A DNA stretch of 56,418 bases from Deltaproteobacteria bacterium (lineage in GTDB: Bacteria; Desulfobacterota; JAJRXV01). The position numbers were made by a program, and so were the translations under genes. Numbering within the stretch: position 1 is the first letter of the stretch; each line of letters starts with the position of its first letter. Under the pieces are notes generated by a model. It did not search any database. It saw nothing but the letters and a program-made list of their open reading frames with translations, and had not been told where the DNA came from. The stretch lies in the NCBI GenBank assembly GCA_024276115.1, contig JAJRXV010000264.1:1-56418 (forward strand), in the 5' to 3' direction. Positions 1 through 56,418 of this stretch are shown here, piece after piece.

Positions 1-9
1 AGGAGTATT

Positions 10-951
10 TTGAAAAGAAAGATTCTGAATAGTATTTTCGCCTTATGCCTGTTTTTTATCGCTACGGGTTCTGCCGGTGGAGAAATAATCGATAAAATAG
101 TCGCTAAGGTGGGGGATGAGATAATCACACTTTATGATGTGCGAAACTTCAAGGAGCAGTTACCAGCCTACCGGGATATACACAAAGCTTATACGAGCCT
201 TGAGACAAAAGCAGAGAAGGAGCGGTTTTTGCTCGACATGCTCATAAACGACAAGTTGATATCAATGGAAATCTCAACACTCGGGATGGCGACAAACAGT
301 AAAGAAGTCGCAGCGGCGATTTCTGATAGCGCTACCAGAAATAATATGCCTGTCGATAAGTTCCTTGATAGTATTGAGAGTCAGGGGATCAGCCAAGAGG
401 TATATGCTCAGATGATAACCAAGCAGATAGAGAAGATGCGGTTTTACGGTCAGTTTATAAACTCAAAAGTTTCTGTCTCTGAAAAAGATGTGCTGACTTA
501 CTTCCGCGATAGCAAGTCGTATTTACAAAACAACCAGACAATCACGCTCGGTCAGATCATATTTTCGGCTGGTGATGATGGTCGTGCTGAAATGAAAAAG
601 CTTGCTGAGGTATTTAAGAAAAAAATCACAGACGGCGCGATTTTTGAGACTGAAGCGTCAAAAGCGGCAGAGCAAACAGCAGTAAAGTTCATAAAAGGCA
701 TCACAATCAAGAGGAACGAACTAGCGCCGCGCTTTTCAGAGCCGCTTAGCACGGTTTCTCCAGGTGAAGTAACAGAAATAATAGAAAGCGGTAACAAGTA
801 CATTATCATGTATTTAAGTAGTGAAGAGAAAATAACTCTTAACACTTATAAAGAGAAGATCCGTCGGCAATTGCTTCAAACTAAGAGGGATGAGATGTAT
901 AAATCGATCCTCGCGAAATTACGGCAGGACTACTCGATAGAGATAAGGTAA
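10..951 (+). CDS. surA: SurA-like periplasmic chaperone / peptidyl-prolyl isomerase (signal peptide, SurA N-terminal domain, one rotamase-like domain)
   Basis: 313-aa ORF with TTG start 5 nt after AGGAG (1-5). Hydrophobic signal ILNSIFALCLFFIATGSA and SurA_N-like IIDKIVAKVGDEIITLYDV. Directly followed by pdxA, the classical surA-pdxA arrangement. Confidence 0.7.
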   Translation: MKRKILNSIFALCLFFIATGSAGGEIIDKIVAKVGDEIITLYDVRNFKEQLPAYRDIHKAYTSLETKAEKERFLLDMLINDKLISMEISTLGMATNSKEVAAAISDSATRNNMPVDKFLDSIESQGISQEVYAQMITKQIEKMRFYGQFINSKVSVSEKDVLTYFRDSKSYLQNNQTITLGQIIFSAGDDGRAEMKKLAEVFKKKITDGAIFETEASKAAEQTAVKFIKGITIKRNELAPRFSEPLSTVSPGEVTEIIESGNKYIIMYLSSEEKITLNTYKEKIRRQLLQTKRDEMYKSILAKLRQDYSIEIR

Positions 952-955
952 TGGT

Positions 956-1951
956 ATGCGTAAAATAGCGATAACTATGGGTGATCCGGCTGGTATCGGC
1001 GCTGAGGTCATCATCAAAGCTCTAATTGAGCGCGGCTCTGCCCCGGAGTTCACTCCTGTCATCATTGGTGACGCGGGAGTGATGCGGCACAACCGCGAAC
1101 TTCTTGGAGCGGATATCGAGTTCATAAAGACTGATGAAAGCGCCCTACCCGACTTAGAGCCGCTCAAAAGGAATGCGTGCTATATTATTCCGACATCAAA
1201 TATAGACATGAATGATTTCAGATTCGGTGAAATACGCGCTGAATTTGGTGAAGCGGCAGGCAGTTATATAGAGACCGCCGCCACACTGGTCATGCGGAAA
1301 AAACTCAACGCGATTGTGACAGCACCGATCAATAAGAAGGCGTTCAACCTCGGTGGTTACGCGTTTCAGGGGCATACTGACTTTCTAGCGCACTTGACAG
1401 GGAGCCAGAACGAAGTTATGATGCTCTCAGGCGGAAAGCTCAACGTCATACTCTGCACTGTTCATGTTTCTCTGCTAGAAGCGATACAGCAGCTTAGTGA
1501 AGAGTTGATAATAAAAACCGTGACTGTAGCGAACGACGCCTTCAAAAAACATTTTGGTGTAGATCGACCGAAATTCGCAATTGCCGGACTTAATCCGCAC
1601 GCTTCTGAAGATGGTAGCTTCGGCAGTGAGGAGCGGGATATAATCATCCCCGCGGTAGAAAAACTGCACGCGCTCGGTATTGATGTTACCGGTCCGACAC
1701 CACCGGACTCGCTCTTTTATTTCGCTAAGGACGGGGCTTATGACGCGGTGATCTGCATGTACCACGATCAGGGGTTGATACCGCTGAAACTGCTCTACTT
1801 TGATAGCGGAGTGAACGTAACTCTAGGGCTTGATATCATCCGTACCTCTGTCGATCACGGTACGGCGTTTGAGATAGCCGGTGAGGGCAAGGCAAATGAA
1901 CTGAGCATGATAAACGCGATAAATATGGCGCTAAAGATGAGCGCTCAATAA
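956..1951 (+). CDS. pdxA: 4-hydroxythreonine-4-phosphate dehydrogenase
   Basis: 331 aa. N-terminus [15 protein letters not shown], plus GHTDFLA and [11 protein letters not shown] motifs typical of PdxA. Confidence 0.9.
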
Positions 1952-1991
1952 TGGGCATTATGCCCAATACAGCATAACGAGAAAACAGACT

Positions 1992-4808
1992 ATGGCAATA
2001 AAAAACATTGAAATAAAGGGTGCTTGCGAGCATAACTTAAAGAACATTGACATCAGTATCCCAAGAGATAAGCTCGTTGTTATCACCGGGCTCAGCGGTT
2101 CGGGGAAGTCATCCCTCGCGTTTGACACAATTTACGCAGAGGGGCAAAGGCGTTACGTAGAGTCGCTCTCCGCCTATGCGCGACAGTTCCTCGAGCAGAT
2201 GGACAAGCCCGACGTTGAGTCGATCGAAGGGCTATCCCCGGCGATATCGATCGAGCAGAAAAGCACGAGCAAGAATCCCCGTTCTACTGTTGGTACTGTG
2301 ACCGAGATATATGACTACCTCCGCCTGCTTTTCGCACGGGTTGGGCGGCCATACTGTTATAAATGTGGCGAGGCGATAAACTCCCAGACGACCTCACAGA
2401 TAGTCGATACGATAATGGAGTTTGAGGAAGGTAGCAAAATAATCATCTATGCTCCTGTTGTGCGCGGACGCAAGGGGGAGTACAAAAAGGAGCTCAAGTC
2501 GTTTTTGAAGAGCGGTTTTGTACGTGTAAAGATAGATGGTATAACATACGAGCTGACAGAAAAAATATCTATTGAGAAGAACAAAAAGCATGACATCGAC
2601 GTGATGGTTGACAGGCTTATCGTGAAAGATGGTATAAAAAAACGGCTGGCGGATTCGCTCGAAACCGCTGATAACTTAGCCGGCGGCATAATCAAGGTCG
2701 ACCTGCTCGACAAAGAGGAGATGCTTTTCAGCAAAGAGCTCGCCTGTATAGCCTGCGGTATCAGCTACCCTGAAATGTCCCCGCGGATGTTTTCATTCAA
2801 CAACCCGCATGGCGCGTGCCAGGAATGTTCAGGTCTCGGTGTAAAGATGTACTTCGACCCTGATCTTATTGTCCCGGACAAAAAACGCTCGATACGCGAG
2901 GGTGCTGTAGCCCCGTGGGAAAAACGTACGTCACTTTATTTCTTTCAGATGTTAGACTCACTCGCGAAGCACTACAAGTTTGATCTGCGTTCACCATTTA
3001 ACAAACTTCCAGAGAAGCTTCAGCATACTATACTATACGGTTCTGGCGAGACAAAGATCAAGTTTTATTATGAAAAGGATGACAACCGTCGATACTTCTT
3101 CGAGGAAAAATACGAAGGGGTGATCGGCAACCTTGAACGCCGCTACAAAGAAACAGATTCTGACTACATCAGGCGCGAGATAGAACGATATATGAATGTT
3201 AGGGACTGCCCGGACTGCAAAGGTAAGCGACTCAAAAAAGAAGCGCTCAACGTGAGGATCGGTGGCGTCAATATCGCTGACGTTACATCGTACTCGATTG
3301 AAAAGTTAAGCAAGTTCTTCAAAACCATAAAATTCTCAAAAAAAGAGATGGAGATAGCTGAACGGGTGCTTAAAGAGATAACAGCGCGGCTCGCGTTTCT
3401 CCATAACGTCGGGCTTGACTACCTGACGCTTAACAGGACCGCGAACACTCTTTCTGGTGGTGAGGGGCAGCGCATAAGGCTCGCGACACAGATAGGATCA
3501 TCGCTTGTCGGTGTATTATATATCCTCGATGAGCCCTCTATTGGGCTTCATCAGCGCGATAACAAAAGGCTCCTCTCAACGCTGACGCACTTGAGGGATC
3601 TCGGCAACACCGTTCTTGTCGTCGAGCATGACGAGGAGACGATAACTGCCGCGGATCATGTTATAGATATGGGGCCAGGGGCCGGGACGCATGGGGGGCA
3701 TGTGGTCTTCTCGGGTACTCCTGAAGAGATATTGAAATCAAAAGATTCCCTCACCGGAAAGTATCTCTCTGGCAGGTTGAGCATACCAGTCCCCAAGGAA
3801 AGAAAGCAGGAGAAAAAAAGGTTCATAGAGATCATAAAAGCGTCAGAAAACAACCTGAACGATATCGATGTGAAAATACCCGCCGGGCTGATTACTTGTA
3901 TCACAGGTGTGTCTGGCTCGGGCAAGAGTACGCTGGTCATCGATACACTCTTCCGCGCGCTTTCGCAGAAGTTCTACAGATCAAAGAAGCGACCGGGGAA
4001 GTTTGAAGAGATCAGAGGTCTTCACTATTTTGATAAGGTAATCGATATCGACCAGTCACCGATCGGTAGGACACCGCGCTCAAATCCCGCGACCTATACC
4101 GGTGTATTCAGCCATATCCGAACGATTTTCGCTGAGTTACAGGAGTCAAAAATGCGCGGTTATAAAGTCGGGCGCTACTCCTTCAACGTAAAGGGCGGAC
4201 GTTGTGAGGCTTGCCGTGGCGATGGTATAATAAAGATAGAGATGCACTTTTTACCCGATGTTTATGTCACGTGTGAGCATTGCAAGGGGAAAAGATACAA
4301 CAGGGAAACGCTCGAAATATACTATAAAGGAAAAAACATCAACAATATATTAAGTATGACAGTTGATGAGGCTTATGATTTTATGGGCGCGATACCAAAG
4401 ATCAAACGCGCGTTGCAAACACTCAAAGAAGTCGGCCTCGGCTATATAACTCTCGGTCAAAACGCGACGACTCTCTCTGGTGGTGAAGCTCAGCGGATAA
4501 AACTCGCCAAAGAGCTGAGCAAGAGGAGTACCGGGCGCACTATATATATTCTTGACGAGCCGACTACCGGCCTTCACTTTGCTGATATAAGCAAGTTGCT
4601 AGATGTTTTATTCAGACTCAGGGAGTCCGGCAACACCATCATAATAATAGAACATAACTTAGATGTACTGAAAACAGCCGATCACATAATCGACCTTGGT
4701 CCCGGTGGAGGTGACAAAGGCGGCTCAGTAGTCGTCACCGGTACTCCAGAAAAAGTGGCGGCGTGTAAGAAGTCACATACCGGGGAATTTTTAAAAAAAG
4801 TACTCTAA
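1992..4808 (+). CDS. uvrA: excinuclease ABC subunit A
   Basis: 938 aa. IKGAxEHNLKNI N-terminus, two ABC modules (GLSGSGKSS / GVSGSGKST; LSGGEGQR / LSGGEAQR), CxxC zinc modules. Confidence 0.97.
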
Positions 4809-4859
4809 GTTACCTTAATGCTTGACTCTAAAAAAAATAAGGGGTAGTATTTAGATATT

Positions 4860-5483
4860 ATGCAGATAAGTGATATCAATATAGAGCCTAATAAAAGAAT
4901 GAATGTAAGGTTAACAGCCATTTTATTCATATTGAGCTTCTTTTTTTCATCTTGCCTTAGCAAAAATATTCCTTCTGTGACTAGAGCTAACATAAGTAAT
5001 GATGATAATAGCATAAAAGCGTATATTAAAGCGCTTTCAAGTAAAGATATTGAGGAGCGTGAAGTAGCAATCGAGAATCTTATCCAGATTGGTGATGAGG
5101 TTGTTCCGCTACTGATCGGTCAGATGCAACGCGGAGACAGAACAGCAAAAATAGAGGCATCTTGGGCGCTAGGCGCTATCGGATGCAAAACCGCTGTTCC
5201 CTCTCTACTCGATAACATGCGGGGAAACGACTTAACTCTCGCCCGTTACTCAGCTCTTTCAATCGGGATGATAGGCGGTAGTGTCGCTGTAGATGGTCTG
5301 ATACATATTATAGAGGATGAGTCTCAAAAAAGACGCTGGAGACAGGCAGTCATGGCATTAGGATCAATTGGTGACAGCCATGCGATAGAAGCGCTCAGAG
5401 GACAGGTAGCCAGCAAGAATGTTTTCAATCGAGAAGCCGCGAAACGGGCTTTAAGGATTATAGAACAAAAAAATAAAAACTAG
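4860..5483 (+). CDS. HEAT-repeat (PBS-lyase HEAT-like) protein, probably a lipoprotein
   Basis: 207-aa ORF with repeated A-x-ALG-x-IG HEAT-like units. An internal ATG at 4899 gives [19 protein letters not shown], a lipoprotein-like signal, so the true start may be 4899. Confidence 0.6.
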
Positions 5484-5499
5484 GAGCTATAGATTAATC

Positions 5500-6666
5500 A
5501 TGGAAGAGTTTTCACGAATAAAACGTTTACCACCCTATGTTTTCGCAACAGTTAACAAGCTGAAGATAGAAGCGCGTAACAATGGGGAAGATATCATAGA
5601 CCTTGGTATGGGGAATCCTGACAATGGAACACCACAACACATTGTGGATAAGCTGGTGGAGGCCGCTTATAATCAACGTAACCACAGATATTCAGCGTCT
5701 CGGGGAATCACCAAACTGCGGATGGCTATCTCATCGTGGTATAAGAGAAGGTTCGATGTGGATCTGAATCACGAAAGTGAGGTTATCGCGACTATCGGCG
5801 CGAAGGAGGGGCTATCCCATCTAGCGTTAGCAACTGTTAATCCCGGTGATGTCGTTATGGTGCCAGACCCTACCTACCCGATCCATAAATATTCGGTTAT
5901 TATCGCCGGTGGCGAAGTTCGTGGGATTCCATTGCGAGAAGAGTCAGACTTCTTTGAAGATATGCTTGAAGCGTATAAGCAGACATGGCCACGACCAAAG
6001 ATGTTGATAATCAGCTTCCCTCACAACCCTACAACAAAAACTGTAGAAATAGATTTTTTTGAGAAAATCGTCGATTTCGCCAAAGAGCATAACGTAATGG
6101 TAATACATGATCTGGCTTATGCCGATATTCTTTTTGACGGTTATAAGTGCCCGAGCTTTTTGCAGGTAAAAGGCGCGAAGGACGTTGGAGTCGAGCTGTT
6201 CTCCATGTCAAAGAGCTATAATATGCCTGGTTGGCGCGTTGGTTTTTGCGTCGGTAACGAAAAGATGGTCGGAGCGTTGCAAAGTATTAAGAGTTATCTT
6301 GATTATGGAATGTTCCAACCGATACAGATAGCCTCGATAGTAGCGCTTAACGGACCGCAGGATTGTGTTGCCGAAATAGTGAATACATACAAAAACAGAC
6401 GTGATGTGCTTTGCGAAGGGCTCTCAAAAGTAGGCTGGGAAATCGCTAAACCGAAAGCCACAATGTTTGTATGGGCAAAGATACCAGATAAATATATAAA
6501 GATGGGATCACTCGAATTTTGTAAATTTTTACTAAAAGAAGCTAAAGTAGCTGTATCTCCAGGAATAGGTTTTGGAGAGTATGGCGATGATTATATTAGA
6601 TTCGCTCTTGTTGAAAACGAGCAGAGAACAAGGCAAGCGATTAAAGGAATAAAGCAAATACTTTAA
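5500..6666 (+). CDS. class I/II PLP-dependent aminotransferase (AspC/AlaC-like)
   Basis: 388 aa. RLPPYVFA...[12 protein letters not shown]-terminus and PLP-lysine motif [15 protein letters not shown]. Confidence 0.88.
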
Positions 6667-6667
6667 G

Positions 6668-8548
6668 ATGAATAAAAACAAGTCCTTACTTTTTGTGTTA
6701 GTTTTGATTATTACTTCTTTTCCGGTTGTTGCGCACGCAAGGTTTCTGCGTGTAAAAAACAGTGAGATAGAGGCTTATGCCGAGCCTGACAGCAGCTCTA
6801 AGGTTGTTGATATCTTACATAAAAATGAGCGATATGAGATACTTGAACAAAAAAACAACTATTATAAGTTAAAACTATATCGAAATAATCGTGGTTGGGT
6901 ATTCACTAACGATGTTGAAGTAAAAGGCTCCAAAATAGCCTTGCCCACAACAGAGACAACGATACTTGACCTCGACAAGATATACACTAATAGTTACGCC
7001 GTTATTATCGCGATCGATAACTACAAAGAGTTAGGAACGCTGGGTTACGCTAAAAGTGACGCGGCGTATATTAAACGTGAACTCCGAGCGCTCGGTTTTG
7101 ATAACTTCATAGAACTCTATGACAAAGCCGCGACGAGAGCAAATATAACAGATATTTTTGAGCGGGCACTGTTGAAAAAGTTAAAGAAAAATGACCGGCT
7201 ATTCGTTTTTTTTGCCGGCAAAAGTTTATCGAATGAAATTGCCCCAAAAATATATGAGGGCTACATATTACCTTATGACACAAAAAAGAAAGACATTGAA
7301 GAAACATCTTTTTCTATTGACGTGCTAGACGTTTTTTTCGCAAAGCTTCCAATACGACATCTGCTTGTAGTCTATGACATGAACTTATCGGGACTTTCAT
7401 TACGTAAAGGTATTAGCATACCTCAAAGCGCCCCTGGATATTTGCTTAATGTGACTTCACTTAAAGCGCGACAAGTCATATCAGCCGGCAGACATAACAA
7501 TGAAATGCAGTTTAAAGATGGTAAATCTATATTTATCACTACATTAGTAGAAGGTATGAATGGTTCAGCTGAGCAGGGAGTACCTGATGGAATAGTTACC
7601 GGTTCGGAGCTTGGAGCATATCTGAACCTGAAAGTCTCAATAAAAACACGTAGAAAACAGACGCCATATTTTGGTCGTGTTCAAGGTGGCGACAAAGGCG
7701 GAGAGTTTATGTTTACTAGGCGCCGTGGTTCTATTCTGGTCGATATGGAACTCAGCGATGTCAGAAAAGATGATTTTGACCCTGAATTGGATTTCATCAG
7801 AACGCTTGATGGTGACACGAGCAATGGCGATAATGCTGAGTTCGGCGATCTAGACAACCCTGAAGCCGCATTCGACAATATAGATGAGTCAATGATACAA
7901 AGTCCGCCGACCTTATTCCCGGGGGAGCTTGTTGTAATACCGGCAGGAGATTTTCAGATGGGGAGTATGGATGGTCATATTAATGAAAAACCAGAGCATA
8001 CTATTTACTTAGACCCATACTATATCGGCAGGTATGAAGTCACCAATAAGGAGTACAAAGAATTTATAGACGCTACTGGATATAAGCCGCCACTTAATGT
8101 TGAGGGAACTGATAGTGAATACAACATTTGGTCTGGAAGTGAGTATCCTTCAGGTCTAGAGAACCATCCAGTAGTTAATGTCAGCTGGTATGATGCCGAA
8201 GCATACTGTATCTGGTTGAGCAAAGTAACCGGAGAGCACTATAGGCTTCCGACTGAGGCCGAATGGGAAAAAGCCGCGCGTGGAAATGATCTACGTGTAT
8301 ATCCATGGGGCAATAAGAAGCCTAACAGGAAAAAAGCAAATTACAACAATAAATGGATTGGGGCGGATACTTTATTTACTGTTGGTTACTTTGATGATGG
8401 TAAGAGCTCATACTGGGTACATGATATGAGTGGCAATGTGGCAGAATGGTGCAGTGATTGGTACAATGAAGACTCTTACGCCAATAGCCCTAGAAGTAAC
8501 CCAAACGGCCCTGAAAAGGGAGTAAACAAAGTGGTTCGTGGGGGGTAA
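6668..8548 (+). CDS. exported SH3 / caspase-like (catalytic dyad lost) / FGE-sulfatase (SUMF1-type) multidomain protein, interrupted by an in-frame TAA
   Basis: 626-aa ORF with signal peptide MNKNKSLLFVLVLIITSFPVVAHA and an SH3-like segment. The Peptidase_C14-like core is YAVIIAIDNY...FVFFAGKS...LLVVYDMNLSG. An acidic linker precedes the FGE-sulfatase domain (GYKPP, HPVVNVSWYDAEAYCIWL, RLPTEAEWEKAARG, VVRGG). The domain continues in the same frame after the stop. Confidence 0.8.
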   Translation: MNKNKSLLFVLVLIITSFPVVAHARFLRVKNSEIEAYAEPDSSSKVVDILHKNERYEILEQKNNYYKLKLYRNNRGWVFTNDVEVKGSKIALPTTETTILDLDKIYTNSYAVIIAIDNYKELGTLGYAKSDAAYIKRELRALGFDNFIELYDKAATRANITDIFERALLKKLKKNDRLFVFFAGKSLSNEIAPKIYEGYILPYDTKKKDIEETSFSIDVLDVFFAKLPIRHLLVVYDMNLSGLSLRKGISIPQSAPGYLLNVTSLKARQVISAGRHNNEMQFKDGKSIFITTLVEGMNGSAEQGVPDGIVTGSELGAYLNLKVSIKTRRKQTPYFGRVQGGDKGGEFMFTRRRGSILVDMELSDVRKDDFDPELDFIRTLDGDTSNGDNAEFGDLDNPEAAFDNIDESMIQSPPTLFPGELVVIPAGDFQMGSMDGHINEKPEHTIYLDPYYIGRYEVTNKEYKEFIDATGYKPPLNVEGTDSEYNIWSGSEYPSGLENHPVVNVSWYDAEAYCIWLSKVTGEHYRLPTEAEWEKAARGNDLRVYPWGNKKPNRKKANYNNKWIGADTLFTVGYFDDGKSSYWVHDMSGNVAEWCSDWYNEDSYANSPRSNPNGPEKGVNKVVRGG

Positions 8549-8659
8549 TGGCACTCTACTGCTGACATGATCAGAAGTACTGCTCGATATGGGTATTATC
8601 CAAAATTAAGAAGTAACCGGTTCGGGTTCAGAGTTGTTCTTGAGCCAGAGAGGGAATAA
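8549..8659 (+). other. orphaned C-terminal 36 codons of the FGE-sulfatase domain (same frame as 6668..8548, after the in-frame TAA at 8546-8548)
   Basis: Hand translation gives WHSTADMIRSTARYGYYPKLRSNRFGFRVVLEPERE-TAA, which matches the canonical FGE C-terminus (RGG[S]W...R[ST]AxR...GFRV). Confidence 0.8.
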
Positions 8660-8712
8660 TTCCTAAAGCAATTAATAATACGAAGCATTTGGATTTATAT
8701 GTCAGGACTAAC

Positions 8713-9723
8713 ATGACTTTTGGAGAAACTATAAGGGAACTGAGAGAAGCAAATAAGCTTACCAAAAGGGAGACCGCCACCTATGCGAAATGCTCTCCGA
8801 CATATATCGCTAAGATAGAAAAAGAAAACGTTATCCCCGGAGACGAGATAATCATAAGACTCGCGAACCTTTTTAAGTACAACAAGAAAAAACTTCTATT
8901 TTTGGCAAAAAAAGAATCCACAGTACCAGAGGCTAAGAAACTTTTTGAAACTCAACTTGAGATATTTGAAAAGGAATTAATCAACGATTACTTCCTTACT
9001 ATCGTCACCCTCTCTCCTGCCGATTATAACACTGATGATGTACCGCTTATGGATACAGCAAAAAAGAGAGCGCTGGCCAAAAAAGTATGGGAAGAAATTG
9101 ACACCCACTACTCAACCAATATGGATGAAAGGTTCATTCTTTTCTATCACTCTAACATACATATCAGTGATTATTTGAATAAGTCGCTCAAAAGCATGGA
9201 TATAATAAAAACGTTGAAAAAGATGATTGAAAGTATAGAGTATAATATTCATGATGATAAAGTAACGGTGTATTTTATTGCCCCAGAAAAAACTCAAGTG
9301 CATAGCAACGTAGAACCAGCGAACCTTGGCGCACTAACCAGTATCCCATTATTGACCTGGGTACAGGCAGGTGAAATGACAGATTACAGCGATAAATACC
9401 CTTATGCGGGGTGTTCTGACGAATACATTTCGACAGACCTTAGGGGCGATCACCTTTTTGCGCTGCGAGTAAAGGGAGACAGTATGACCCCTAAGTTTTT
9501 AGAGGATGATATTGTGATAGTCGATCCAGATCAGCACCCGGAAAACGGAAGCTTTGTTGTTATCGCTAATATTGATACAAATGAGACAACATTAAAACAG
9601 TTGAAGATTTACAGTAATGACCTTATGGTGTTGCATCCATTAAATCCGGTCTATTCTGATACTGAGTTCTGCAACTGCCACAAAATAGTCGGGCGTGTAG
9701 TAAGAAAACAGACGAATTTTTAG
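8713..9723 (+). CDS. XRE-family HTH / LexA-like S24 autopeptidase repressor with a ~150-aa central insert
   Basis: The ORF track starts at TTG 8689; ATG 8713 (MTFGETIRELRE) is more likely. N-terminal Cro/CI-type HTH. The C-terminus carries IPLLTWVQAGEM (Ala-Gly cleavage motif), GDSMTP (Ser nucleophile) and TLKQL (Lys). Confidence 0.8.
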   Translation: MTFGETIRELREANKLTKRETATYAKCSPTYIAKIEKENVIPGDEIIIRLANLFKYNKKKLLFLAKKESTVPEAKKLFETQLEIFEKELINDYFLTIVTLSPADYNTDDVPLMDTAKKRALAKKVWEEIDTHYSTNMDERFILFYHSNIHISDYLNKSLKSMDIIKTLKKMIESIEYNIHDDKVTVYFIAPEKTQVHSNVEPANLGALTSIPLLTWVQAGEMTDYSDKYPYAGCSDEYISTDLRGDHLFALRVKGDSMTPKFLEDDIVIVDPDQHPENGSFVVIANIDTNETTLKQLKIYSNDLMVLHPLNPVYSDTEFCNCHKIVGRVVRKQTNF

Positions 9724-9785
9724 CTGTACCCTCCAAGTAAAAAAAAAACAATTTATTTCTCGACATTTGGAATTATTTCGTTAGA

Positions 9786-9863
9786 ATTAATCTAAGTAAT
9801 ATCCGGGTAAATTTATTCATGTAGTTTTTATACCAAAGTTAAGTTGTGGGGATTGATCTAAGT
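9786..9863. promoter_or_regulatory. pair of direct 12-mers ATT(A/G)ATCTAAGT (9786-9797, 9852-9863), candidate operator sites
   Basis: 11 of 12 nt are identical and the start-to-start spacing is 66 bp. They lie in the 240-bp AT-rich gap between the LexA-like gene and the REC-DHp gene. Confidence 0.3.
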
Positions 9864-9963
9864 GCAAATACACTACATAGACATTTTTTGAGTTCTGATA
9901 TATATAACGTAATGTATTTCTGTTTTGCTATTCTCCCTACAAGAAAAAGGAGGAGTAAACAGT

Positions 9964-10593
9964 ATGGAAAAAGTACTAATAATTGATGATAATCCTACTG
10001 ATAGGATTGTACAACAGAAAATGCTTGAGCAACAATATGATGTAAAAGTATCAGCAAGCCCCTTTGACGCAAAAGATATAATTACAGATTGGAACCCAGA
10101 CGTTATAGTTATAGATTATGCTATGCCTCGCATCAACGGAATTCAGGCGATCAAGTATTTAAAGGAAAAAACCAGCTACAAGGGTATATTCCTTATTCTT
10201 ACCGGACTTGATGACGTAAATATAGCGACCGAAGCGATCAGACAAGGGGCATACGATTATCTTGTAAAGCCGCTTGTACCAGAGATATTCAATCACAAAA
10301 TAAAAAACTGCTCAAAATATAGTGAATTGCTAAATGGGCGTAATGAAGAGATATCCTCTGTTACTGTTGAAAGAGTAATTTTGGCAATATTTCATGAACT
10401 AAAGCCACATCTTGACCAGATTGTCAGCTTAAGAGATAAAGTGTGCGCCTGTAGTGGCGTAAATAACGATGAAATAGACGCGTTTAAAGAACACTTAGCG
10501 TATCTCAACGATTTTGTGAGTAAACTAGGAGAGTTAAACCAATCCTCACAAAAGGAATACGCCGAAAACATTTTAGCTCACTATTTAAAGTGA
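9964..10593 (+). CDS. response-regulator receiver fused to a DHp/HisKA-like helical domain (no ATPase domain)
   Basis: ATG 9964 lies 8 nt after AAGGAGGAG; the ORF track starts at 9925. REC motifs are VLIIDDNP, DVIVIDYAMP and LVKP. The C-terminal ~70 aa carry an H-box-like FHELKPHL, with no N/G boxes. Confidence 0.8.
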   Translation: MEKVLIIDDNPTDRIVQQKMLEQQYDVKVSASPFDAKDIITDWNPDVIVIDYAMPRINGIQAIKYLKEKTSYKGIFLILTGLDDVNIATEAIRQGAYDYLVKPLVPEIFNHKIKNCSKYSELLNGRNEEISSVTVERVILAIFHELKPHLDQIVSLRDKVCACSGVNNDEIDAFKEHLAYLNDFVSKLGELNQSSQKEYAENILAHYLK

Positions 10594-10601
10594 CAAACAA
10601 T

Positions 10602-11522
10602 CTACTTTTGATCTAAGCTATCGAGGATATTATCTATTTCGTCAAGCTCTTCTGTCTTGTGTTTGATCTCTATTTCTTTGCCTGGAACGCTTGTACCGCT
10701 TTCCTGCTCATGTAAAAGACCCAGGTCCAAGGCAACACGATCTATTATCTTCTTATCGATAACAGCCGCTTTGACAAGATACCCCTCAAATAGACCATTG
10801 TCACATATAGTGTTGATCAGTCTTGGAATACCGCGCGAATATTGCTGAGTGACCTGAAGCGCCTCTCTGGTAAAGAGCATCTTCTGCGCACCCGCCATCT
10901 TTAAACGGAACTTAACATACTCCTCTGTTGATGTTTCGTCAAAAGATTTTAATGAGTACTTTAAGGCGACCCTTTGGTAAAGCGGCTCATCCATCTTTAA
11001 GTAATCTTCCATATCAGGAAGCCCGAAGAAAACAAATGTCAAAAGCTTTTTCTCAGGTAGCTCAAGGTTTAGCAACCCTCTGAACTCCTCCATTATTTCC
11101 TTGGTCTGCAACATCTGCGCTTCATCGACCAGAACAACCGCCTTTTTATTGTTTTCATGAAGTTCAAGCAAACGTTTGTAGAGTTGACTCAAGAGTTGTA
11201 ATTTATCATTTGTTGGTTCAGTCACACCAAGTTGCATCGCGATTTTTCTAAGTAGCCAGTTCGCGGTTATACCAGTATGGATGATAACAAGTAAGGCCGA
11301 CTCATATTCGTCTTCAGGGAGGTTATCGAGCATTTTTCTAGCAAGCGTTGTCTTGCCTGTTCCAATATCACCGACAAGTAAAGCGAGCCCCTTCATAGAT
11401 TCAACAGCATATTTAAGTCTTATAAGCGCCTCGGAGTGCTGCTTGCTGTTATAATAAAACTTTCCGACCGGTGCGTTTGAGAATGGCTCTTGAATTAATC
11501 CGTAAAAATCTAAATAGCTCAT
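10602..11522 (-). CDS. ExeA/MshM-like AAA+ ATPase (secretin-assembly / MSHA biogenesis type)
   Basis: 306 aa. MSYLDFYGLxxxPF N-terminus, Walker A GDIGTGKTT, Walker B VVLVDEAQ. Lies in a cluster with a secretin and a TPR protein. Confidence 0.85.
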   Translation of the reverse strand: MSYLDFYGLIQEPFSNAPVGKFYYNSKQHSEALIRLKYAVESMKGLALLVGDIGTGKTTLARKMLDNLPEDEYESALLVIIHTGITANWLLRKIAMQLGVTEPTNDKLQLLSQLYKRLLELHENNKKAVVLVDEAQMLQTKEIMEEFRGLLNLELPEKKLLTFVFFGLPDMEDYLKMDEPLYQRVALKYSLKSFDETSTEEYVKFRLKMAGAQKMLFTREALQVTQQYSRGIPRLINTICDNGLFEGYLVKAAVIDKKIIDRVALDLGLLHEQESGTSVPGKEIEIKHKTEELDEIDNILDSLDQK

Positions 11523-11571
11523 ATTACCCCCCTATAGAAATAACTTAAACAACAACAAGTAATTCCCTTAA

Positions 11572-14028
11572 TTATATGTAAGATATCTTATTTTTCTTCT
11601 TAACCTTCTGCTCAACAGTAGTGCTCTTTTCTGAGTTTAATAACATCTGTATTTCCCCTTTTACATTTTTAAACGACGGGTCAATATCTTTTACCATATT
11701 AAAACACTTTAACGCTTCCGCTGGTTTCCCTTTTTCACTGTATGCCTTACCCAGCTCGTACCTGAGTCCAATTTTTTTATCTGAAGGCAAGTCAATATTA
11801 GAAAATATTTTTTCTATATAGCCAATAGCGTCAGCATAGTTTTTCATCTCAAGAGCCACCATCCCAAGCATAGTGTAACACTCTAATATTTTAGATGAAT
11901 CAGCAGAAAATGCTTTTTTAAACTCTTCAATTGAGTCGGCAAGCAATCCCATCTCTTTGTACGCTATTCCAAGGTTATAGTGAGAATCATAATCTTTCAA
12001 GTCTATGTTCTCTTCGATCCCCTTTTTGAACTTTGAAAAGATGTTTTCCGCTTCAACTCTGTCATCTAAAGCTTCCGCGTTCGGGTTAGACGCCAGCCCA
12101 AGAACATCATCAGGTAGCGAAGCTTCTAGCTCCCTTGCGAAATCTATGATCTGATCACCTTCTCGTACCGGGGTCATTGGCTTATTTACATTCCCCGACC
12201 CTATTTCAATTTGCTCAAGTCTATCGACTGCCATCATATTGTATGGATCATCTAAGAGGACTCTCTTATATATATTTTTGGCATCATCAAAAAGCCCCTC
12301 AGCAAAGTAAAATTCTGCCTCTTCAAGAGCTTCTGTAAACTGTTTTTTCGTGGCGCCGCCATTCCCTGCTCTCTGCTGTATTATCTCTGGTGGTTCTTCA
12401 ACAACAAGGTCTATACCTTCAAAGTTCTCAATGTCCGGTATCTCAGACTTGAAATCATCAAATGACTCCGTGGTTTTTGCCCCAGCGTCAGGCATGACTG
12501 TCGCATTTGCTCCCAAGTTTTCAAGCCTCTCCATAGCCTTTGGATTGTCAGGAACGACCTTCAACACTTCTTGCAAAAATTTTATTCCAAGTTGAGTGTT
12601 TTTTTCTACGACAAGGCAGTACTCAGATAAGCTGAAAAGTTCGTCTACAGCCTTTTTTTTCTCGTTTTGAGCTAATAGTAAATCCTTAAGTAATATTCGC
12701 GCGTCTAAATTATTTTTATCCTCATTTAGAACAAAGTCAATGTGTTCTTGTACCTGGTCATACAAACCGTACTTTAAGTATACATTTGCCTCAGTAATAT
12801 GTTCATTTATAACATCTGAATTCGCTTCAGTTGCGTGATCACTAAAAGCGCCAGTAAACAGCTCATGATTGCCACGCTCGAAATAGCTCTTTGCCTTTAC
12901 ATGGTTCGGGTTGATCTGGAGTATCTTCTGATACAAAAAATCAGCTTTTTCAGTTTGACCATTTATCTCATAAGCCCCAGCTAACTGTTCATACACTACA
13001 GACAACTTATCAATATTATTGTAGTATCTATATATTTCAGCTAATTTTTCAAGAATATCTATACTATTTGGCTTCTTTTTCAAAGCTTCGTTATAAAAGT
13101 CCGCCAGCTCAAGTAGCTCACTATTCTCAACAAAATCATTGTAAAAAGGCTCAAGCTCTTTTATTGCCTCATCTACGTTATCCTTGCCTAAAAATATTTT
13201 ACTCAAACCAAACTTAGCTCTATGATTCTTATTATCTTGCCGCAATATATCACAGTAAATAGACTCAGCATCGTTATATTTGTCTAAGACAATATATGTC
13301 TCGGCTAGGATCAGCATCGTTCCTACATCTTTCTGGTCAAGTTTTTGGGCTGCCTGTATCCTTTTCAACCCCTCCTCAGAGTTACCAAGGTGTATATACG
13401 CTCTAGCAATCTCTTTCAGCAAGTACTTATCTTTTGGTTCAATACCAAGAAAATATTCAAGCGTTTTTACCTGCTCCTGAAATGCTTTTTTTTCTTTATA
13501 CTCTTGAGACAGCTCACCGATAATCTCATAGGCGGCACATGGGTCACTATTCTTAAAATGTATTTCCGCCATTTTGATCTTTGCCGCGGAATTGGTAGGG
13601 TCCAGGTCAAGCACCTTCTGCAATACTCTGATCGTTTCTGGGAATTTCCCCTGCTTACCATACATCTTCGCGGCATATTTGTACTGTTGCAGGGCATCAC
13701 CGATGAGCCCCTGCTTTTCAAACAATTCCGCGATATTGATATTTACATCAAGATTGTTTGGATCAATACGCGATACCATTTTGTAGGTCGCTATGGCGCG
13801 ATTGTTGAATCCATCTTTTAGGTATATTGACGCGGCCCTGTTGTACGCGTCTTTAGCCTCTTGTTTTCTGCTCTTTCGCAACAAGAGATCACCCAGTTTA
13901 ATATGAAGAGAGGCCTCATCTTGCTCGACATCAATGATATTCTCAAGCTCTTTAATAGCTTTATCTATCTGACCTCGCTGAATATGCTTTTGTATTAGAT
14001 TTAATGAACTACTTTTACTAAATGCCAA
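11572..14028 (-). CDS. large TPR-repeat protein (MshN-like position in the cluster)
   Basis: 818 aa with TPR units throughout, TTG start after GAAGGTG, and no obvious signal peptide. Confidence 0.8.
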   Translation of the reverse strand: MAFSKSSSLNLIQKHIQRGQIDKAIKELENIIDVEQDEASLHIKLGDLLLRKSRKQEAKDAYNRAASIYLKDGFNNRAIATYKMVSRIDPNNLDVNINIAELFEKQGLIGDALQQYKYAAKMYGKQGKFPETIRVLQKVLDLDPTNSAAKIKMAEIHFKNSDPCAAYEIIGELSQEYKEKKAFQEQVKTLEYFLGIEPKDKYLLKEIARAYIHLGNSEEGLKRIQAAQKLDQKDVGTMLILAETYIVLDKYNDAESIYCDILRQDNKNHRAKFGLSKIFLGKDNVDEAIKELEPFYNDFVENSELLELADFYNEALKKKPNSIDILEKLAEIYRYYNNIDKLSVVYEQLAGAYEINGQTEKADFLYQKILQINPNHVKAKSYFERGNHELFTGAFSDHATEANSDVINEHITEANVYLKYGLYDQVQEHIDFVLNEDKNNLDARILLKDLLLAQNEKKKAVDELFSLSEYCLVVEKNTQLGIKFLQEVLKVVPDNPKAMERLENLGANATVMPDAGAKTTESFDDFKSEIPDIENFEGIDLVVEEPPEIIQQRAGNGGATKKQFTEALEEAEFYFAEGLFDDAKNIYKRVLLDDPYNMMAVDRLEQIEIGSGNVNKPMTPVREGDQIIDFARELEASLPDDVLGLASNPNAEALDDRVEAENIFSKFKKGIEENIDLKDYDSHYNLGIAYKEMGLLADSIEEFKKAFSADSSKILECYTMLGMVALEMKNYADAIGYIEKIFSNIDLPSDKKIGLRYELGKAYSEKGKPAEALKCFNMVKDIDPSFKNVKGEIQMLLNSEKSTTVEQKVKKKNKISYI

Positions 14029-14039
14029 TTTGTCACCTT

Positions 14040-14573
14040 CTATCTCTTTCTTTGTAATTCTAGAATATTTGTATCATTATAATACTCTTTTGTTACAACT
14101 CGTTGAATCCTCTCCAACCTTGCGATGATATCCTTTATTCTCAATGAGTTCACCTCAATAAGCTTCAAGCGATCAATAGTATCTTCATCACCTTTGAATT
14201 TTAAAATCAATGACTCTACCGCAATTAAAACAGATGTCAAAGGGTTGTTGATCTCATGATTCACACTTGCGACTACATCTCGCAGTGTTTTTACTTTTTC
14301 TCCCTCAACAAACTGATCACTATACTCTCGTTTGTCCAACAAAGACCTTATCCGCGCCAGTAACTCCTGCGAATTAAACGGCTTTGTCAAATAATCATCA
14401 ATACCACAGTTTATGCCTTTTATTTTATCCGAAGTCTCGCTCTTCGCTGTTATCATTATTATGGGGATGAATTTTGTCTTATCATTCCCTTTCAAGTGCT
14501 CGGCGACTTTATAGCCATCTATAACATCCATCATAACATCAAGCAACAATATGTCGGGTTTGAAGCTCTTCAC
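14040..14573 (-). CDS. response-regulator receiver + DHp/HisKA-like domain; the N-terminus is cut off by an in-frame TAA (full gene 14040..14720)
   Basis: The track ORF starts at GTG 14573 in the middle of a REC domain (PDILLLDVMMDVIDG, LTKPF). H-box-like NHEINNPLT is followed by two helices only. Confidence 0.8.
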   Translation of the reverse strand: MKSFKPDILLLDVMMDVIDGYKVAEHLKGNDKTKFIPIIMITAKSETSDKIKGINCGIDDYLTKPFNSQELLARIRSLLDKREYSDQFVEGEKVKTLRDVVASVNHEINNPLTSVLIAVESLILKFKGDEDTIDRLKLIEVNSLRIKDIIARLERIQRVVTKEYYNDTNILELQRKR

Positions 14574-14720
14574 CTCCGCGATACCGCTTGCTCCGTCATA
14601 AGCTACCGCGACAATGTAACCATTTGTCTCTAAGAGGTATTTTACATACTTGACTAATGATTTATCATCTTAAATGATCAAAACCCGATGTTGCTTATCG
14701 GTTTTTTCTATCTTTGTCAT
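14574..14720 (-). other. 5' part of the REC-DHp gene: ATG 14720, 16 codons, in-frame TAA (14672-14670), then REC beta1-alpha1
   Basis: Hand translation of the minus strand gives AAGGAAG-N7-ATG MTKIEKTDKQHRVLII-TAA-DDKSLVKYVKYLLETNGYIVAVAYDGASGIAEV, which joins the downstream ORF in frame. It overlaps the secretin 3' end by 26 nt. Confidence 0.75.
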
Positions 14721-16107
14721 AGTATTCTTCCTTATACTGCATCATGTGAGTATTAATGTTGCCATCCTCAATGAGTATCGGCGTTATCAGAATCAACAGT
14801 TTTTCATTTGAGTCTATCTTACTCTCCTGCTTAAACATCCACCCGATAAAAGGTATTTTCGAAAAGAATGGTACCGAATTTGTAACTTCATTGTTAATAT
14901 TTTTATCGAGCCCTCCAATAACCGTGGTCTCACCATTCTTTACCAAAACTGTTGTCTCAGCGTTCTTGTCTATTATTCCGGGTATACCATCAACGACTTT
15001 TGAAAAATCCGCCTCACTCTTCGTAGCGGATATCTTAAGCTCTATCAGGTCACCATAGGATACTTTTGGTGTCACAATAAGATCAACACCGACATTTATC
15101 TGTTCTAGCTCGCTTTCAAGAGAAGTCGTATCGCCAGACGTAACATTCGATGACGTTCGCACTCTATATGTCATACCACTGTGAATCTTCGCGGGCTTAT
15201 TATTGAGTGTAGCTATGTGCGGCTCTGATATTATCTTGATTTTCCCGCTTTTTTCCATAGCGGAAAGCCGTAAATCCAAGTTCACAACATTGTTTATGCT
15301 CCCAAGATTTATACCGACTCCTGAAGTGGAGCCAGAAACTGGCATATTAACCGCGTAAGTCCCGCTACCTGCCCCGCCTGCAATCCCGATACTGTTAGGA
15401 AAACTATACTGAGTGGCGTTACCATAAGCTGAATTCATCACATAACTCCCACCCCACTGCACTCCAAGCTCCTTAGTAAAGTCAGATGTAGTTTCAAGTA
15501 TCCAAGCTTTGATCATTATCTGCTTGGGCTGAGTGTCAAGCTTCCTGATTATCTCTTTAATATTGTCTATTTCTTCTTTATCAACATTAAGGATCAATGA
15601 GTTAGTCCTCTCATCAGCAGAGACACTACTTCCGTCAGGCATTATTTCACTCAAGTTTTCTTTGAGCTCACTTGAGCTCGCGTACCTTAATGTTACTATC
15701 GCGGTAATAGTCTCTATTTTCTTCTCAGCAGACGCTTCTTTTTTCTCCTCTTCTTTAGCCGGTAAGTCTTCCTCTTTTATTATTCTAATTACGCCATCTT
15801 CTTCAATGTACGCGAGCTTATTAGCTTTTAAAATAGTGTTCAACGCGCTTTTTAAAGATATTTTTTCAAAGCTTAATGTCACTTTCGCGTTTATATCCTC
15901 TGATACAATCAGGTTGATATCGTTTTCCTTCGCAATTGCTCTGAGCAAATCTTTTATATCAACATCTCTGCATTCGATCGAAAAAAACGTTTCCCCTTTG
16001 ATATTAAAGGGGGTGAGCTTTTTGTCTCCTGAAGGAATTGTATATCCATTGCCTGCACCGAGAAGCATCATGAAGACAATCAATATAATAAAAGTATTTC
16101 TCTTCAT
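14695..16107 (-). CDS. outer-membrane secretin (MshL / type II-IV pilus secretin family)
   Basis: 470 aa with a signal peptide, secretin N-domains and a C-terminal secretin core (TTVIGGL...VPFFSKIPFIGWMF...EKLLILITP). Confidence 0.9.
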   Translation of the reverse strand: MKRNTFIILIVFMMLLGAGNGYTIPSGDKKLTPFNIKGETFFSIECRDVDIKDLLRAIAKENDINLIVSEDINAKVTLSFEKISLKSALNTILKANKLAYIEEDGVIRIIKEEDLPAKEEEKKEASAEKKIETITAIVTLRYASSSELKENLSEIMPDGSSVSADERTNSLILNVDKEEIDNIKEIIRKLDTQPKQIMIKAWILETTSDFTKELGVQWGGSYVMNSAYGNATQYSFPNSIGIAGGAGSGTYAVNMPVSGSTSGVGINLGSINNVVNLDLRLSAMEKSGKIKIISEPHIATLNNKPAKIHSGMTYRVRTSSNVTSGDTTSLESELEQINVGVDLIVTPKVSYGDLIELKISATKSEADFSKVVDGIPGIIDKNAETTVLVKNGETTVIGGLDKNINNEVTNSVPFFSKIPFIGWMFKQESKIDSNEKLLILITPILIEDGNINTHMMQYKEEYYDKDRKNR

Positions 16108-16626
16108 CTATTTAGTTTCACTCTCTATAGTAAAATCTTTAAGCTCTACTTTGTATTGTTGCCCATTAAAATCAAGTTTGACAAAGTCTTTCTCTATCTT
16201 CAATATTTTTTGCTTATTGACAATACTTCCGACCTTTAAAACCTTCCCATCAATTATCGCGCTTGAGCTTTTCTCACTATATAATATCGCGTTTAATTCA
16301 ACTTTGGGGGGGGTAGGTAATTCAATAAGCTCTACCTCATAAGCTGAATTATTCTTCGGCGACTCGACAGTAGAGACCGGAAATACAAAAGGATCTTTTT
16401 CAGACCAAGGAATATTGCTCAAAAAAGAAATCTCATCCTTGTCATAGTTAATTTCAGACAATGACTCCACCCTGCTGTTATCAAGAGCGAACGAATGTGT
16501 TTTCGTATGCAATATCAACAACGTACACGTAATAGCAATAAGATATATATTAACCATAAGGCGCTTTGTAGTTCCTCGCACAATCAACATATCATTATTG
16601 TAACACATAATCACCAATAGTTGCAA
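16108..16626 (-). CDS. PilP/MshK/GspC-like small pilot or assembly protein (single TM helix or signal anchor)
   Basis: Its stop abuts the secretin ATG. The C-terminal beta-rich segment AIIDGKVLKVGSIVNKQKILKIEKDFVKLDFNGQQYKVEL resembles PilP/MshK-type domains. The start is uncertain, with alternative ATGs at 16590 and 16557. Confidence 0.5.
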   Translation of the reverse strand: MQLLVIMCYNNDMLIVRGTTKRLMVNIYLIAITCTLLILHTKTHSFALDNSRVESLSEINYDKDEISFLSNIPWSEKDPFVFPVSTVESPKNNSAYEVELIELPTPPKVELNAILYSEKSSSAIIDGKVLKVGSIVNKQKILKIEKDFVKLDFNGQQYKVELKDFTIESETK

Positions 16627-16753
16627 TGATTAAAATGATTTGCAACATTTTATTAACCCAAGTTATTTATGTTTGGTTACATTCAAAAAGTAACGAGTTT
16701 TTAGCGCGAGGCGACGACAAGGCCAACACCGTTAAGGTTTAAATGAATATAAG

Positions 16754-16780
16754 TTGACATCACTTTGACATCACTATAAT
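16754..16780 (+). promoter_or_regulatory. candidate sigma70-type promoter with tandem TTGACATCAC repeat
   Basis: TTGACA (16754-16759), 15-nt spacer, TATAAT (16775-16780). The -35 decamer is directly repeated at 16765-16774. It lies about 160 nt upstream of the 16939 ORF. Confidence 0.35.
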
Positions 16781-16938
16781 AATAGTAACAAAAACATACG
16801 GCAATTTCAAATCAAATGAAATAAATAAATAAAAATATGTTAGAAAAGTATTTACTTTTTCCCCTTACCCCTTTACATATAGTTTTTTTTTTGTTAACAT
16901 ACTCTTAGTTTGTAGGAAACACTAATAAAATTCTAAAT

Positions 16939-17298
16939 GTGAATAAATTAATTATGAAAAAATATTGCTACTATTGCCCGACATGCCAAAAAGTTACCCT
17001 TATGACCCTTGTTAAAGAGGATCAAAATAAGAATACCACTTTTTTAAAATGTATAGTCTGCTCTGACACTGAGCAGAGTAAAAACTGCGGGGTGGGACAA
17101 AATGGAGAGGATTTGGGAGACGGCATAAAAGAGTACAGTCCGAAAGCTTCTTATGAAGTCGGTGATATTTTGTTCCATAAAACATTCAACGATACTGGAG
17201 AAGTAGTTAAAATTACTCAAAGATTAAATGGACAGTGTGTAAATACTGTTCTTTTTAAGACCGCGGGACTAAAAAAACTAATAACCATACCAAAATAG
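16939..17298 (+). CDS. zinc-ribbon protein with SH3/KOW-like C-terminal half, function unknown
   Basis: 119 aa with CPTC...CIVC and C-terminal YEVGDILFHKTFNDTGEVVKI. Alternative ATG at 16954. No clear SD sequence. Confidence 0.5.
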   Translation: MNKLIMKKYCYYCPTCQKVTLMTLVKEDQNKNTTFLKCIVCSDTEQSKNCGVGQNGEDLGDGIKEYSPKASYEVGDILFHKTFNDTGEVVKITQRLNGQCVNTVLFKTAGLKKLITIPK

Positions 17299-17324
17299 TG
17301 TTGCAATACTATAAACTATCAGAG

Positions 17325-19166
17325 TCAATCAAAATACATCCGCATGAATTTCTCAAACGTTAATAGTGCGCATATCTGCTCACTATAATCCCTTTTCCCT
17401 GAAAGGTGCGCGTCAAAATATTTCCGGACATTATATAAATTGTAAATACCTCTATCTCTGGTCACTTTCGAAAAAAGTATGTCTTCGGCATAGTCTCTTA
17501 ACTCTCCACGAAGCCATTTGTCAAACATAAGGTAATGTTTGTATCGAGAGAGACGGATTTTAGTGGTTTTTTCTACTTCATGCTTTAGTTTCATCACGTG
17601 CTTACCAAAAAAATGCATGAATGCCGGACAGTTAAAGGGTAGCATAGTCTTTTCACATATCACTCGGTTTAACTCTGGGCGGAGTCGCTTTATTATATTC
17701 AGGTGAACCAGGGAGCGATTGCATTTTAACTCTTCTGGTGTTCTCATCAACAGCTCGATGTAATTGTTATCTAAAAAGGGGTAAGAGATTCTGTAATAAG
17801 GTCTCTTGAGAACAAATCCCGAAGTGATAAATTTCCGGACACGCTCATTCAGGTAAAACATGTTCAACGTCTCTTTGATTGAAAAATCCTCATACCGTTT
17901 AAATGAATACTCAAGAGAATCTTTCGGTCTGTTCACCATAAATTTAAGATAACTCTCATTAAAAAGATTAAACCCATTAGAGAGATTAAATACAGCTGAA
18001 ATATCATGAAATATTTTTTCACGTAGCTCTATCTTTGTCTTACTTGTACGGTTTTTCACACTGTGATAAAATCCCCGAGCGAACTCACCGCCATCACCAA
18101 CTATCATGTGATTCACCCGCGCGGCGATACGTCTATTCGCCGGAAAGCCGCCGGTATGGAAAACATTAAGCATACCATCGGTCATCCTCACCGCTGTTTT
18201 CGCGTGCTCAGCAAGAAAATCTCCTTGATATTTCAAGAACCCATGATCGGTTTTTAATTTTTTTGAGAGTTTAGTCGCTATCTTCTCGTCTATACAGCCA
18301 TCAAGACCATAAGTAAATGTTCGCAAGTGTTCTGCTTTACTTGTTGCCGAAGAAATAATAGCACGGGTATCTAAGCCGGCCGTCAAAAAAAAGCCGGGAT
18401 CACCTATGTCGATACAATCATTAATAGCCTTGTCAAAAGCGTCAGTAAGCGCGTCAAAAATATCATCATCACTACATGTCAGCTTCTCCTTTGGTTCTAA
18501 TGAATTATAATAATTATAGATAACATATTTTTCATCATTCAGGTCATATCTAATAACCGACCCCGGTGAGAGCAGCGTAACACCCTCTATGAGTGTATCC
18601 TCCTGCATAACATAACCAAAAGTAAAGAAATCCGCGCACGCCTTCAAATTGAGCTCTTTTTTTATCCTACCTGTCTCTAATAACGGCTTGACCTCCGCCG
18701 CGAAAAAAAACTCATTACCATTTGCGAAATAGTAAAGCGGGTACAATCCAAGCCTGTCATTCAAAATGAAAAACTGTCTTTTTTTCTTATCATGTATCAA
18801 ACAATTAAAAGAACCTTTGAGTTTTCCAAACGCATCTTCACCATACATACAATAAAGTTGAGATACAACCTCAGCATCAGCGGTTAAGTGGTTAATATCA
18901 CACTCTTTAGAGAATTCATCTACATGCGATAAAAAACCATTAAAAATAACGGATATATCATCGCTCTGATAGGTGAATCTCACAGCCTCGTTCCCTAGTG
19001 AGTTTACATAAACATTCCCAAAAGAGTTACTATTCTTAATATTATCAGTATGTTTTGATTCAATAGAAAACTTATTGAAGTGCTGAAGATAACACATATC
19101 GTCAATCATTCGCCTTAATATCAAATGACTCTCACGACAGTTAATTACTCCAACAATACCAGGCAT
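17325..19166 (-). CDS. asparagine-synthetase (AsnB) family protein lacking the N-terminal Cys nucleophile
   Basis: ATG 19166 lies 6 nt after GGAGA and gives MPGIVGVI, where canonical AsnB has MCGI. The PP-loop position reads LTAGLDTR instead of SGGxDS. The track start at 19208 is less likely. Confidence 0.75.
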   Translation of the reverse strand: MPGIVGVINCRESHLILRRMIDDMCYLQHFNKFSIESKHTDNIKNSNSFGNVYVNSLGNEAVRFTYQSDDISVIFNGFLSHVDEFSKECDINHLTADAEVVSQLYCMYGEDAFGKLKGSFNCLIHDKKKRQFFILNDRLGLYPLYYFANGNEFFFAAEVKPLLETGRIKKELNLKACADFFTFGYVMQEDTLIEGVTLLSPGSVIRYDLNDEKYVIYNYYNSLEPKEKLTCSDDDIFDALTDAFDKAINDCIDIGDPGFFLTAGLDTRAIISSATSKAEHLRTFTYGLDGCIDEKIATKLSKKLKTDHGFLKYQGDFLAEHAKTAVRMTDGMLNVFHTGGFPANRRIAARVNHMIVGDGGEFARGFYHSVKNRTSKTKIELREKIFHDISAVFNLSNGFNLFNESYLKFMVNRPKDSLEYSFKRYEDFSIKETLNMFYLNERVRKFITSGFVLKRPYYRISYPFLDNNYIELLMRTPEELKCNRSLVHLNIIKRLRPELNRVICEKTMLPFNCPAFMHFFGKHVMKLKHEVEKTTKIRLSRYKHYLMFDKWLRGELRDYAEDILFSKVTRDRGIYNLYNVRKYFDAHLSGKRDYSEQICALLTFEKFMRMYFD

Positions 19167-19330
19167 TAATATCTCCAACAACATATTATTTGAGAAAAAT
19201 AAAGCCAATTCAAATTACCACATAGTTGTATATATGTCAAATAAAAAAAAGAATTCGCGTGTTTTCTCAAAAAAACAAAAAAACTTTTGTGGTTCAAGTG
19301 GCAAGTAGGAATATATTAAGGAGAAAATCT

Positions 19331-20725
19331 CTAGACATACATTTTTCTCTTCCCTCCGCTTATAACACAATTTAATCCATAGCCGGCCAAAAGGCAGATC
19401 AGTGGCATAACCGGATGCCTGAATCTCCCAGATGCCTGAGGACCACCAGAGATCAGCACAAAGTACGCAATGACGATGAGTACCATTATTACCGGCATTG
19501 AGTTGACGAAATTCTTTGGTAGCAAGGCGACTGCGCATAGCGTATAATATAGCAACAGAATCAGACCAAAAAGGAAGTTGAGCCAGAAGATAAGAGGTCT
19601 TTCTAAGAACAGCGTTTTAACCACAGCGAGAAGCCCTTTGTCTACAACCTCGCCGAGCAAACCACCTGAACGCGGGTACAGTCCGAACAACCTTACATAC
19701 TCAATCGCGCCCGGATCCATCATTATCCGCGCTATTCCCTTCAGATGTATCGCGGCGTAAGTGATTGGGTTCTTGAGGACTATGCCGAGACCTTTTTTGC
19801 GCATGTACTCGAACCTTTCCCCGCGGCTCCAGTCGCGCTGTTCAGGGTGCTGGTTAAAATATATCTCGGCGTTTGCGTAGCCCATCTGACGCTGTTTTCC
19901 GTAATATGATACGCCCTCTTCTGCCGCGAGCACAGACGCGCCGAGGTAGTAGTACAAATTTATGTCCGAGATCGCCGAAAAGCCTGAGTAGCCGGTTTTT
20001 ACTGAGTTTCTGATCTGCCATGCTCCGATTAACATGATTGACAACAGAATGAATCCGCCAGCGTATTTCAACAGCTTTATGTCTCTATTTTTCCGCGGAA
20101 TAGCTGATAATATAATTACACCCCCAACCGCGAGCGGCAGAAAATAGCTTACCGGTCGTACATATACAGACGCGCTGAGAATCACTGCTGAAGTGAGCAG
20201 ATGCCTGATTCGCTGTTTTTTAAAAAATAGTGTCAGGTAGTACAGAAACAGCATAACAATACACGCGAATAGCGTCTCTGTTAAGAGCTTGTTAGAAAAT
20301 AAAACAGATAGCGGCTCGAACGCGTAAAGCATTGCGCACAATAACGCGACCCTGCGACTGTCGAAAATGAGGAGCGCAACCTTAAACAAAAGATACACGG
20401 TCAGGCAACTCACCATGATTTGCAGAATACACGTAACTATATCAGGGCTGCCAGAGAGCACCCCCGGGATCAAAAAAATCGGGTACCCGGGTGTGCGGGT
20501 GATCTCTGGGAGGTCGCCGCGCGCGAAGTTGCCATTCTCCACAAGTTCGCTAGAAAGGCTCAAATACGACGCTGTATCCGGCGCGCGTAACTGTGAGAAA
20601 TCATCCGCCGGTACTGTAACCGCCAAAAGCAATAATACTCTGGCAATAAACGCGACCAGCAATATTTTATTTATCGTAATCTTATCTTCAAACATTATTT
20701 TTAACACATCTGAACAGATTTCCAC
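19331..20725 (-). CDS. GT39/ArnT-PMT-like integral-membrane glycosyltransferase
   Basis: 464 aa, polytopic. N-terminal region has DTASYLSL...GNF...RTPGYPIF, typical of the PMT_2/GT39 family. The GTG start shares 1 nt with the EF-G2 stop. Confidence 0.7.
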   Translation of the reverse strand: MEICSDVLKIMFEDKITINKILLVAFIARVLLLLAVTVPADDFSQLRAPDTASYLSLSSELVENGNFARGDLPEITRTPGYPIFLIPGVLSGSPDIVTCILQIMVSCLTVYLLFKVALLIFDSRRVALLCAMLYAFEPLSVLFSNKLLTETLFACIVMLFLYYLTLFFKKQRIRHLLTSAVILSASVYVRPVSYFLPLAVGGVIILSAIPRKNRDIKLLKYAGGFILLSIMLIGAWQIRNSVKTGYSGFSAISDINLYYYLGASVLAAEEGVSYYGKQRQMGYANAEIYFNQHPEQRDWSRGERFEYMRKKGLGIVLKNPITYAAIHLKGIARIMMDPGAIEYVRLFGLYPRSGGLLGEVVDKGLLAVVKTLFLERPLIFWLNFLFGLILLLYYTLCAVALLPKNFVNSMPVIMVLIVIAYFVLISGGPQASGRFRHPVMPLICLLAGYGLNCVISGGKRKMYV

Positions 20726-22809
20726 TACTCCTCATCATCCTTCTTATATTCTGCGACTATTTTCGCGCATGTACTCGCCGGTACCTCATCATAGTGCGAA
20801 AACTCCAAGGTAAAGAGACCGCGACCACCGGTCATAGAGCGAAGATCCGGAGCGTATTTCAACACTTCTGCCATCGGTACTTGCGCTTTCACTGTCTGGC
20901 AGTTCGCTTTTGGTTCAACCCCAAGCACCCTACCGCGCCGCGAGTTCAAGTCACCTATGATATCCCCTACATAATCGCCGGGTACGTCAATATCCAAGTT
21001 GACGATCGGCTCTAATAAAACCGGTTTCGCCTGTGCCGCCGCTTTTTTGAAAGCCATCGAGCCAGCCACCTTGAATGCCATTTCAGATGAGTCAACGCTG
21101 TGGTGTGAACCGTCATATAGCGTTACGCTGACATCGACCATCGGGAAGCCAGCAAGCACACCCTTGTTCATTGCCTCGACGATACCCTTCTCTACGGCAG
21201 GGATATATTGTCGCGGAATGACGCCACCAACGATACTGTTGATAAACTCGAACCCACCCCCGTGCGGAAGCGGTTTCATCTCGATCCATGTATCGCCGTA
21301 TTGACCGCGACCACCTGACTGCTTCTTATATTTCCCCTGTACTTTTACTGTACCTTTTATCGTCTCTTTATACGGAACCTTCGGCTCATGGAGTTCGACC
21401 TCTACGTTGAATTTACGGTGTAGCTTCTCAACTATCACTTCGATATGAACCTGCCCCATCCCCGAGATAAGAGCCTGATGTGTCTGTTCGTCTCTTGATA
21501 AACTGATCGTCAGGTCCTCCTCCATTATTTTATGCAACGCAGAGCTTAGTTTATCCTCGTCATTTTTTGACTTCGGTACAATCGCAAACGTTATGACAGG
21601 CTTTGCCAGCTCAGTCTTAGGGTAGATGATCTGGTTTGACTCATCGCAAAGAGTATCACCTGTCTGGGTCTCTTTCAACTTCGCTACCGCCGCGATCTCA
21701 CCCGCCTCGACAGAGCCGAGAGCCTTCTGTTTTTTCCCCTCAAGCGCGAATATATGACCTATGCGCTCTTTTATCCCTTTAGATGAGTTGAATACTGTTG
21801 AGTCAGAAGAAAGTTTACCAGAAATAATCTTAAATATTGAGAGCTTGCCGGCGTATGGATCAGCAATTGTCTTAAATACATACGCGGAGAACGGCTCCTC
21901 GTTGCTCCACTTTCTTGTGACCTCATCAGCGGTATCAGGGTCAGTACCTACTGACGGCGCCCTGTGCAGAAGCGAGGGCAGGCTGTGGTTGATAAGTGAA
22001 AGCAGTGGTTGCACACCGATGTTCTTCAACGCCGAGCCGCATACCACCGGTACAAATTTCTTTGTAAGGATACCTTCTCGCAACCCAAGGTCAAGCTCCT
22101 CATCGTTAAGCTCACCAGTGTCGAGGAATTTTTCTATCAACTCATCATCTGCCTCGGCGATCGCCTCGATCATCTTCTCCCGGTATTCATCCGCTTCATC
22201 CCGCATATCAGCCGGGATCTCCTCCACCTTGAACTTCCCGCTACCATTGGTTTCATATATATACGCTTTCATACTCATCAGGTCGATAACGCCCTTAAAA
22301 TCAGCTTCCGCCCCGATCGGTAGTTGGAGTATTACCGAAGGCGTCTTCAATACTTTTTCAATATCGTCAGCCGCCCGCAGGAAATTAGCCCGTTCTCTAT
22401 CCATTTTGCTGACGAACACGATTTTTGGTACCTCAAACTGATCCGCGAAACCCCATACTTTCTCTGTCTGCACCTTTACCCCGGAGATAGCGCTGATTAT
22501 GACCACCGCTCCACCAGCCGCGCGAAGGCACGCGCGAGTATCCTCGACAAAGTTCGCAAACCCGGGTGTATCTATCAGAGTCACCTGATGTCCCTCAAAT
22601 TCATAAAAATTGAAAGCGGTTGAAATAGATATATTACGTTTATGCTCTTCAGGGTCAAAGTCCATTATCGCGGTACCATCATCTACCTTGCCGAGCCTTG
22701 TCGTCCGCCCGGTGTTGAATAGAATCGCTTCCGCAAGTGTTGTCTTCCCTGCCCCACCATGAGCAATAATCGCTACATTCCTAAGTTTGTCCATACCATG
22801 TTTTAACAT
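20725..22809 (-). CDS. elongation factor G paralogue (EF-G2 type)
   Basis: 694 aa. The G1 motif is AHGGAGKTT, the EF-G2 style, rather than AHIDAGKTT. DTPGFANF is present and EF-G domains II-V are full length. Confidence 0.88.
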   Translation of the reverse strand: MLKHGMDKLRNVAIIAHGGAGKTTLAEAILFNTGRTTRLGKVDDGTAIMDFDPEEHKRNISISTAFNFYEFEGHQVTLIDTPGFANFVEDTRACLRAAGGAVVIISAISGVKVQTEKVWGFADQFEVPKIVFVSKMDRERANFLRAADDIEKVLKTPSVILQLPIGAEADFKGVIDLMSMKAYIYETNGSGKFKVEEIPADMRDEADEYREKMIEAIAEADDELIEKFLDTGELNDEELDLGLREGILTKKFVPVVCGSALKNIGVQPLLSLINHSLPSLLHRAPSVGTDPDTADEVTRKWSNEEPFSAYVFKTIADPYAGKLSIFKIISGKLSSDSTVFNSSKGIKERIGHIFALEGKKQKALGSVEAGEIAAVAKLKETQTGDTLCDESNQIIYPKTELAKPVITFAIVPKSKNDEDKLSSALHKIMEEDLTISLSRDEQTHQALISGMGQVHIEVIVEKLHRKFNVEVELHEPKVPYKETIKGTVKVQGKYKKQSGGRGQYGDTWIEMKPLPHGGGFEFINSIVGGVIPRQYIPAVEKGIVEAMNKGVLAGFPMVDVSVTLYDGSHHSVDSSEMAFKVAGSMAFKKAAAQAKPVLLEPIVNLDIDVPGDYVGDIIGDLNSRRGRVLGVEPKANCQTVKAQVPMAEVLKYAPDLRSMTGGRGLFTLEFSHYDEVPASTCAKIVAEYKKDDEE

Positions 22810-23044
22810 TATACGACCCCCTATATGAAGTTCTTATCTATGAATTTTCCTGTTTATATGTTTCATGATGAGCATTATCTAAGAATTATACTTCGCGCAG
22901 TCTAATTGTCAAGTACTTTTGGGAAAGATTTTCTAGGAATTTTCGTTCAAAGAAGCGGTAATCTGTGACTTTTTTTACTTTAGGAAAGAAACCTTGAGCG
23001 GCGCGTCGGTGAGTACAAGCCTACCCCCGCAACCCTGGTATTTT

Positions 23045-23140
23045 TGGCGGAAGTGCATGGGAATCGAACCCACCGAAGGTTTTTTCAACCTTCCACCGGA
23101 TTTGAAGTCCGGGAGACCCACCAGTGACCTATCCACTTCC
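23045..23140 (-). tRNA. selC: tRNA-Sec (anticodon UCA)
   Basis: 96 nt: GGAAGTGGATAGGTCACTGGTGGGTCTCCCGGACTTCAAATCCGGTGGAAGGTTGAAAAAACCTTCGGTGGGTTCGATTCCCATGCACTTCCGCCA. Anticodon arm CCGGA-CTTCAAA-TCCGG, 7-bp extra arm GAAGGTT/AACCTTC, T loop GGTTCGATTCC, encoded CCA. Close to the E. coli selC layout. Confidence 0.92.
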
Positions 23141-23143
23141 ATT

Positions 23144-23464
23144 TTAATTGATATCGTGTTCTGTGAAGTAATTCGCGAGGTTAGCGTCAATACGTAAAAA
23201 AGTCACCCCCATCCCGCATCTGGTGACATTCATCATTTGCAGTGGTACTTTTCTTGCCCACGTCACCAGACCTTCAGCGTGCATATTAACATCTTTATCT
23301 TTGATTGTCATCTTTAATTTTGTTCCGGGCCTAAAAACATGGTTCGTCTTGATCCTTAGCCCAGTCGCAGAGATATCAACCAAAAACCCAATTAAATCAG
23401 GATGCTGGACGCCAAACTTAATATTTAACCTCTTTTTGTGCCGACCCGCTCTTCGTTTTTCCAT
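23144..23464 (-). CDS. PilZ-domain c-di-GMP binding protein
   Basis: 106 aa with RRAGR (RxxxR) and DISATG (D/NxSxxG) motifs. Confidence 0.8.
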   Translation of the reverse strand: MEKRRAGRHKKRLNIKFGVQHPDLIGFLVDISATGLRIKTNHVFRPGTKLKMTIKDKDVNMHAEGLVTWARKVPLQMMNVTRCGMGVTFLRIDANLANYFTEHDIN

Positions 23465-23605
23465 TTTTTTCCCTAAACTTGATTAAATTATACCAAATGT
23501 TTGCGATAAATCAAGCAAGTTCAAGTTTTTGTTGTTTTTTCTTGAAATAATGTTTTTTTATGGTATAAATTATACAGGTATTTTATATTTACAAGGGGGA
23601 GTTAA

Positions 23606-23785
23606 ATGGCTATTCCAAAGGTGGAAACTTCAAAATGTGATGGTTGTGGAAACTGCATCGACGTCTGTCCCGCAGACGTTTTCGAAATACAAGAGGGGAA
23701 ATCTGTTGTTGTAAGACCAGACGATTGTGTCGAGTGCATGGCGTGTGTAGAAAACTGCCCCACCGAAGCTATTGAGATGGTGTAA
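23606..23785 (+). CDS. 2x[4Fe-4S] ferredoxin (59 aa, below the ORF-track cutoff)
   Basis: Hand translation gives MAIPKVETSKCDGCGNCIDVCPADVFEIQEGKSVVVRPDDCVECMACVENCPTEAIEMV. RBS AGGGGGAG lies 5 nt upstream. Confidence 0.85.
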   Translation: MAIPKVETSKCDGCGNCIDVCPADVFEIQEGKSVVVRPDDCVECMACVENCPTEAIEMV

Positions 23786-23839
23786 CAAAAGCAGAGCGTT
23801 TCATTCACAAAAAATCAATTTAATATTAATATTTTCAGG

Positions 23840-24367
23840 GTGAATAATCCAGTTATGATAAATAATAGTGTCTTAGACGCGATTTACAACAGAAGAAGCG
23901 TACGGTTTTACACTGATGAACTGGTCGATGACGAGAGTGTCAAAGAGATAATCAGAGCCGGGAGTTTTGCGCCCTCAGGTCTGAACAACCAACCATGGCG
24001 CTTTATAACTATAAGGACTCCTGAAATAAAAAACAACATCTCTGAACTCACTCACTACTCAAAAATCGTCATTGAAGCAAATGTCTTAATAGCTGTTATG
24101 CTTGACACAGACGCTATATACAACCGCGATAAGGATTTGCAGGCTATCGGGGCGTGCCTGCAGAACATGCTGCTCGCTATCCACTCGTTACGGCTCGGCG
24201 CTGTCTGGCTCGGTGAAATACTGAACCAAAAAGACCAATTCAATAAACTACTGTCAGTCGAAGAGAGGTACGAGCTTATGGCAGTTGTCGCGATCGGACA
24301 CCAGACAAAAAAGACGCTCTCATACAGCCGCAAAAACATCGATGAACTCATTATAAAAGAAATCTAA
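23840..24367 (+). CDS. nitroreductase-family flavoprotein
   Basis: 175 aa with RRSVRFY and PSGLNNQPWRF motifs. Confidence 0.85.
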   Translation: MNNPVMINNSVLDAIYNRRSVRFYTDELVDDESVKEIIRAGSFAPSGLNNQPWRFITIRTPEIKNNISELTHYSKIVIEANVLIAVMLDTDAIYNRDKDLQAIGACLQNMLLAIHSLRLGAVWLGEILNQKDQFNKLLSVEERYELMAVVAIGHQTKKTLSYSRKNIDELIIKEI

Positions 24368-24382
24368 ACTTGGAGGAATATC

Positions 24383-25810
24383 TTGCCAAACAGTAAAATA
24401 AAATTCGGTACTTCGGGTTGGCGCGGTCTGCTCGCTGAAGACTTTACCGTAGCCAACGTAAAGAGGGTCGTGCAGGCGATAAGCAACTACATAAAGAACA
24501 ATAAGCTTCATAAAATGCCTGTCGTGATCGGGTATGACACACGTTTTCTCGGCGATAAATTCGCGCGGATCGCGGCTGAAGTGCTCGCCGGCAACAAGAT
24601 CAGCTCTCTGCTTTGCGACCGTGATACACCGACACCTGTGATAGCGTATGAAATCATCCGAAAGAAAGCGGCAGGTGGCATAAATTTCACTGCTAGCCAC
24701 AATCCGTATGACTACAACGGTATCAAGTTTTCACCAGAATGGGGCGGGCCGGCTCTACCGGAAACGACTAAGCAGATAGAGACGGAGATCAGCAAGATAA
24801 AAGAAGCGGATGTCAAGTCTATGGAGTTTGACAAGGCGAAGGAGAATGGGCTGATTAAGATGCACAACCCGATTCGGAGCTACTTTGCCGCGCTGCGAAA
24901 AAAAGTGGACATAAAAGTCCTCTCTAGCGCGAAGCTCAACCTCGCGATCGACACTTTGTATGGTACCGCCACCGGTTATCTCGACAAGTTCCTTGACGAT
25001 ATCAACGTAAACTATGATATAATCCATAATTACAAGGACGCGTATTTTGGTGGCGCGGCACCCGAGCCGTCAGAAAAGCAGCTCAAGGAGCTCACCGGAA
25101 TCATCAAAGATAACGATGATATCGGGCTTGGAATAGCGACAGACGGTGACGCTGACCGCTTTGGGATTGTCGATGCTGACGGTAGCTTCATTGAGCCGAA
25201 CACGATAATCGCGCTACTGCTCGATTACCTCATCGAGACGCGAGGGCTAGAGGGCGGTGTCGCGCGTAGTGTGGCGACGACCCACCTTATCGATGCCGTG
25301 GCGAAAAAACATGGGCGTGAGGTTTACGAAACACCCGTTGGCTTCAAGTATATCGGTGAACTCATCTCAGAGGGAAAAGTCGTGATCGGTGGCGAGGAGA
25401 GCGCCGGACTGAGCATCAAAGGGCATGTCCCGGAGAAGGATGGAATACTAGCGTGCCTGCTGGTGGCAGAAATGGTCGCGCGCCGTAAAAAGCCGCTTGC
25501 AAAAATGATTGAAGAGTTGTATAAAGAAGTTGGAAAGATACTGACCAAACGTCTTAATTTCAGACTGACCGCAAAAGAGAAAGAAAGTTTTTTAAAGCGG
25601 ATAAAAACTCCGCCAAAGACGATAGCCGGGCTGAAAGTCGCCAAAATCATAAAAATAGATGGCGCCAAGCTCATGCTTGAAGATGGTAGCTGGCTATTGA
25701 TGCGCGCCTCTGGTACTGAACCGGTGATAAGGCTCTACGTCGAGGCAGGATCGCAGGCGAAATTGAACAAGCTCGGAAACGCTGGCAGGGATTTTATATA
25801 TAACAAGTAG
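24383..25810 (+). CDS. phosphoglucomutase/phosphomannomutase family protein
   Basis: 475 aa. FGTSGWRG, the phosphoserine loop TASHNP, and GIATDGDADR metal loop. Confidence 0.9.
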   Translation: MPNSKIKFGTSGWRGLLAEDFTVANVKRVVQAISNYIKNNKLHKMPVVIGYDTRFLGDKFARIAAEVLAGNKISSLLCDRDTPTPVIAYEIIRKKAAGGINFTASHNPYDYNGIKFSPEWGGPALPETTKQIETEISKIKEADVKSMEFDKAKENGLIKMHNPIRSYFAALRKKVDIKVLSSAKLNLAIDTLYGTATGYLDKFLDDINVNYDIIHNYKDAYFGGAAPEPSEKQLKELTGIIKDNDDIGLGIATDGDADRFGIVDADGSFIEPNTIIALLLDYLIETRGLEGGVARSVATTHLIDAVAKKHGREVYETPVGFKYIGELISEGKVVIGGEESAGLSIKGHVPEKDGILACLLVAEMVARRKKPLAKMIEELYKEVGKILTKRLNFRLTAKEKESFLKRIKTPPKTIAGLKVAKIIKIDGAKLMLEDGSWLLMRASGTEPVIRLYVEAGSQAKLNKLGNAGRDFIYNK

Positions 25811-25827
25811 TGGACTAGGAGGAAGTT

Positions 25828-25947
25828 TTGTTTTTTAAGATACTGATTGTCGGTGCGTTGCAGGTCAACTGTTACATAATCGCGTGTTAAACGACGAAGG
25901 AAGCGGTCGTTATAGACCCGGGCGACAATGTCGCTCAAATAACTAAG
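25828..25947 (+). other. 5' part of the MBL-fold hydrolase gene: TTG 25828, 20 codons, in-frame TAA (25888-25890), 19 more codons
   Basis: AGGAGGA (25816-25822) is followed by TTG. Hand translation gives MFFKILIVGALQVNCYIIAC-TAA-TTKEAVVIDPGDNVAQITK, in frame with 25948..26445. Confidence 0.8.
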
Positions 25948-26445
25948 GTGCTGAACAAAAATGGGCTGAAGCTAAAGTACATAATCAACACGCACGCGCA
26001 TTTCGATCATGTCGGTGGTAACGCCGCGCTGAAAAAAGTTAACGGCGCCAAGCTGATGATACACGAAGCCGACAATATCCTTCTTGAAAAACTGACTAAG
26101 CAGGCCGACATATTCGGGTATGATGTCACCCCGTCACCTCCACCGGACATTATGATCAAAGATGGTGACAAAATAAAGGTCGGTAAACTCACGCTAAAGG
26201 TGATCCACACACCAGGTCACTCCCCGGGCGGAGTATGCCTGCTAATCAATGACAGGATAATCACCGGCGACACGCTGTTCAAGCAATCAATCGGCAGGAC
26301 TGACCTTCCGGGTGGCTCGTATGACTTTATATTACGTTCTATCAAAGAAAAACTGTTCACGCTGGACAATAAACTCCTAGTATTCCCCGGACATGGGGAT
26401 AGCTCGACGATAGGAGATGAAAAGCGGCTTAATCCGTACTTTTAG
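25948..26445 (+). CDS. metallo-beta-lactamase-fold hydrolase (GloB/YcbL-like), longest uninterrupted part
   Basis: HAHFDHVGG zinc motif, HTPGHSPG, GDTLF...GRTD. The GTG start of the track lies inside the domain. Confidence 0.85.
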   Translation: MLNKNGLKLKYIINTHAHFDHVGGNAALKKVNGAKLMIHEADNILLEKLTKQADIFGYDVTPSPPPDIMIKDGDKIKVGKLTLKVIHTPGHSPGGVCLLINDRIITGDTLFKQSIGRTDLPGGSYDFILRSIKEKLFTLDNKLLVFPGHGDSSTIGDEKRLNPYF

Positions 26446-29400
26446 GGGAACGCTTCGGGTAAAACCGCGCCAGCATATCCTTTAGATTCTGTATGATCTC
26501 TATATTTTCTTCGCGATCGATGCTGATCGCGAATTTCCACTCTGCGCTGAACCGGTATTTCCGCGGCTTACTCTTCACCAGCGACATCAGCTCTCTCAGT
26601 TCAAACCGCGTCCTCGGGTCAAAGCTCAACACCACTTCGCCTTTTACAATGTCAACAGAAGCAATCAGTAGTTTTTTCATAAGAAACCGCAGCTTCATCG
26701 TCTCAAACAGGTTCTGCACCTCATCGGGAAAGCGCCCGTAACGGTCAACCAGCTCATCTTTCAGGTCGTCGAAATCGCTGACAGACCTGACAGAAGAAAC
26801 ACGTTGATAAAGCACAAGTCGCTGATTTATCTCGTCTATATAGCCTTCTGGAATATACGCCTGAACGTTTATATTTATCTCCGGCTCAATCTGAATATCT
26901 ACCTTGATACCCTTCATCTCACTGACTACCTGCTCAAGAAGTTGAGTGTAAAGATCAAACCCGACAGCGATTATGCTCCCGGACTGGTCCTTACCAAGCA
27001 GGTTCCCCGCGCCGCGGATCTCGAGGTCGTACATCGCTATTTTATACCCCGACCCAAGCTCAGATAGCTCAATAAGCGCGTTCAAGCGTTTCACCGCGTC
27101 CTTCGTAATATCCCGTTCCAGCGGTATAAGCAGGTAAGCGTACGCCCGCACCTTACCACGCCCTACCCGACCGCGAAGCTGATAAAGCTGAGCAAGTCCG
27201 AAGGTATCGGCGCGATCTATGATTATTGTGTTCGCCGCGGATATGTCGAGCCCGGACTCGATTATAGTTGTGCTGACGAGTATGTCGAACTCTCGGTTGA
27301 CGAAGCCCAGCATTCTCTTTTCGAGTGCCTTCTCCGGCATCTGACCATGCGCTACACCGATTTTCGCGTTCGGTATCAGCTTCTGCAGGTACGCGGCGAT
27401 ATCGAATATCGTCTGCACCCGGTTATGCACGAAGAACACCTGCCCTTCCCGCTTCAGCTCACGAGTTATCGCGTCTTTTATCAGGTCATCATCAAAATTG
27501 CTAACAATAGTACGGATCGACAGCCTGTCAAGCGGTGGCGTGTTTATAACGCTTATGTCACGGATGCCAGACAGCGACATGTGCAGCGTCCTCGGTATCG
27601 GTGTCGCGCTCAGCGTAATCACATCCACAGTCGATTTCAGTTCCTTGAGCTTCTCCTTGTGCCGCACCCCGAAGCGTTGCTCTTCATCGATCACCACAAG
27701 CCCGAGGTCAAGAAAATCGGTACCCTTCGCCAGCAGAGCGTGTGTACCGATGATGATGTTCACCTTCCCATCTTTCAGATCCTTCTTGATGACTTTCGCC
27801 TCTGCCGCGGTACGAAAACGGCTCAACATCTCTATCGTAAAGGGATAGCCCTTGAAGCGGTCTCTGAATGTTTTGTAATGCTGTTGCGCGAGGACCGTCG
27901 TCGGTACTAAAATAGCGACCTGTTTGCCATCCATCACCGCCTTAAACGCCGCGCGTATAGCTACCTCGGTCTTACCGAATCCGACATCACCGCAAATAAG
28001 CCTGTCCATCGGCTTCTTCTTCTCCATATCAGCTATGACATCCTCAATCGCGTTCATCTGATCCGGGGTCTCCTCAAACTCAAACGATGCCTCAAACTCG
28101 CTGTAATAGTGGTCACTCTTAGAGTATACGTACCCCTCATGGAGTGTACGCTTGGCGTCTATCTTCAAGAGCTCACCCGCCATTATCTCAATTGATTTCC
28201 GTATCTTACTCTTTAGTTTGACCCAGGCGACACCACCGAGTTTGTCAAGCTTCGGGGTAGAGGCATCAACCCCGGAGTATTTCATCACGAGGTTCAGGCG
28301 GTCTACCGGAAGATACAAAATATCAGCGCCGGCAAACTCGATTATCAGAAAATCCTTGTGGATACCTTCTATCTCGATCGCCTTGAGCCCTTTGTAAAGC
28401 CCGACACCATTGTCAACATGAACAATAAAGTCATCAGCCTTCAGGTCAGAAAGCGACGAGAGGAAATGGTCGAGCTTCGCGCGTTTCTTTACGCTACGTT
28501 TTACCCTAGCGCCAAATATCTCCTCCTCGATTATTACCGTCATCGCCGCGCTATCGCAGATAAATCCGTGGCTCAAATCACCCTTGAGGATTTTAATTTT
28601 ACTCCTGCTGGACACCTGCCCTACTCTCTCAATTAACTCATACGGTACGTCATATCCGTCGATAAGCTCGCAAAGTCTCTCAGCCTGACCGAGTGTACGC
28701 GCGGCTATTATCACGTTATGCCCGGAGTCAAGAGCGGTCGAGAGGATATCGACCAGCGGTTGCAGCGCGCCTCCACTCTCATTCATCTTACCTTCGATAT
28801 CTTCTCGCGACTCATCGGTGAGAACATGCTCCTTGAATATATCTTTTTTATTGCCGCTGAAGTCTACAAGTCGCTTTCTGAGCCTGTCATTCAATTGCAC
28901 ACTAAATCTGAACCGGTTAGTGTCATCCTCCCCGACCAGTTCAAGCGTTCTTATATCTATATTCTGGTGTTGCTGTTGTCTTGCGTTCAGTTCATTTTCG
29001 CTTAGATATATCATCTCTGGCGGGAGGCAAATCGTCTTCTCACCAATCCGCTTTTTATAGCGTGCGTAGATGTCATTTGAATATTCTTCTATCTCTGATT
29101 TTATCGTGGTAGGGTCAAGGTTGATGACACACACGTCACCATCGAGGTAATCAAAAAGTGTGTCCATCTTCTCATAAAAAGCAGGTACGAACTCGAACAG
29201 ATTTGAAAAATACACCTCTTCTTTTATCTTCTCGACGAACTCCTTCCGCTTCGAGAACGCAATATCAAAATCAGAGCAGAGCTCTGTGATTGCCGACTGC
29301 GCCCGTTTTTTGTTCCCGCTGTTATATATCACATCAACAACCGGGAAACATACAATCTCCTCAAGTTCTGTGACAGAGCGCTGCGTGAGCGGGTCGAATA

Positions 29401-30049
29401 TCCGTATGCTCTCAACGAGATCGCCGAACAGCTCGATCCGCGCCGGTCCGTCATACGACGGTATGTATATATCTATTATGTGTCCCCGGACAGCGAAATC
29501 ACCGGGGTCCTCGACGATACCGACGCGCGTGTAGCCCCATGAGACGAGCCGGTTCAAAAACTTCTCCCGCTCTATCTCTTCGCCGTACATCAACAGTTCC
29601 TGCTCTTCGGTCAACACATCTTTCGGGATGACCTTCCGTAGCGCCGCTTTCGATGACGTTACCACGCACCGGATATCCTCGGCGAGCAGTGTAGAGAGTA
29701 CCCGCATCCTATGGGCGGTCACCTCTATCTGCGGAACAACCCTGTCATACGGTAGAGTGTCGAGGCATGGAAATAAACGAGTGGATTGAGTAGATGCTTC
29801 TTTAGCATCCTTAACAGGGGAATCTCCTAAAGAGAGGAAGAAATTTATATCATTATATATCCGCTCAGCGTCTTTATGCTTAGGTGCGACGATAAGAAAC
29901 TGCTTCTGGGTAGTGCGGATAAGTTCGGCGATGATAAACGCCTTGAACGAACCTTTCGCCCCAAAAATCGAAATATTTTCATTTGCTTCAGACAGCTTCT
30001 GGGTCAAAGCCAGGATCGTTGCCTGATTTTCTGGATTATTATCAGTCAT
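26429..30049 (-). CDS. mfd: transcription-repair coupling factor
   Basis: 1206 aa. CarD-like RNAP-interaction domain and SF2 helicase motifs (GDVGFGKTEVA, DEEQRFG, SATPIPRT). Typical Mfd size. Confidence 0.95.
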   Translation of the reverse strand: MTDNNPENQATILALTQKLSEANENISIFGAKGSFKAFIIAELIRTTQKQFLIVAPKHKDAERIYNDINFFLSLGDSPVKDAKEASTQSTRLFPCLDTLPYDRVVPQIEVTAHRMRVLSTLLAEDIRCVVTSSKAALRKVIPKDVLTEEQELLMYGEEIEREKFLNRLVSWGYTRVGIVEDPGDFAVRGHIIDIYIPSYDGPARIELFGDLVESIRIFDPLTQRSVTELEEIVCFPVVDVIYNSGNKKRAQSAITELCSDFDIAFSKRKEFVEKIKEEVYFSNLFEFVPAFYEKMDTLFDYLDGDVCVINLDPTTIKSEIEEYSNDIYARYKKRIGEKTICLPPEMIYLSENELNARQQQHQNIDIRTLELVGEDDTNRFRFSVQLNDRLRKRLVDFSGNKKDIFKEHVLTDESREDIEGKMNESGGALQPLVDILSTALDSGHNVIIAARTLGQAERLCELIDGYDVPYELIERVGQVSSRSKIKILKGDLSHGFICDSAAMTVIIEEEIFGARVKRSVKKRAKLDHFLSSLSDLKADDFIVHVDNGVGLYKGLKAIEIEGIHKDFLIIEFAGADILYLPVDRLNLVMKYSGVDASTPKLDKLGGVAWVKLKSKIRKSIEIMAGELLKIDAKRTLHEGYVYSKSDHYYSEFEASFEFEETPDQMNAIEDVIADMEKKKPMDRLICGDVGFGKTEVAIRAAFKAVMDGKQVAILVPTTVLAQQHYKTFRDRFKGYPFTIEMLSRFRTAAEAKVIKKDLKDGKVNIIIGTHALLAKGTDFLDLGLVVIDEEQRFGVRHKEKLKELKSTVDVITLSATPIPRTLHMSLSGIRDISVINTPPLDRLSIRTIVSNFDDDLIKDAITRELKREGQVFFVHNRVQTIFDIAAYLQKLIPNAKIGVAHGQMPEKALEKRMLGFVNREFDILVSTTIIESGLDISAANTIIIDRADTFGLAQLYQLRGRVGRGKVRAYAYLLIPLERDITKDAVKRLNALIELSELGSGYKIAMYDLEIRGAGNLLGKDQSGSIIAVGFDLYTQLLEQVVSEMKGIKVDIQIEPEININVQAYIPEGYIDEINQRLVLYQRVSSVRSVSDFDDLKDELVDRYGRFPDEVQNLFETMKLRFLMKKLLIASVDIVKGEVVLSFDPRTRFELRELMSLVKSKPRKYRFSAEWKFAISIDREENIEIIQNLKDMLARFYPKRSPKSTD

Positions 30050-30057
30050 AGCGCTTA

Positions 30058-30975
30058 TTAGTCTCGTGGAACGGCGAGCATCCTGTCTAGCGCCTCTTTC
30101 GCCGGCAAACGTATCTCCTCTGGTACTGTGACAAAGTTCTTCATTTCAGAGAGCGATTCGTATATGTCTTCTAGTCGCGTGAGCTTCATGTTCGGGCAGA
30201 CCAGTTTTTTGCTGGCGAGGTGGAACTCTTTTTTCGGATTATCTTTTTTTAACCGGTACAATATACCCATCTCGGTACCGATGATAAACTTCTGCGCGCT
30301 CGACTCCTTAGCGTAGGCGTACATCCCTGATGTAGAGCATATATGCTCCGCGAATTTGAGTACTTCTGGACGGCACTCCGGGTGCGCCATAAAGAGCGCA
30401 CTGGGGTGTTTCTCTTTCGCCTCGATGACATCCGCCTCTGTGACCCGGTCATGCGTCGGGCAGTAGCCATCGAAAAAGACGAACTCCTTATCGACAAACC
30501 GCGCGGTATACTTTCCGAGATTTCTGTCCGGCGTCATGATTATCTTCTTCGTATCGGTGAGGGATTTTATCACTTTCACCGCGTTTGCCGATGTACAACA
30601 TATATCTGACAACGCTTTCACCTCTGCCGTCGAGTTAACATAGGTTACAACGACAGCGTCAGGGTGCTCATTTTTCAACGCCTGAAGTTTTTTGGCGTCT
30701 ATCATATCCGCCATAGGGCAGCCTGCGTCAAGCCGCGGCAATATAACTTTCTTCTCAGGTGAAATTATATAAACGCTCTCAGCCATAAAGTGCACACCGC
30801 AAAAGACTATGACGTCCTTATCGGTCTTACCCGCCTCGACACTCAACCCCAGCGAATCACCGGTGATATCGGCAATCTCTTGTATCTCATCGCGCTGGTA
30901 GTTGTGCGCCAGCAGTACCGCGTTATGCTCATCTAAGAGACGGCGTATCTCTTGTTTCAATTCTGTATCATTCAT
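30058..30975 (-). CDS. nadA: quinolinate synthase
   Basis: LLAHNYQ, GVHFMAE, CPMA and HPEC motifs. ATG 30975 is preferred over the track TTG at 31011, which coincides with a -35 hexamer. Confidence 0.9.
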
Positions 30976-30982
30976 AGTGGAC

Positions 30983-31011
30983 AATATATACAGTGGTTTG
31001 AGGTGTGTCAA
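30983..31011 (-). promoter_or_regulatory. near-consensus sigma70 promoter of nadA (TTGACA-17-TATATT)
   Basis: On the minus strand, TTGACA is at 31011-31006, followed by a 17-nt spacer and TATATT at 30988-30983. Only 7 nt (GTCCACT) separate the -10 from the ATG at 30975. Confidence 0.5.
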
Positions 31012-31409
31012 GTGATAATGTTTCTCGAAGTTAAATATCCTGCAACTACCCCATAATTTCTTGGATTTAAAAAACTTCCGCGCAATAGCCTAAAGCCGTA
31101 TTGCTCTTGGGAAGTTAGTTTTCTGTGAAAGGTGGCGATTCAGGCAAATTATATCTGTAGTTGATATCGCCACGTCGCTTGCAAAAAAAACGCGCCCCAT
31201 CTAGATATTTACTCCTCGCAATAACAGTCTCAGCAGGTCATTGCGAAGGAAGCGGAGCGCGGCAATATCAACTGCAAACGTTAAAATAAATATAAAAGTA
31301 AATGTTACAACATGTGAGAGAAAAAAAAAGGGCAACTCAAGTCTATTAAACTTGTAAAAACAAAAAAAATGTGTTATTAGAGATTTAGATTTTTTTATGG
31401 AGGTAATAA

Positions 31410-33248
31410 TTGAGTCAATCATTAAAAAATGCCGCGTTTTGGCTGGTAGTAATCCTTTTGCTACTATTCATTGTCAACAAGTTTGACACAAAAAAAATGA
31501 AGCAGGTGGAGCTTAGCTATACCGAGCTGATGGGCAAGATTAACACTGATGTTGAAGCTGAAAGAATAAAAAAGGTAAAGATAAGAGGTAACACCATATC
31601 GGGGAACTACACCGATAAGGACGGAGAGAAAGAGTTTCATACTATGAAACCCGCGGAAGACCCGGAGTTCATGAAGATACTTCGCACTAAAGGGGTTGAA
31701 ATCACCGTCAAACCTGAGGATCAAAATAAGTGGATGAATATCATTGGCTATTTGTTCCCGATAGTTCTTATTGTTGGTTTCTGGATTTTCTTTATGAAGC
31801 AGATGCAGTCTGGTGGTGGTAAAGCTATGTCATTCGGAAAGAGCCGCGCGAAACTGCTTACAGAAAACCAGCAGAAGGTGACTTTCGAGGATGTTGCTGG
31901 AATTGACGAGGCGAAAGAGGAGCTTGAGGAGATAATCGAGTTTCTGAAAGAACCTAAAAAATTCACTAAGCTTGGTGGAAAGATACCAAAAGGCGTACTC
32001 CTTATGGGCGCACCGGGTACGGGGAAGACACTCCTCGCACGGGCAATAGCCGGTGAAGCTGGAGTACCTTACTACTCTATCAGCGGTTCTGATTTTGTTG
32101 AGATGTTCGTCGGTGTCGGCGCGTCTCGTGTGCGAGATCTCTTTGTTCAGGGGAAAAAGAACGCCCCCTGCATCATTTTTATTGATGAGATCGACGCGGT
32201 AGGACGCCACAGAGGAGCTGGGCTCGGAGGTGGTCATGATGAGCGGGAGCAGACACTTAACCAGCTTTTAGTGGAGATGGACGGTTTTGAGTCGAACGAA
32301 GGTGTAATCCTTATCGCCGCGACTAACAGACCAGACGTCCTTGACCCGGCGTTATTACGACCGGGCAGGTTTGACCGTCAAGTTGTAGTTTCAAAACCTG
32401 ACATACGCGGTCGGCTCGGTATACTGAAAGTACATACAAAAAAAACCCCGCTGGGCGATGACGTTAATTTGGAAATAATCGCGCGGGGAACACCAGGGTT
32501 CTCTGGCGCTGACTTGGCAAATCTAGTCAATGAAGCAGCGCTTTTGGCCGCGAGACATGATAAAGAATGTGTAGAAATGAGTGAGTTTGACTTGGCAAAA
32601 GATAAAGTGCTGATGGGGTCTGAGCGCAAAAGCATGATTATAAGTGACGATGAAAAGCGAAACACAGCGTATCATGAAGCCGGACATACGCTTGTCGCTA
32701 TATTGATGCCAGGCACAGATCCGATTCACAAAGTATCAATTATTCCACGGGGACATGCGCTGGGACTGACACAGCAACTGCCGATAGATGAGAAACACAC
32801 ATACCCGAAGGACTACCTCCTTAACAATATTGCTATATTAATGGGAGGTCGCGCAGCTGAAGAAATTGTCTTAAACCACATGACCACTGGCGCGGGGAGC
32901 GACATAGAGCGAGCGAGCGAGCTTGCGCGTAAGATGGTGTGCAATTGGGGTATGAGCGAAAAGCTAGGGCCACTGGCTTTCGGTAAGAAGGATGAACAGA
33001 TATTCTTAGGGAAAGAGATTGCGACGCATAAAGATTATAGTGATGTCACAGCACTTGAGATCGACAATGAGATCAAGCGTATTGTGACTGATGCTTACAG
33101 CAAAGCAAGAAAACTCTTAACCGACAACATAAACCAGCTACACGCGATATCGGAGTCTCTATTAGAGTATGAAGTGCTTGACGGTGATGATGTTGACAGG
33201 ATAGTCCGCGGTGAACGGCTTACCAAAACTACTGAAAAAAAAAGTTAG
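31410..33248 (+). CDS. ftsH: ATP-dependent zinc metalloprotease FtsH
   Basis: 612 aa. Two TM segments, Walker [13 protein letters not shown], and zinc site HEAGH. Confidence 0.97.
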
Positions 33249-33277
33249 CCGGCTAATATAATCTGACAGGTGTAAAA

Positions 33278-34477
33278 TTGTCATCACATAACATCAGGAT
33301 ACTGCGGCTTACAGAGAAGAATGAAGCCGCTACTGAGCTGAAAAAAATCGGGGTGGACCCTGCTGGGGTCACCATAATGTCTGGTAAAACGCGTCACTAT
33401 AATATCAAGGTATCACACCTTGATCTGCGCCAAGCCAACATAATCAAACAACAAATGCTCTCTTTAGGCGCTGACGTCGCTGTTCACAGGAACGTGATAA
33501 ATAGTAAGGTAGACTATACAGACGCGATAATAATGGCGACTGAAAAACAACTTCAACGTGGCTTTAAAAAATTTCGATTACAGCCTTTTGGTGTAAAAGA
33601 ACTCGCCGACGAGATAGAGGCTGTCATCACAACTGATGAATTCAGCACTCCGCCGTTGACGTGCGGCGCTAAAACTTTTGATTTCAGTGAAAAAACACAT
33701 GTAATGGGGATACTGAACGTTACGCCTGACTCTTTTTCTGATGGTGGCTACTTTTGTGACATAAGAACCGCGCTGACCCATGTCGAGCGAATGATAAATG
33801 AGGGGGCGGATTTTATAGATATCGGTGGCGAATCCACCAAGCCCGGGGCGAAGCCCGTGCCGCTTGAAGAAGAGCTCAAACGGGTAATACCGGTTATCAC
33901 TGAAATAAAGAAAAATTTCTTTGTTCCGGTGTCAGTCGATACTTACAAGGCTGATGTCGCAAAAAGAGCGCTTGACGCAGGCGCGGATATGATCAACGAT
34001 ATCTCTGCGATGCGGTTTGATCCTGAGATGAAAAAAACTGTCGCCGATGCAGGAGTACCGGTCATACTGATGCACATAAAGGGTACCCCGAGGGATATGC
34101 AAAAGAACCCAAAATATGATTGCGTTGTAACTGAGATATTCGATTACCTGAAGGAAGCGGTTGACGAAGCAGAAGCCGCCGGTATAAAAAGCAAAAATAT
34201 AATAATTGATCCCGGTATAGGGTTTGGCAAACTACTTGATCACAATACTGAGATTTTGAAAAAGCTCAGTGAATTTAAAGCACTTCGGAAGGCGATCATG
34301 ATAGGGGTTTCAAGGAAGTCTTTTATTGGACAGTTGACCGGCGCCGACGCGACTGACAGGCTTAACGGCTCTACCGCCGCGAATGTAGTTTCGGTCATTA
34401 ACGGTGCGAACTTACTGCGGGTGCACGATGTAAAAGAAACCATCCATGCAATAAAAATCGCAGAGGCGTTGAAATAA
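33278..34477 (+). CDS. folP: dihydropteroate synthase with a ~140-aa N-terminal extension
   Basis: The pterin-binding domain starts at MGILNVTPDSFSDGG (about aa 143), followed by DIGGESTKPG. The extension has no function I can assign. Confidence 0.9.
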   Translation: MSSHNIRILRLTEKNEAATELKKIGVDPAGVTIMSGKTRHYNIKVSHLDLRQANIIKQQMLSLGADVAVHRNVINSKVDYTDAIIMATEKQLQRGFKKFRLQPFGVKELADEIEAVITTDEFSTPPLTCGAKTFDFSEKTHVMGILNVTPDSFSDGGYFCDIRTALTHVERMINEGADFIDIGGESTKPGAKPVPLEEELKRVIPVITEIKKNFFVPVSVDTYKADVAKRALDAGADMINDISAMRFDPEMKKTVADAGVPVILMHIKGTPRDMQKNPKYDCVVTEIFDYLKEAVDEAEAAGIKSKNIIIDPGIGFGKLLDHNTEILKKLSEFKALRKAIMIGVSRKSFIGQLTGADATDRLNGSTAANVVSVINGANLLRVHDVKETIHAIKIAEALK

Positions 34478-34481
34478 TAAG

Positions 34482-35264
34482 ATGAATATGTTTAGCACTC
34501 AATTCATATTTCCAGACTGGCAGGACTCGGTGGACATTCTCATTGTCGCGTTTGTCACCTACCGAATATTGCTTATGATAAAAGGGACCCGCGCCGTTCA
34601 GATGTTATTGGGGCTGGCTGTCATAGCCGGCATATACATGATCTCGCTGAAAAGCGAACTCGTCATGACCCGCTGGTTCTTGAACAACATCATGAACTCG
34701 CTCATCCTTGTTATAGTAGTTCTCTTCCAAAACGATATTAGGCGTGCCTTGACATCAGTCGGAAAAGCGCCATTTTTTGGGGAGCGGGACAAAGAGAAAA
34801 AAGAAGAAGTATACATCCTCGAAGAGATCATCAAAGCTAGCGTGTTGCTTGCCGAAAAGAAAAGCGGCGCTTTGATCGTCATAGAGAAAGAAACAGGGCT
34901 GAAGGATTACGTCGAGGGAGGGGGCGAGCTCGACGCGAAAGTCTCAAAAGAGCTGATAACAAGCATATTCTTCCAGCACACCCCGATACACGACGGTGCT
35001 ATAATAATACAACAAAACAGAATAAAAGCCGCCGGATGCTTCTTACCTATTACGATGGATACGAGTTTGAGTAAGAGCCTCGGTACACGACATAGAGCGG
35101 CTATGGAGATCTCACTTGAGACAGACGCTGTTGTTATCGTCGTTTCTGAAGAGACAAGCAGTATCTCTTTGGTGTCAGCCGGGAAAATCTCCCGGAACTT
35201 AGACGAATCTGATCTATGGGAGCTTTTGAAAAGGCATTTTATTGATAGAAAAAGATTAAGGTAA
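34482..35264 (+). CDS. cdaA: diadenylate cyclase CdaA
   Basis: 260 aa. Three N-terminal TM helices and DisA_N motifs DGAIII and LGTRHRAA. Confidence 0.92.
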   Translation: MNMFSTQFIFPDWQDSVDILIVAFVTYRILLMIKGTRAVQMLLGLAVIAGIYMISLKSELVMTRWFLNNIMNSLILVIVVLFQNDIRRALTSVGKAPFFGERDKEKKEEVYILEEIIKASVLLAEKKSGALIVIEKETGLKDYVEGGGELDAKVSKELITSIFFQHTPIHDGAIIIQQNRIKAAGCFLPITMDTSLSKSLGTRHRAAMEISLETDAVVIVVSEETSSISLVSAGKISRNLDESDLWELLKRHFIDRKRLR

Positions 35265-35285
35265 ATATAAGGATAAGGAAGCAAG

Positions 35286-36278
35286 TTGAATAAAGGTTTT
35301 TTTGAAAATTTTGGGCTGAAACTGTTTTCGTTAGTATTCGCGATTACACTCTGGTTCTTCGTCTCTGGTGAGAGGAAAACTTACTCCGAGCAAAGTTTTA
35401 CCCTTGACTTGGAGTTTAAGAACATACCGTCGAACCTTATTATTACTGATGATTTCCTTGACAAAGTAGAAATAAGGGTAAGCGGGCGTACGACGATCCT
35501 GAGTAACACCAGAATAGATAAATACACTATTGACCTGACCGACATTACTCCGGGGCTTTCAACATTCAGTATATTGACTGACAAGCTGGCCCTGCCTCCG
35601 GGATTGAGAATAACAAAGATAAGTCCTAAAGAAATCGCCCTCAGACTTGAGGAGGAGATTCTTAAAAAAGTGCCGGTGCGGATAAACATTATCGGAAAGC
35701 CGGCAGAAGGTTATAAGGTTGTGAAACAGTCGATTTCCACAAATTTTATCGCGATAAAAGGCGCAAAGAGTGAGCTTGATGAAATCACATTTATCTCGAC
35801 TGTTGAGCTCAATATAGATGGCGCGAAGGCATCGGTACAGAAAGAGCTTGATCTCGTGGTTGATGAAAAGTATCATAACCTGACTCTTATCGACCTGGAT
35901 AAACAAAACATATCCGCCACTATCGAGATAGAAGAGGCGATAGTTGAAAAAGAGTTCAAAGATGTGCCGGTCTCTGTTCGTGGTATTGAGGGAAATACTT
36001 ATTCAGTAGTTCCTGACAAAATGGATATAATCCTTATCGGGCCTTTTTTGAATATGGATATTCTCTCCAAAGAAGATATTGTCGCTTATGTTGAGGCTGA
36101 AAATGTATTAGAAAATTCTATCCGACTAAAACCGGCAATCGAGCTTCCATTTAGAATAGATATAATAGAAACTATACCGGTTCTCTTTGAGGTGACAAAC
36201 ACCTCTCCTATTATCGAGAAAAAGATAATTGAACCTAGCGATACCAAGCAAAAGAATAGTGAAGGGAAAAAAAGATGA
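35286..36278 (+). CDS. cdaR: YbbR-domain protein (CdaA regulator CdaR)
   Basis: 330 aa with an N-terminal TM and repeated YbbR-like beta domains. It occupies the conserved position between cdaA and glmM. Confidence 0.8.
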
Positions 36279-37633
36279 AAAAACTTTTTGGCACTGATGG
36301 TGTCAGAGGAATTGCGAATATTGAACCGATGACCGCAGAAACAGCGCTTGCGCTCGGGAGGGCGGCGGCGCACATATTTAAGGTGAACGATAAGCGTCAT
36401 CAAATAGTAATAGGGAAGGACACGCGCTTGTCAGGGTATATGATTGAAAACGCGCTCGCGGCCGGAATATGCTCAATGGGGGTAGACGTTCTCCTCGTGG
36501 GGCCTCTGCCGACCCCGGGAATATCCTTCATCACATCAAGCATGAGAGCTGACGCCGGAGTGGTGATTTCAGCGTCTCATAATCCGTTTCAGGATAATGG
36601 CATTAAATTTTTCTCCCGGGACGGCTTTAAACTGCCTGACTCGGCTGAACTTGAGATGGAAGAACTAATATCAGGCAAAAAGATAAACGCACTCCGCCCG
36701 ACAGCGCAAGAAGTCGGGAAAGCATTCAGGATAGATGACGCGCAGGGGCGTTACATCGTTTACCTCAAGCATACATTTCCTAAGGAGCTTACATTAGATG
36801 GTTTAAAGATGGTAGTAGACTGTGCGAACGGTGCGGCATACAAGATCGCCCCAGCGGTATTCTCAGAACTCGGCGCCGAAGTGATCAAGCGCGGTGTTAA
36901 CCCTAACGGCATAAACATAAACGCCAACTGCGGTGCTTTATACCCTGAAGTCGTTCAAAAGATAGTGCTCAAGACTAAGGCAGATGTAGGCATAGCGCTA
37001 GATGGCGATAGCGACCGGGTTATTTTTATTGATGAAAAGGGAGAAGTTGTCGATGGCGATAAGATTATGGCAATTTGCGCAATCGATATGCTCAAAAATA
37101 AAACGCTCAAAAACAATACACTCGTCGCGACTACGATGAGTAACCTCGGACTAGACAAAGCTATCACCAAAGCTGGTGGCATCGTAGTCCGCGCTGATGT
37201 CGGTGACAGGTATGTTGTCGAGAAGATGCGTAATATCGGCAGTAATTTTGGTGGCGAACAGTCCGGGCATCTGATCTTCCTTGACCACAGCACTACTGGG
37301 GACGGTATACTAAGCGCTCTTCAGGTACTCAGCATAATGATCCGTAGCGGAAAAAAGCTCTCTGAGCTGGCGAAGTGCATGACCACTTACCCACAGGTGC
37401 TGAAAAACTTACGGGTAAAGAAAAAACCGGCGATAAGTAACATAAAAGGGCTGAAACCGATCCTCACTGACGTTGAGAGTAAGCTCGGGGATGATGGACG
37501 GCTGCTCGTCCGTTACTCCGGTACAGAACCGCTCTTACGAGTAATGATAGAGGGGGAAAACAAGAAAAAAATAAATGAATATGTCGATGAGATAGTCGCT
37601 CACATAACCAAAGAAATCGGGGAGGATGCGTAA
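36275..37633 (+). CDS. glmM: phosphoglucosamine mutase
   Basis: 452 aa. [23 protein letters not shown]. Its ATGA start overlaps the cdaR stop. Confidence 0.95.
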
Positions 37634-37635
37634 AA

Positions 37636-38349
37636 ATGGCAAAGTTAGGCGTGAATGTAGACCACATTGCGACAGTAAGGCAGGCGCGGATGGGTATTGA
37701 GCCTGACCCGGTGCACGCGGCGGTATTGGCTGAGCTGGCGGGGGCGGATGGGATTACAGTACATCTACGTGAAGACAGGCGGCATATACAAGACAGGGAT
37801 TTAAAGATACTCCGTGAGACGATCAAGACTCGGCTGAACCTAGAGATGGCGGCAACAAAGGAGATGGTGCAGATAGCGCTCAATATAAAGCCTGACTGTT
37901 GCACAATTGTCCCGGAAAAACGCGAAGAGCTTACCACAGAGGGTGGTCTGGATGTAAAAACAAACAGCGCGTTTTTGGCGAAGTGCGTAAACGCTTTGCA
38001 GGACGCGAACATAAAAGTAAGCCTCTTTATCGATCCAGACTTAGACGCGGTAAAAAAGTCACACATGCTCGGGGTCGATGCGGTAGAGTTCAATACTGCC
38101 AGATTCAGCGAGGCAAAAACTGAAAAACTTGAGGATGAGGAGCTTGTAAATATCATCAATGCTGTCAAAATGGGTTCGAAGCTTAACCTTGAAATAATCG
38201 CGGGTCATGGTCTAAACTACATCAATATTCAGAAGATCAGATCAATTAAGGAGATCGTAGAGTACAATATCGGGCACAGTATTGTATCGAGGGCTTTGTA
38301 TGTAGGATTTGAGAGAGCGGTGCGAGAGATGAAATCGCTTATAGGGTAA
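37636..38349 (+). CDS. pdxJ: pyridoxine 5'-phosphate synthase
   Basis: 237 aa. LGVNVDHIATVRQAR, HLREDRRHI, and GHGL near the C-terminus. Confidence 0.95.
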   Translation: MAKLGVNVDHIATVRQARMGIEPDPVHAAVLAELAGADGITVHLREDRRHIQDRDLKILRETIKTRLNLEMAATKEMVQIALNIKPDCCTIVPEKREELTTEGGLDVKTNSAFLAKCVNALQDANIKVSLFIDPDLDAVKKSHMLGVDAVEFNTARFSEAKTEKLEDEELVNIINAVKMGSKLNLEIIAGHGLNYINIQKIRSIKEIVEYNIGHSIVSRALYVGFERAVREMKSLIG

Positions 38350-38480
38350 CAAAATAAATCATAAATTGTATTTTATTTTATTCTAAGGTATTATTTAATT
38401 ATAAACATTATAGCTTGTTCGTTTTATAGTTGCATCTTGGGTATTTACTCTGGTTATTTCTTTTTATAAGGTGACAAAAA

Positions 38481-38858
38481 ATGATTATAGGTACCGGTAA
38501 TGATATCGTCAGGATTTCACGAATAGAAAAACTCCTTGAAAAATATGGCGATAAGTTCTTAGAAAAAGTTTATACACCTGACGAAATTGCAAAATGTAAT
38601 GCGAGAAAAAATCGCGTTCAGTGTCTGGCGCTCAGGTTCGCCGCGAAAGAAGCGTTTTTAAAGGCGCTTAAAACAGGGATGCGATATAATGTAAAACTTT
38701 CTGAAGTCGAAGTAATAAATAATGAGGATGGCGCGCCATCTTTCAAGCTCTATGGTCTCACAAAGCAGTTTACGAAAAACTTACACGTCAAACATATCCA
38801 CCTGGCTCTCACTGATGATGGTGATTATGCTATGGCAAACGTTATACTTGAAAGGTAA
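38481..38858 (+). CDS. acpS: holo-[acyl-carrier-protein] synthase
   Basis: 125 aa. IGTGNDIV and FAAKEAFLKA. pdxJ-acpS linkage is common. Confidence 0.92.
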   Translation: MIIGTGNDIVRISRIEKLLEKYGDKFLEKVYTPDEIAKCNARKNRVQCLALRFAAKEAFLKALKTGMRYNVKLSEVEVINNEDGAPSFKLYGLTKQFTKNLHVKHIHLALTDDGDYAMANVILER

Positions 38859-38861
38859 TTC

Positions 38862-40412
38862 ATGAAACTTGTTACTTCCTCTCAGATGAGAGCTATTGAT
38901 GAACACGCGATCAATACCACAAAAATACCAAGCATCGTCCTTATGGAAAACGCCGCGAGCGAAGTCTGCTCCGCGATTTACTCTATTGAGGGGCACGAGT
39001 CGCGCAATTTTCTCATAATCACCGGTCCTGGGAAGAATGGTGGTGATGGTTTCGCGATAGCGCGGAAGCTCATAAACAAAGGCATTGCCGTAAAAATACT
39101 CACACTATCCCCAACAGCTGTATTAAAGGGTGACTCCAAAATAAACTACGATATACTGAAAAATATCGGCGCCGAAGTGAGCGAATGCAATGACACTCTC
39201 ACACTAAAACACGCACTGACGCACTGCGATTTTGTAATAGACGCGATATTCGGTACCGGACTCGGGCGACCGATCGAGGGACTATACAGATCCGCTATCG
39301 ATTTAATAAACAGTTCGGAGAAATACGTCATCGCGGTGGATATCCCATCCGGGGTTGATTCTGACACCGGAAAATCACTCGGCATAGCGGTCATGGCAAA
39401 CCTAACAGTTACATTCGCCTACGAAAAAATCGGACAAGTTATCTACCCCGGAAAAGAGCAGTGCGGGAATGTCGTCACTGCCGATATCGGCATACCAGAC
39501 GCGATCTCTCAAAAGGTCGGTATAGGTATCAAAAATTTCATAGTGAAAGAATCTGACATGCGGCGTCTGATACTGCATCTCAAAAGAAAAGATAACACAC
39601 ATAAGGGTGACTTCGGTCACGCGCTCGTCATCGCCGGGTCAAAGGGCAAAACCGGCGCGGCGGCTATGACAGCTACCGCGGCGCTTCGGATGGGCGCGGG
39701 GCTCGTCACAATGGCAGTGCCTGAGAGCCTCAACCCTATATTCGAGGAGAAAGTCACCGAAGTGATGACAGAGCCTGTCGGCGATATCGACGGTTTTTTT
39801 AGCGAAGACGCGTATGGCAAAATAATGGAACTCACTGAGAAGAAGAGCGTTATTATTATCGGCCCGGGGACATCCACTCACCCTGAAACCGCACGGCTGG
39901 TAAAAAAGCTCATCGCTAAGATCAAAGGTATACCGGTTGTGATCGACGCTGACGGACTCAATATAATCGCTGAGGATGTATCGATTCTCAAGGACGCGAA
40001 AACAGAACTGATACTCACGCCCCACCCCGCTGAGATGGCGCGGCTCGTCGGCATGACCACTGCTGAAGTGCTAGGCAACAAAATCGCTATAGCGAGAAAA
40101 TTCGCGGTTGACAATTCTGTCACGCTGATATTAAAAGGCGCGGACACGATAATAGCGACGAAAGACGAGAAGATACACGTCAACAGCACGGGTAACTCCG
40201 CTCTCTCGACCGCCGGCACAGGCGATGTGCTTACTGGAATGGTCGGTGGTGCGCTCGCGCAGGGGCTGAATGTTTTGAGGTCATGTATCATAGGAACATA
40301 CGTTCACGGCGCGGTCGGCGATGAGATATCAGAAAAATTCGGGCGGGTTGGAATAATCGCTACTGATCTTCTCGGGGTTATACCATCAGTTATTCATAAA
40401 TTGTCTAGTTGA
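38862..40412 (+). CDS. nnr: bifunctional NAD(P)H-hydrate epimerase / ADP-dependent dehydratase
   Basis: 516 aa. N-terminal YjeF_N (GPGKNGGDG) and C-terminal carbohydrate-kinase-like domain (HKGDFGH, GTGDVLTG). Confidence 0.9.
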   Translation: MKLVTSSQMRAIDEHAINTTKIPSIVLMENAASEVCSAIYSIEGHESRNFLIITGPGKNGGDGFAIARKLINKGIAVKILTLSPTAVLKGDSKINYDILKNIGAEVSECNDTLTLKHALTHCDFVIDAIFGTGLGRPIEGLYRSAIDLINSSEKYVIAVDIPSGVDSDTGKSLGIAVMANLTVTFAYEKIGQVIYPGKEQCGNVVTADIGIPDAISQKVGIGIKNFIVKESDMRRLILHLKRKDNTHKGDFGHALVIAGSKGKTGAAAMTATAALRMGAGLVTMAVPESLNPIFEEKVTEVMTEPVGDIDGFFSEDAYGKIMELTEKKSVIIIGPGTSTHPETARLVKKLIAKIKGIPVVIDADGLNIIAEDVSILKDAKTELILTPHPAEMARLVGMTTAEVLGNKIAIARKFAVDNSVTLILKGADTIIATKDEKIHVNSTGNSALSTAGTGDVLTGMVGGALAQGLNVLRSCIIGTYVHGAVGDEISEKFGRVGIIATDLLGVIPSVIHKLSS

Positions 40413-40426
40413 TTCCAGACGATACT

Positions 40427-41623
40427 TTACGTTGTGTACTCACTGTTGATCTTCACATAATCGTATGAAAAGTCGCAGGTGAGAATTTCCGCCATCGCCT
40501 GCCCTACATTGAGGTCTACTGTCACTGATATTTCCTTACCTTTGAGAGCGTTTGTGACGTTTTCACCGCGTACGTCACCGGCAACAAGACTACTCTTCAC
40601 TATCAGTATGTCATTGATATATATATCTATTTCGTTGGGATATATCTTTGCGTCGGCGTTACCGAGCGCCATCATTAAACGTCCGACGTTAGCGTCCTCC
40701 CCAAAAAAAGCAGTTTTTACGAGCGGAGAATTGGCAACCGCGCGGGAGACGTTCTCAGCGTCACTCTCAGATTTCGCGCCCTTTGTAATTACCTTGATCA
40801 GTTTTGTGGCACCCTCCCCGTCTTTCGCGAGCATGACGCTCAGGTCATACATCACCTCGTGGAGAGCGTTGCAGAACAGTTCCGCCTCGTGAGTATCCGG
40901 TAGCACCTTCTTCGCGCCGGACTCACCGTTTGCCATAAGTAGCACCATATCATTCGTGCTCGTGTCACCGTCCACAGTAACACGGTTGAAAGTCGCGCTG
41001 ACTCTCTCTTTAAGGATTACATTTAAATACCTGTGATCGACTTCAGCATCTGTCATTATGAACCCAAGCATAGTCGCCATGTTCGGCATTATCATCCCCG
41101 AGCCCTTCGCGACACCGCTTATGATGACCTCCTTCTCCCCGAGCATGATAGTACGTTGCGCCAACTTCGGGAACGTGTCCGTCGTCATTATAGCCCTGCT
41201 GAACTCGTCGATTTTACACTCTTCAACAGAGTGGCAGAGATTCGGTAGCACGTCCTTAATCTTCTGTATATTAAGCCTCTCCCCGATAACACCGGTAGAG
41301 GCGACAACAACATCACTCGCGTCGAGGTTCAGGCACTGCGCCGCGTAGAACGCCATTTTCTGAGCGTCCTCAAGCCCGGGTTCCCCTGTTGCGGCGTTCG
41401 CGTTACCGCTGTTGACGATGACCGCCTGGCAGTGACCGTTCTTGACATTCTCCATGCTAATGTATATTGGTGCGGCCTTCACCGCGTTTTTTGTAAAAAC
41501 CGCGGCGGCAGACGCCTTGGATTTTGAGAAGATAAGGGCAAGGTCGAGATTACCACTCTTTTTCAATCCCGCTTTTGTAGCGGAGAATAAAAAACCCTTC
41601 GCGCTTTTATAACTGCATGACAT
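40427..41623 (-). CDS. argJ: bifunctional ornithine acetyltransferase / N-acetylglutamate synthase
   Basis: 398 aa with the autoprocessing site PNMATMLGF. Confidence 0.93.
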   Translation of the reverse strand: MSCSYKSAKGFLFSATKAGLKKSGNLDLALIFSKSKASAAAVFTKNAVKAAPIYISMENVKNGHCQAVIVNSGNANAATGEPGLEDAQKMAFYAAQCLNLDASDVVVASTGVIGERLNIQKIKDVLPNLCHSVEECKIDEFSRAIMTTDTFPKLAQRTIMLGEKEVIISGVAKGSGMIMPNMATMLGFIMTDAEVDHRYLNVILKERVSATFNRVTVDGDTSTNDMVLLMANGESGAKKVLPDTHEAELFCNALHEVMYDLSVMLAKDGEGATKLIKVITKGAKSESDAENVSRAVANSPLVKTAFFGEDANVGRLMMALGNADAKIYPNEIDIYINDILIVKSSLVAGDVRGENVTNALKGKEISVTVDLNVGQAMAEILTCDFSYDYVKINSEYTT

Positions 41624-41672
41624 AGTTGCCCCTCCTAGTTTTTTGGTTAATTATATAATATATTATGCGACT

Positions 41673-43352
41673 CTAGATAGTGTCAATGATAGGCATTGCG
41701 CATAAAAAAGTGTTACCATCTTCGTTGGATGTGTCGAGCCTGACGAAACCTTTATGCTTTTTGAAGATCCCCTGAACGGTCGCAAGCCCAAGCCCTACCC
41801 CTTCAGGTTTGTCCGTAAGGACATTACCGGGTTGGTAAAAATCCTCAAATATCTTTTCAATATGTTCATCTTTTATCTTTTTTCCGGTATTAAACATGAT
41901 CACACGCACATAACTGGTGTGATTCTCAAGGTAGTTTTCAACCTTGATATTGATAACACGCCTATCATCATTGAACTTGATAGCGTTGTCCAGCAGGTGC
42001 TCAAACGCCTTCTGCAACATATTTATATCCGCGTATATTTTTACGTCTTTAATCTTATTTTCGTACCTGAACTTAATGTTCTGCTTCGCCATCCGCGATT
42101 GAAACTGTTTTATAATCTCTTCTATTATGCTGTTTATGTTCACTTCTGACATATTCCACTCTATCTTGTTCGTCTCGAGGTTAAAAAAGTTTAGTATCCT
42201 CTCGATCAACTGCGCGATTTTAAGAGCCTCAGAGTGGATAATATTAAGGTACTCATCCTTAGTCTCTTCTGACTCGCCTTCTGAAAAGTTCAGTAACAGC
42301 TCTAAGTAACCTATTACCGATGTGAGTGGCGTTTTTAGCTCGTGTGAAAGGTTGCACAGCAGTTCTGACTTCGCGGAGCTGATCTCAGCAAGCTTCTGGT
42401 TTGTCGTCTTGAGATCCTTAGCGCTCTCGGCTATCTCAGTGTAAAGTTTAAAGTTATCAATTGAAACAGCAACCTGGTTTGAAATAGTAGTCAGAATATT
42501 CTTATCATTATCGTTAAACTCACTACCATCAGTTTTGTTGTTGATGTTAACGATCCCAATAACTTTATCTTTCAGCTTGATCGGTACGGTCAGTAGCGAT
42601 TTAGTACTGTAAACCTTTTCCCCCCAGTTACTTTGCGAAAATTTAGGAGCGCTTTCAATATCATTAATCAGCAATGGTTCCCCAGTCATAGCGACATGCC
42701 CGGCAACGCCCTCACCAACTTTTATCTTCGCGTCCCTGACTTTCTTGCTCCTCGATGGACCTTTGTAGGCGCTCATTTTGAGACACTCAGCCTCTGCGTC
42801 TACCATCATGATAGAAACTATTTTGACATCAAGCAGGTCCGCGATCAGGTGTATTATTTTATCAAGAAGGTAGTTAATGTTCAGAGTCGGTTGCGTCATA
42901 GCTTCACCGATCTCCTTCAAGAGCACTATCTCATACGTCCTTTGTTGCGCGTACTTCATCATTTTATTTTTGCTGATTCGGTAGAAATTTTCGCGTAATG
43001 CGTTTCCTATTGTTTCAGTAAGCGTTTTTTTTGATACAGGTTTGGTTATGTAGTCAAGCAGGCCAGCTCTTATGACTTTTTGAGCTGTTTCAAATTTTTT
43101 TGAGCTACTTACGACCATGATTGGTAGGGCTGGAGATAATATTTTGATATTCTCTATCGACTCGAAGTGGTCTTTCGCTTCCCCATCGAGGTCATAAAGC
43201 ACAACATTAAAAGCCTTCTTCAGTGTGCTATAAAGCCGGTTTGTCTTGATAATAAACGTAACATCTATGTTCATTTCTGACAACATCGACTTGATAGACT
43301 GCTTAAACTCAGTATCACTGCTGATGACTAAACATTTATTTGATGATGACAC
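41673..43352 (-). CDS. hybrid sensor: receiver-like N-terminus + GAF + histidine kinase
   Basis: 559 aa with a GAF region, H-box SHELKTPLT, N box LLDNAIKF and G box GVGLGLA. Confidence 0.85.
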   Translation of the reverse strand: MSSSNKCLVISSDTEFKQSIKSMLSEMNIDVTFIIKTNRLYSTLKKAFNVVLYDLDGEAKDHFESIENIKILSPALPIMVVSSSKKFETAQKVIRAGLLDYITKPVSKKTLTETIGNALRENFYRISKNKMMKYAQQRTYEIVLLKEIGEAMTQPTLNINYLLDKIIHLIADLLDVKIVSIMMVDAEAECLKMSAYKGPSRSKKVRDAKIKVGEGVAGHVAMTGEPLLINDIESAPKFSQSNWGEKVYSTKSLLTVPIKLKDKVIGIVNINNKTDGSEFNDNDKNILTTISNQVAVSIDNFKLYTEIAESAKDLKTTNQKLAEISSAKSELLCNLSHELKTPLTSVIGYLELLLNFSEGESEETKDEYLNIIHSEALKIAQLIERILNFFNLETNKIEWNMSEVNINSIIEEIIKQFQSRMAKQNIKFRYENKIKDVKIYADINMLQKAFEHLLDNAIKFNDDRRVINIKVENYLENHTSYVRVIMFNTGKKIKDEHIEKIFEDFYQPGNVLTDKPEGVGLGLATVQGIFKKHKGFVRLDTSNEDGNTFLCAMPIIDTI

Positions 43353-43465
43353 AAACTTTCTCCAAAAGTTATATGTATTTAAGTATACTATTATATTGTG
43401 ATATGTAAAGGTATTTATTTAATGATTTAATGAAAGCTGATTTGTTCTGAAAGAAGCTATGACAT

Positions 43466-44320
43466 CTACTCGCCATAAGCCGATTTAAAGAGCGCATCCT
43501 TCATCACTTCTATTGGTGCTGCTTCTTTCGTCCATATTTCAAAACCCTCTGTCCCCTGATAGAGCAACATATTCAACCCGTTTTCGATACTATGTCCGAG
43601 TTTTTTCGCCTGCTTAAGCAGTTTTGTCTTCGGAGGGTTATAAACCATATCATAGACTAACGCACCCTCCTTCAGGGATTTAAGCGGAAGCTTCAACGTT
43701 TCGCCACCAAGCCCGACCGATGTAGTATTGACCAGAATATCGCACTCAGCAAAAACAACGCTCAAATCATCATCATTCAGCGGGCATACAGTTATCTTAG
43801 CCTTACAAAAACACCCCTTAAAATTATCACAAAGCAGTTCAGCTTTACGCCCTGTCCTGTTCGCGATGGTAAGATGCTTAACACCCTCGCGCAAAAGCCC
43901 CACGCACGCGGCTTTTGAGGCGCCACCGGCACCGACTATGACGACTCGCGACTTTTTAAAATCCTTTATTCCGGCAGCTTTAAGAGCGGTGACAAACCCT
44001 TTGCAGTCAGTATTGTGCCCAATAAGCCTGCCATCGATATTCTCAATAGTATTGACGGCGCCTATCAAAAAAGCGTTTTCAGTTACCTCATCGAGATACT
44101 CCATGACAGTTTCTTTGTGGGGTACAGTAATATTTGCCCCAAGAAAATTAAGCGCTCTCAAAGCATTGACAGCAGCCTTCAAATCCGAGGGGTTTACTTT
44201 AAACGGCAGATACTTGTAGTCCAAACCGAGCTCCTTGAACCCGGCGTTGTGCATGACCGGCGACAGCGAATGCGAAATCGGAAAACCGAATATCGCGACG
44301 ATTTTTTGCTCCTCACTCAT
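43466..44320 (-). CDS. aroE: shikimate dehydrogenase
   Basis: 284 aa. SLSPVMHN, NITVPHK, GAGGASKA. Confidence 0.93.
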   Translation of the reverse strand: MSEEQKIVAIFGFPISHSLSPVMHNAGFKELGLDYKYLPFKVNPSDLKAAVNALRALNFLGANITVPHKETVMEYLDEVTENAFLIGAVNTIENIDGRLIGHNTDCKGFVTALKAAGIKDFKKSRVVIVGAGGASKAACVGLLREGVKHLTIANRTGRKAELLCDNFKGCFCKAKITVCPLNDDDLSVVFAECDILVNTTSVGLGGETLKLPLKSLKEGALVYDMVYNPPKTKLLKQAKKLGHSIENGLNMLLYQGTEGFEIWTKEAAPIEVMKDALFKSAYGE

Positions 44321-44322
44321 AT

Positions 44323-45360
44323 TTACCCTCCCATAGCCACATCGGCGTCTTTAGCTTCTTCAATGCTCTTTATAGATATGTTCTTCGTCCATAGTAGGAT
44401 CGCCCCCAAGATAACCGGCGGTAGAAAATCAACCGCCCAGATGATGATAGAAATGCTCACCGCTTCAGCCTTTGGTACTCCGTAAAACGCCAGCGCGATC
44501 ACGACAGCGACATTCAGTGTACCTATGTATCCGGGTGCCGCAGGTATCATTACGGCGAATGTCTTCATGATCAACACTACAAAACTCGCTTCGATCGCGA
44601 GGCTGTAGTCAAATGTTTGAAGATCGAACCCCTTTAATACTATATATATCGGAAGTGCGCAAAAAATCCAGTGTAAAAGTGAATAAAACAGTATCATGAA
44701 GATATTTTTAAAATTTTTTTCGATTTTTAGACCGGAGCTGAACGAATCTAAGAGCTTCAGAATAAAATTCGTGAACTTTTCAGGGAATGGTTTTAAGAAG
44801 AACCCCGCGAGCTTCATCGCGCTATCGTACCGACGGTTCAAGAAGATTATGAAGGCAATTATCACGAGATACAGCCCGAAAGAGCTGTACCCAAGGGATT
44901 TTATATTTTCGGTCGCCTCAGGTGAAATTATCTTCGTGAGATCGACCGTAAGAAAAGTCGCCATAAGTATGAGCAGTATTGTCATACCGTCGAAAAGCCG
45001 TTCGATAACGATCGTCGCGAAAACCGCCGACATTTTCGCGTCTTCATCCTTCGCCAGAACATAAGCGCGCGCGAACTCCCCGAGCCGGAAAGGTAGCGTG
45101 TTATTCGCCATGAACCCTATCATTGTAGCGGAAAAGAGATTCTTAAAACTCGCGTTTGTTATCGGTCTTACAAGGTAGTCCCAGCGCAGAGTACGGATGA
45201 TAAAAAGACCGTACATAACAGCTACTGCCGGAATGATATACAAGTAGTTGCATTTTTTTAGGGCGGCGAGAAGTTCGTCCACGTTAACGCCCTTAAAAGC
45301 GATATATAAAAAAATCGCGCTGACCAAAAAGCCGAGCGCTAACGATATTTTTTTCTTCAA
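44323..45360 (-). CDS. polytopic membrane protein, lysylphosphatidylglycerol-synthase-TM / flippase-like (UPF0104) family
   Basis: 345 aa with about 8 TM segments and the family-typical RWDYLVRP / LPFRLGEFARAY motifs. Confidence 0.65.
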   Translation of the reverse strand: MKKKISLALGFLVSAIFLYIAFKGVNVDELLAALKKCNYLYIIPAVAVMYGLFIIRTLRWDYLVRPITNASFKNLFSATMIGFMANNTLPFRLGEFARAYVLAKDEDAKMSAVFATIVIERLFDGMTILLILMATFLTVDLTKIISPEATENIKSLGYSSFGLYLVIIAFIIFLNRRYDSAMKLAGFFLKPFPEKFTNFILKLLDSFSSGLKIEKNFKNIFMILFYSLLHWIFCALPIYIVLKGFDLQTFDYSLAIEASFVVLIMKTFAVMIPAAPGYIGTLNVAVVIALAFYGVPKAEAVSISIIIWAVDFLPPVILGAILLWTKNISIKSIEEAKDADVAMGG

Positions 45361-45361
45361 T

Positions 45362-46294
45362 TTATTTACCCATTAGTGACGCTTTCGCGGTAGTTACATC
45401 CTCTTCTATCTGCATGGTCAACTCATCGACACAACTGAATTTGCGTTCTTCACGCAAACGATCAACAAACTCAACACTCACCTCGCTACCATAAAGATCA
45501 CCGTTAAAGTTCATTATGTGAGCCTCTATACTGTGCTCGTTCTCGTCACCAAAAGTAGGTTGATAACCTATATTCGCGACACCATACAGCTTCTCCGCGC
45601 CGACTAATACAAGCACGGAATAAACGCCGTCCGCCGGAAGCAGCTTGTTCTGAACGCTCAAGTTGACAGTCGGAAAACCTATCTTCTTCCCGACATTCTT
45701 CCCCTTAATCACACTGCCAGACATAGAGTAGTTGTGCCCGAGAAAACGCGCGGCCTTGCGGACATTACCCCTTGAGATCAACTCTCGAATATGTGAGCTG
45801 CTTATCACTTCATCACCCATCTTCTTAGCGGTGACGATACTTACTTTAAACCCTTTTTCCTCACCCATCTCCTCAAGAAAATCAGTGTTACCCTTGCGAT
45901 CCTTCCCAAAGTTGAAATCGTAACCGACGATTATTTCACTTACTTTCAGTTTATCGATAAGAATATTATTTACAAAGTCTTCGGCCGGCATCGACGCGAA
46001 TTTATTGTTAAATTCAAAACATATAAGGTAATCTACTGGAAACCCACCGATAATATTAGCTTTCTCGGAAAAATTCGTGAGCAAAAAAGGTTTATGCCCC
46101 TTAGGCGCGAAAAACTCCTTTGGATGCGGATCAAACGTCAAAAGAATGGATTTACTTGAAGTGCGGATGCTCTTTGATGTGAGTTCTCTTATTATGTACT
46201 GGTGACCGATGTGAATTCCATCATAGTTACCGATAGAAATCACACTTTGATTGATATCAAGGTGTGAGAAATCACTATATTTAATAATTTCCAT
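45362..46294 (-). CDS. ribF: bifunctional riboflavin kinase / FMN adenylyltransferase
   Basis: 310 aa. GNYDGIHIGHQ, GFPTVNL, and the C-terminal riboflavin kinase fold. Confidence 0.93.
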   Translation of the reverse strand: MEIIKYSDFSHLDINQSVISIGNYDGIHIGHQYIIRELTSKSIRTSSKSILLTFDPHPKEFFAPKGHKPFLLTNFSEKANIIGGFPVDYLICFEFNNKFASMPAEDFVNNILIDKLKVSEIIVGYDFNFGKDRKGNTDFLEEMGEEKGFKVSIVTAKKMGDEVISSSHIRELISRGNVRKAARFLGHNYSMSGSVIKGKNVGKKIGFPTVNLSVQNKLLPADGVYSVLVLVGAEKLYGVANIGYQPTFGDENEHSIEAHIMNFNGDLYGSEVSVEFVDRLREERKFSCVDELTMQIEEDVTTAKASLMGK

Positions 46295-46342
46295 AGTTTA
46301 TAGTTTCGGCAAAAAATTGATCAAGAGAAAGATTGTAATCAA

Positions 46343-46597
46343 TTAGCTGGCAGAAGGACAACCAGCGCAAGCGTCACTTGTCGCTTTACAGCTTTCCTTC
46401 GCTACTCTGCTTTTATCCTTTTTTGCGTAGTCTGTCGCATACCATCCAGTCCCCTTCAACGCGAACGATGATTGTGAGATAAGTTTTTCTACGTCACCTG
46501 AACATTTTTCACAACTCTTTACAGGGTCATCACTCATCTTCTGAAATACTTCAAACTCGTGGTTGCACTCATTGCAACGATACTCATAAATTGGCAT
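46343..46597 (-). CDS. FmdB-family zinc-ribbon protein
   Basis: [16 protein letters not shown]...CEKCSG. RBS AGGAGG upstream. Confidence 0.85.
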
Positions 46598-46710
46598 ACC
46601 TAAATACTACCTCCTGACATGATACTACTGTTCTTATTAAATTCTTAATTAAGTCATGCGTAATATAAACATTTTTTACGAAAAACGCAACCCCTATTTC
46701 AGTTTTTTCT

Positions 46711-46744
46711 CGCGAACGCGGGTAGTCGCGGATTTGTACTGATT
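46711..46744. repeat. partial copy of the intergenic ACACGG / GCGGATTTG repeat family
   Basis: CGCGAACGCGGGTAGTCGCGGATTTGTACTGATT. The core GCGGATTTGTACTGATT matches the reverse complement of 48855-48871 at 15 of 17 positions. Confidence 0.4.
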
Positions 46745-46795
46745 ACTTCTTTTTCAAACTTGTCAACGCACCACAGATATGCTAACTTGAAAGCC

Positions 46796-47473
46796 ATGAT
46801 AATATTTGAAAATATCAGCAAGATTTATTCTTTCGCACAAGGGGAAGTCGCGGCGCTGAGTGATGTGAGCTTTGAGATCAAGCCCGGTGAGTTCACCGTT
46901 ATCAAAGGCGCTTCTGGCTCTGGCAAGTCTACTATAATGAATATACTAGGATTTCTCGACAGACCATCGAGCGGAAAATATTTTTTTGGTGGTAAGGATG
47001 TAACGCGGATGAATGACGCTGAAATATCGCTCATGCGGAACGAGAGGATCGGCTTTGTCTTCCAGTCCTTTAACCTGATCCAGCGGAAAAGCTCGCTCGA
47101 AAACGTCATGCTACCGCTACTATACTCGAAGAAGTTTTCACTGAACTATAAAAAGTTAAGCTGTGAGAAGCTAGAACAAGTCGGACTGAAACATCGGATG
47201 AAGCACAAACCGACAGAGCTTTCAGGCGGTGAACAGCAGAGGGTCGCTATCGCGCGCGCGCTTATCAACAACCCGGACCTGATCCTCGCCGACGAGCCTA
47301 CCGGCAACCTCGACAGCAAGACCTCTGACGATATTATGTCTATATTCAAAGAGCTAAACGCGAATGGTAAGACTGTCATCATTATAACACATGAAAAGTC
47401 GGTCAGTGACTACGCCAGGCGGATAATAACGCTCAAGGATGGAAAGATCGTGTCGGACAGTGAAACAGGGTAG
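46796..47473 (+). CDS. ABC transporter ATP-binding protein (MacB/LolD/FtsE-like), no adjacent permease
   Basis: Walker [10 protein letters not shown], signature LSGGEQQR, Walker [16 protein letters not shown] 46796 is preferred to the track start at 46760. Confidence 0.88.
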
Positions 47474-47570
47474 TACCTGTTATTGTTTCGGTTTGAATTT
47501 ACAAGAAAAAACCTATACGCGGCTTAAATAATATAATCAACACCTTTTCAGAGATGTTTTTTATAGATGC

Positions 47571-48713
47571 TCACTCGTACCTGCCAACCCAGATACTCAA
47601 TTTTACATATATCAGTTCTATGAATGTTTTCATAGAATCCTTGATTATGTGGATCTTACTCTTCGGATCGTTTATCCAGTGGACACCGACCTCTTTGATC
47701 TCGTATTTTAGCATCTTGCTTATCGCGAGTACTTCCATATCAAAGCCGAACCGTTCTACTGTCACACGGCTGAAAATATTCCGCGCGGCTACAAGTTCAA
47801 ACGCCTTAAAGCCGCATTGTGTATCATGTATGTTGTCGATGAGGATAGCGCGTATCAGCAAGTTCCCTAGACGGCTGACAAATCGCCGGTAGAACGGCTG
47901 GCGGATCTCAACGTTGCTATTTCTCAGGTATCGTGAACCAATTATTACCTTGTAGTCGTCAAAATAATCTCGCATTTTGTCAAACTCTTCGATCGGGGTA
48001 GAGTTATCAGCGTCAGTGAATAGTGCGTATCGCCCCTTTGCGCTGAGCATCCCGAGCCTGACCGAATCTCCCTTACCCCGGTTTATCTCCTTCTGTATAA
48101 TCCGCAGATTGGTTACTCCGCTATTCCTGACTACCTCAACAGTCTTGTCACGGCTACCGTCATCCACTACAATTATCTCATACGTCAGCTTTTTTTTGCT
48201 TAAAAAACTCTCAATCTTTCGCAAAGTGTCAACGATCCGCTTCTCTTCATTATACGCCGGTATGATAATGCTCAGCTCGTACTCCGGGGTGATCTCCTCT
48301 AAATGGTGTGGTATCTCCTCAAAAAATGTCCAGTATTGATTGCCGAGGAAATTCCACGTCAGGACGACGCATGAGGTCAACAACTTGGCGACTATGTAGT
48401 ATATCGCGAGCAGGTTGACAAAAAACATCATACAAATGATGTTGATGAAAAGCCCTACAACAGATACCGCGTAGAATTTGATTTTTTGCGCCTTATACTT
48501 CTTCTGCTTCTGCTCGAATGTCCACTTAGCGTTGAAGTAGTAGTTGTTTACCACCGCGAGCATGAACGAGATCGTCGCCGCGTGGATGACGTTCAGCGAA
48601 AAAAACTCCACCAGCAGGTACAGCCACGCGACATCGACTACCGTTCCGGTTATGCCGACAATACCATATTTTATGAGCCGCTTTTCCTGGAGCAACTGTC
48701 CGAATTTACCCAT
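47571..48713 (-). CDS. GtrA-like membrane domain fused to a family-2 glycosyltransferase (polyprenyl-phosphate sugar synthase type)
   Basis: 380 aa. The N-terminal 4-TM GtrA-like part has YGIVGITGTVVD. The GT2 part has LSIIIPAYNEE, VVDDGSRD and TDADNS. Confidence 0.85.
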   Translation of the reverse strand: MGKFGQLLQEKRLIKYGIVGITGTVVDVAWLYLLVEFFSLNVIHAATISFMLAVVNNYYFNAKWTFEQKQKKYKAQKIKFYAVSVVGLFINIICMMFFVNLLAIYYIVAKLLTSCVVLTWNFLGNQYWTFFEEIPHHLEEITPEYELSIIIPAYNEEKRIVDTLRKIESFLSKKKLTYEIIVVDDGSRDKTVEVVRNSGVTNLRIIQKEINRGKGDSVRLGMLSAKGRYALFTDADNSTPIEEFDKMRDYFDDYKVIIGSRYLRNSNVEIRQPFYRRFVSRLGNLLIRAILIDNIHDTQCGFKAFELVAARNIFSRVTVERFGFDMEVLAISKMLKYEIKEVGVHWINDPKSKIHIIKDSMKTFIELIYVKLSIWVGRYE

Positions 48714-48748
48714 GAATCACCTTTTAGTCAATGAAAAAATAAAAACTT

Positions 48749-48896
48749 ATCGCACACGGAAGAGACGGAAAAAGCCGATAAAAGCGGATTTTTTTAATAC
48801 TTCCTTTGCAAGGAATGATAAGGTTTTGTGGGACGTGAAAACCACACAAAAGCCAATCCGTGCAAATCCGCCTTTCCGCCTATTCCCGTGTACTAT
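48749..48896. repeat. ~148-bp structured intergenic element with imperfect terminal inverted repeats (AT[C/A]G[C/T]ACACGG...)
   Basis: The left arm 48749-48790 and the reverse complement of 48855-48896 are similar to each other and to 56220-56261. Internal hairpins are present (TTCCTT-TGC-AAGGAA). The right end overlaps the cytochrome stop codon. Confidence 0.55.
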
Positions 48897-50419
48897 TTGT
48901 CTATGTTATGTGCCTTCCCCGCGCCAAGCTCTTTCGTTTCCCTGTGGCACTTTCCGCATATATCCGCTGCTTTAGCTCGGAGTAGAAACTGCCCAGAGCC
49001 CGCTCTGTCTCGCGTATTCACCGGTAGCTCCAGATCCTTGCGACCACCGTCGACCACCACTGCCGCGCGCGCCGCGTGTGGAACGTGGCACGACTCGCAG
49101 ATCGGGCGGGGGTAGCCCGCACCAGCCTTTTTGCCGTCATCGCCGCGCGGCCAGCCTGCCGGGAACGCCGACACAGGGTCAGTCAGCGCCACCGCGTCAT
49201 CTATAGGGTGCGAGTAGTCCGTTGCCCCGGGGTTCGGGCGGTACTTCCCGCCGTACAGTTCACCGTTGCCCTGCACGAGCCGGAATGTTTCCGCCCCTGT
49301 CGTACCACCGATGTGGCACTGTTCGCAGAGCCCGCTCCTCCCGTCTGTCACTCGGTCACCTGAGTACATACCGTTTGCGATCTTCATACCGGCTAGCGTC
49401 GTCACCGACTGCGGATACGCGAGCAGGTTAACGTTCGGGTTGTGGCTAAACGGCGTACCGTCGTTCGGGAGCAGGTCGAGCGACGGGTCGGAATCGTCCT
49501 GAACCCCGTGGACAGCGTGGCAAGACACGCATGTTACGCCGCCGTCGATACCGGAGCCGGGAACGAATCCCGCGCCCGTCGCGGTGTGCCTTCCGAGGTT
49601 CCAGCGACCGCCACCGTCAGCGTAAGTCGCGTCGAGCGCGCCGTTCGAGCTCTCGAAGAGTTGCATCCAGGTGGTGGGGAAATCTATGATTGGTGAGGCA
49701 CCGCCTCTGTCAGCGGTGATATCGACCCCGACCGGGTGCGAGCCGAGGTTGTTGAGACCGAAGCCACCAGACCAGCGGTCGATATTTTTAGAACTTTTTG
49801 ATACCCACTTGCTGTCTTTGTATCCAATATAAGTCGCCTCAATCCACTCCCCACCGCTGTGCGCCCGACCTAAGTGACACAAAACGCAAAGGTCGCGGAT
49901 GTTGACGCGCAGGAACGGTCTGTTCGTTTCGTTATCGTGTACGTTGTGGCAGGTTGTGCATTGTATAGTGTTCGCAAGTCCCACTGCTCCACCCTCAGCA
50001 TAATCATCAGCACCAGTATATGGTAGCCCTGATTTATAGATATCATCCTGAGTATCAGTCATGACGGTTTGGTTGACTTTCATACCATGACTTAAATCGC
50101 TGAATACAAAATTCTCGCTAAATGAAGCTTGCGTAAAAATATTAGCGTAGCCCCCATAAGACGTATGACACGCAGAACATAAAGAGGCAACTTCTCCGCT
50201 TGCCTTCCCGAGTGAATCTCCGGCTTGATATGGTGTCCATAAGGCATCTATCATAGATTTATGAGGTACATGGCACACCGAGCAGGTTCCGGTTTCGCTT
50301 AATGCCGGTACACTCGTCGCGTCATGCGGTGTCCCGACAACACCTGCGGCGACAGCCTCCCCGGTAGAGAAGATGCTGAAACAGGCGATGAGAAGAGATA
50401 TGAGTATTATTTTGTTCAT
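48893..50419 (-). CDS. secreted octaheme c-type cytochrome
   Basis: 508 aa with a signal peptide and eight CxxCH motifs (CSVCH, CSACH, CTTCH, CVLCH, CVSCH, CEQCH, CESCH, CGKCH), several in the C..CH.(P/V)H doubled-CXXCH style. Confidence 0.9.
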   Translation of the reverse strand: MNKIILISLLIACFSIFSTGEAVAAGVVGTPHDATSVPALSETGTCSVCHVPHKSMIDALWTPYQAGDSLGKASGEVASLCSACHTSYGGYANIFTQASFSENFVFSDLSHGMKVNQTVMTDTQDDIYKSGLPYTGADDYAEGGAVGLANTIQCTTCHNVHDNETNRPFLRVNIRDLCVLCHLGRAHSGGEWIEATYIGYKDSKWVSKSSKNIDRWSGGFGLNNLGSHPVGVDITADRGGASPIIDFPTTWMQLFESSNGALDATYADGGGRWNLGRHTATGAGFVPGSGIDGGVTCVSCHAVHGVQDDSDPSLDLLPNDGTPFSHNPNVNLLAYPQSVTTLAGMKIANGMYSGDRVTDGRSGLCEQCHIGGTTGAETFRLVQGNGELYGGKYRPNPGATDYSHPIDDAVALTDPVSAFPAGWPRGDDGKKAGAGYPRPICESCHVPHAARAAVVVDGGRKDLELPVNTRDRAGSGQFLLRAKAADICGKCHRETKELGAGKAHNIDK

Positions 50420-50614
50420 GATGTAAGAGTGCCAAAGAAACGCGAGTTTGTCAACAGTTTCAGGGTGGCGCTTTCATTCCCATTAGTCCATTAATTCTAT
50501 TTTGTGGCGTTTTTTTAGCCGGTTTGTAAAAAAATCAGTTGAAATATCAATAAAATTAATATAAAATAATATTTTATTAACAGTTAACGTACTGATCTAT
50601 TCAAGGAGGAAAGT

Positions 50615-50776
50615 ATGGGTAAGGTTGTAATAACATTGGATGAAAATGAGGTTGAACTCGTAAAGATGATAGTGAATGACGACGATAAAGATGACGCGCT
50701 CGCATTTGTTAAAGACGTGCTTTACAGAAAAATGAACGATGATACGCGTGAAAGAAAGTGCGGACCAAAACATTAA
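50615..50776 (+). CDS. small acidic protein (53 aa), function unknown
   Basis: ATG lies 5 nt after AAGGAGGAAAG. Sequence is MGKVVITLDENEVELVKMIVNDDDKDDALAFVKDVLYRKMNDDTRERKCGPKH. Below the ORF-track cutoff. Confidence 0.55.
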   Translation: MGKVVITLDENEVELVKMIVNDDDKDDALAFVKDVLYRKMNDDTRERKCGPKH

Positions 50777-50799
50777 ACCTATAAGAAAGGAAACTATTT

Positions 50800-51306
50800 A
50801 TGAAAAAGATTTCGATTGTTTTTTTAATATTATTGACTTGTTTGATCGGTGGTTGTGAAGCGATAGAGGACGCTGCCGATATAACGTTTTACATCACTTA
50901 CAACACAATATTTGATATTTCAGAGAACTCTCACACCTATGAAGAAAATATTGACTTGACTGACGATGATGACTATCAGAAGTACTCAGGTAAAATCAAG
51001 AAGGTAGAGATAGAATATGTAAAATATTCCATATCATCTAACACCGGTAATGGCGGTTATGGCAGGCTATTCGCAAACTCATTTGGTGGCAGTTACAGTA
51101 GCTCTACCGAGGTTGCTGAGATGGTCAGTTTTTCAGCCGGTGAGTTGCGGGACACTACCGCGATCAAATGGCTCGATCAAGGCTACTTAGAGAGTCTTTT
51201 GACAGATGGCAAGATGACTGTCTGGGCTATTGGTGAAGGGCAAGGCGTACATATTTTAGCTCCGACTGAGTTTAAGTTTAAGATAGTGGCTAATCCACTT
51301 AATTAG
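50800..51306 (+). CDS. lipoprotein, function unknown
   Basis: 168 aa with a signal peptide and lipobox LIGGC. No recognisable domain. Confidence 0.6.
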   Translation: MKKISIVFLILLTCLIGGCEAIEDAADITFYITYNTIFDISENSHTYEENIDLTDDDDYQKYSGKIKKVEIEYVKYSISSNTGNGGYGRLFANSFGGSYSSSTEVAEMVSFSAGELRDTTAIKWLDQGYLESLLTDGKMTVWAIGEGQGVHILAPTEFKFKIVANPLN

Positions 51307-51337
51307 TGTATATTTTTATTGGTAAAATAATAAAAGA

Positions 51338-51381
51338 ACTGCCGGTCTCCTTCGTTCTTGAGGGAGCCGGCAGTTTTTTTT
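51338..51381. terminator. bidirectional rho-independent terminator between the lipoprotein gene and prfB
   Basis: Stem CTGCCGGTCTCC (51339-51350) pairs with GGGAGCCGGCAG (51362-51373), followed by a T8 run. An A-rich stretch precedes it for the opposite strand. Confidence 0.75.
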
Positions 51382-52481
51382 ATTCCGGGCTCTTTTGCTG
51401 TAACAAAAACGCCTTGATGAAATCGTCAATCTCACCATTCAAAACAGCGTCTACATTACCGGTCTCCTGATTGGTGCGGTGGTCTTTCACCAGCCTGTAC
51501 GGTTGCATAACATACGAGCGTATCTGACTCCCCCACGCGATATCCATCTTTGAAGACTGCATATCTTTCCGCTCTTTATCCTGCTTTTGCCGCTCGAGCT
51601 CATGCAGTTTTGATTTCAATATCTTCATCGCGGTGGCTTTATTCTTATGTTGTGACCGCTGGCTCTGACACTGTGCGACAAGGTTCGTCGGTAGGTGAGT
51701 TATCCGTACAGCGGAGTCGGTTTTATTGACGTGCTGACCACCGGCGCCGCTCGCTCTGTAGGTGTCGATACGTATATCCTTATCCTCGATATCGACAACC
51801 ACCTCATCAGCTATTTCGGGCAATACCGAAACTGACGCGAAAGATGTATGCCGCCTCGCGCTTGAGTCGAACGGCGATATCCGCACAAGGCGATGTATAC
51901 CAGACTCTGACTTCAGGTTTCCAAACGCGTGATCACCGGTGACGGTAAAAACGACATTTTTGAATCCCGCCTCGTCATCTGCTAGGAAATCGTTCAGCTC
52001 TGTTTTGAATCCGTGTTTTTCCGCCCACCGGAAGTACATACGCAGGAGCATTTCCACCCAGTCCTGCGATTCTGTGCCACCGGCGCCGGCGTTGATCGAG
52101 ACAATAGCGTTGCTCAAATCATGACTGCCTGAAAACAGTTTTTGCAGTTCTAGTTGTGATAACTCCTCAGAAATAGCCTGCAAACGATCGGTGGCCTCAG
52201 CCATCTCGACCTCGTCTTCTTCCAACTCAGCAAGCTCGTAGTATTCGAATGACTCTTCTAGTTCCACTTCGCAAGATTCGATAGATTCAATAAGTTTTTG
52301 GTACTGCGCTCGCTCTTTCAGGACTGTTTGCGCATTGTCACTATCGTCCCAGAAGTCGCTCGCGGAAGTGATTTTGTCTAACTCAGCCAAGCGTGATTTC
52401 TTTTTATCTATGTCAAAGATGACTCCGAAGAGCGTTTATTTTTTTTTGCTGTTCTTGAAAAAACATTTTGAAATTAATCAT
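51380..52481 (-). CDS. prfB: peptide chain release factor 2, with programmed +1 ribosomal frameshift
   Basis: ORF0 (ATG 52481) is MINFKMFFQEQQKKINALRSHL, then CTT TGA C (52418-52412). A +1 shift joins DIDKKKSRLAELDKITSASDFWDD and the 336-aa track ORF. SPF and GGQ (SGAGGQHVN) motifs are present. Confidence 0.93.
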
Positions 52482-52631
52482 TTGATCCCCATAAAAAAAA
52501 ATAAAAGTTTATTGTTGATTGATTTCCTTATAATAAGCTGAAACAACTAAATATTCAAGGCATATTTTTTTTAGGAGGATTTTTTTGTAACTATAGCAAA
52601 TATATTTGGTTAATGATAAAGTGCTGTTAAA

Positions 52632-54584
52632 TTAAATAAAAGAATCAGGTTGAGCCGGTAGTGAAATGCTCATTGTTGTGCCACTATTTTCTTTGCTCTT
52701 TATTTCTATCTTACCGTTGTGAGAATCAATTATTTCCTTCGCGACCGCCATTCCCAGACCGGTACCCTTCTCACCTTTAGTAGTAAAAAATGGATCAAAT
52801 ATACTTTCAAAATTCTTTTTATTTATACCTTTACCACAATCAGTAACGTAGGTTATAGAATATTTTTTATCCTTTGACAGCTTGGTACCGATGATCAAGT
52901 CACCTTCCTTACGATTTACTTCCTCCATCGCCTGAGACGCGTTAAGAATGATATTGGTGAATAGCTGTTTAAGTTGCTCCTCATCACCGATCACGGGCGG
53001 TATCTCATCAAACTCTTTGATAATATTATGATATTTTATTTGACCGGTAACATTTTTTAAGAAACCAATTACATCCTCAATCACTTTTTCGAGAAAGATA
53101 AGCTTTTCAGAAGGCGCTTTAGGTTTACTTATTGTAAGCAGGTCATTGACCATACTCTGAAGCCTGAACCCCTCAGAGATTATTATCTTCAGGTTCTTGT
53201 TATCCTCATCTTTCATCTCAAGATATTGCGCGCACGCGAGGATTGCCGTAAGAGGATTTCGTATTTCATGACCGATCTTCGCCGATAGAGTACCAAGGGT
53301 CGCCAGTTTTTCTGAATATATCAAGCGGTGGTGCATATTCTTTTCGTTCGTCACATCACGCAACACTGCCATAACTTGAACCACTTTTTTATGTGAATCA
53401 AGCAGGGGAAAGGTCGTCACTTCAATAAACTCTTTAGCGCCGCTATCTTTATCAGTGTTGACAAGTAGCTCCTTATGTACCTTTTTTTTACGGAGTGATT
53501 TCTTTATCGAACAATCCATAGAGTCACAAGTACCGGAGTCTTTGTGGATCATATCAGAACAGTGCTTTCCCACAGCTTTTGTAGCGGAAACGTTAGAACG
53601 TTTAGCTTGCTCCTTATTTATAGCTAATACTTCCAAGTCCTTACCCAACAGCAGAATTCCGTCTTTAATGCCATCAATTATAGTCATGAATTTGTATCGG
53701 CTATGCTTGATCTGCCGCTCTAGTATTTTCTTGTCGGTGATGTCGCGAGCGGTACCGATGTAATATATCCTTGACTTGAGCCTTATTTTGTTCAGACTTA
53801 TCTCAACATCTACCTGATTACCCTTACTATCTATAAGAGTCACTTCATCGTAGAACTTTCTGATATTCCTGAGCTTCGCGTAGCCCAAACGCTCATCCTT
53901 GGTAATCTCATCTATTTTCATACTCAGGAGCTGTTTCTTCGTATAACCAAGTATCTTCAAGGCGATACCGTTTACGTCATTTATCTTGCCACCACTGTCA
54001 AGCCAGAAAAACGCAGCGTTTGAGTTTTCGTATAATTTGAGATAACGCTCCTTCTGCTCCTCTAAGTCAGCCAGTAAATCGTTATGCTCAAGAGTAGACT
54101 TTAAAAAGCTGACACGATCCACAAGTTGCGAAGTAATCAGATCCGCGACTTTAATGTCATGCCTGCTGTATTTTTTTCCGCTCACATTGTCGCATACCGC
54201 GAGAAATCCTCGCAATTTTCTACGTACATTTATTGGTGAGACCAAAAGTGGTGGAGTCAGTATCATGTTCTCCGCCACATCACTGTCAGACGGATATATT
54301 ATAGTGGTTTCTTTTAGCTTCAGGATAAATTGAAGGTTAGAATCCTTGATCAGAATATCTTTCCCGAGGATTCTTTTTATTCCAACACCAGCTACTGTCT
54401 TGATTTTTTTGTTGTTTTTATCATCAGAAATTAAAAACACACACGCGGTGACAGAATTCAGCAAGCTAACTGCCTTTTCGGCGGCTTCTTGATATATTGG
54501 TAAAAGCTCTTTTCCCTCAAAAGAAGTATGCCGAAAGTCTACATTATATATGGTTTTATTTTTTTTAGTATTTATATAGCTCAT
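52632..54584 (-). CDS. cytoplasmic GAF-PAS-PAS sensor histidine kinase
   Basis: 650 aa. H-box GHEIRNPLT, N box NIILNASQA, G box GTGLGMA. No TM segments. Confidence 0.88.
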   Translation of the reverse strand: MSYINTKKNKTIYNVDFRHTSFEGKELLPIYQEAAEKAVSLLNSVTACVFLISDDKNNKKIKTVAGVGIKRILGKDILIKDSNLQFILKLKETTIIYPSDSDVAENMILTPPLLVSPINVRRKLRGFLAVCDNVSGKKYSRHDIKVADLITSQLVDRVSFLKSTLEHNDLLADLEEQKERYLKLYENSNAAFFWLDSGGKINDVNGIALKILGYTKKQLLSMKIDEITKDERLGYAKLRNIRKFYDEVTLIDSKGNQVDVEISLNKIRLKSRIYYIGTARDITDKKILERQIKHSRYKFMTIIDGIKDGILLLGKDLEVLAINKEQAKRSNVSATKAVGKHCSDMIHKDSGTCDSMDCSIKKSLRKKKVHKELLVNTDKDSGAKEFIEVTTFPLLDSHKKVVQVMAVLRDVTNEKNMHHRLIYSEKLATLGTLSAKIGHEIRNPLTAILACAQYLEMKDEDNKNLKIIISEGFRLQSMVNDLLTISKPKAPSEKLIFLEKVIEDVIGFLKNVTGQIKYHNIIKEFDEIPPVIGDEEQLKQLFTNIILNASQAMEEVNRKEGDLIIGTKLSKDKKYSITYVTDCGKGINKKNFESIFDPFFTTKGEKGTGLGMAVAKEIIDSHNGKIEIKSKENSGTTMSISLPAQPDSFI

Positions 54585-54699
54585 TTATCACAATAAAAAA
54601 TTAAATTATTTACTTTTTATTTACTTTATATAAGTATAATGTATATTTAAATTATTTCAAGTTTAAATCTCATAATTGAAAGGTAAGGCTTTATTACCC

Positions 54700-56214
54700 A
54701 TGATATGCCCGAACTGTAGAACAAGATACTATTCACAGACACACTGCCCAAATTGCGGTCAACCAGCATTTTCTCTCAACAAAGGAAGGCGCACTGTCAC
54801 CCGAACTGATTACAAACACCTATACAAAGTGACCGCAGTGCTATTTCTCGTTGTGATAGTGATCGCCCTATTTTTTTTGGGATATATCGAAAAAAGCGAC
54901 ATTGATAAAATAGTTCAACTCGATGATTCCACAGCCACTGTCACGACAGAAGAATATGGCACAGCGAAAAAAAATCCTACAGTACAAAAAGCAAAGCTCC
55001 TAAAAACAGATGATGTCATCGCGAATTTTGATGATATCCAGCTGAAAAAATTAAACATGGAGGGGATAAACGCTTACAATAAAAAAGAGTACTCCAAATC
55101 TCTCATAATATTCATGCAGGCTCACGCGATCGACAGTGAGAATAAAGCTATCAAAGCCAACCTATACAACACCCTTGTCGCCATCGGTGGGGATCAGGTC
55201 ATTAACACCGAATACAGCGACGCGATAAAAAGCTTTAACAAAGCGATAACTTATGTTGACAACGATTATATAGCTTTTAAAGGATTAGGGGTCGCGCGGA
55301 TGTGGCTCAGTGAGTATGAAAATTCGCTCTCGAATCTCTTGACCTCCTACGAAATCAACCCAGATCAGCCTCGAAACGACGACTTAAAGCTACTGATCGC
55401 AAAGATGTATTTTAAGCTCGATGACTATGAAAACGCCAAAAAGTTTGTCGGCTATATAGAACAAAAAGAAAAGTACGCGGCCGAAATCATTAACTACACC
55501 GAGGTACTTGACAAAAACATCTCCGACACCTCAGGAAAAAAAGAAGCAAAGTCATCACATTTTAGAGTGTTTTACGATGGTTACAAAGCCCCTGTCGTCG
55601 GAAACCTTGTCTCTATAATCCTTGAAGAAGCGTATTATAGCGTCGGTAGTAAACTTGACTACTACCCCAAAAAGCCGGTGCAGGCAATACTTAACACTCA
55701 GCAGGAATTTGAAGAAAATATGAATATGCCGAAATGGGTCGGTGCGCTGTTTGATGGAAAGATACGTATACCCGTCGGGGGCGTGACCTCCCGTACCGAA
55801 AAACTGCTCGAAGTGCTAAAGCATGAATACACCCACGCGGCGATATTCGCGAAAGCCGGGAACAACTGCCCGCTCTGGCTGAACGAAGGGCTCGCGCAAA
55901 TCTTCTCCGGCGCGGCAACGCCGTCACCAAAAATCCTGAAGCAGATTGTAAAGCGTGAAAAGCTACCCGAACTTCGCCAACTTCACGGTAGCTTCATCCA
56001 ACTCTCCGACAAGGAAGCGTATATCTCCTACACCGTGAGTATGTTATTCACGCAATATTTGATCGACCGGTTTGGGATGAACACCATAAACAACTACCTC
56101 AACAACCTGAAGGGTAAAACCAGCCCGGCTCTCGCCTTCAAAAATACTTTCTACTCTGAGATGGATGGTCTGTTCAACAGTTTTATCGCGGATTTTAAAA
56201 CAGAATACGAATAG
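54700..56214 (+). CDS. zinc-ribbon / TM / TPR / peptidase-MA-like (HExxH) membrane protein
   Basis: MICPNCRTRYYSQTHCPNCG, one TM (VTAVLFLVVIVIALFFLGYI), TPR units, then LKHEYTHAAIF...WLNEGLAQ (Peptidase_MA_2-like). The track start is TTG 54676. Confidence 0.75.
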   Translation: MICPNCRTRYYSQTHCPNCGQPAFSLNKGRRTVTRTDYKHLYKVTAVLFLVVIVIALFFLGYIEKSDIDKIVQLDDSTATVTTEEYGTAKKNPTVQKAKLLKTDDVIANFDDIQLKKLNMEGINAYNKKEYSKSLIIFMQAHAIDSENKAIKANLYNTLVAIGGDQVINTEYSDAIKSFNKAITYVDNDYIAFKGLGVARMWLSEYENSLSNLLTSYEINPDQPRNDDLKLLIAKMYFKLDDYENAKKFVGYIEQKEKYAAEIINYTEVLDKNISDTSGKKEAKSSHFRVFYDGYKAPVVGNLVSIILEEAYYSVGSKLDYYPKKPVQAILNTQQEFEENMNMPKWVGALFDGKIRIPVGGVTSRTEKLLEVLKHEYTHAAIFAKAGNNCPLWLNEGLAQIFSGAATPSPKILKQIVKREKLPELRQLHGSFIQLSDKEAYISYTVSMLFTQYLIDRFGMNTINNYLNNLKGKTSPALAFKNTFYSEMDGLFNSFIADFKTEYE

Positions 56215-56219
56215 AATTT

Positions 56220-56418
56220 ATAGCACACGGAAAATACGAAAAATACCGATTAATACGAATTGCTTTTTGTTTGTTAAGACTCCACCAAACATCATGGGAC
56301 TGTTGCCAAATAGAGAATTCTCCCTGTTTTCAAAAAAGCCATCGCTGTAAGTAGTCGTCCCTGAAAAACTCATAACACATTGAATTATTTACTATTATTC
56401 TGTATTTATATGTGCTAT
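56220..56418. repeat. second full-length copy of the intergenic repeat family, truncated by the window end
   Basis: 56220-56261 matches 48749-48790 at 32 of 42 positions in an ungapped hand alignment. ATAGCACA (56220-56227) is the inverse complement of TGTGCTAT (56411-56418). Confidence 0.5.

Follow-up and report, generated by a model that had tools for sequence, protein, structure and literature searches.

Three in-frame ochre stops in otherwise intact genes of a 56-kb bacterial contig may best be read as recent nonsense alleles

Introduction

What does it mean when three genes, intact in every other respect, each carry one internal TAA codon within 17 kb of a single contig: have three functions just been lost, is TAA decoded here as an amino acid, or do the codons exist only in the assembly? 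The window, by which we mean the whole 56-kb contig (56,418 nucleotides), comes from a sulfate-reducer-like bacterium, and 3 of its ~44 genes (~7% of the contig's genes) are interrupted in this way. Having compared them with syntenic orthologs from Thermodesulfobacteriota MAGs that are 60–70% identical, we lean towards regarding them as ordinary, very recent nonsense alleles, i.e., as three independent premature ochre stops that arose from conserved sense codons.

Results

Each interrupted gene holds a single TAA at a conserved position

The three genes and their premature stops are as follows:

6668-8659, + strand: gene for an SH3 / caspase-like / FGE-sulfatase-domain protein; read-through ORF of 663 codons
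8546-8548, + strand: premature TAA, site 1 (GGG-TAA-T); codon 627, at the Ser of the RGGSW motif (FGE-sulfatase)
14040-14720, - strand: response-regulator gene (receiver + HisKA-like); 226 codons, RBS AAGGAAG, ATG at 14720
14670-14672, - strand: premature TAA, site 2 (ATT-TAA-G); codon 17, at the first acidic residue of the LIIEDD pocket (LII*DD)
25828-26445, + strand: gene for an MBL-fold (GloB-like) hydrolase; 205 codons, RBS AGGAGG, TTG start
25888-25890, + strand: premature TAA, site 3 (TGT-TAA-A); codon 21 (AC*TTKEA)

All three codons were found where the initial annotation had placed them and in the same contexts, each of them in frame and with homology that crosses the stop. The true terminator of the FGE-domain gene is a TAA at 8657-8659, and the read-through frame ends in VLEPER(E), just as the orthologs (637-665 aa) end in VLEPE[RK]. 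The premature stop in this gene occupies the position of a Ser that is present in four orthologs and in solved FGE structures (PDB: GGS[F/W]) and that is encoded by TCA, TCA, and TCC in three orthologs, while the 14 residues past it, ADMIRSTARYGYYP, are identical in one ortholog (L004). Site 2 falls on a residue that is Glu in seven of seven orthologs (LIIEDD), with the codon GAA in L004 and L005; these regulators are 222-234 aa long and lie within the same PilQ-RR-TPR-ATPase cluster. At site 3, Glu occurs in 15 of 19 aligned homologs, and both syntenic orthologs (L002 and L003) use GAA. The orthologous hydrolases measure 205-221 aa and have the same ferredoxin-nitroreductase-PGM genes upstream, where the window has:

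23606-23785: ferredoxin gene, intact

The claim that the three genes are otherwise intact held up as well: an RBS and a start precede each stop, the frames contain no second lesion, invariant residues persist downstream, and the read-through ORFs have the length of their orthologs. Since all three frames are otherwise free of decay and still conserved, the changes would have to be very recent. The public gene calls are truncated products of 626 aa (cut at the stop; P0241), 177 aa (P0121), and 165 aa (P0001), respectively, which places the stops in the deposited sequence. If translation terminates at these codons, the FGE-domain protein would lose its last 37 residues, the conserved C-terminal GFR strand included, whereas the response regulator would end after 16 residues, ahead of its Asp-Asp pocket, and the MBL hydrolase after 20, effectively two predicted null alleles. 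The stop in the regulator gene may additionally exert polar effects on the TPR/ATPase genes downstream.

Elsewhere the window is in good order. Pfam/NCBIfam profile coverage and ortholog lengths, complete across its 43-44 genes, revealed no further interrupted gene, and ~20 housekeeping genes (EF-G, FtsH, UvrA, Mfd, RF2, GlmM, and others) are intact. The gene names assigned initially (surA, pdxA, uvrA, the aminotransferase, the PilZ gene, and prfB with its CTT-TGA-C +1 frameshift site) stand. Among 44 genes, this programmed frameshift in prfB is the only one that we found, which counts against a generally error-prone assembly. A count within the window of same-frame ORF pairs split by one stop, a check that had been suggested for the genome, returned four other pairs (16108 TAG, 19215 TAA, 24365 TAA, and 38856 TAA), and profile coverage together with the gene order of relatives identified all four as merely adjacent genes.

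TAA acts as a terminator in the window

TAA terminates 22 of 43 window genes, several of which share their C-terminal end with the orthologs; it is the commonest terminator and stands in tandem (TAA-TAA) in two genes. At sense positions, by comparison, in-frame TAA accounts for 3 of 17,358 codons, and the residues opposite them in the alignments are Ser, Glu, and Glu. As the initial annotation had reported, RF2 is encoded in the window by an intact prfB with its frameshift site, and no shared read-through signal is apparent: alignment of the three stops showed no common motif or context (the next base is T, G, and A), and folding showed no downstream RNA structure at any of them (z-scores of -0.46, -0.52, and -1.31). 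A search of the window with ARAGORN and Rfam yielded no suppressor tRNA, the only tRNA being a tRNA-Sec(UCA). In the orthologs of the three genes, a stop at the same position is absent and sense codons are used throughout.

These observations bear directly on whether TAA has been reassigned, is put to a context-dependent dual use, or marks sites of programmed recoding, as one might suspect when 17 kb contain three TAA codons in frame, each at a conserved position. Because TAA ends half of the genes at ortholog C-termini and is so scarce at sense positions, because the stops are not conserved in orthologs, and because the window offers neither a suppressor tRNA nor a common context or structure, reassignment or recoding is very unlikely here, and we consider it exceedingly improbable as an account of the three sites. 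Genome-wide reassignment had been judged unlikely from the outset, and within the window it is effectively refuted. Known bacterial reassignments of stop codons also count against it, as they so far concern UGA only and never TAA (PMC8629427).

The stops could also be real and be partly read through by a weak ochre suppressor, either a mutated tRNA or a UUA allo-tRNA, that is encoded elsewhere or on a mobile element. In-frame TAA codons would be tolerated under such a tRNA and hence could accumulate, which would fit both the exclusive use of TAA (three of three) and the undecayed ORFs past the stops; natural (9/3) allo-tRNAs with UAA-stop anticodons are indeed known from metagenomes (PMC5389517). 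However, the window is without such a tRNA, three TAA stops out of three are expected by chance at p ~0.07-0.11, and a single tRNA would be unable to restore all three proteins since the replaced residues differ. The prevalence of TAA as a terminator, tandem TAA-TAA included, and the sense codons of the orthologs argue against suppression too. We regard partial read-through as improbable, and a lineage with a weak natural ochre suppressor (e.g., a UUA allo-tRNA), for which UAA would have an ambiguous meaning, as quite improbable.

All three stops belong to one mutation class

The ancestral codons TCA, GAA, and GAA that had been deduced from family consensus are the codons that the syntenic orthologs use (with TCC also at site 1), and each stop is thus a single G:C>T:A step away, TCA>TAA once and GAA>TAA twice. 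On the nonsense reading, each stop would have arisen through one independent change of this class and would be read as a terminator by RF1/RF2. At this codon usage, G:C>T:A transversions make up 26-36% of the nonsense-generating paths, which gives p ~0.02-0.05 for three out of three.

The initial annotation had seen in this pattern a signature of 8-oxoG damage or of MutY/MutM deficiency. The class of change itself stands and suggests the chemical route that is expected of unrepaired 8-oxoG:A mispairs, but it comprises three events only, and the wider spectrum shows no significant G:C>T:A enrichment: such changes constitute 12% of the private single-step differences in the window lineage versus 9% of those in its relatives (Fisher p = 0.066, or 0.12 when the stops are left out), in a comparison with two relatives that is saturated at 60–70% amino-acid identity and yields weak trends only. 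As for repair genes, uvrA and mfd are in the window, both intact, and it contains none of mutY, mutM, and mutT.

The private replacements do differ in severity. Radical single-step replacements number 32 in the window lineage versus 17 and 15 in the relatives (~2x, p = 0.012), whereas conservative ones are equal, and the excess is spread over all mutation classes. This excess is compatible with somewhat relaxed purifying selection. At codon-identical sites, two nonsense changes contrast with zero radical G:C>T:A missense changes (conditional p ~0.055), a ratio that one would not quite expect if G:C>T:A changes arose unfiltered.

Nonsense alleles or errors in the assembly

An artefact of sequencing, library preparation, or consensus calling would mean that the organism has GAA and TCA at these sites and that the T:A calls came either from an assembly or polishing error or from oxidised guanines in a low-copy template, such as DNA that had been amplified or had very low coverage. 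Each of the three changes belongs to the class that 8-oxoG produces in vitro (G>T or C>A), the genes bear no other sign of decay, and a consensus error or template damage would look identical to a real allele. The contig is, furthermore, a singleton in the protein collection and thus uncorroborated: searches for proteins identical to EF-G, PilQ, and the truncated MBL call of the contig found no independent copy, a scan of GTDB representative genomes yielded a single relative, 56% identical and not syntenic, and exact-pattern scans of JGI metagenomes for the surroundings of sites 3 and 2, in which the mutated base was set to N, returned 0 hits.

Oxidative artefacts, however, are usually low-fraction and do not reach the consensus. 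Three nonsense errors would imply ~30-70 more substitutions in the window, yet we saw neither a frameshift nor, at conserved sites with identical codons, any radical missense change of the G:C>T:A class. In the 17,358 codons, ~20 hidden missense changes would be expected, of which ~0.3 would fall in the testable invariant columns of EF-G/UvrA. Errors at random positions should, moreover, strike housekeeping genes and gene middles, whereas the hits observed are confined to accessory or regulatory genes (accessory genes hold ~43% of the codons; p ~0.08) and each falls in the outermost ~10% of its gene (p ~0.009, post hoc). We accordingly treat an artefact as an unlikely but serious contender.

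The number of interrupted genes is elevated, on small numbers. Among ~98 called genes in the loci of relatives we saw no obvious same-frame split, as against 3 of ~44 here (rough Fisher p ~0.03), and none of 20 ortholog copies of 10 compared genes was interrupted. Judged from sequence comparison, the stops are most likely genuine loss-of-function alleles of the sampled lineage, located in dispensable accessory genes. Two features sit less comfortably with this reading. Clustering near gene ends is not what one would predict if dispensable genes had simply acquired null alleles, and three nonsense lesions with zero frameshift lesions, all of them TAA and all G:C>T:A, are an unusual mix for plain gene decay.

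Discussion

If the alleles are real, the lineage would have just lost three accessory functions via one class of base change, namely a caspase/FGE-domain envelope protein, a regulator of the secretin/TPR cluster, and an MBL hydrolase, which would hint at an episode of mutator activity or of relaxed selection. If they are artefacts, a public assembly has a quality problem, which has already spread as three truncated protein entries. In either case, the stops give no pointer to a new genetic code.

With the known stop reassignments (UGA>Trp in code 4, UGA>Gly in code 25, and TAG>Gln in phages), the locus shares in-frame stops in conserved genes, but here the codon is TAA, which is still the main terminator, three genes only are affected, and different amino acids are replaced. 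Ochre suppressor tRNAs, such as the allo-tRNA(UUA) that exists in nature (PMC5389517), are alike in that in-frame TAA would be tolerated; the window contains none, and read-through is a possibility only. The locus resembles the spectrum of GO-system (MutY/MutM/MutT) deficiency, and that of 8-oxoG library artefacts, in having the hallmark G:C>T:A change at all three sites, and it departs from GO-system deficiency in comprising three events only (p ~0.04) and in private substitutions without significant enrichment (p = 0.07-0.12).

The nearest likeness is to "internal stop" pseudogenes and recent loss-of-function alleles. Compared with these, the present case is peculiar in that the interruptions affect ~7% of the genes of one contig, that frameshifts are lacking, that all stops are TAA and all changes G:C>T:A, and that nothing has decayed downstream, which would make the events very young (or not real). 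What they have in common is a single in-frame stop that is lineage-specific, an ortholog sense codon that lies one substitution away, and truncated products from gene callers.

Premature TAA codons in three conserved genes

The three internal stops, which the initial annotation had quoted by their sequence contexts, were located at the following positions:

8546-8548, + strand: site 1, TAA at codon 627 of 663 in an FGE-domain protein gene (6668-8659)
14670-14672, - strand: site 2, TAA at codon 17 of 226 in a receiver+HisKA regulator gene (14040-14720)
25888-25890, + strand: site 3, TAA at codon 21 of 205 in an MBL-fold hydrolase gene (25828-26445)

Translated codon by codon, the genes read ...NKVVRGG-stop-WHSTADMIRSTARYGYYPKLRSNRFGFRVVLEPERE-stop (site 1), MTKIEKTDKQHRVLII-stop-DDKSLVKYV... 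(site 2), and (TTG)FFKILIVGALQVNCYIIAC-stop-TTKEAVVIDPGD... (site 3). Good ribosome-binding sites precede the regulator (AAGGAAG-N7-ATG) and the hydrolase (AGGAGG-N5-TTG), while the FGE gene starts 1 nt past the aminotransferase stop, with much the same spacing in its ortholog. The public gene calls are truncated versions of 626, 177, and 165 aa, respectively, and the stops are therefore present in the deposited sequence. All three lie within ~10% of a gene end (post hoc p ~0.009), a clustering that mutation, artefact, and suppression models alike predict poorly.

Homology continues across each stop. At site 1, solved FGE structures align across GGS[F/W] as far as the terminal GFR motif, and all four orthologs (60-63% identical, 637-665 aa, compared to 663 codons for the read-through frame) read VVRGGSW and end in VLEPE[RK]. 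The regulator motif LIIEDDK occurs in 7/7 orthologs, and Glu occupies the interrupted hydrolase position in 15 of 19 homologs. Three to four related MAGs or metagenome contigs supplied syntenic loci for comparison (L002 and L004, JGI 3300041080; L003, GCA_042574985.1; L005 and L006, GCA_024275075.1; L007, JGI 3300041077). These loci have two stretches of gene order in common with the window: aminotransferase, FGE protein, LexA-like, response regulator (RR), ATPase, TPR, RR, PilQ; and PilZ, ferredoxin, nitroreductase, phosphoglucomutase (PGM), MBL. Their codons are TCC/TCA/TCA (Ser) at site 1, GAA/GAA (Glu) at site 2, and GAA/GAA (Glu) at site 3. All three TAAs therefore differ from the ortholog codon by a single G:C>T:A transversion, with no indel, as had been proposed from the sequence alone.

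Gene content and intactness of the window

The window is an entire public contig (56,418 bp; G+C 43.6%) whose own gene products are present in the protein collection, and its ~44 genes belong to a Thermodesulfobacteriota-like ("deltaproteobacterial") organism: surA, pdxA, uvrA, a HEAT protein, the aminotransferase, the SH3/caspase/FGE-domain protein, a LexA-like repressor, a response regulator, an ExeA-like ATPase, a large TPR protein, the receiver+HisKA regulator, pilQ, an Asn-synthase-like gene, a PMT_2 glycosyltransferase, EF-G, tRNA-Sec, a PilZ protein, ferredoxin, nitroreductase, phosphoglucomutase, the MBL-fold hydrolase, mfd, nadA, ftsH, folP, dacA, ybbR, glmM, pdxJ, acpS, yjeF, argJ, kinases, aroE, ribF, a multihaem cytochrome, and prfB. 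The names originally assigned were essentially correct. Additional features are:

6668-16626: cluster also found in L004, L005, and L007, conserved among relatives (caspase/FGE-domain protein, LexA-like HTH-S24 repressor, receiver protein, ExeA-like ATPase, ~810-aa TPR protein, receiver+HisKA protein with no ATPase domain, PilQ-type secretin, small T2SSB-like protein); contains two of the three interrupted genes
14695-14720: 26-nt overlap of the PilQ frame with the 5' end of the interrupted regulator gene; the PilQ C-terminus is ~9-16 aa longer than in L005, where both genes abut without overlap
17325-19208, - strand: Asn-synthase/amidotransferase-like protein, whose alignment with the family profile begins at position 1; it starts MPGIVG instead of MCGI, so that the Cys nucleophile at the N-terminus of the glutaminase domain is missing
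51380-52481, - strand: prfB (RF2), frameshift site at ~52413-52418

The RF2 autoregulatory site noted earlier is a canonical programmed +1 frameshift, MINFKMFFQEQQKKINALRSHL-CTT-TGA-C, with GGAG a few bases upstream.

Intactness was evaluated from all same-frame ORF pairs with one stop between them, from profile coverage at both ends, and from ortholog lengths. Across 43 ORFs (17,358 codons) the three TAAs were the only internal stops and, barring the programmed prfB frameshift, profile coverage and ortholog lengths revealed no further truncation or frameshift among the remaining genes. Four further one-stop pairs (PilQ and its upstream gene, the Asn-synthase-like gene, nitroreductase/PGM, and AcpS/YjeF) were rejected as neighbouring genes with complete profile coverage. 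Among the relatives, a FecCD-type permease gene (L002, 5099-6051, - strand) is broken by a frameshift, giving gene calls of 124 aa and 187 aa, a lesion different in kind from the TAAs of the window.

TAA remains a terminator

TAA, TAG, and TGA terminate 22, 16, and 5 of 43 genes in the window. This usage, with unusually frequent TAG and little TGA, recurs in relatives (35/23/5 in long ORFs of L001-L005) and is thus a clade trait rather than a peculiarity of the contig. A reassignment of TAA (already held unlikely in the initial annotation), or its programmed recoding, is very improbable: TAA coincides with the ortholog C-terminus in the aminotransferase, the FGE protein (at its true end), the TPR protein, nitroreductase, and ferredoxin; tandem TAA-TAA terminates two genes; the replaced residues differ (Ser, Glu, Glu); and the premature stops are not conserved among orthologs. 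That annotation also saw no shared read-through signal. The 70 nt past each stop contained no common motif, and their folds were no more stable than those of shuffled sequences (z = -0.46, -0.52, -1.31). Known bacterial stop reassignments all involve UGA (PMC8629427), and ARAGORN and Rfam detected no suppressor tRNA in the window, only tRNA-Sec(UCA).

That tRNA-Sec gene (23045-23140, - strand; Rfam 79 bits) is flanked by EF-G and the PilZ gene; selA/B/D are absent from the window, and deltaproteobacterial tRNA-Sec-like 'selC*' tRNA-Cys variants, of which it may be one, are on record (PMC5389517). Allo-tRNAs with UUA anticodons do exist (PMC5389517), but we regard it as improbable that the stops are real and partly suppressed, and as slightly less probable still that a natural ochre suppressor makes TAA tolerable.

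Mutation spectrum and origin of the stops

G:C>T:A changes make up 34% of single-step nonsense paths at the codon usage of the window (26-31% with transition bias, ~36% weighted by the lineage's own spectrum), and three out of three stops in this class therefore give p ~0.02-0.05. That all three are TAA has p ~0.07 under a uniform spectrum and 0.11 within G:C>T:A. The 8-oxoG signature proposed initially is suggested by the stops but not clearly by the lineage: over 10 orthologous genes (3,466 aligned codons) compared with two relatives (nearest relatives at 60-70% protein identity), G:C>T:A accounted for 12% of window-private single-step codon differences versus 9% in the relatives (Fisher p = 0.066; 0.12 without the stops). 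At codon-identical sites, private G:C>T:A missense changes numbered 11, all of them conservative and in third position; none was radical, where an unfiltered G:C>T:A process is expected to leave ~3 radical missense changes for every nonsense change (conditional p ~0.055).

Radical single-step private replacements (BLOSUM <= -1) were about twice as frequent in the window (32 versus 17 and 15; 5500-26445 against L002-L006), with conservative ones equal (147/140/152; odds ratio 2.0, p = 0.012). They comprise every mutation class and fall mostly at variable positions. This excess is a weak hint that the window lineage is under relaxed constraint or carries some extra load, and it may also stem from low-level sequence error; judged from these substitutions, the lineage pattern does not look like a G:C>T:A-specific signature.

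We somewhat favor the reading that the premature TAAs are genuine in vivo alleles. That they arose in vitro or in the consensus is rather unlikely, even though every change belongs to the 8-oxoG class, the sequence downstream of each stop is undecayed, and the contig is a singleton (neither exact-protein look-ups, nor a search of GTDB representative genomes, nor two pattern scans of JGI metagenomes found a second copy or same-species DNA). The counterevidence is indirect: 44 genes without a frameshift, so that the assembly is not sloppy; confinement of the stops to accessory or regulatory genes, with ~20 housekeeping genes intact; and the ~30-70 other substitutions that a random error process yielding three stops should leave.

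If the alleles are genuine, three G:C>T:A substitutions, independent of one another and all very recent, would have created ochre codons that RF1/RF2 read as stops. The FGE-domain protein would lose its last 37 residues, the regulator would end after 16 residues, ahead of the receiver's Asp-Asp pocket, and the hydrolase after 20, ahead of the first MBL-fold strands. As the nearest in-frame restarts are GTG codons 50 (regulator) and 41 (hydrolase), the starts used in the public gene calls, both proteins are predicted to be functionally null. No new mechanism is needed to explain the window, and the three genes fall into the already familiar category of internal-stop pseudogenes or loss-of-function alleles. 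Compared to the usual members of that category, the window is a little unusual in the density of lesions (3 in ~44 genes) and in that these are uniformly TAA and G:C>T:A, in genes that are otherwise intact.
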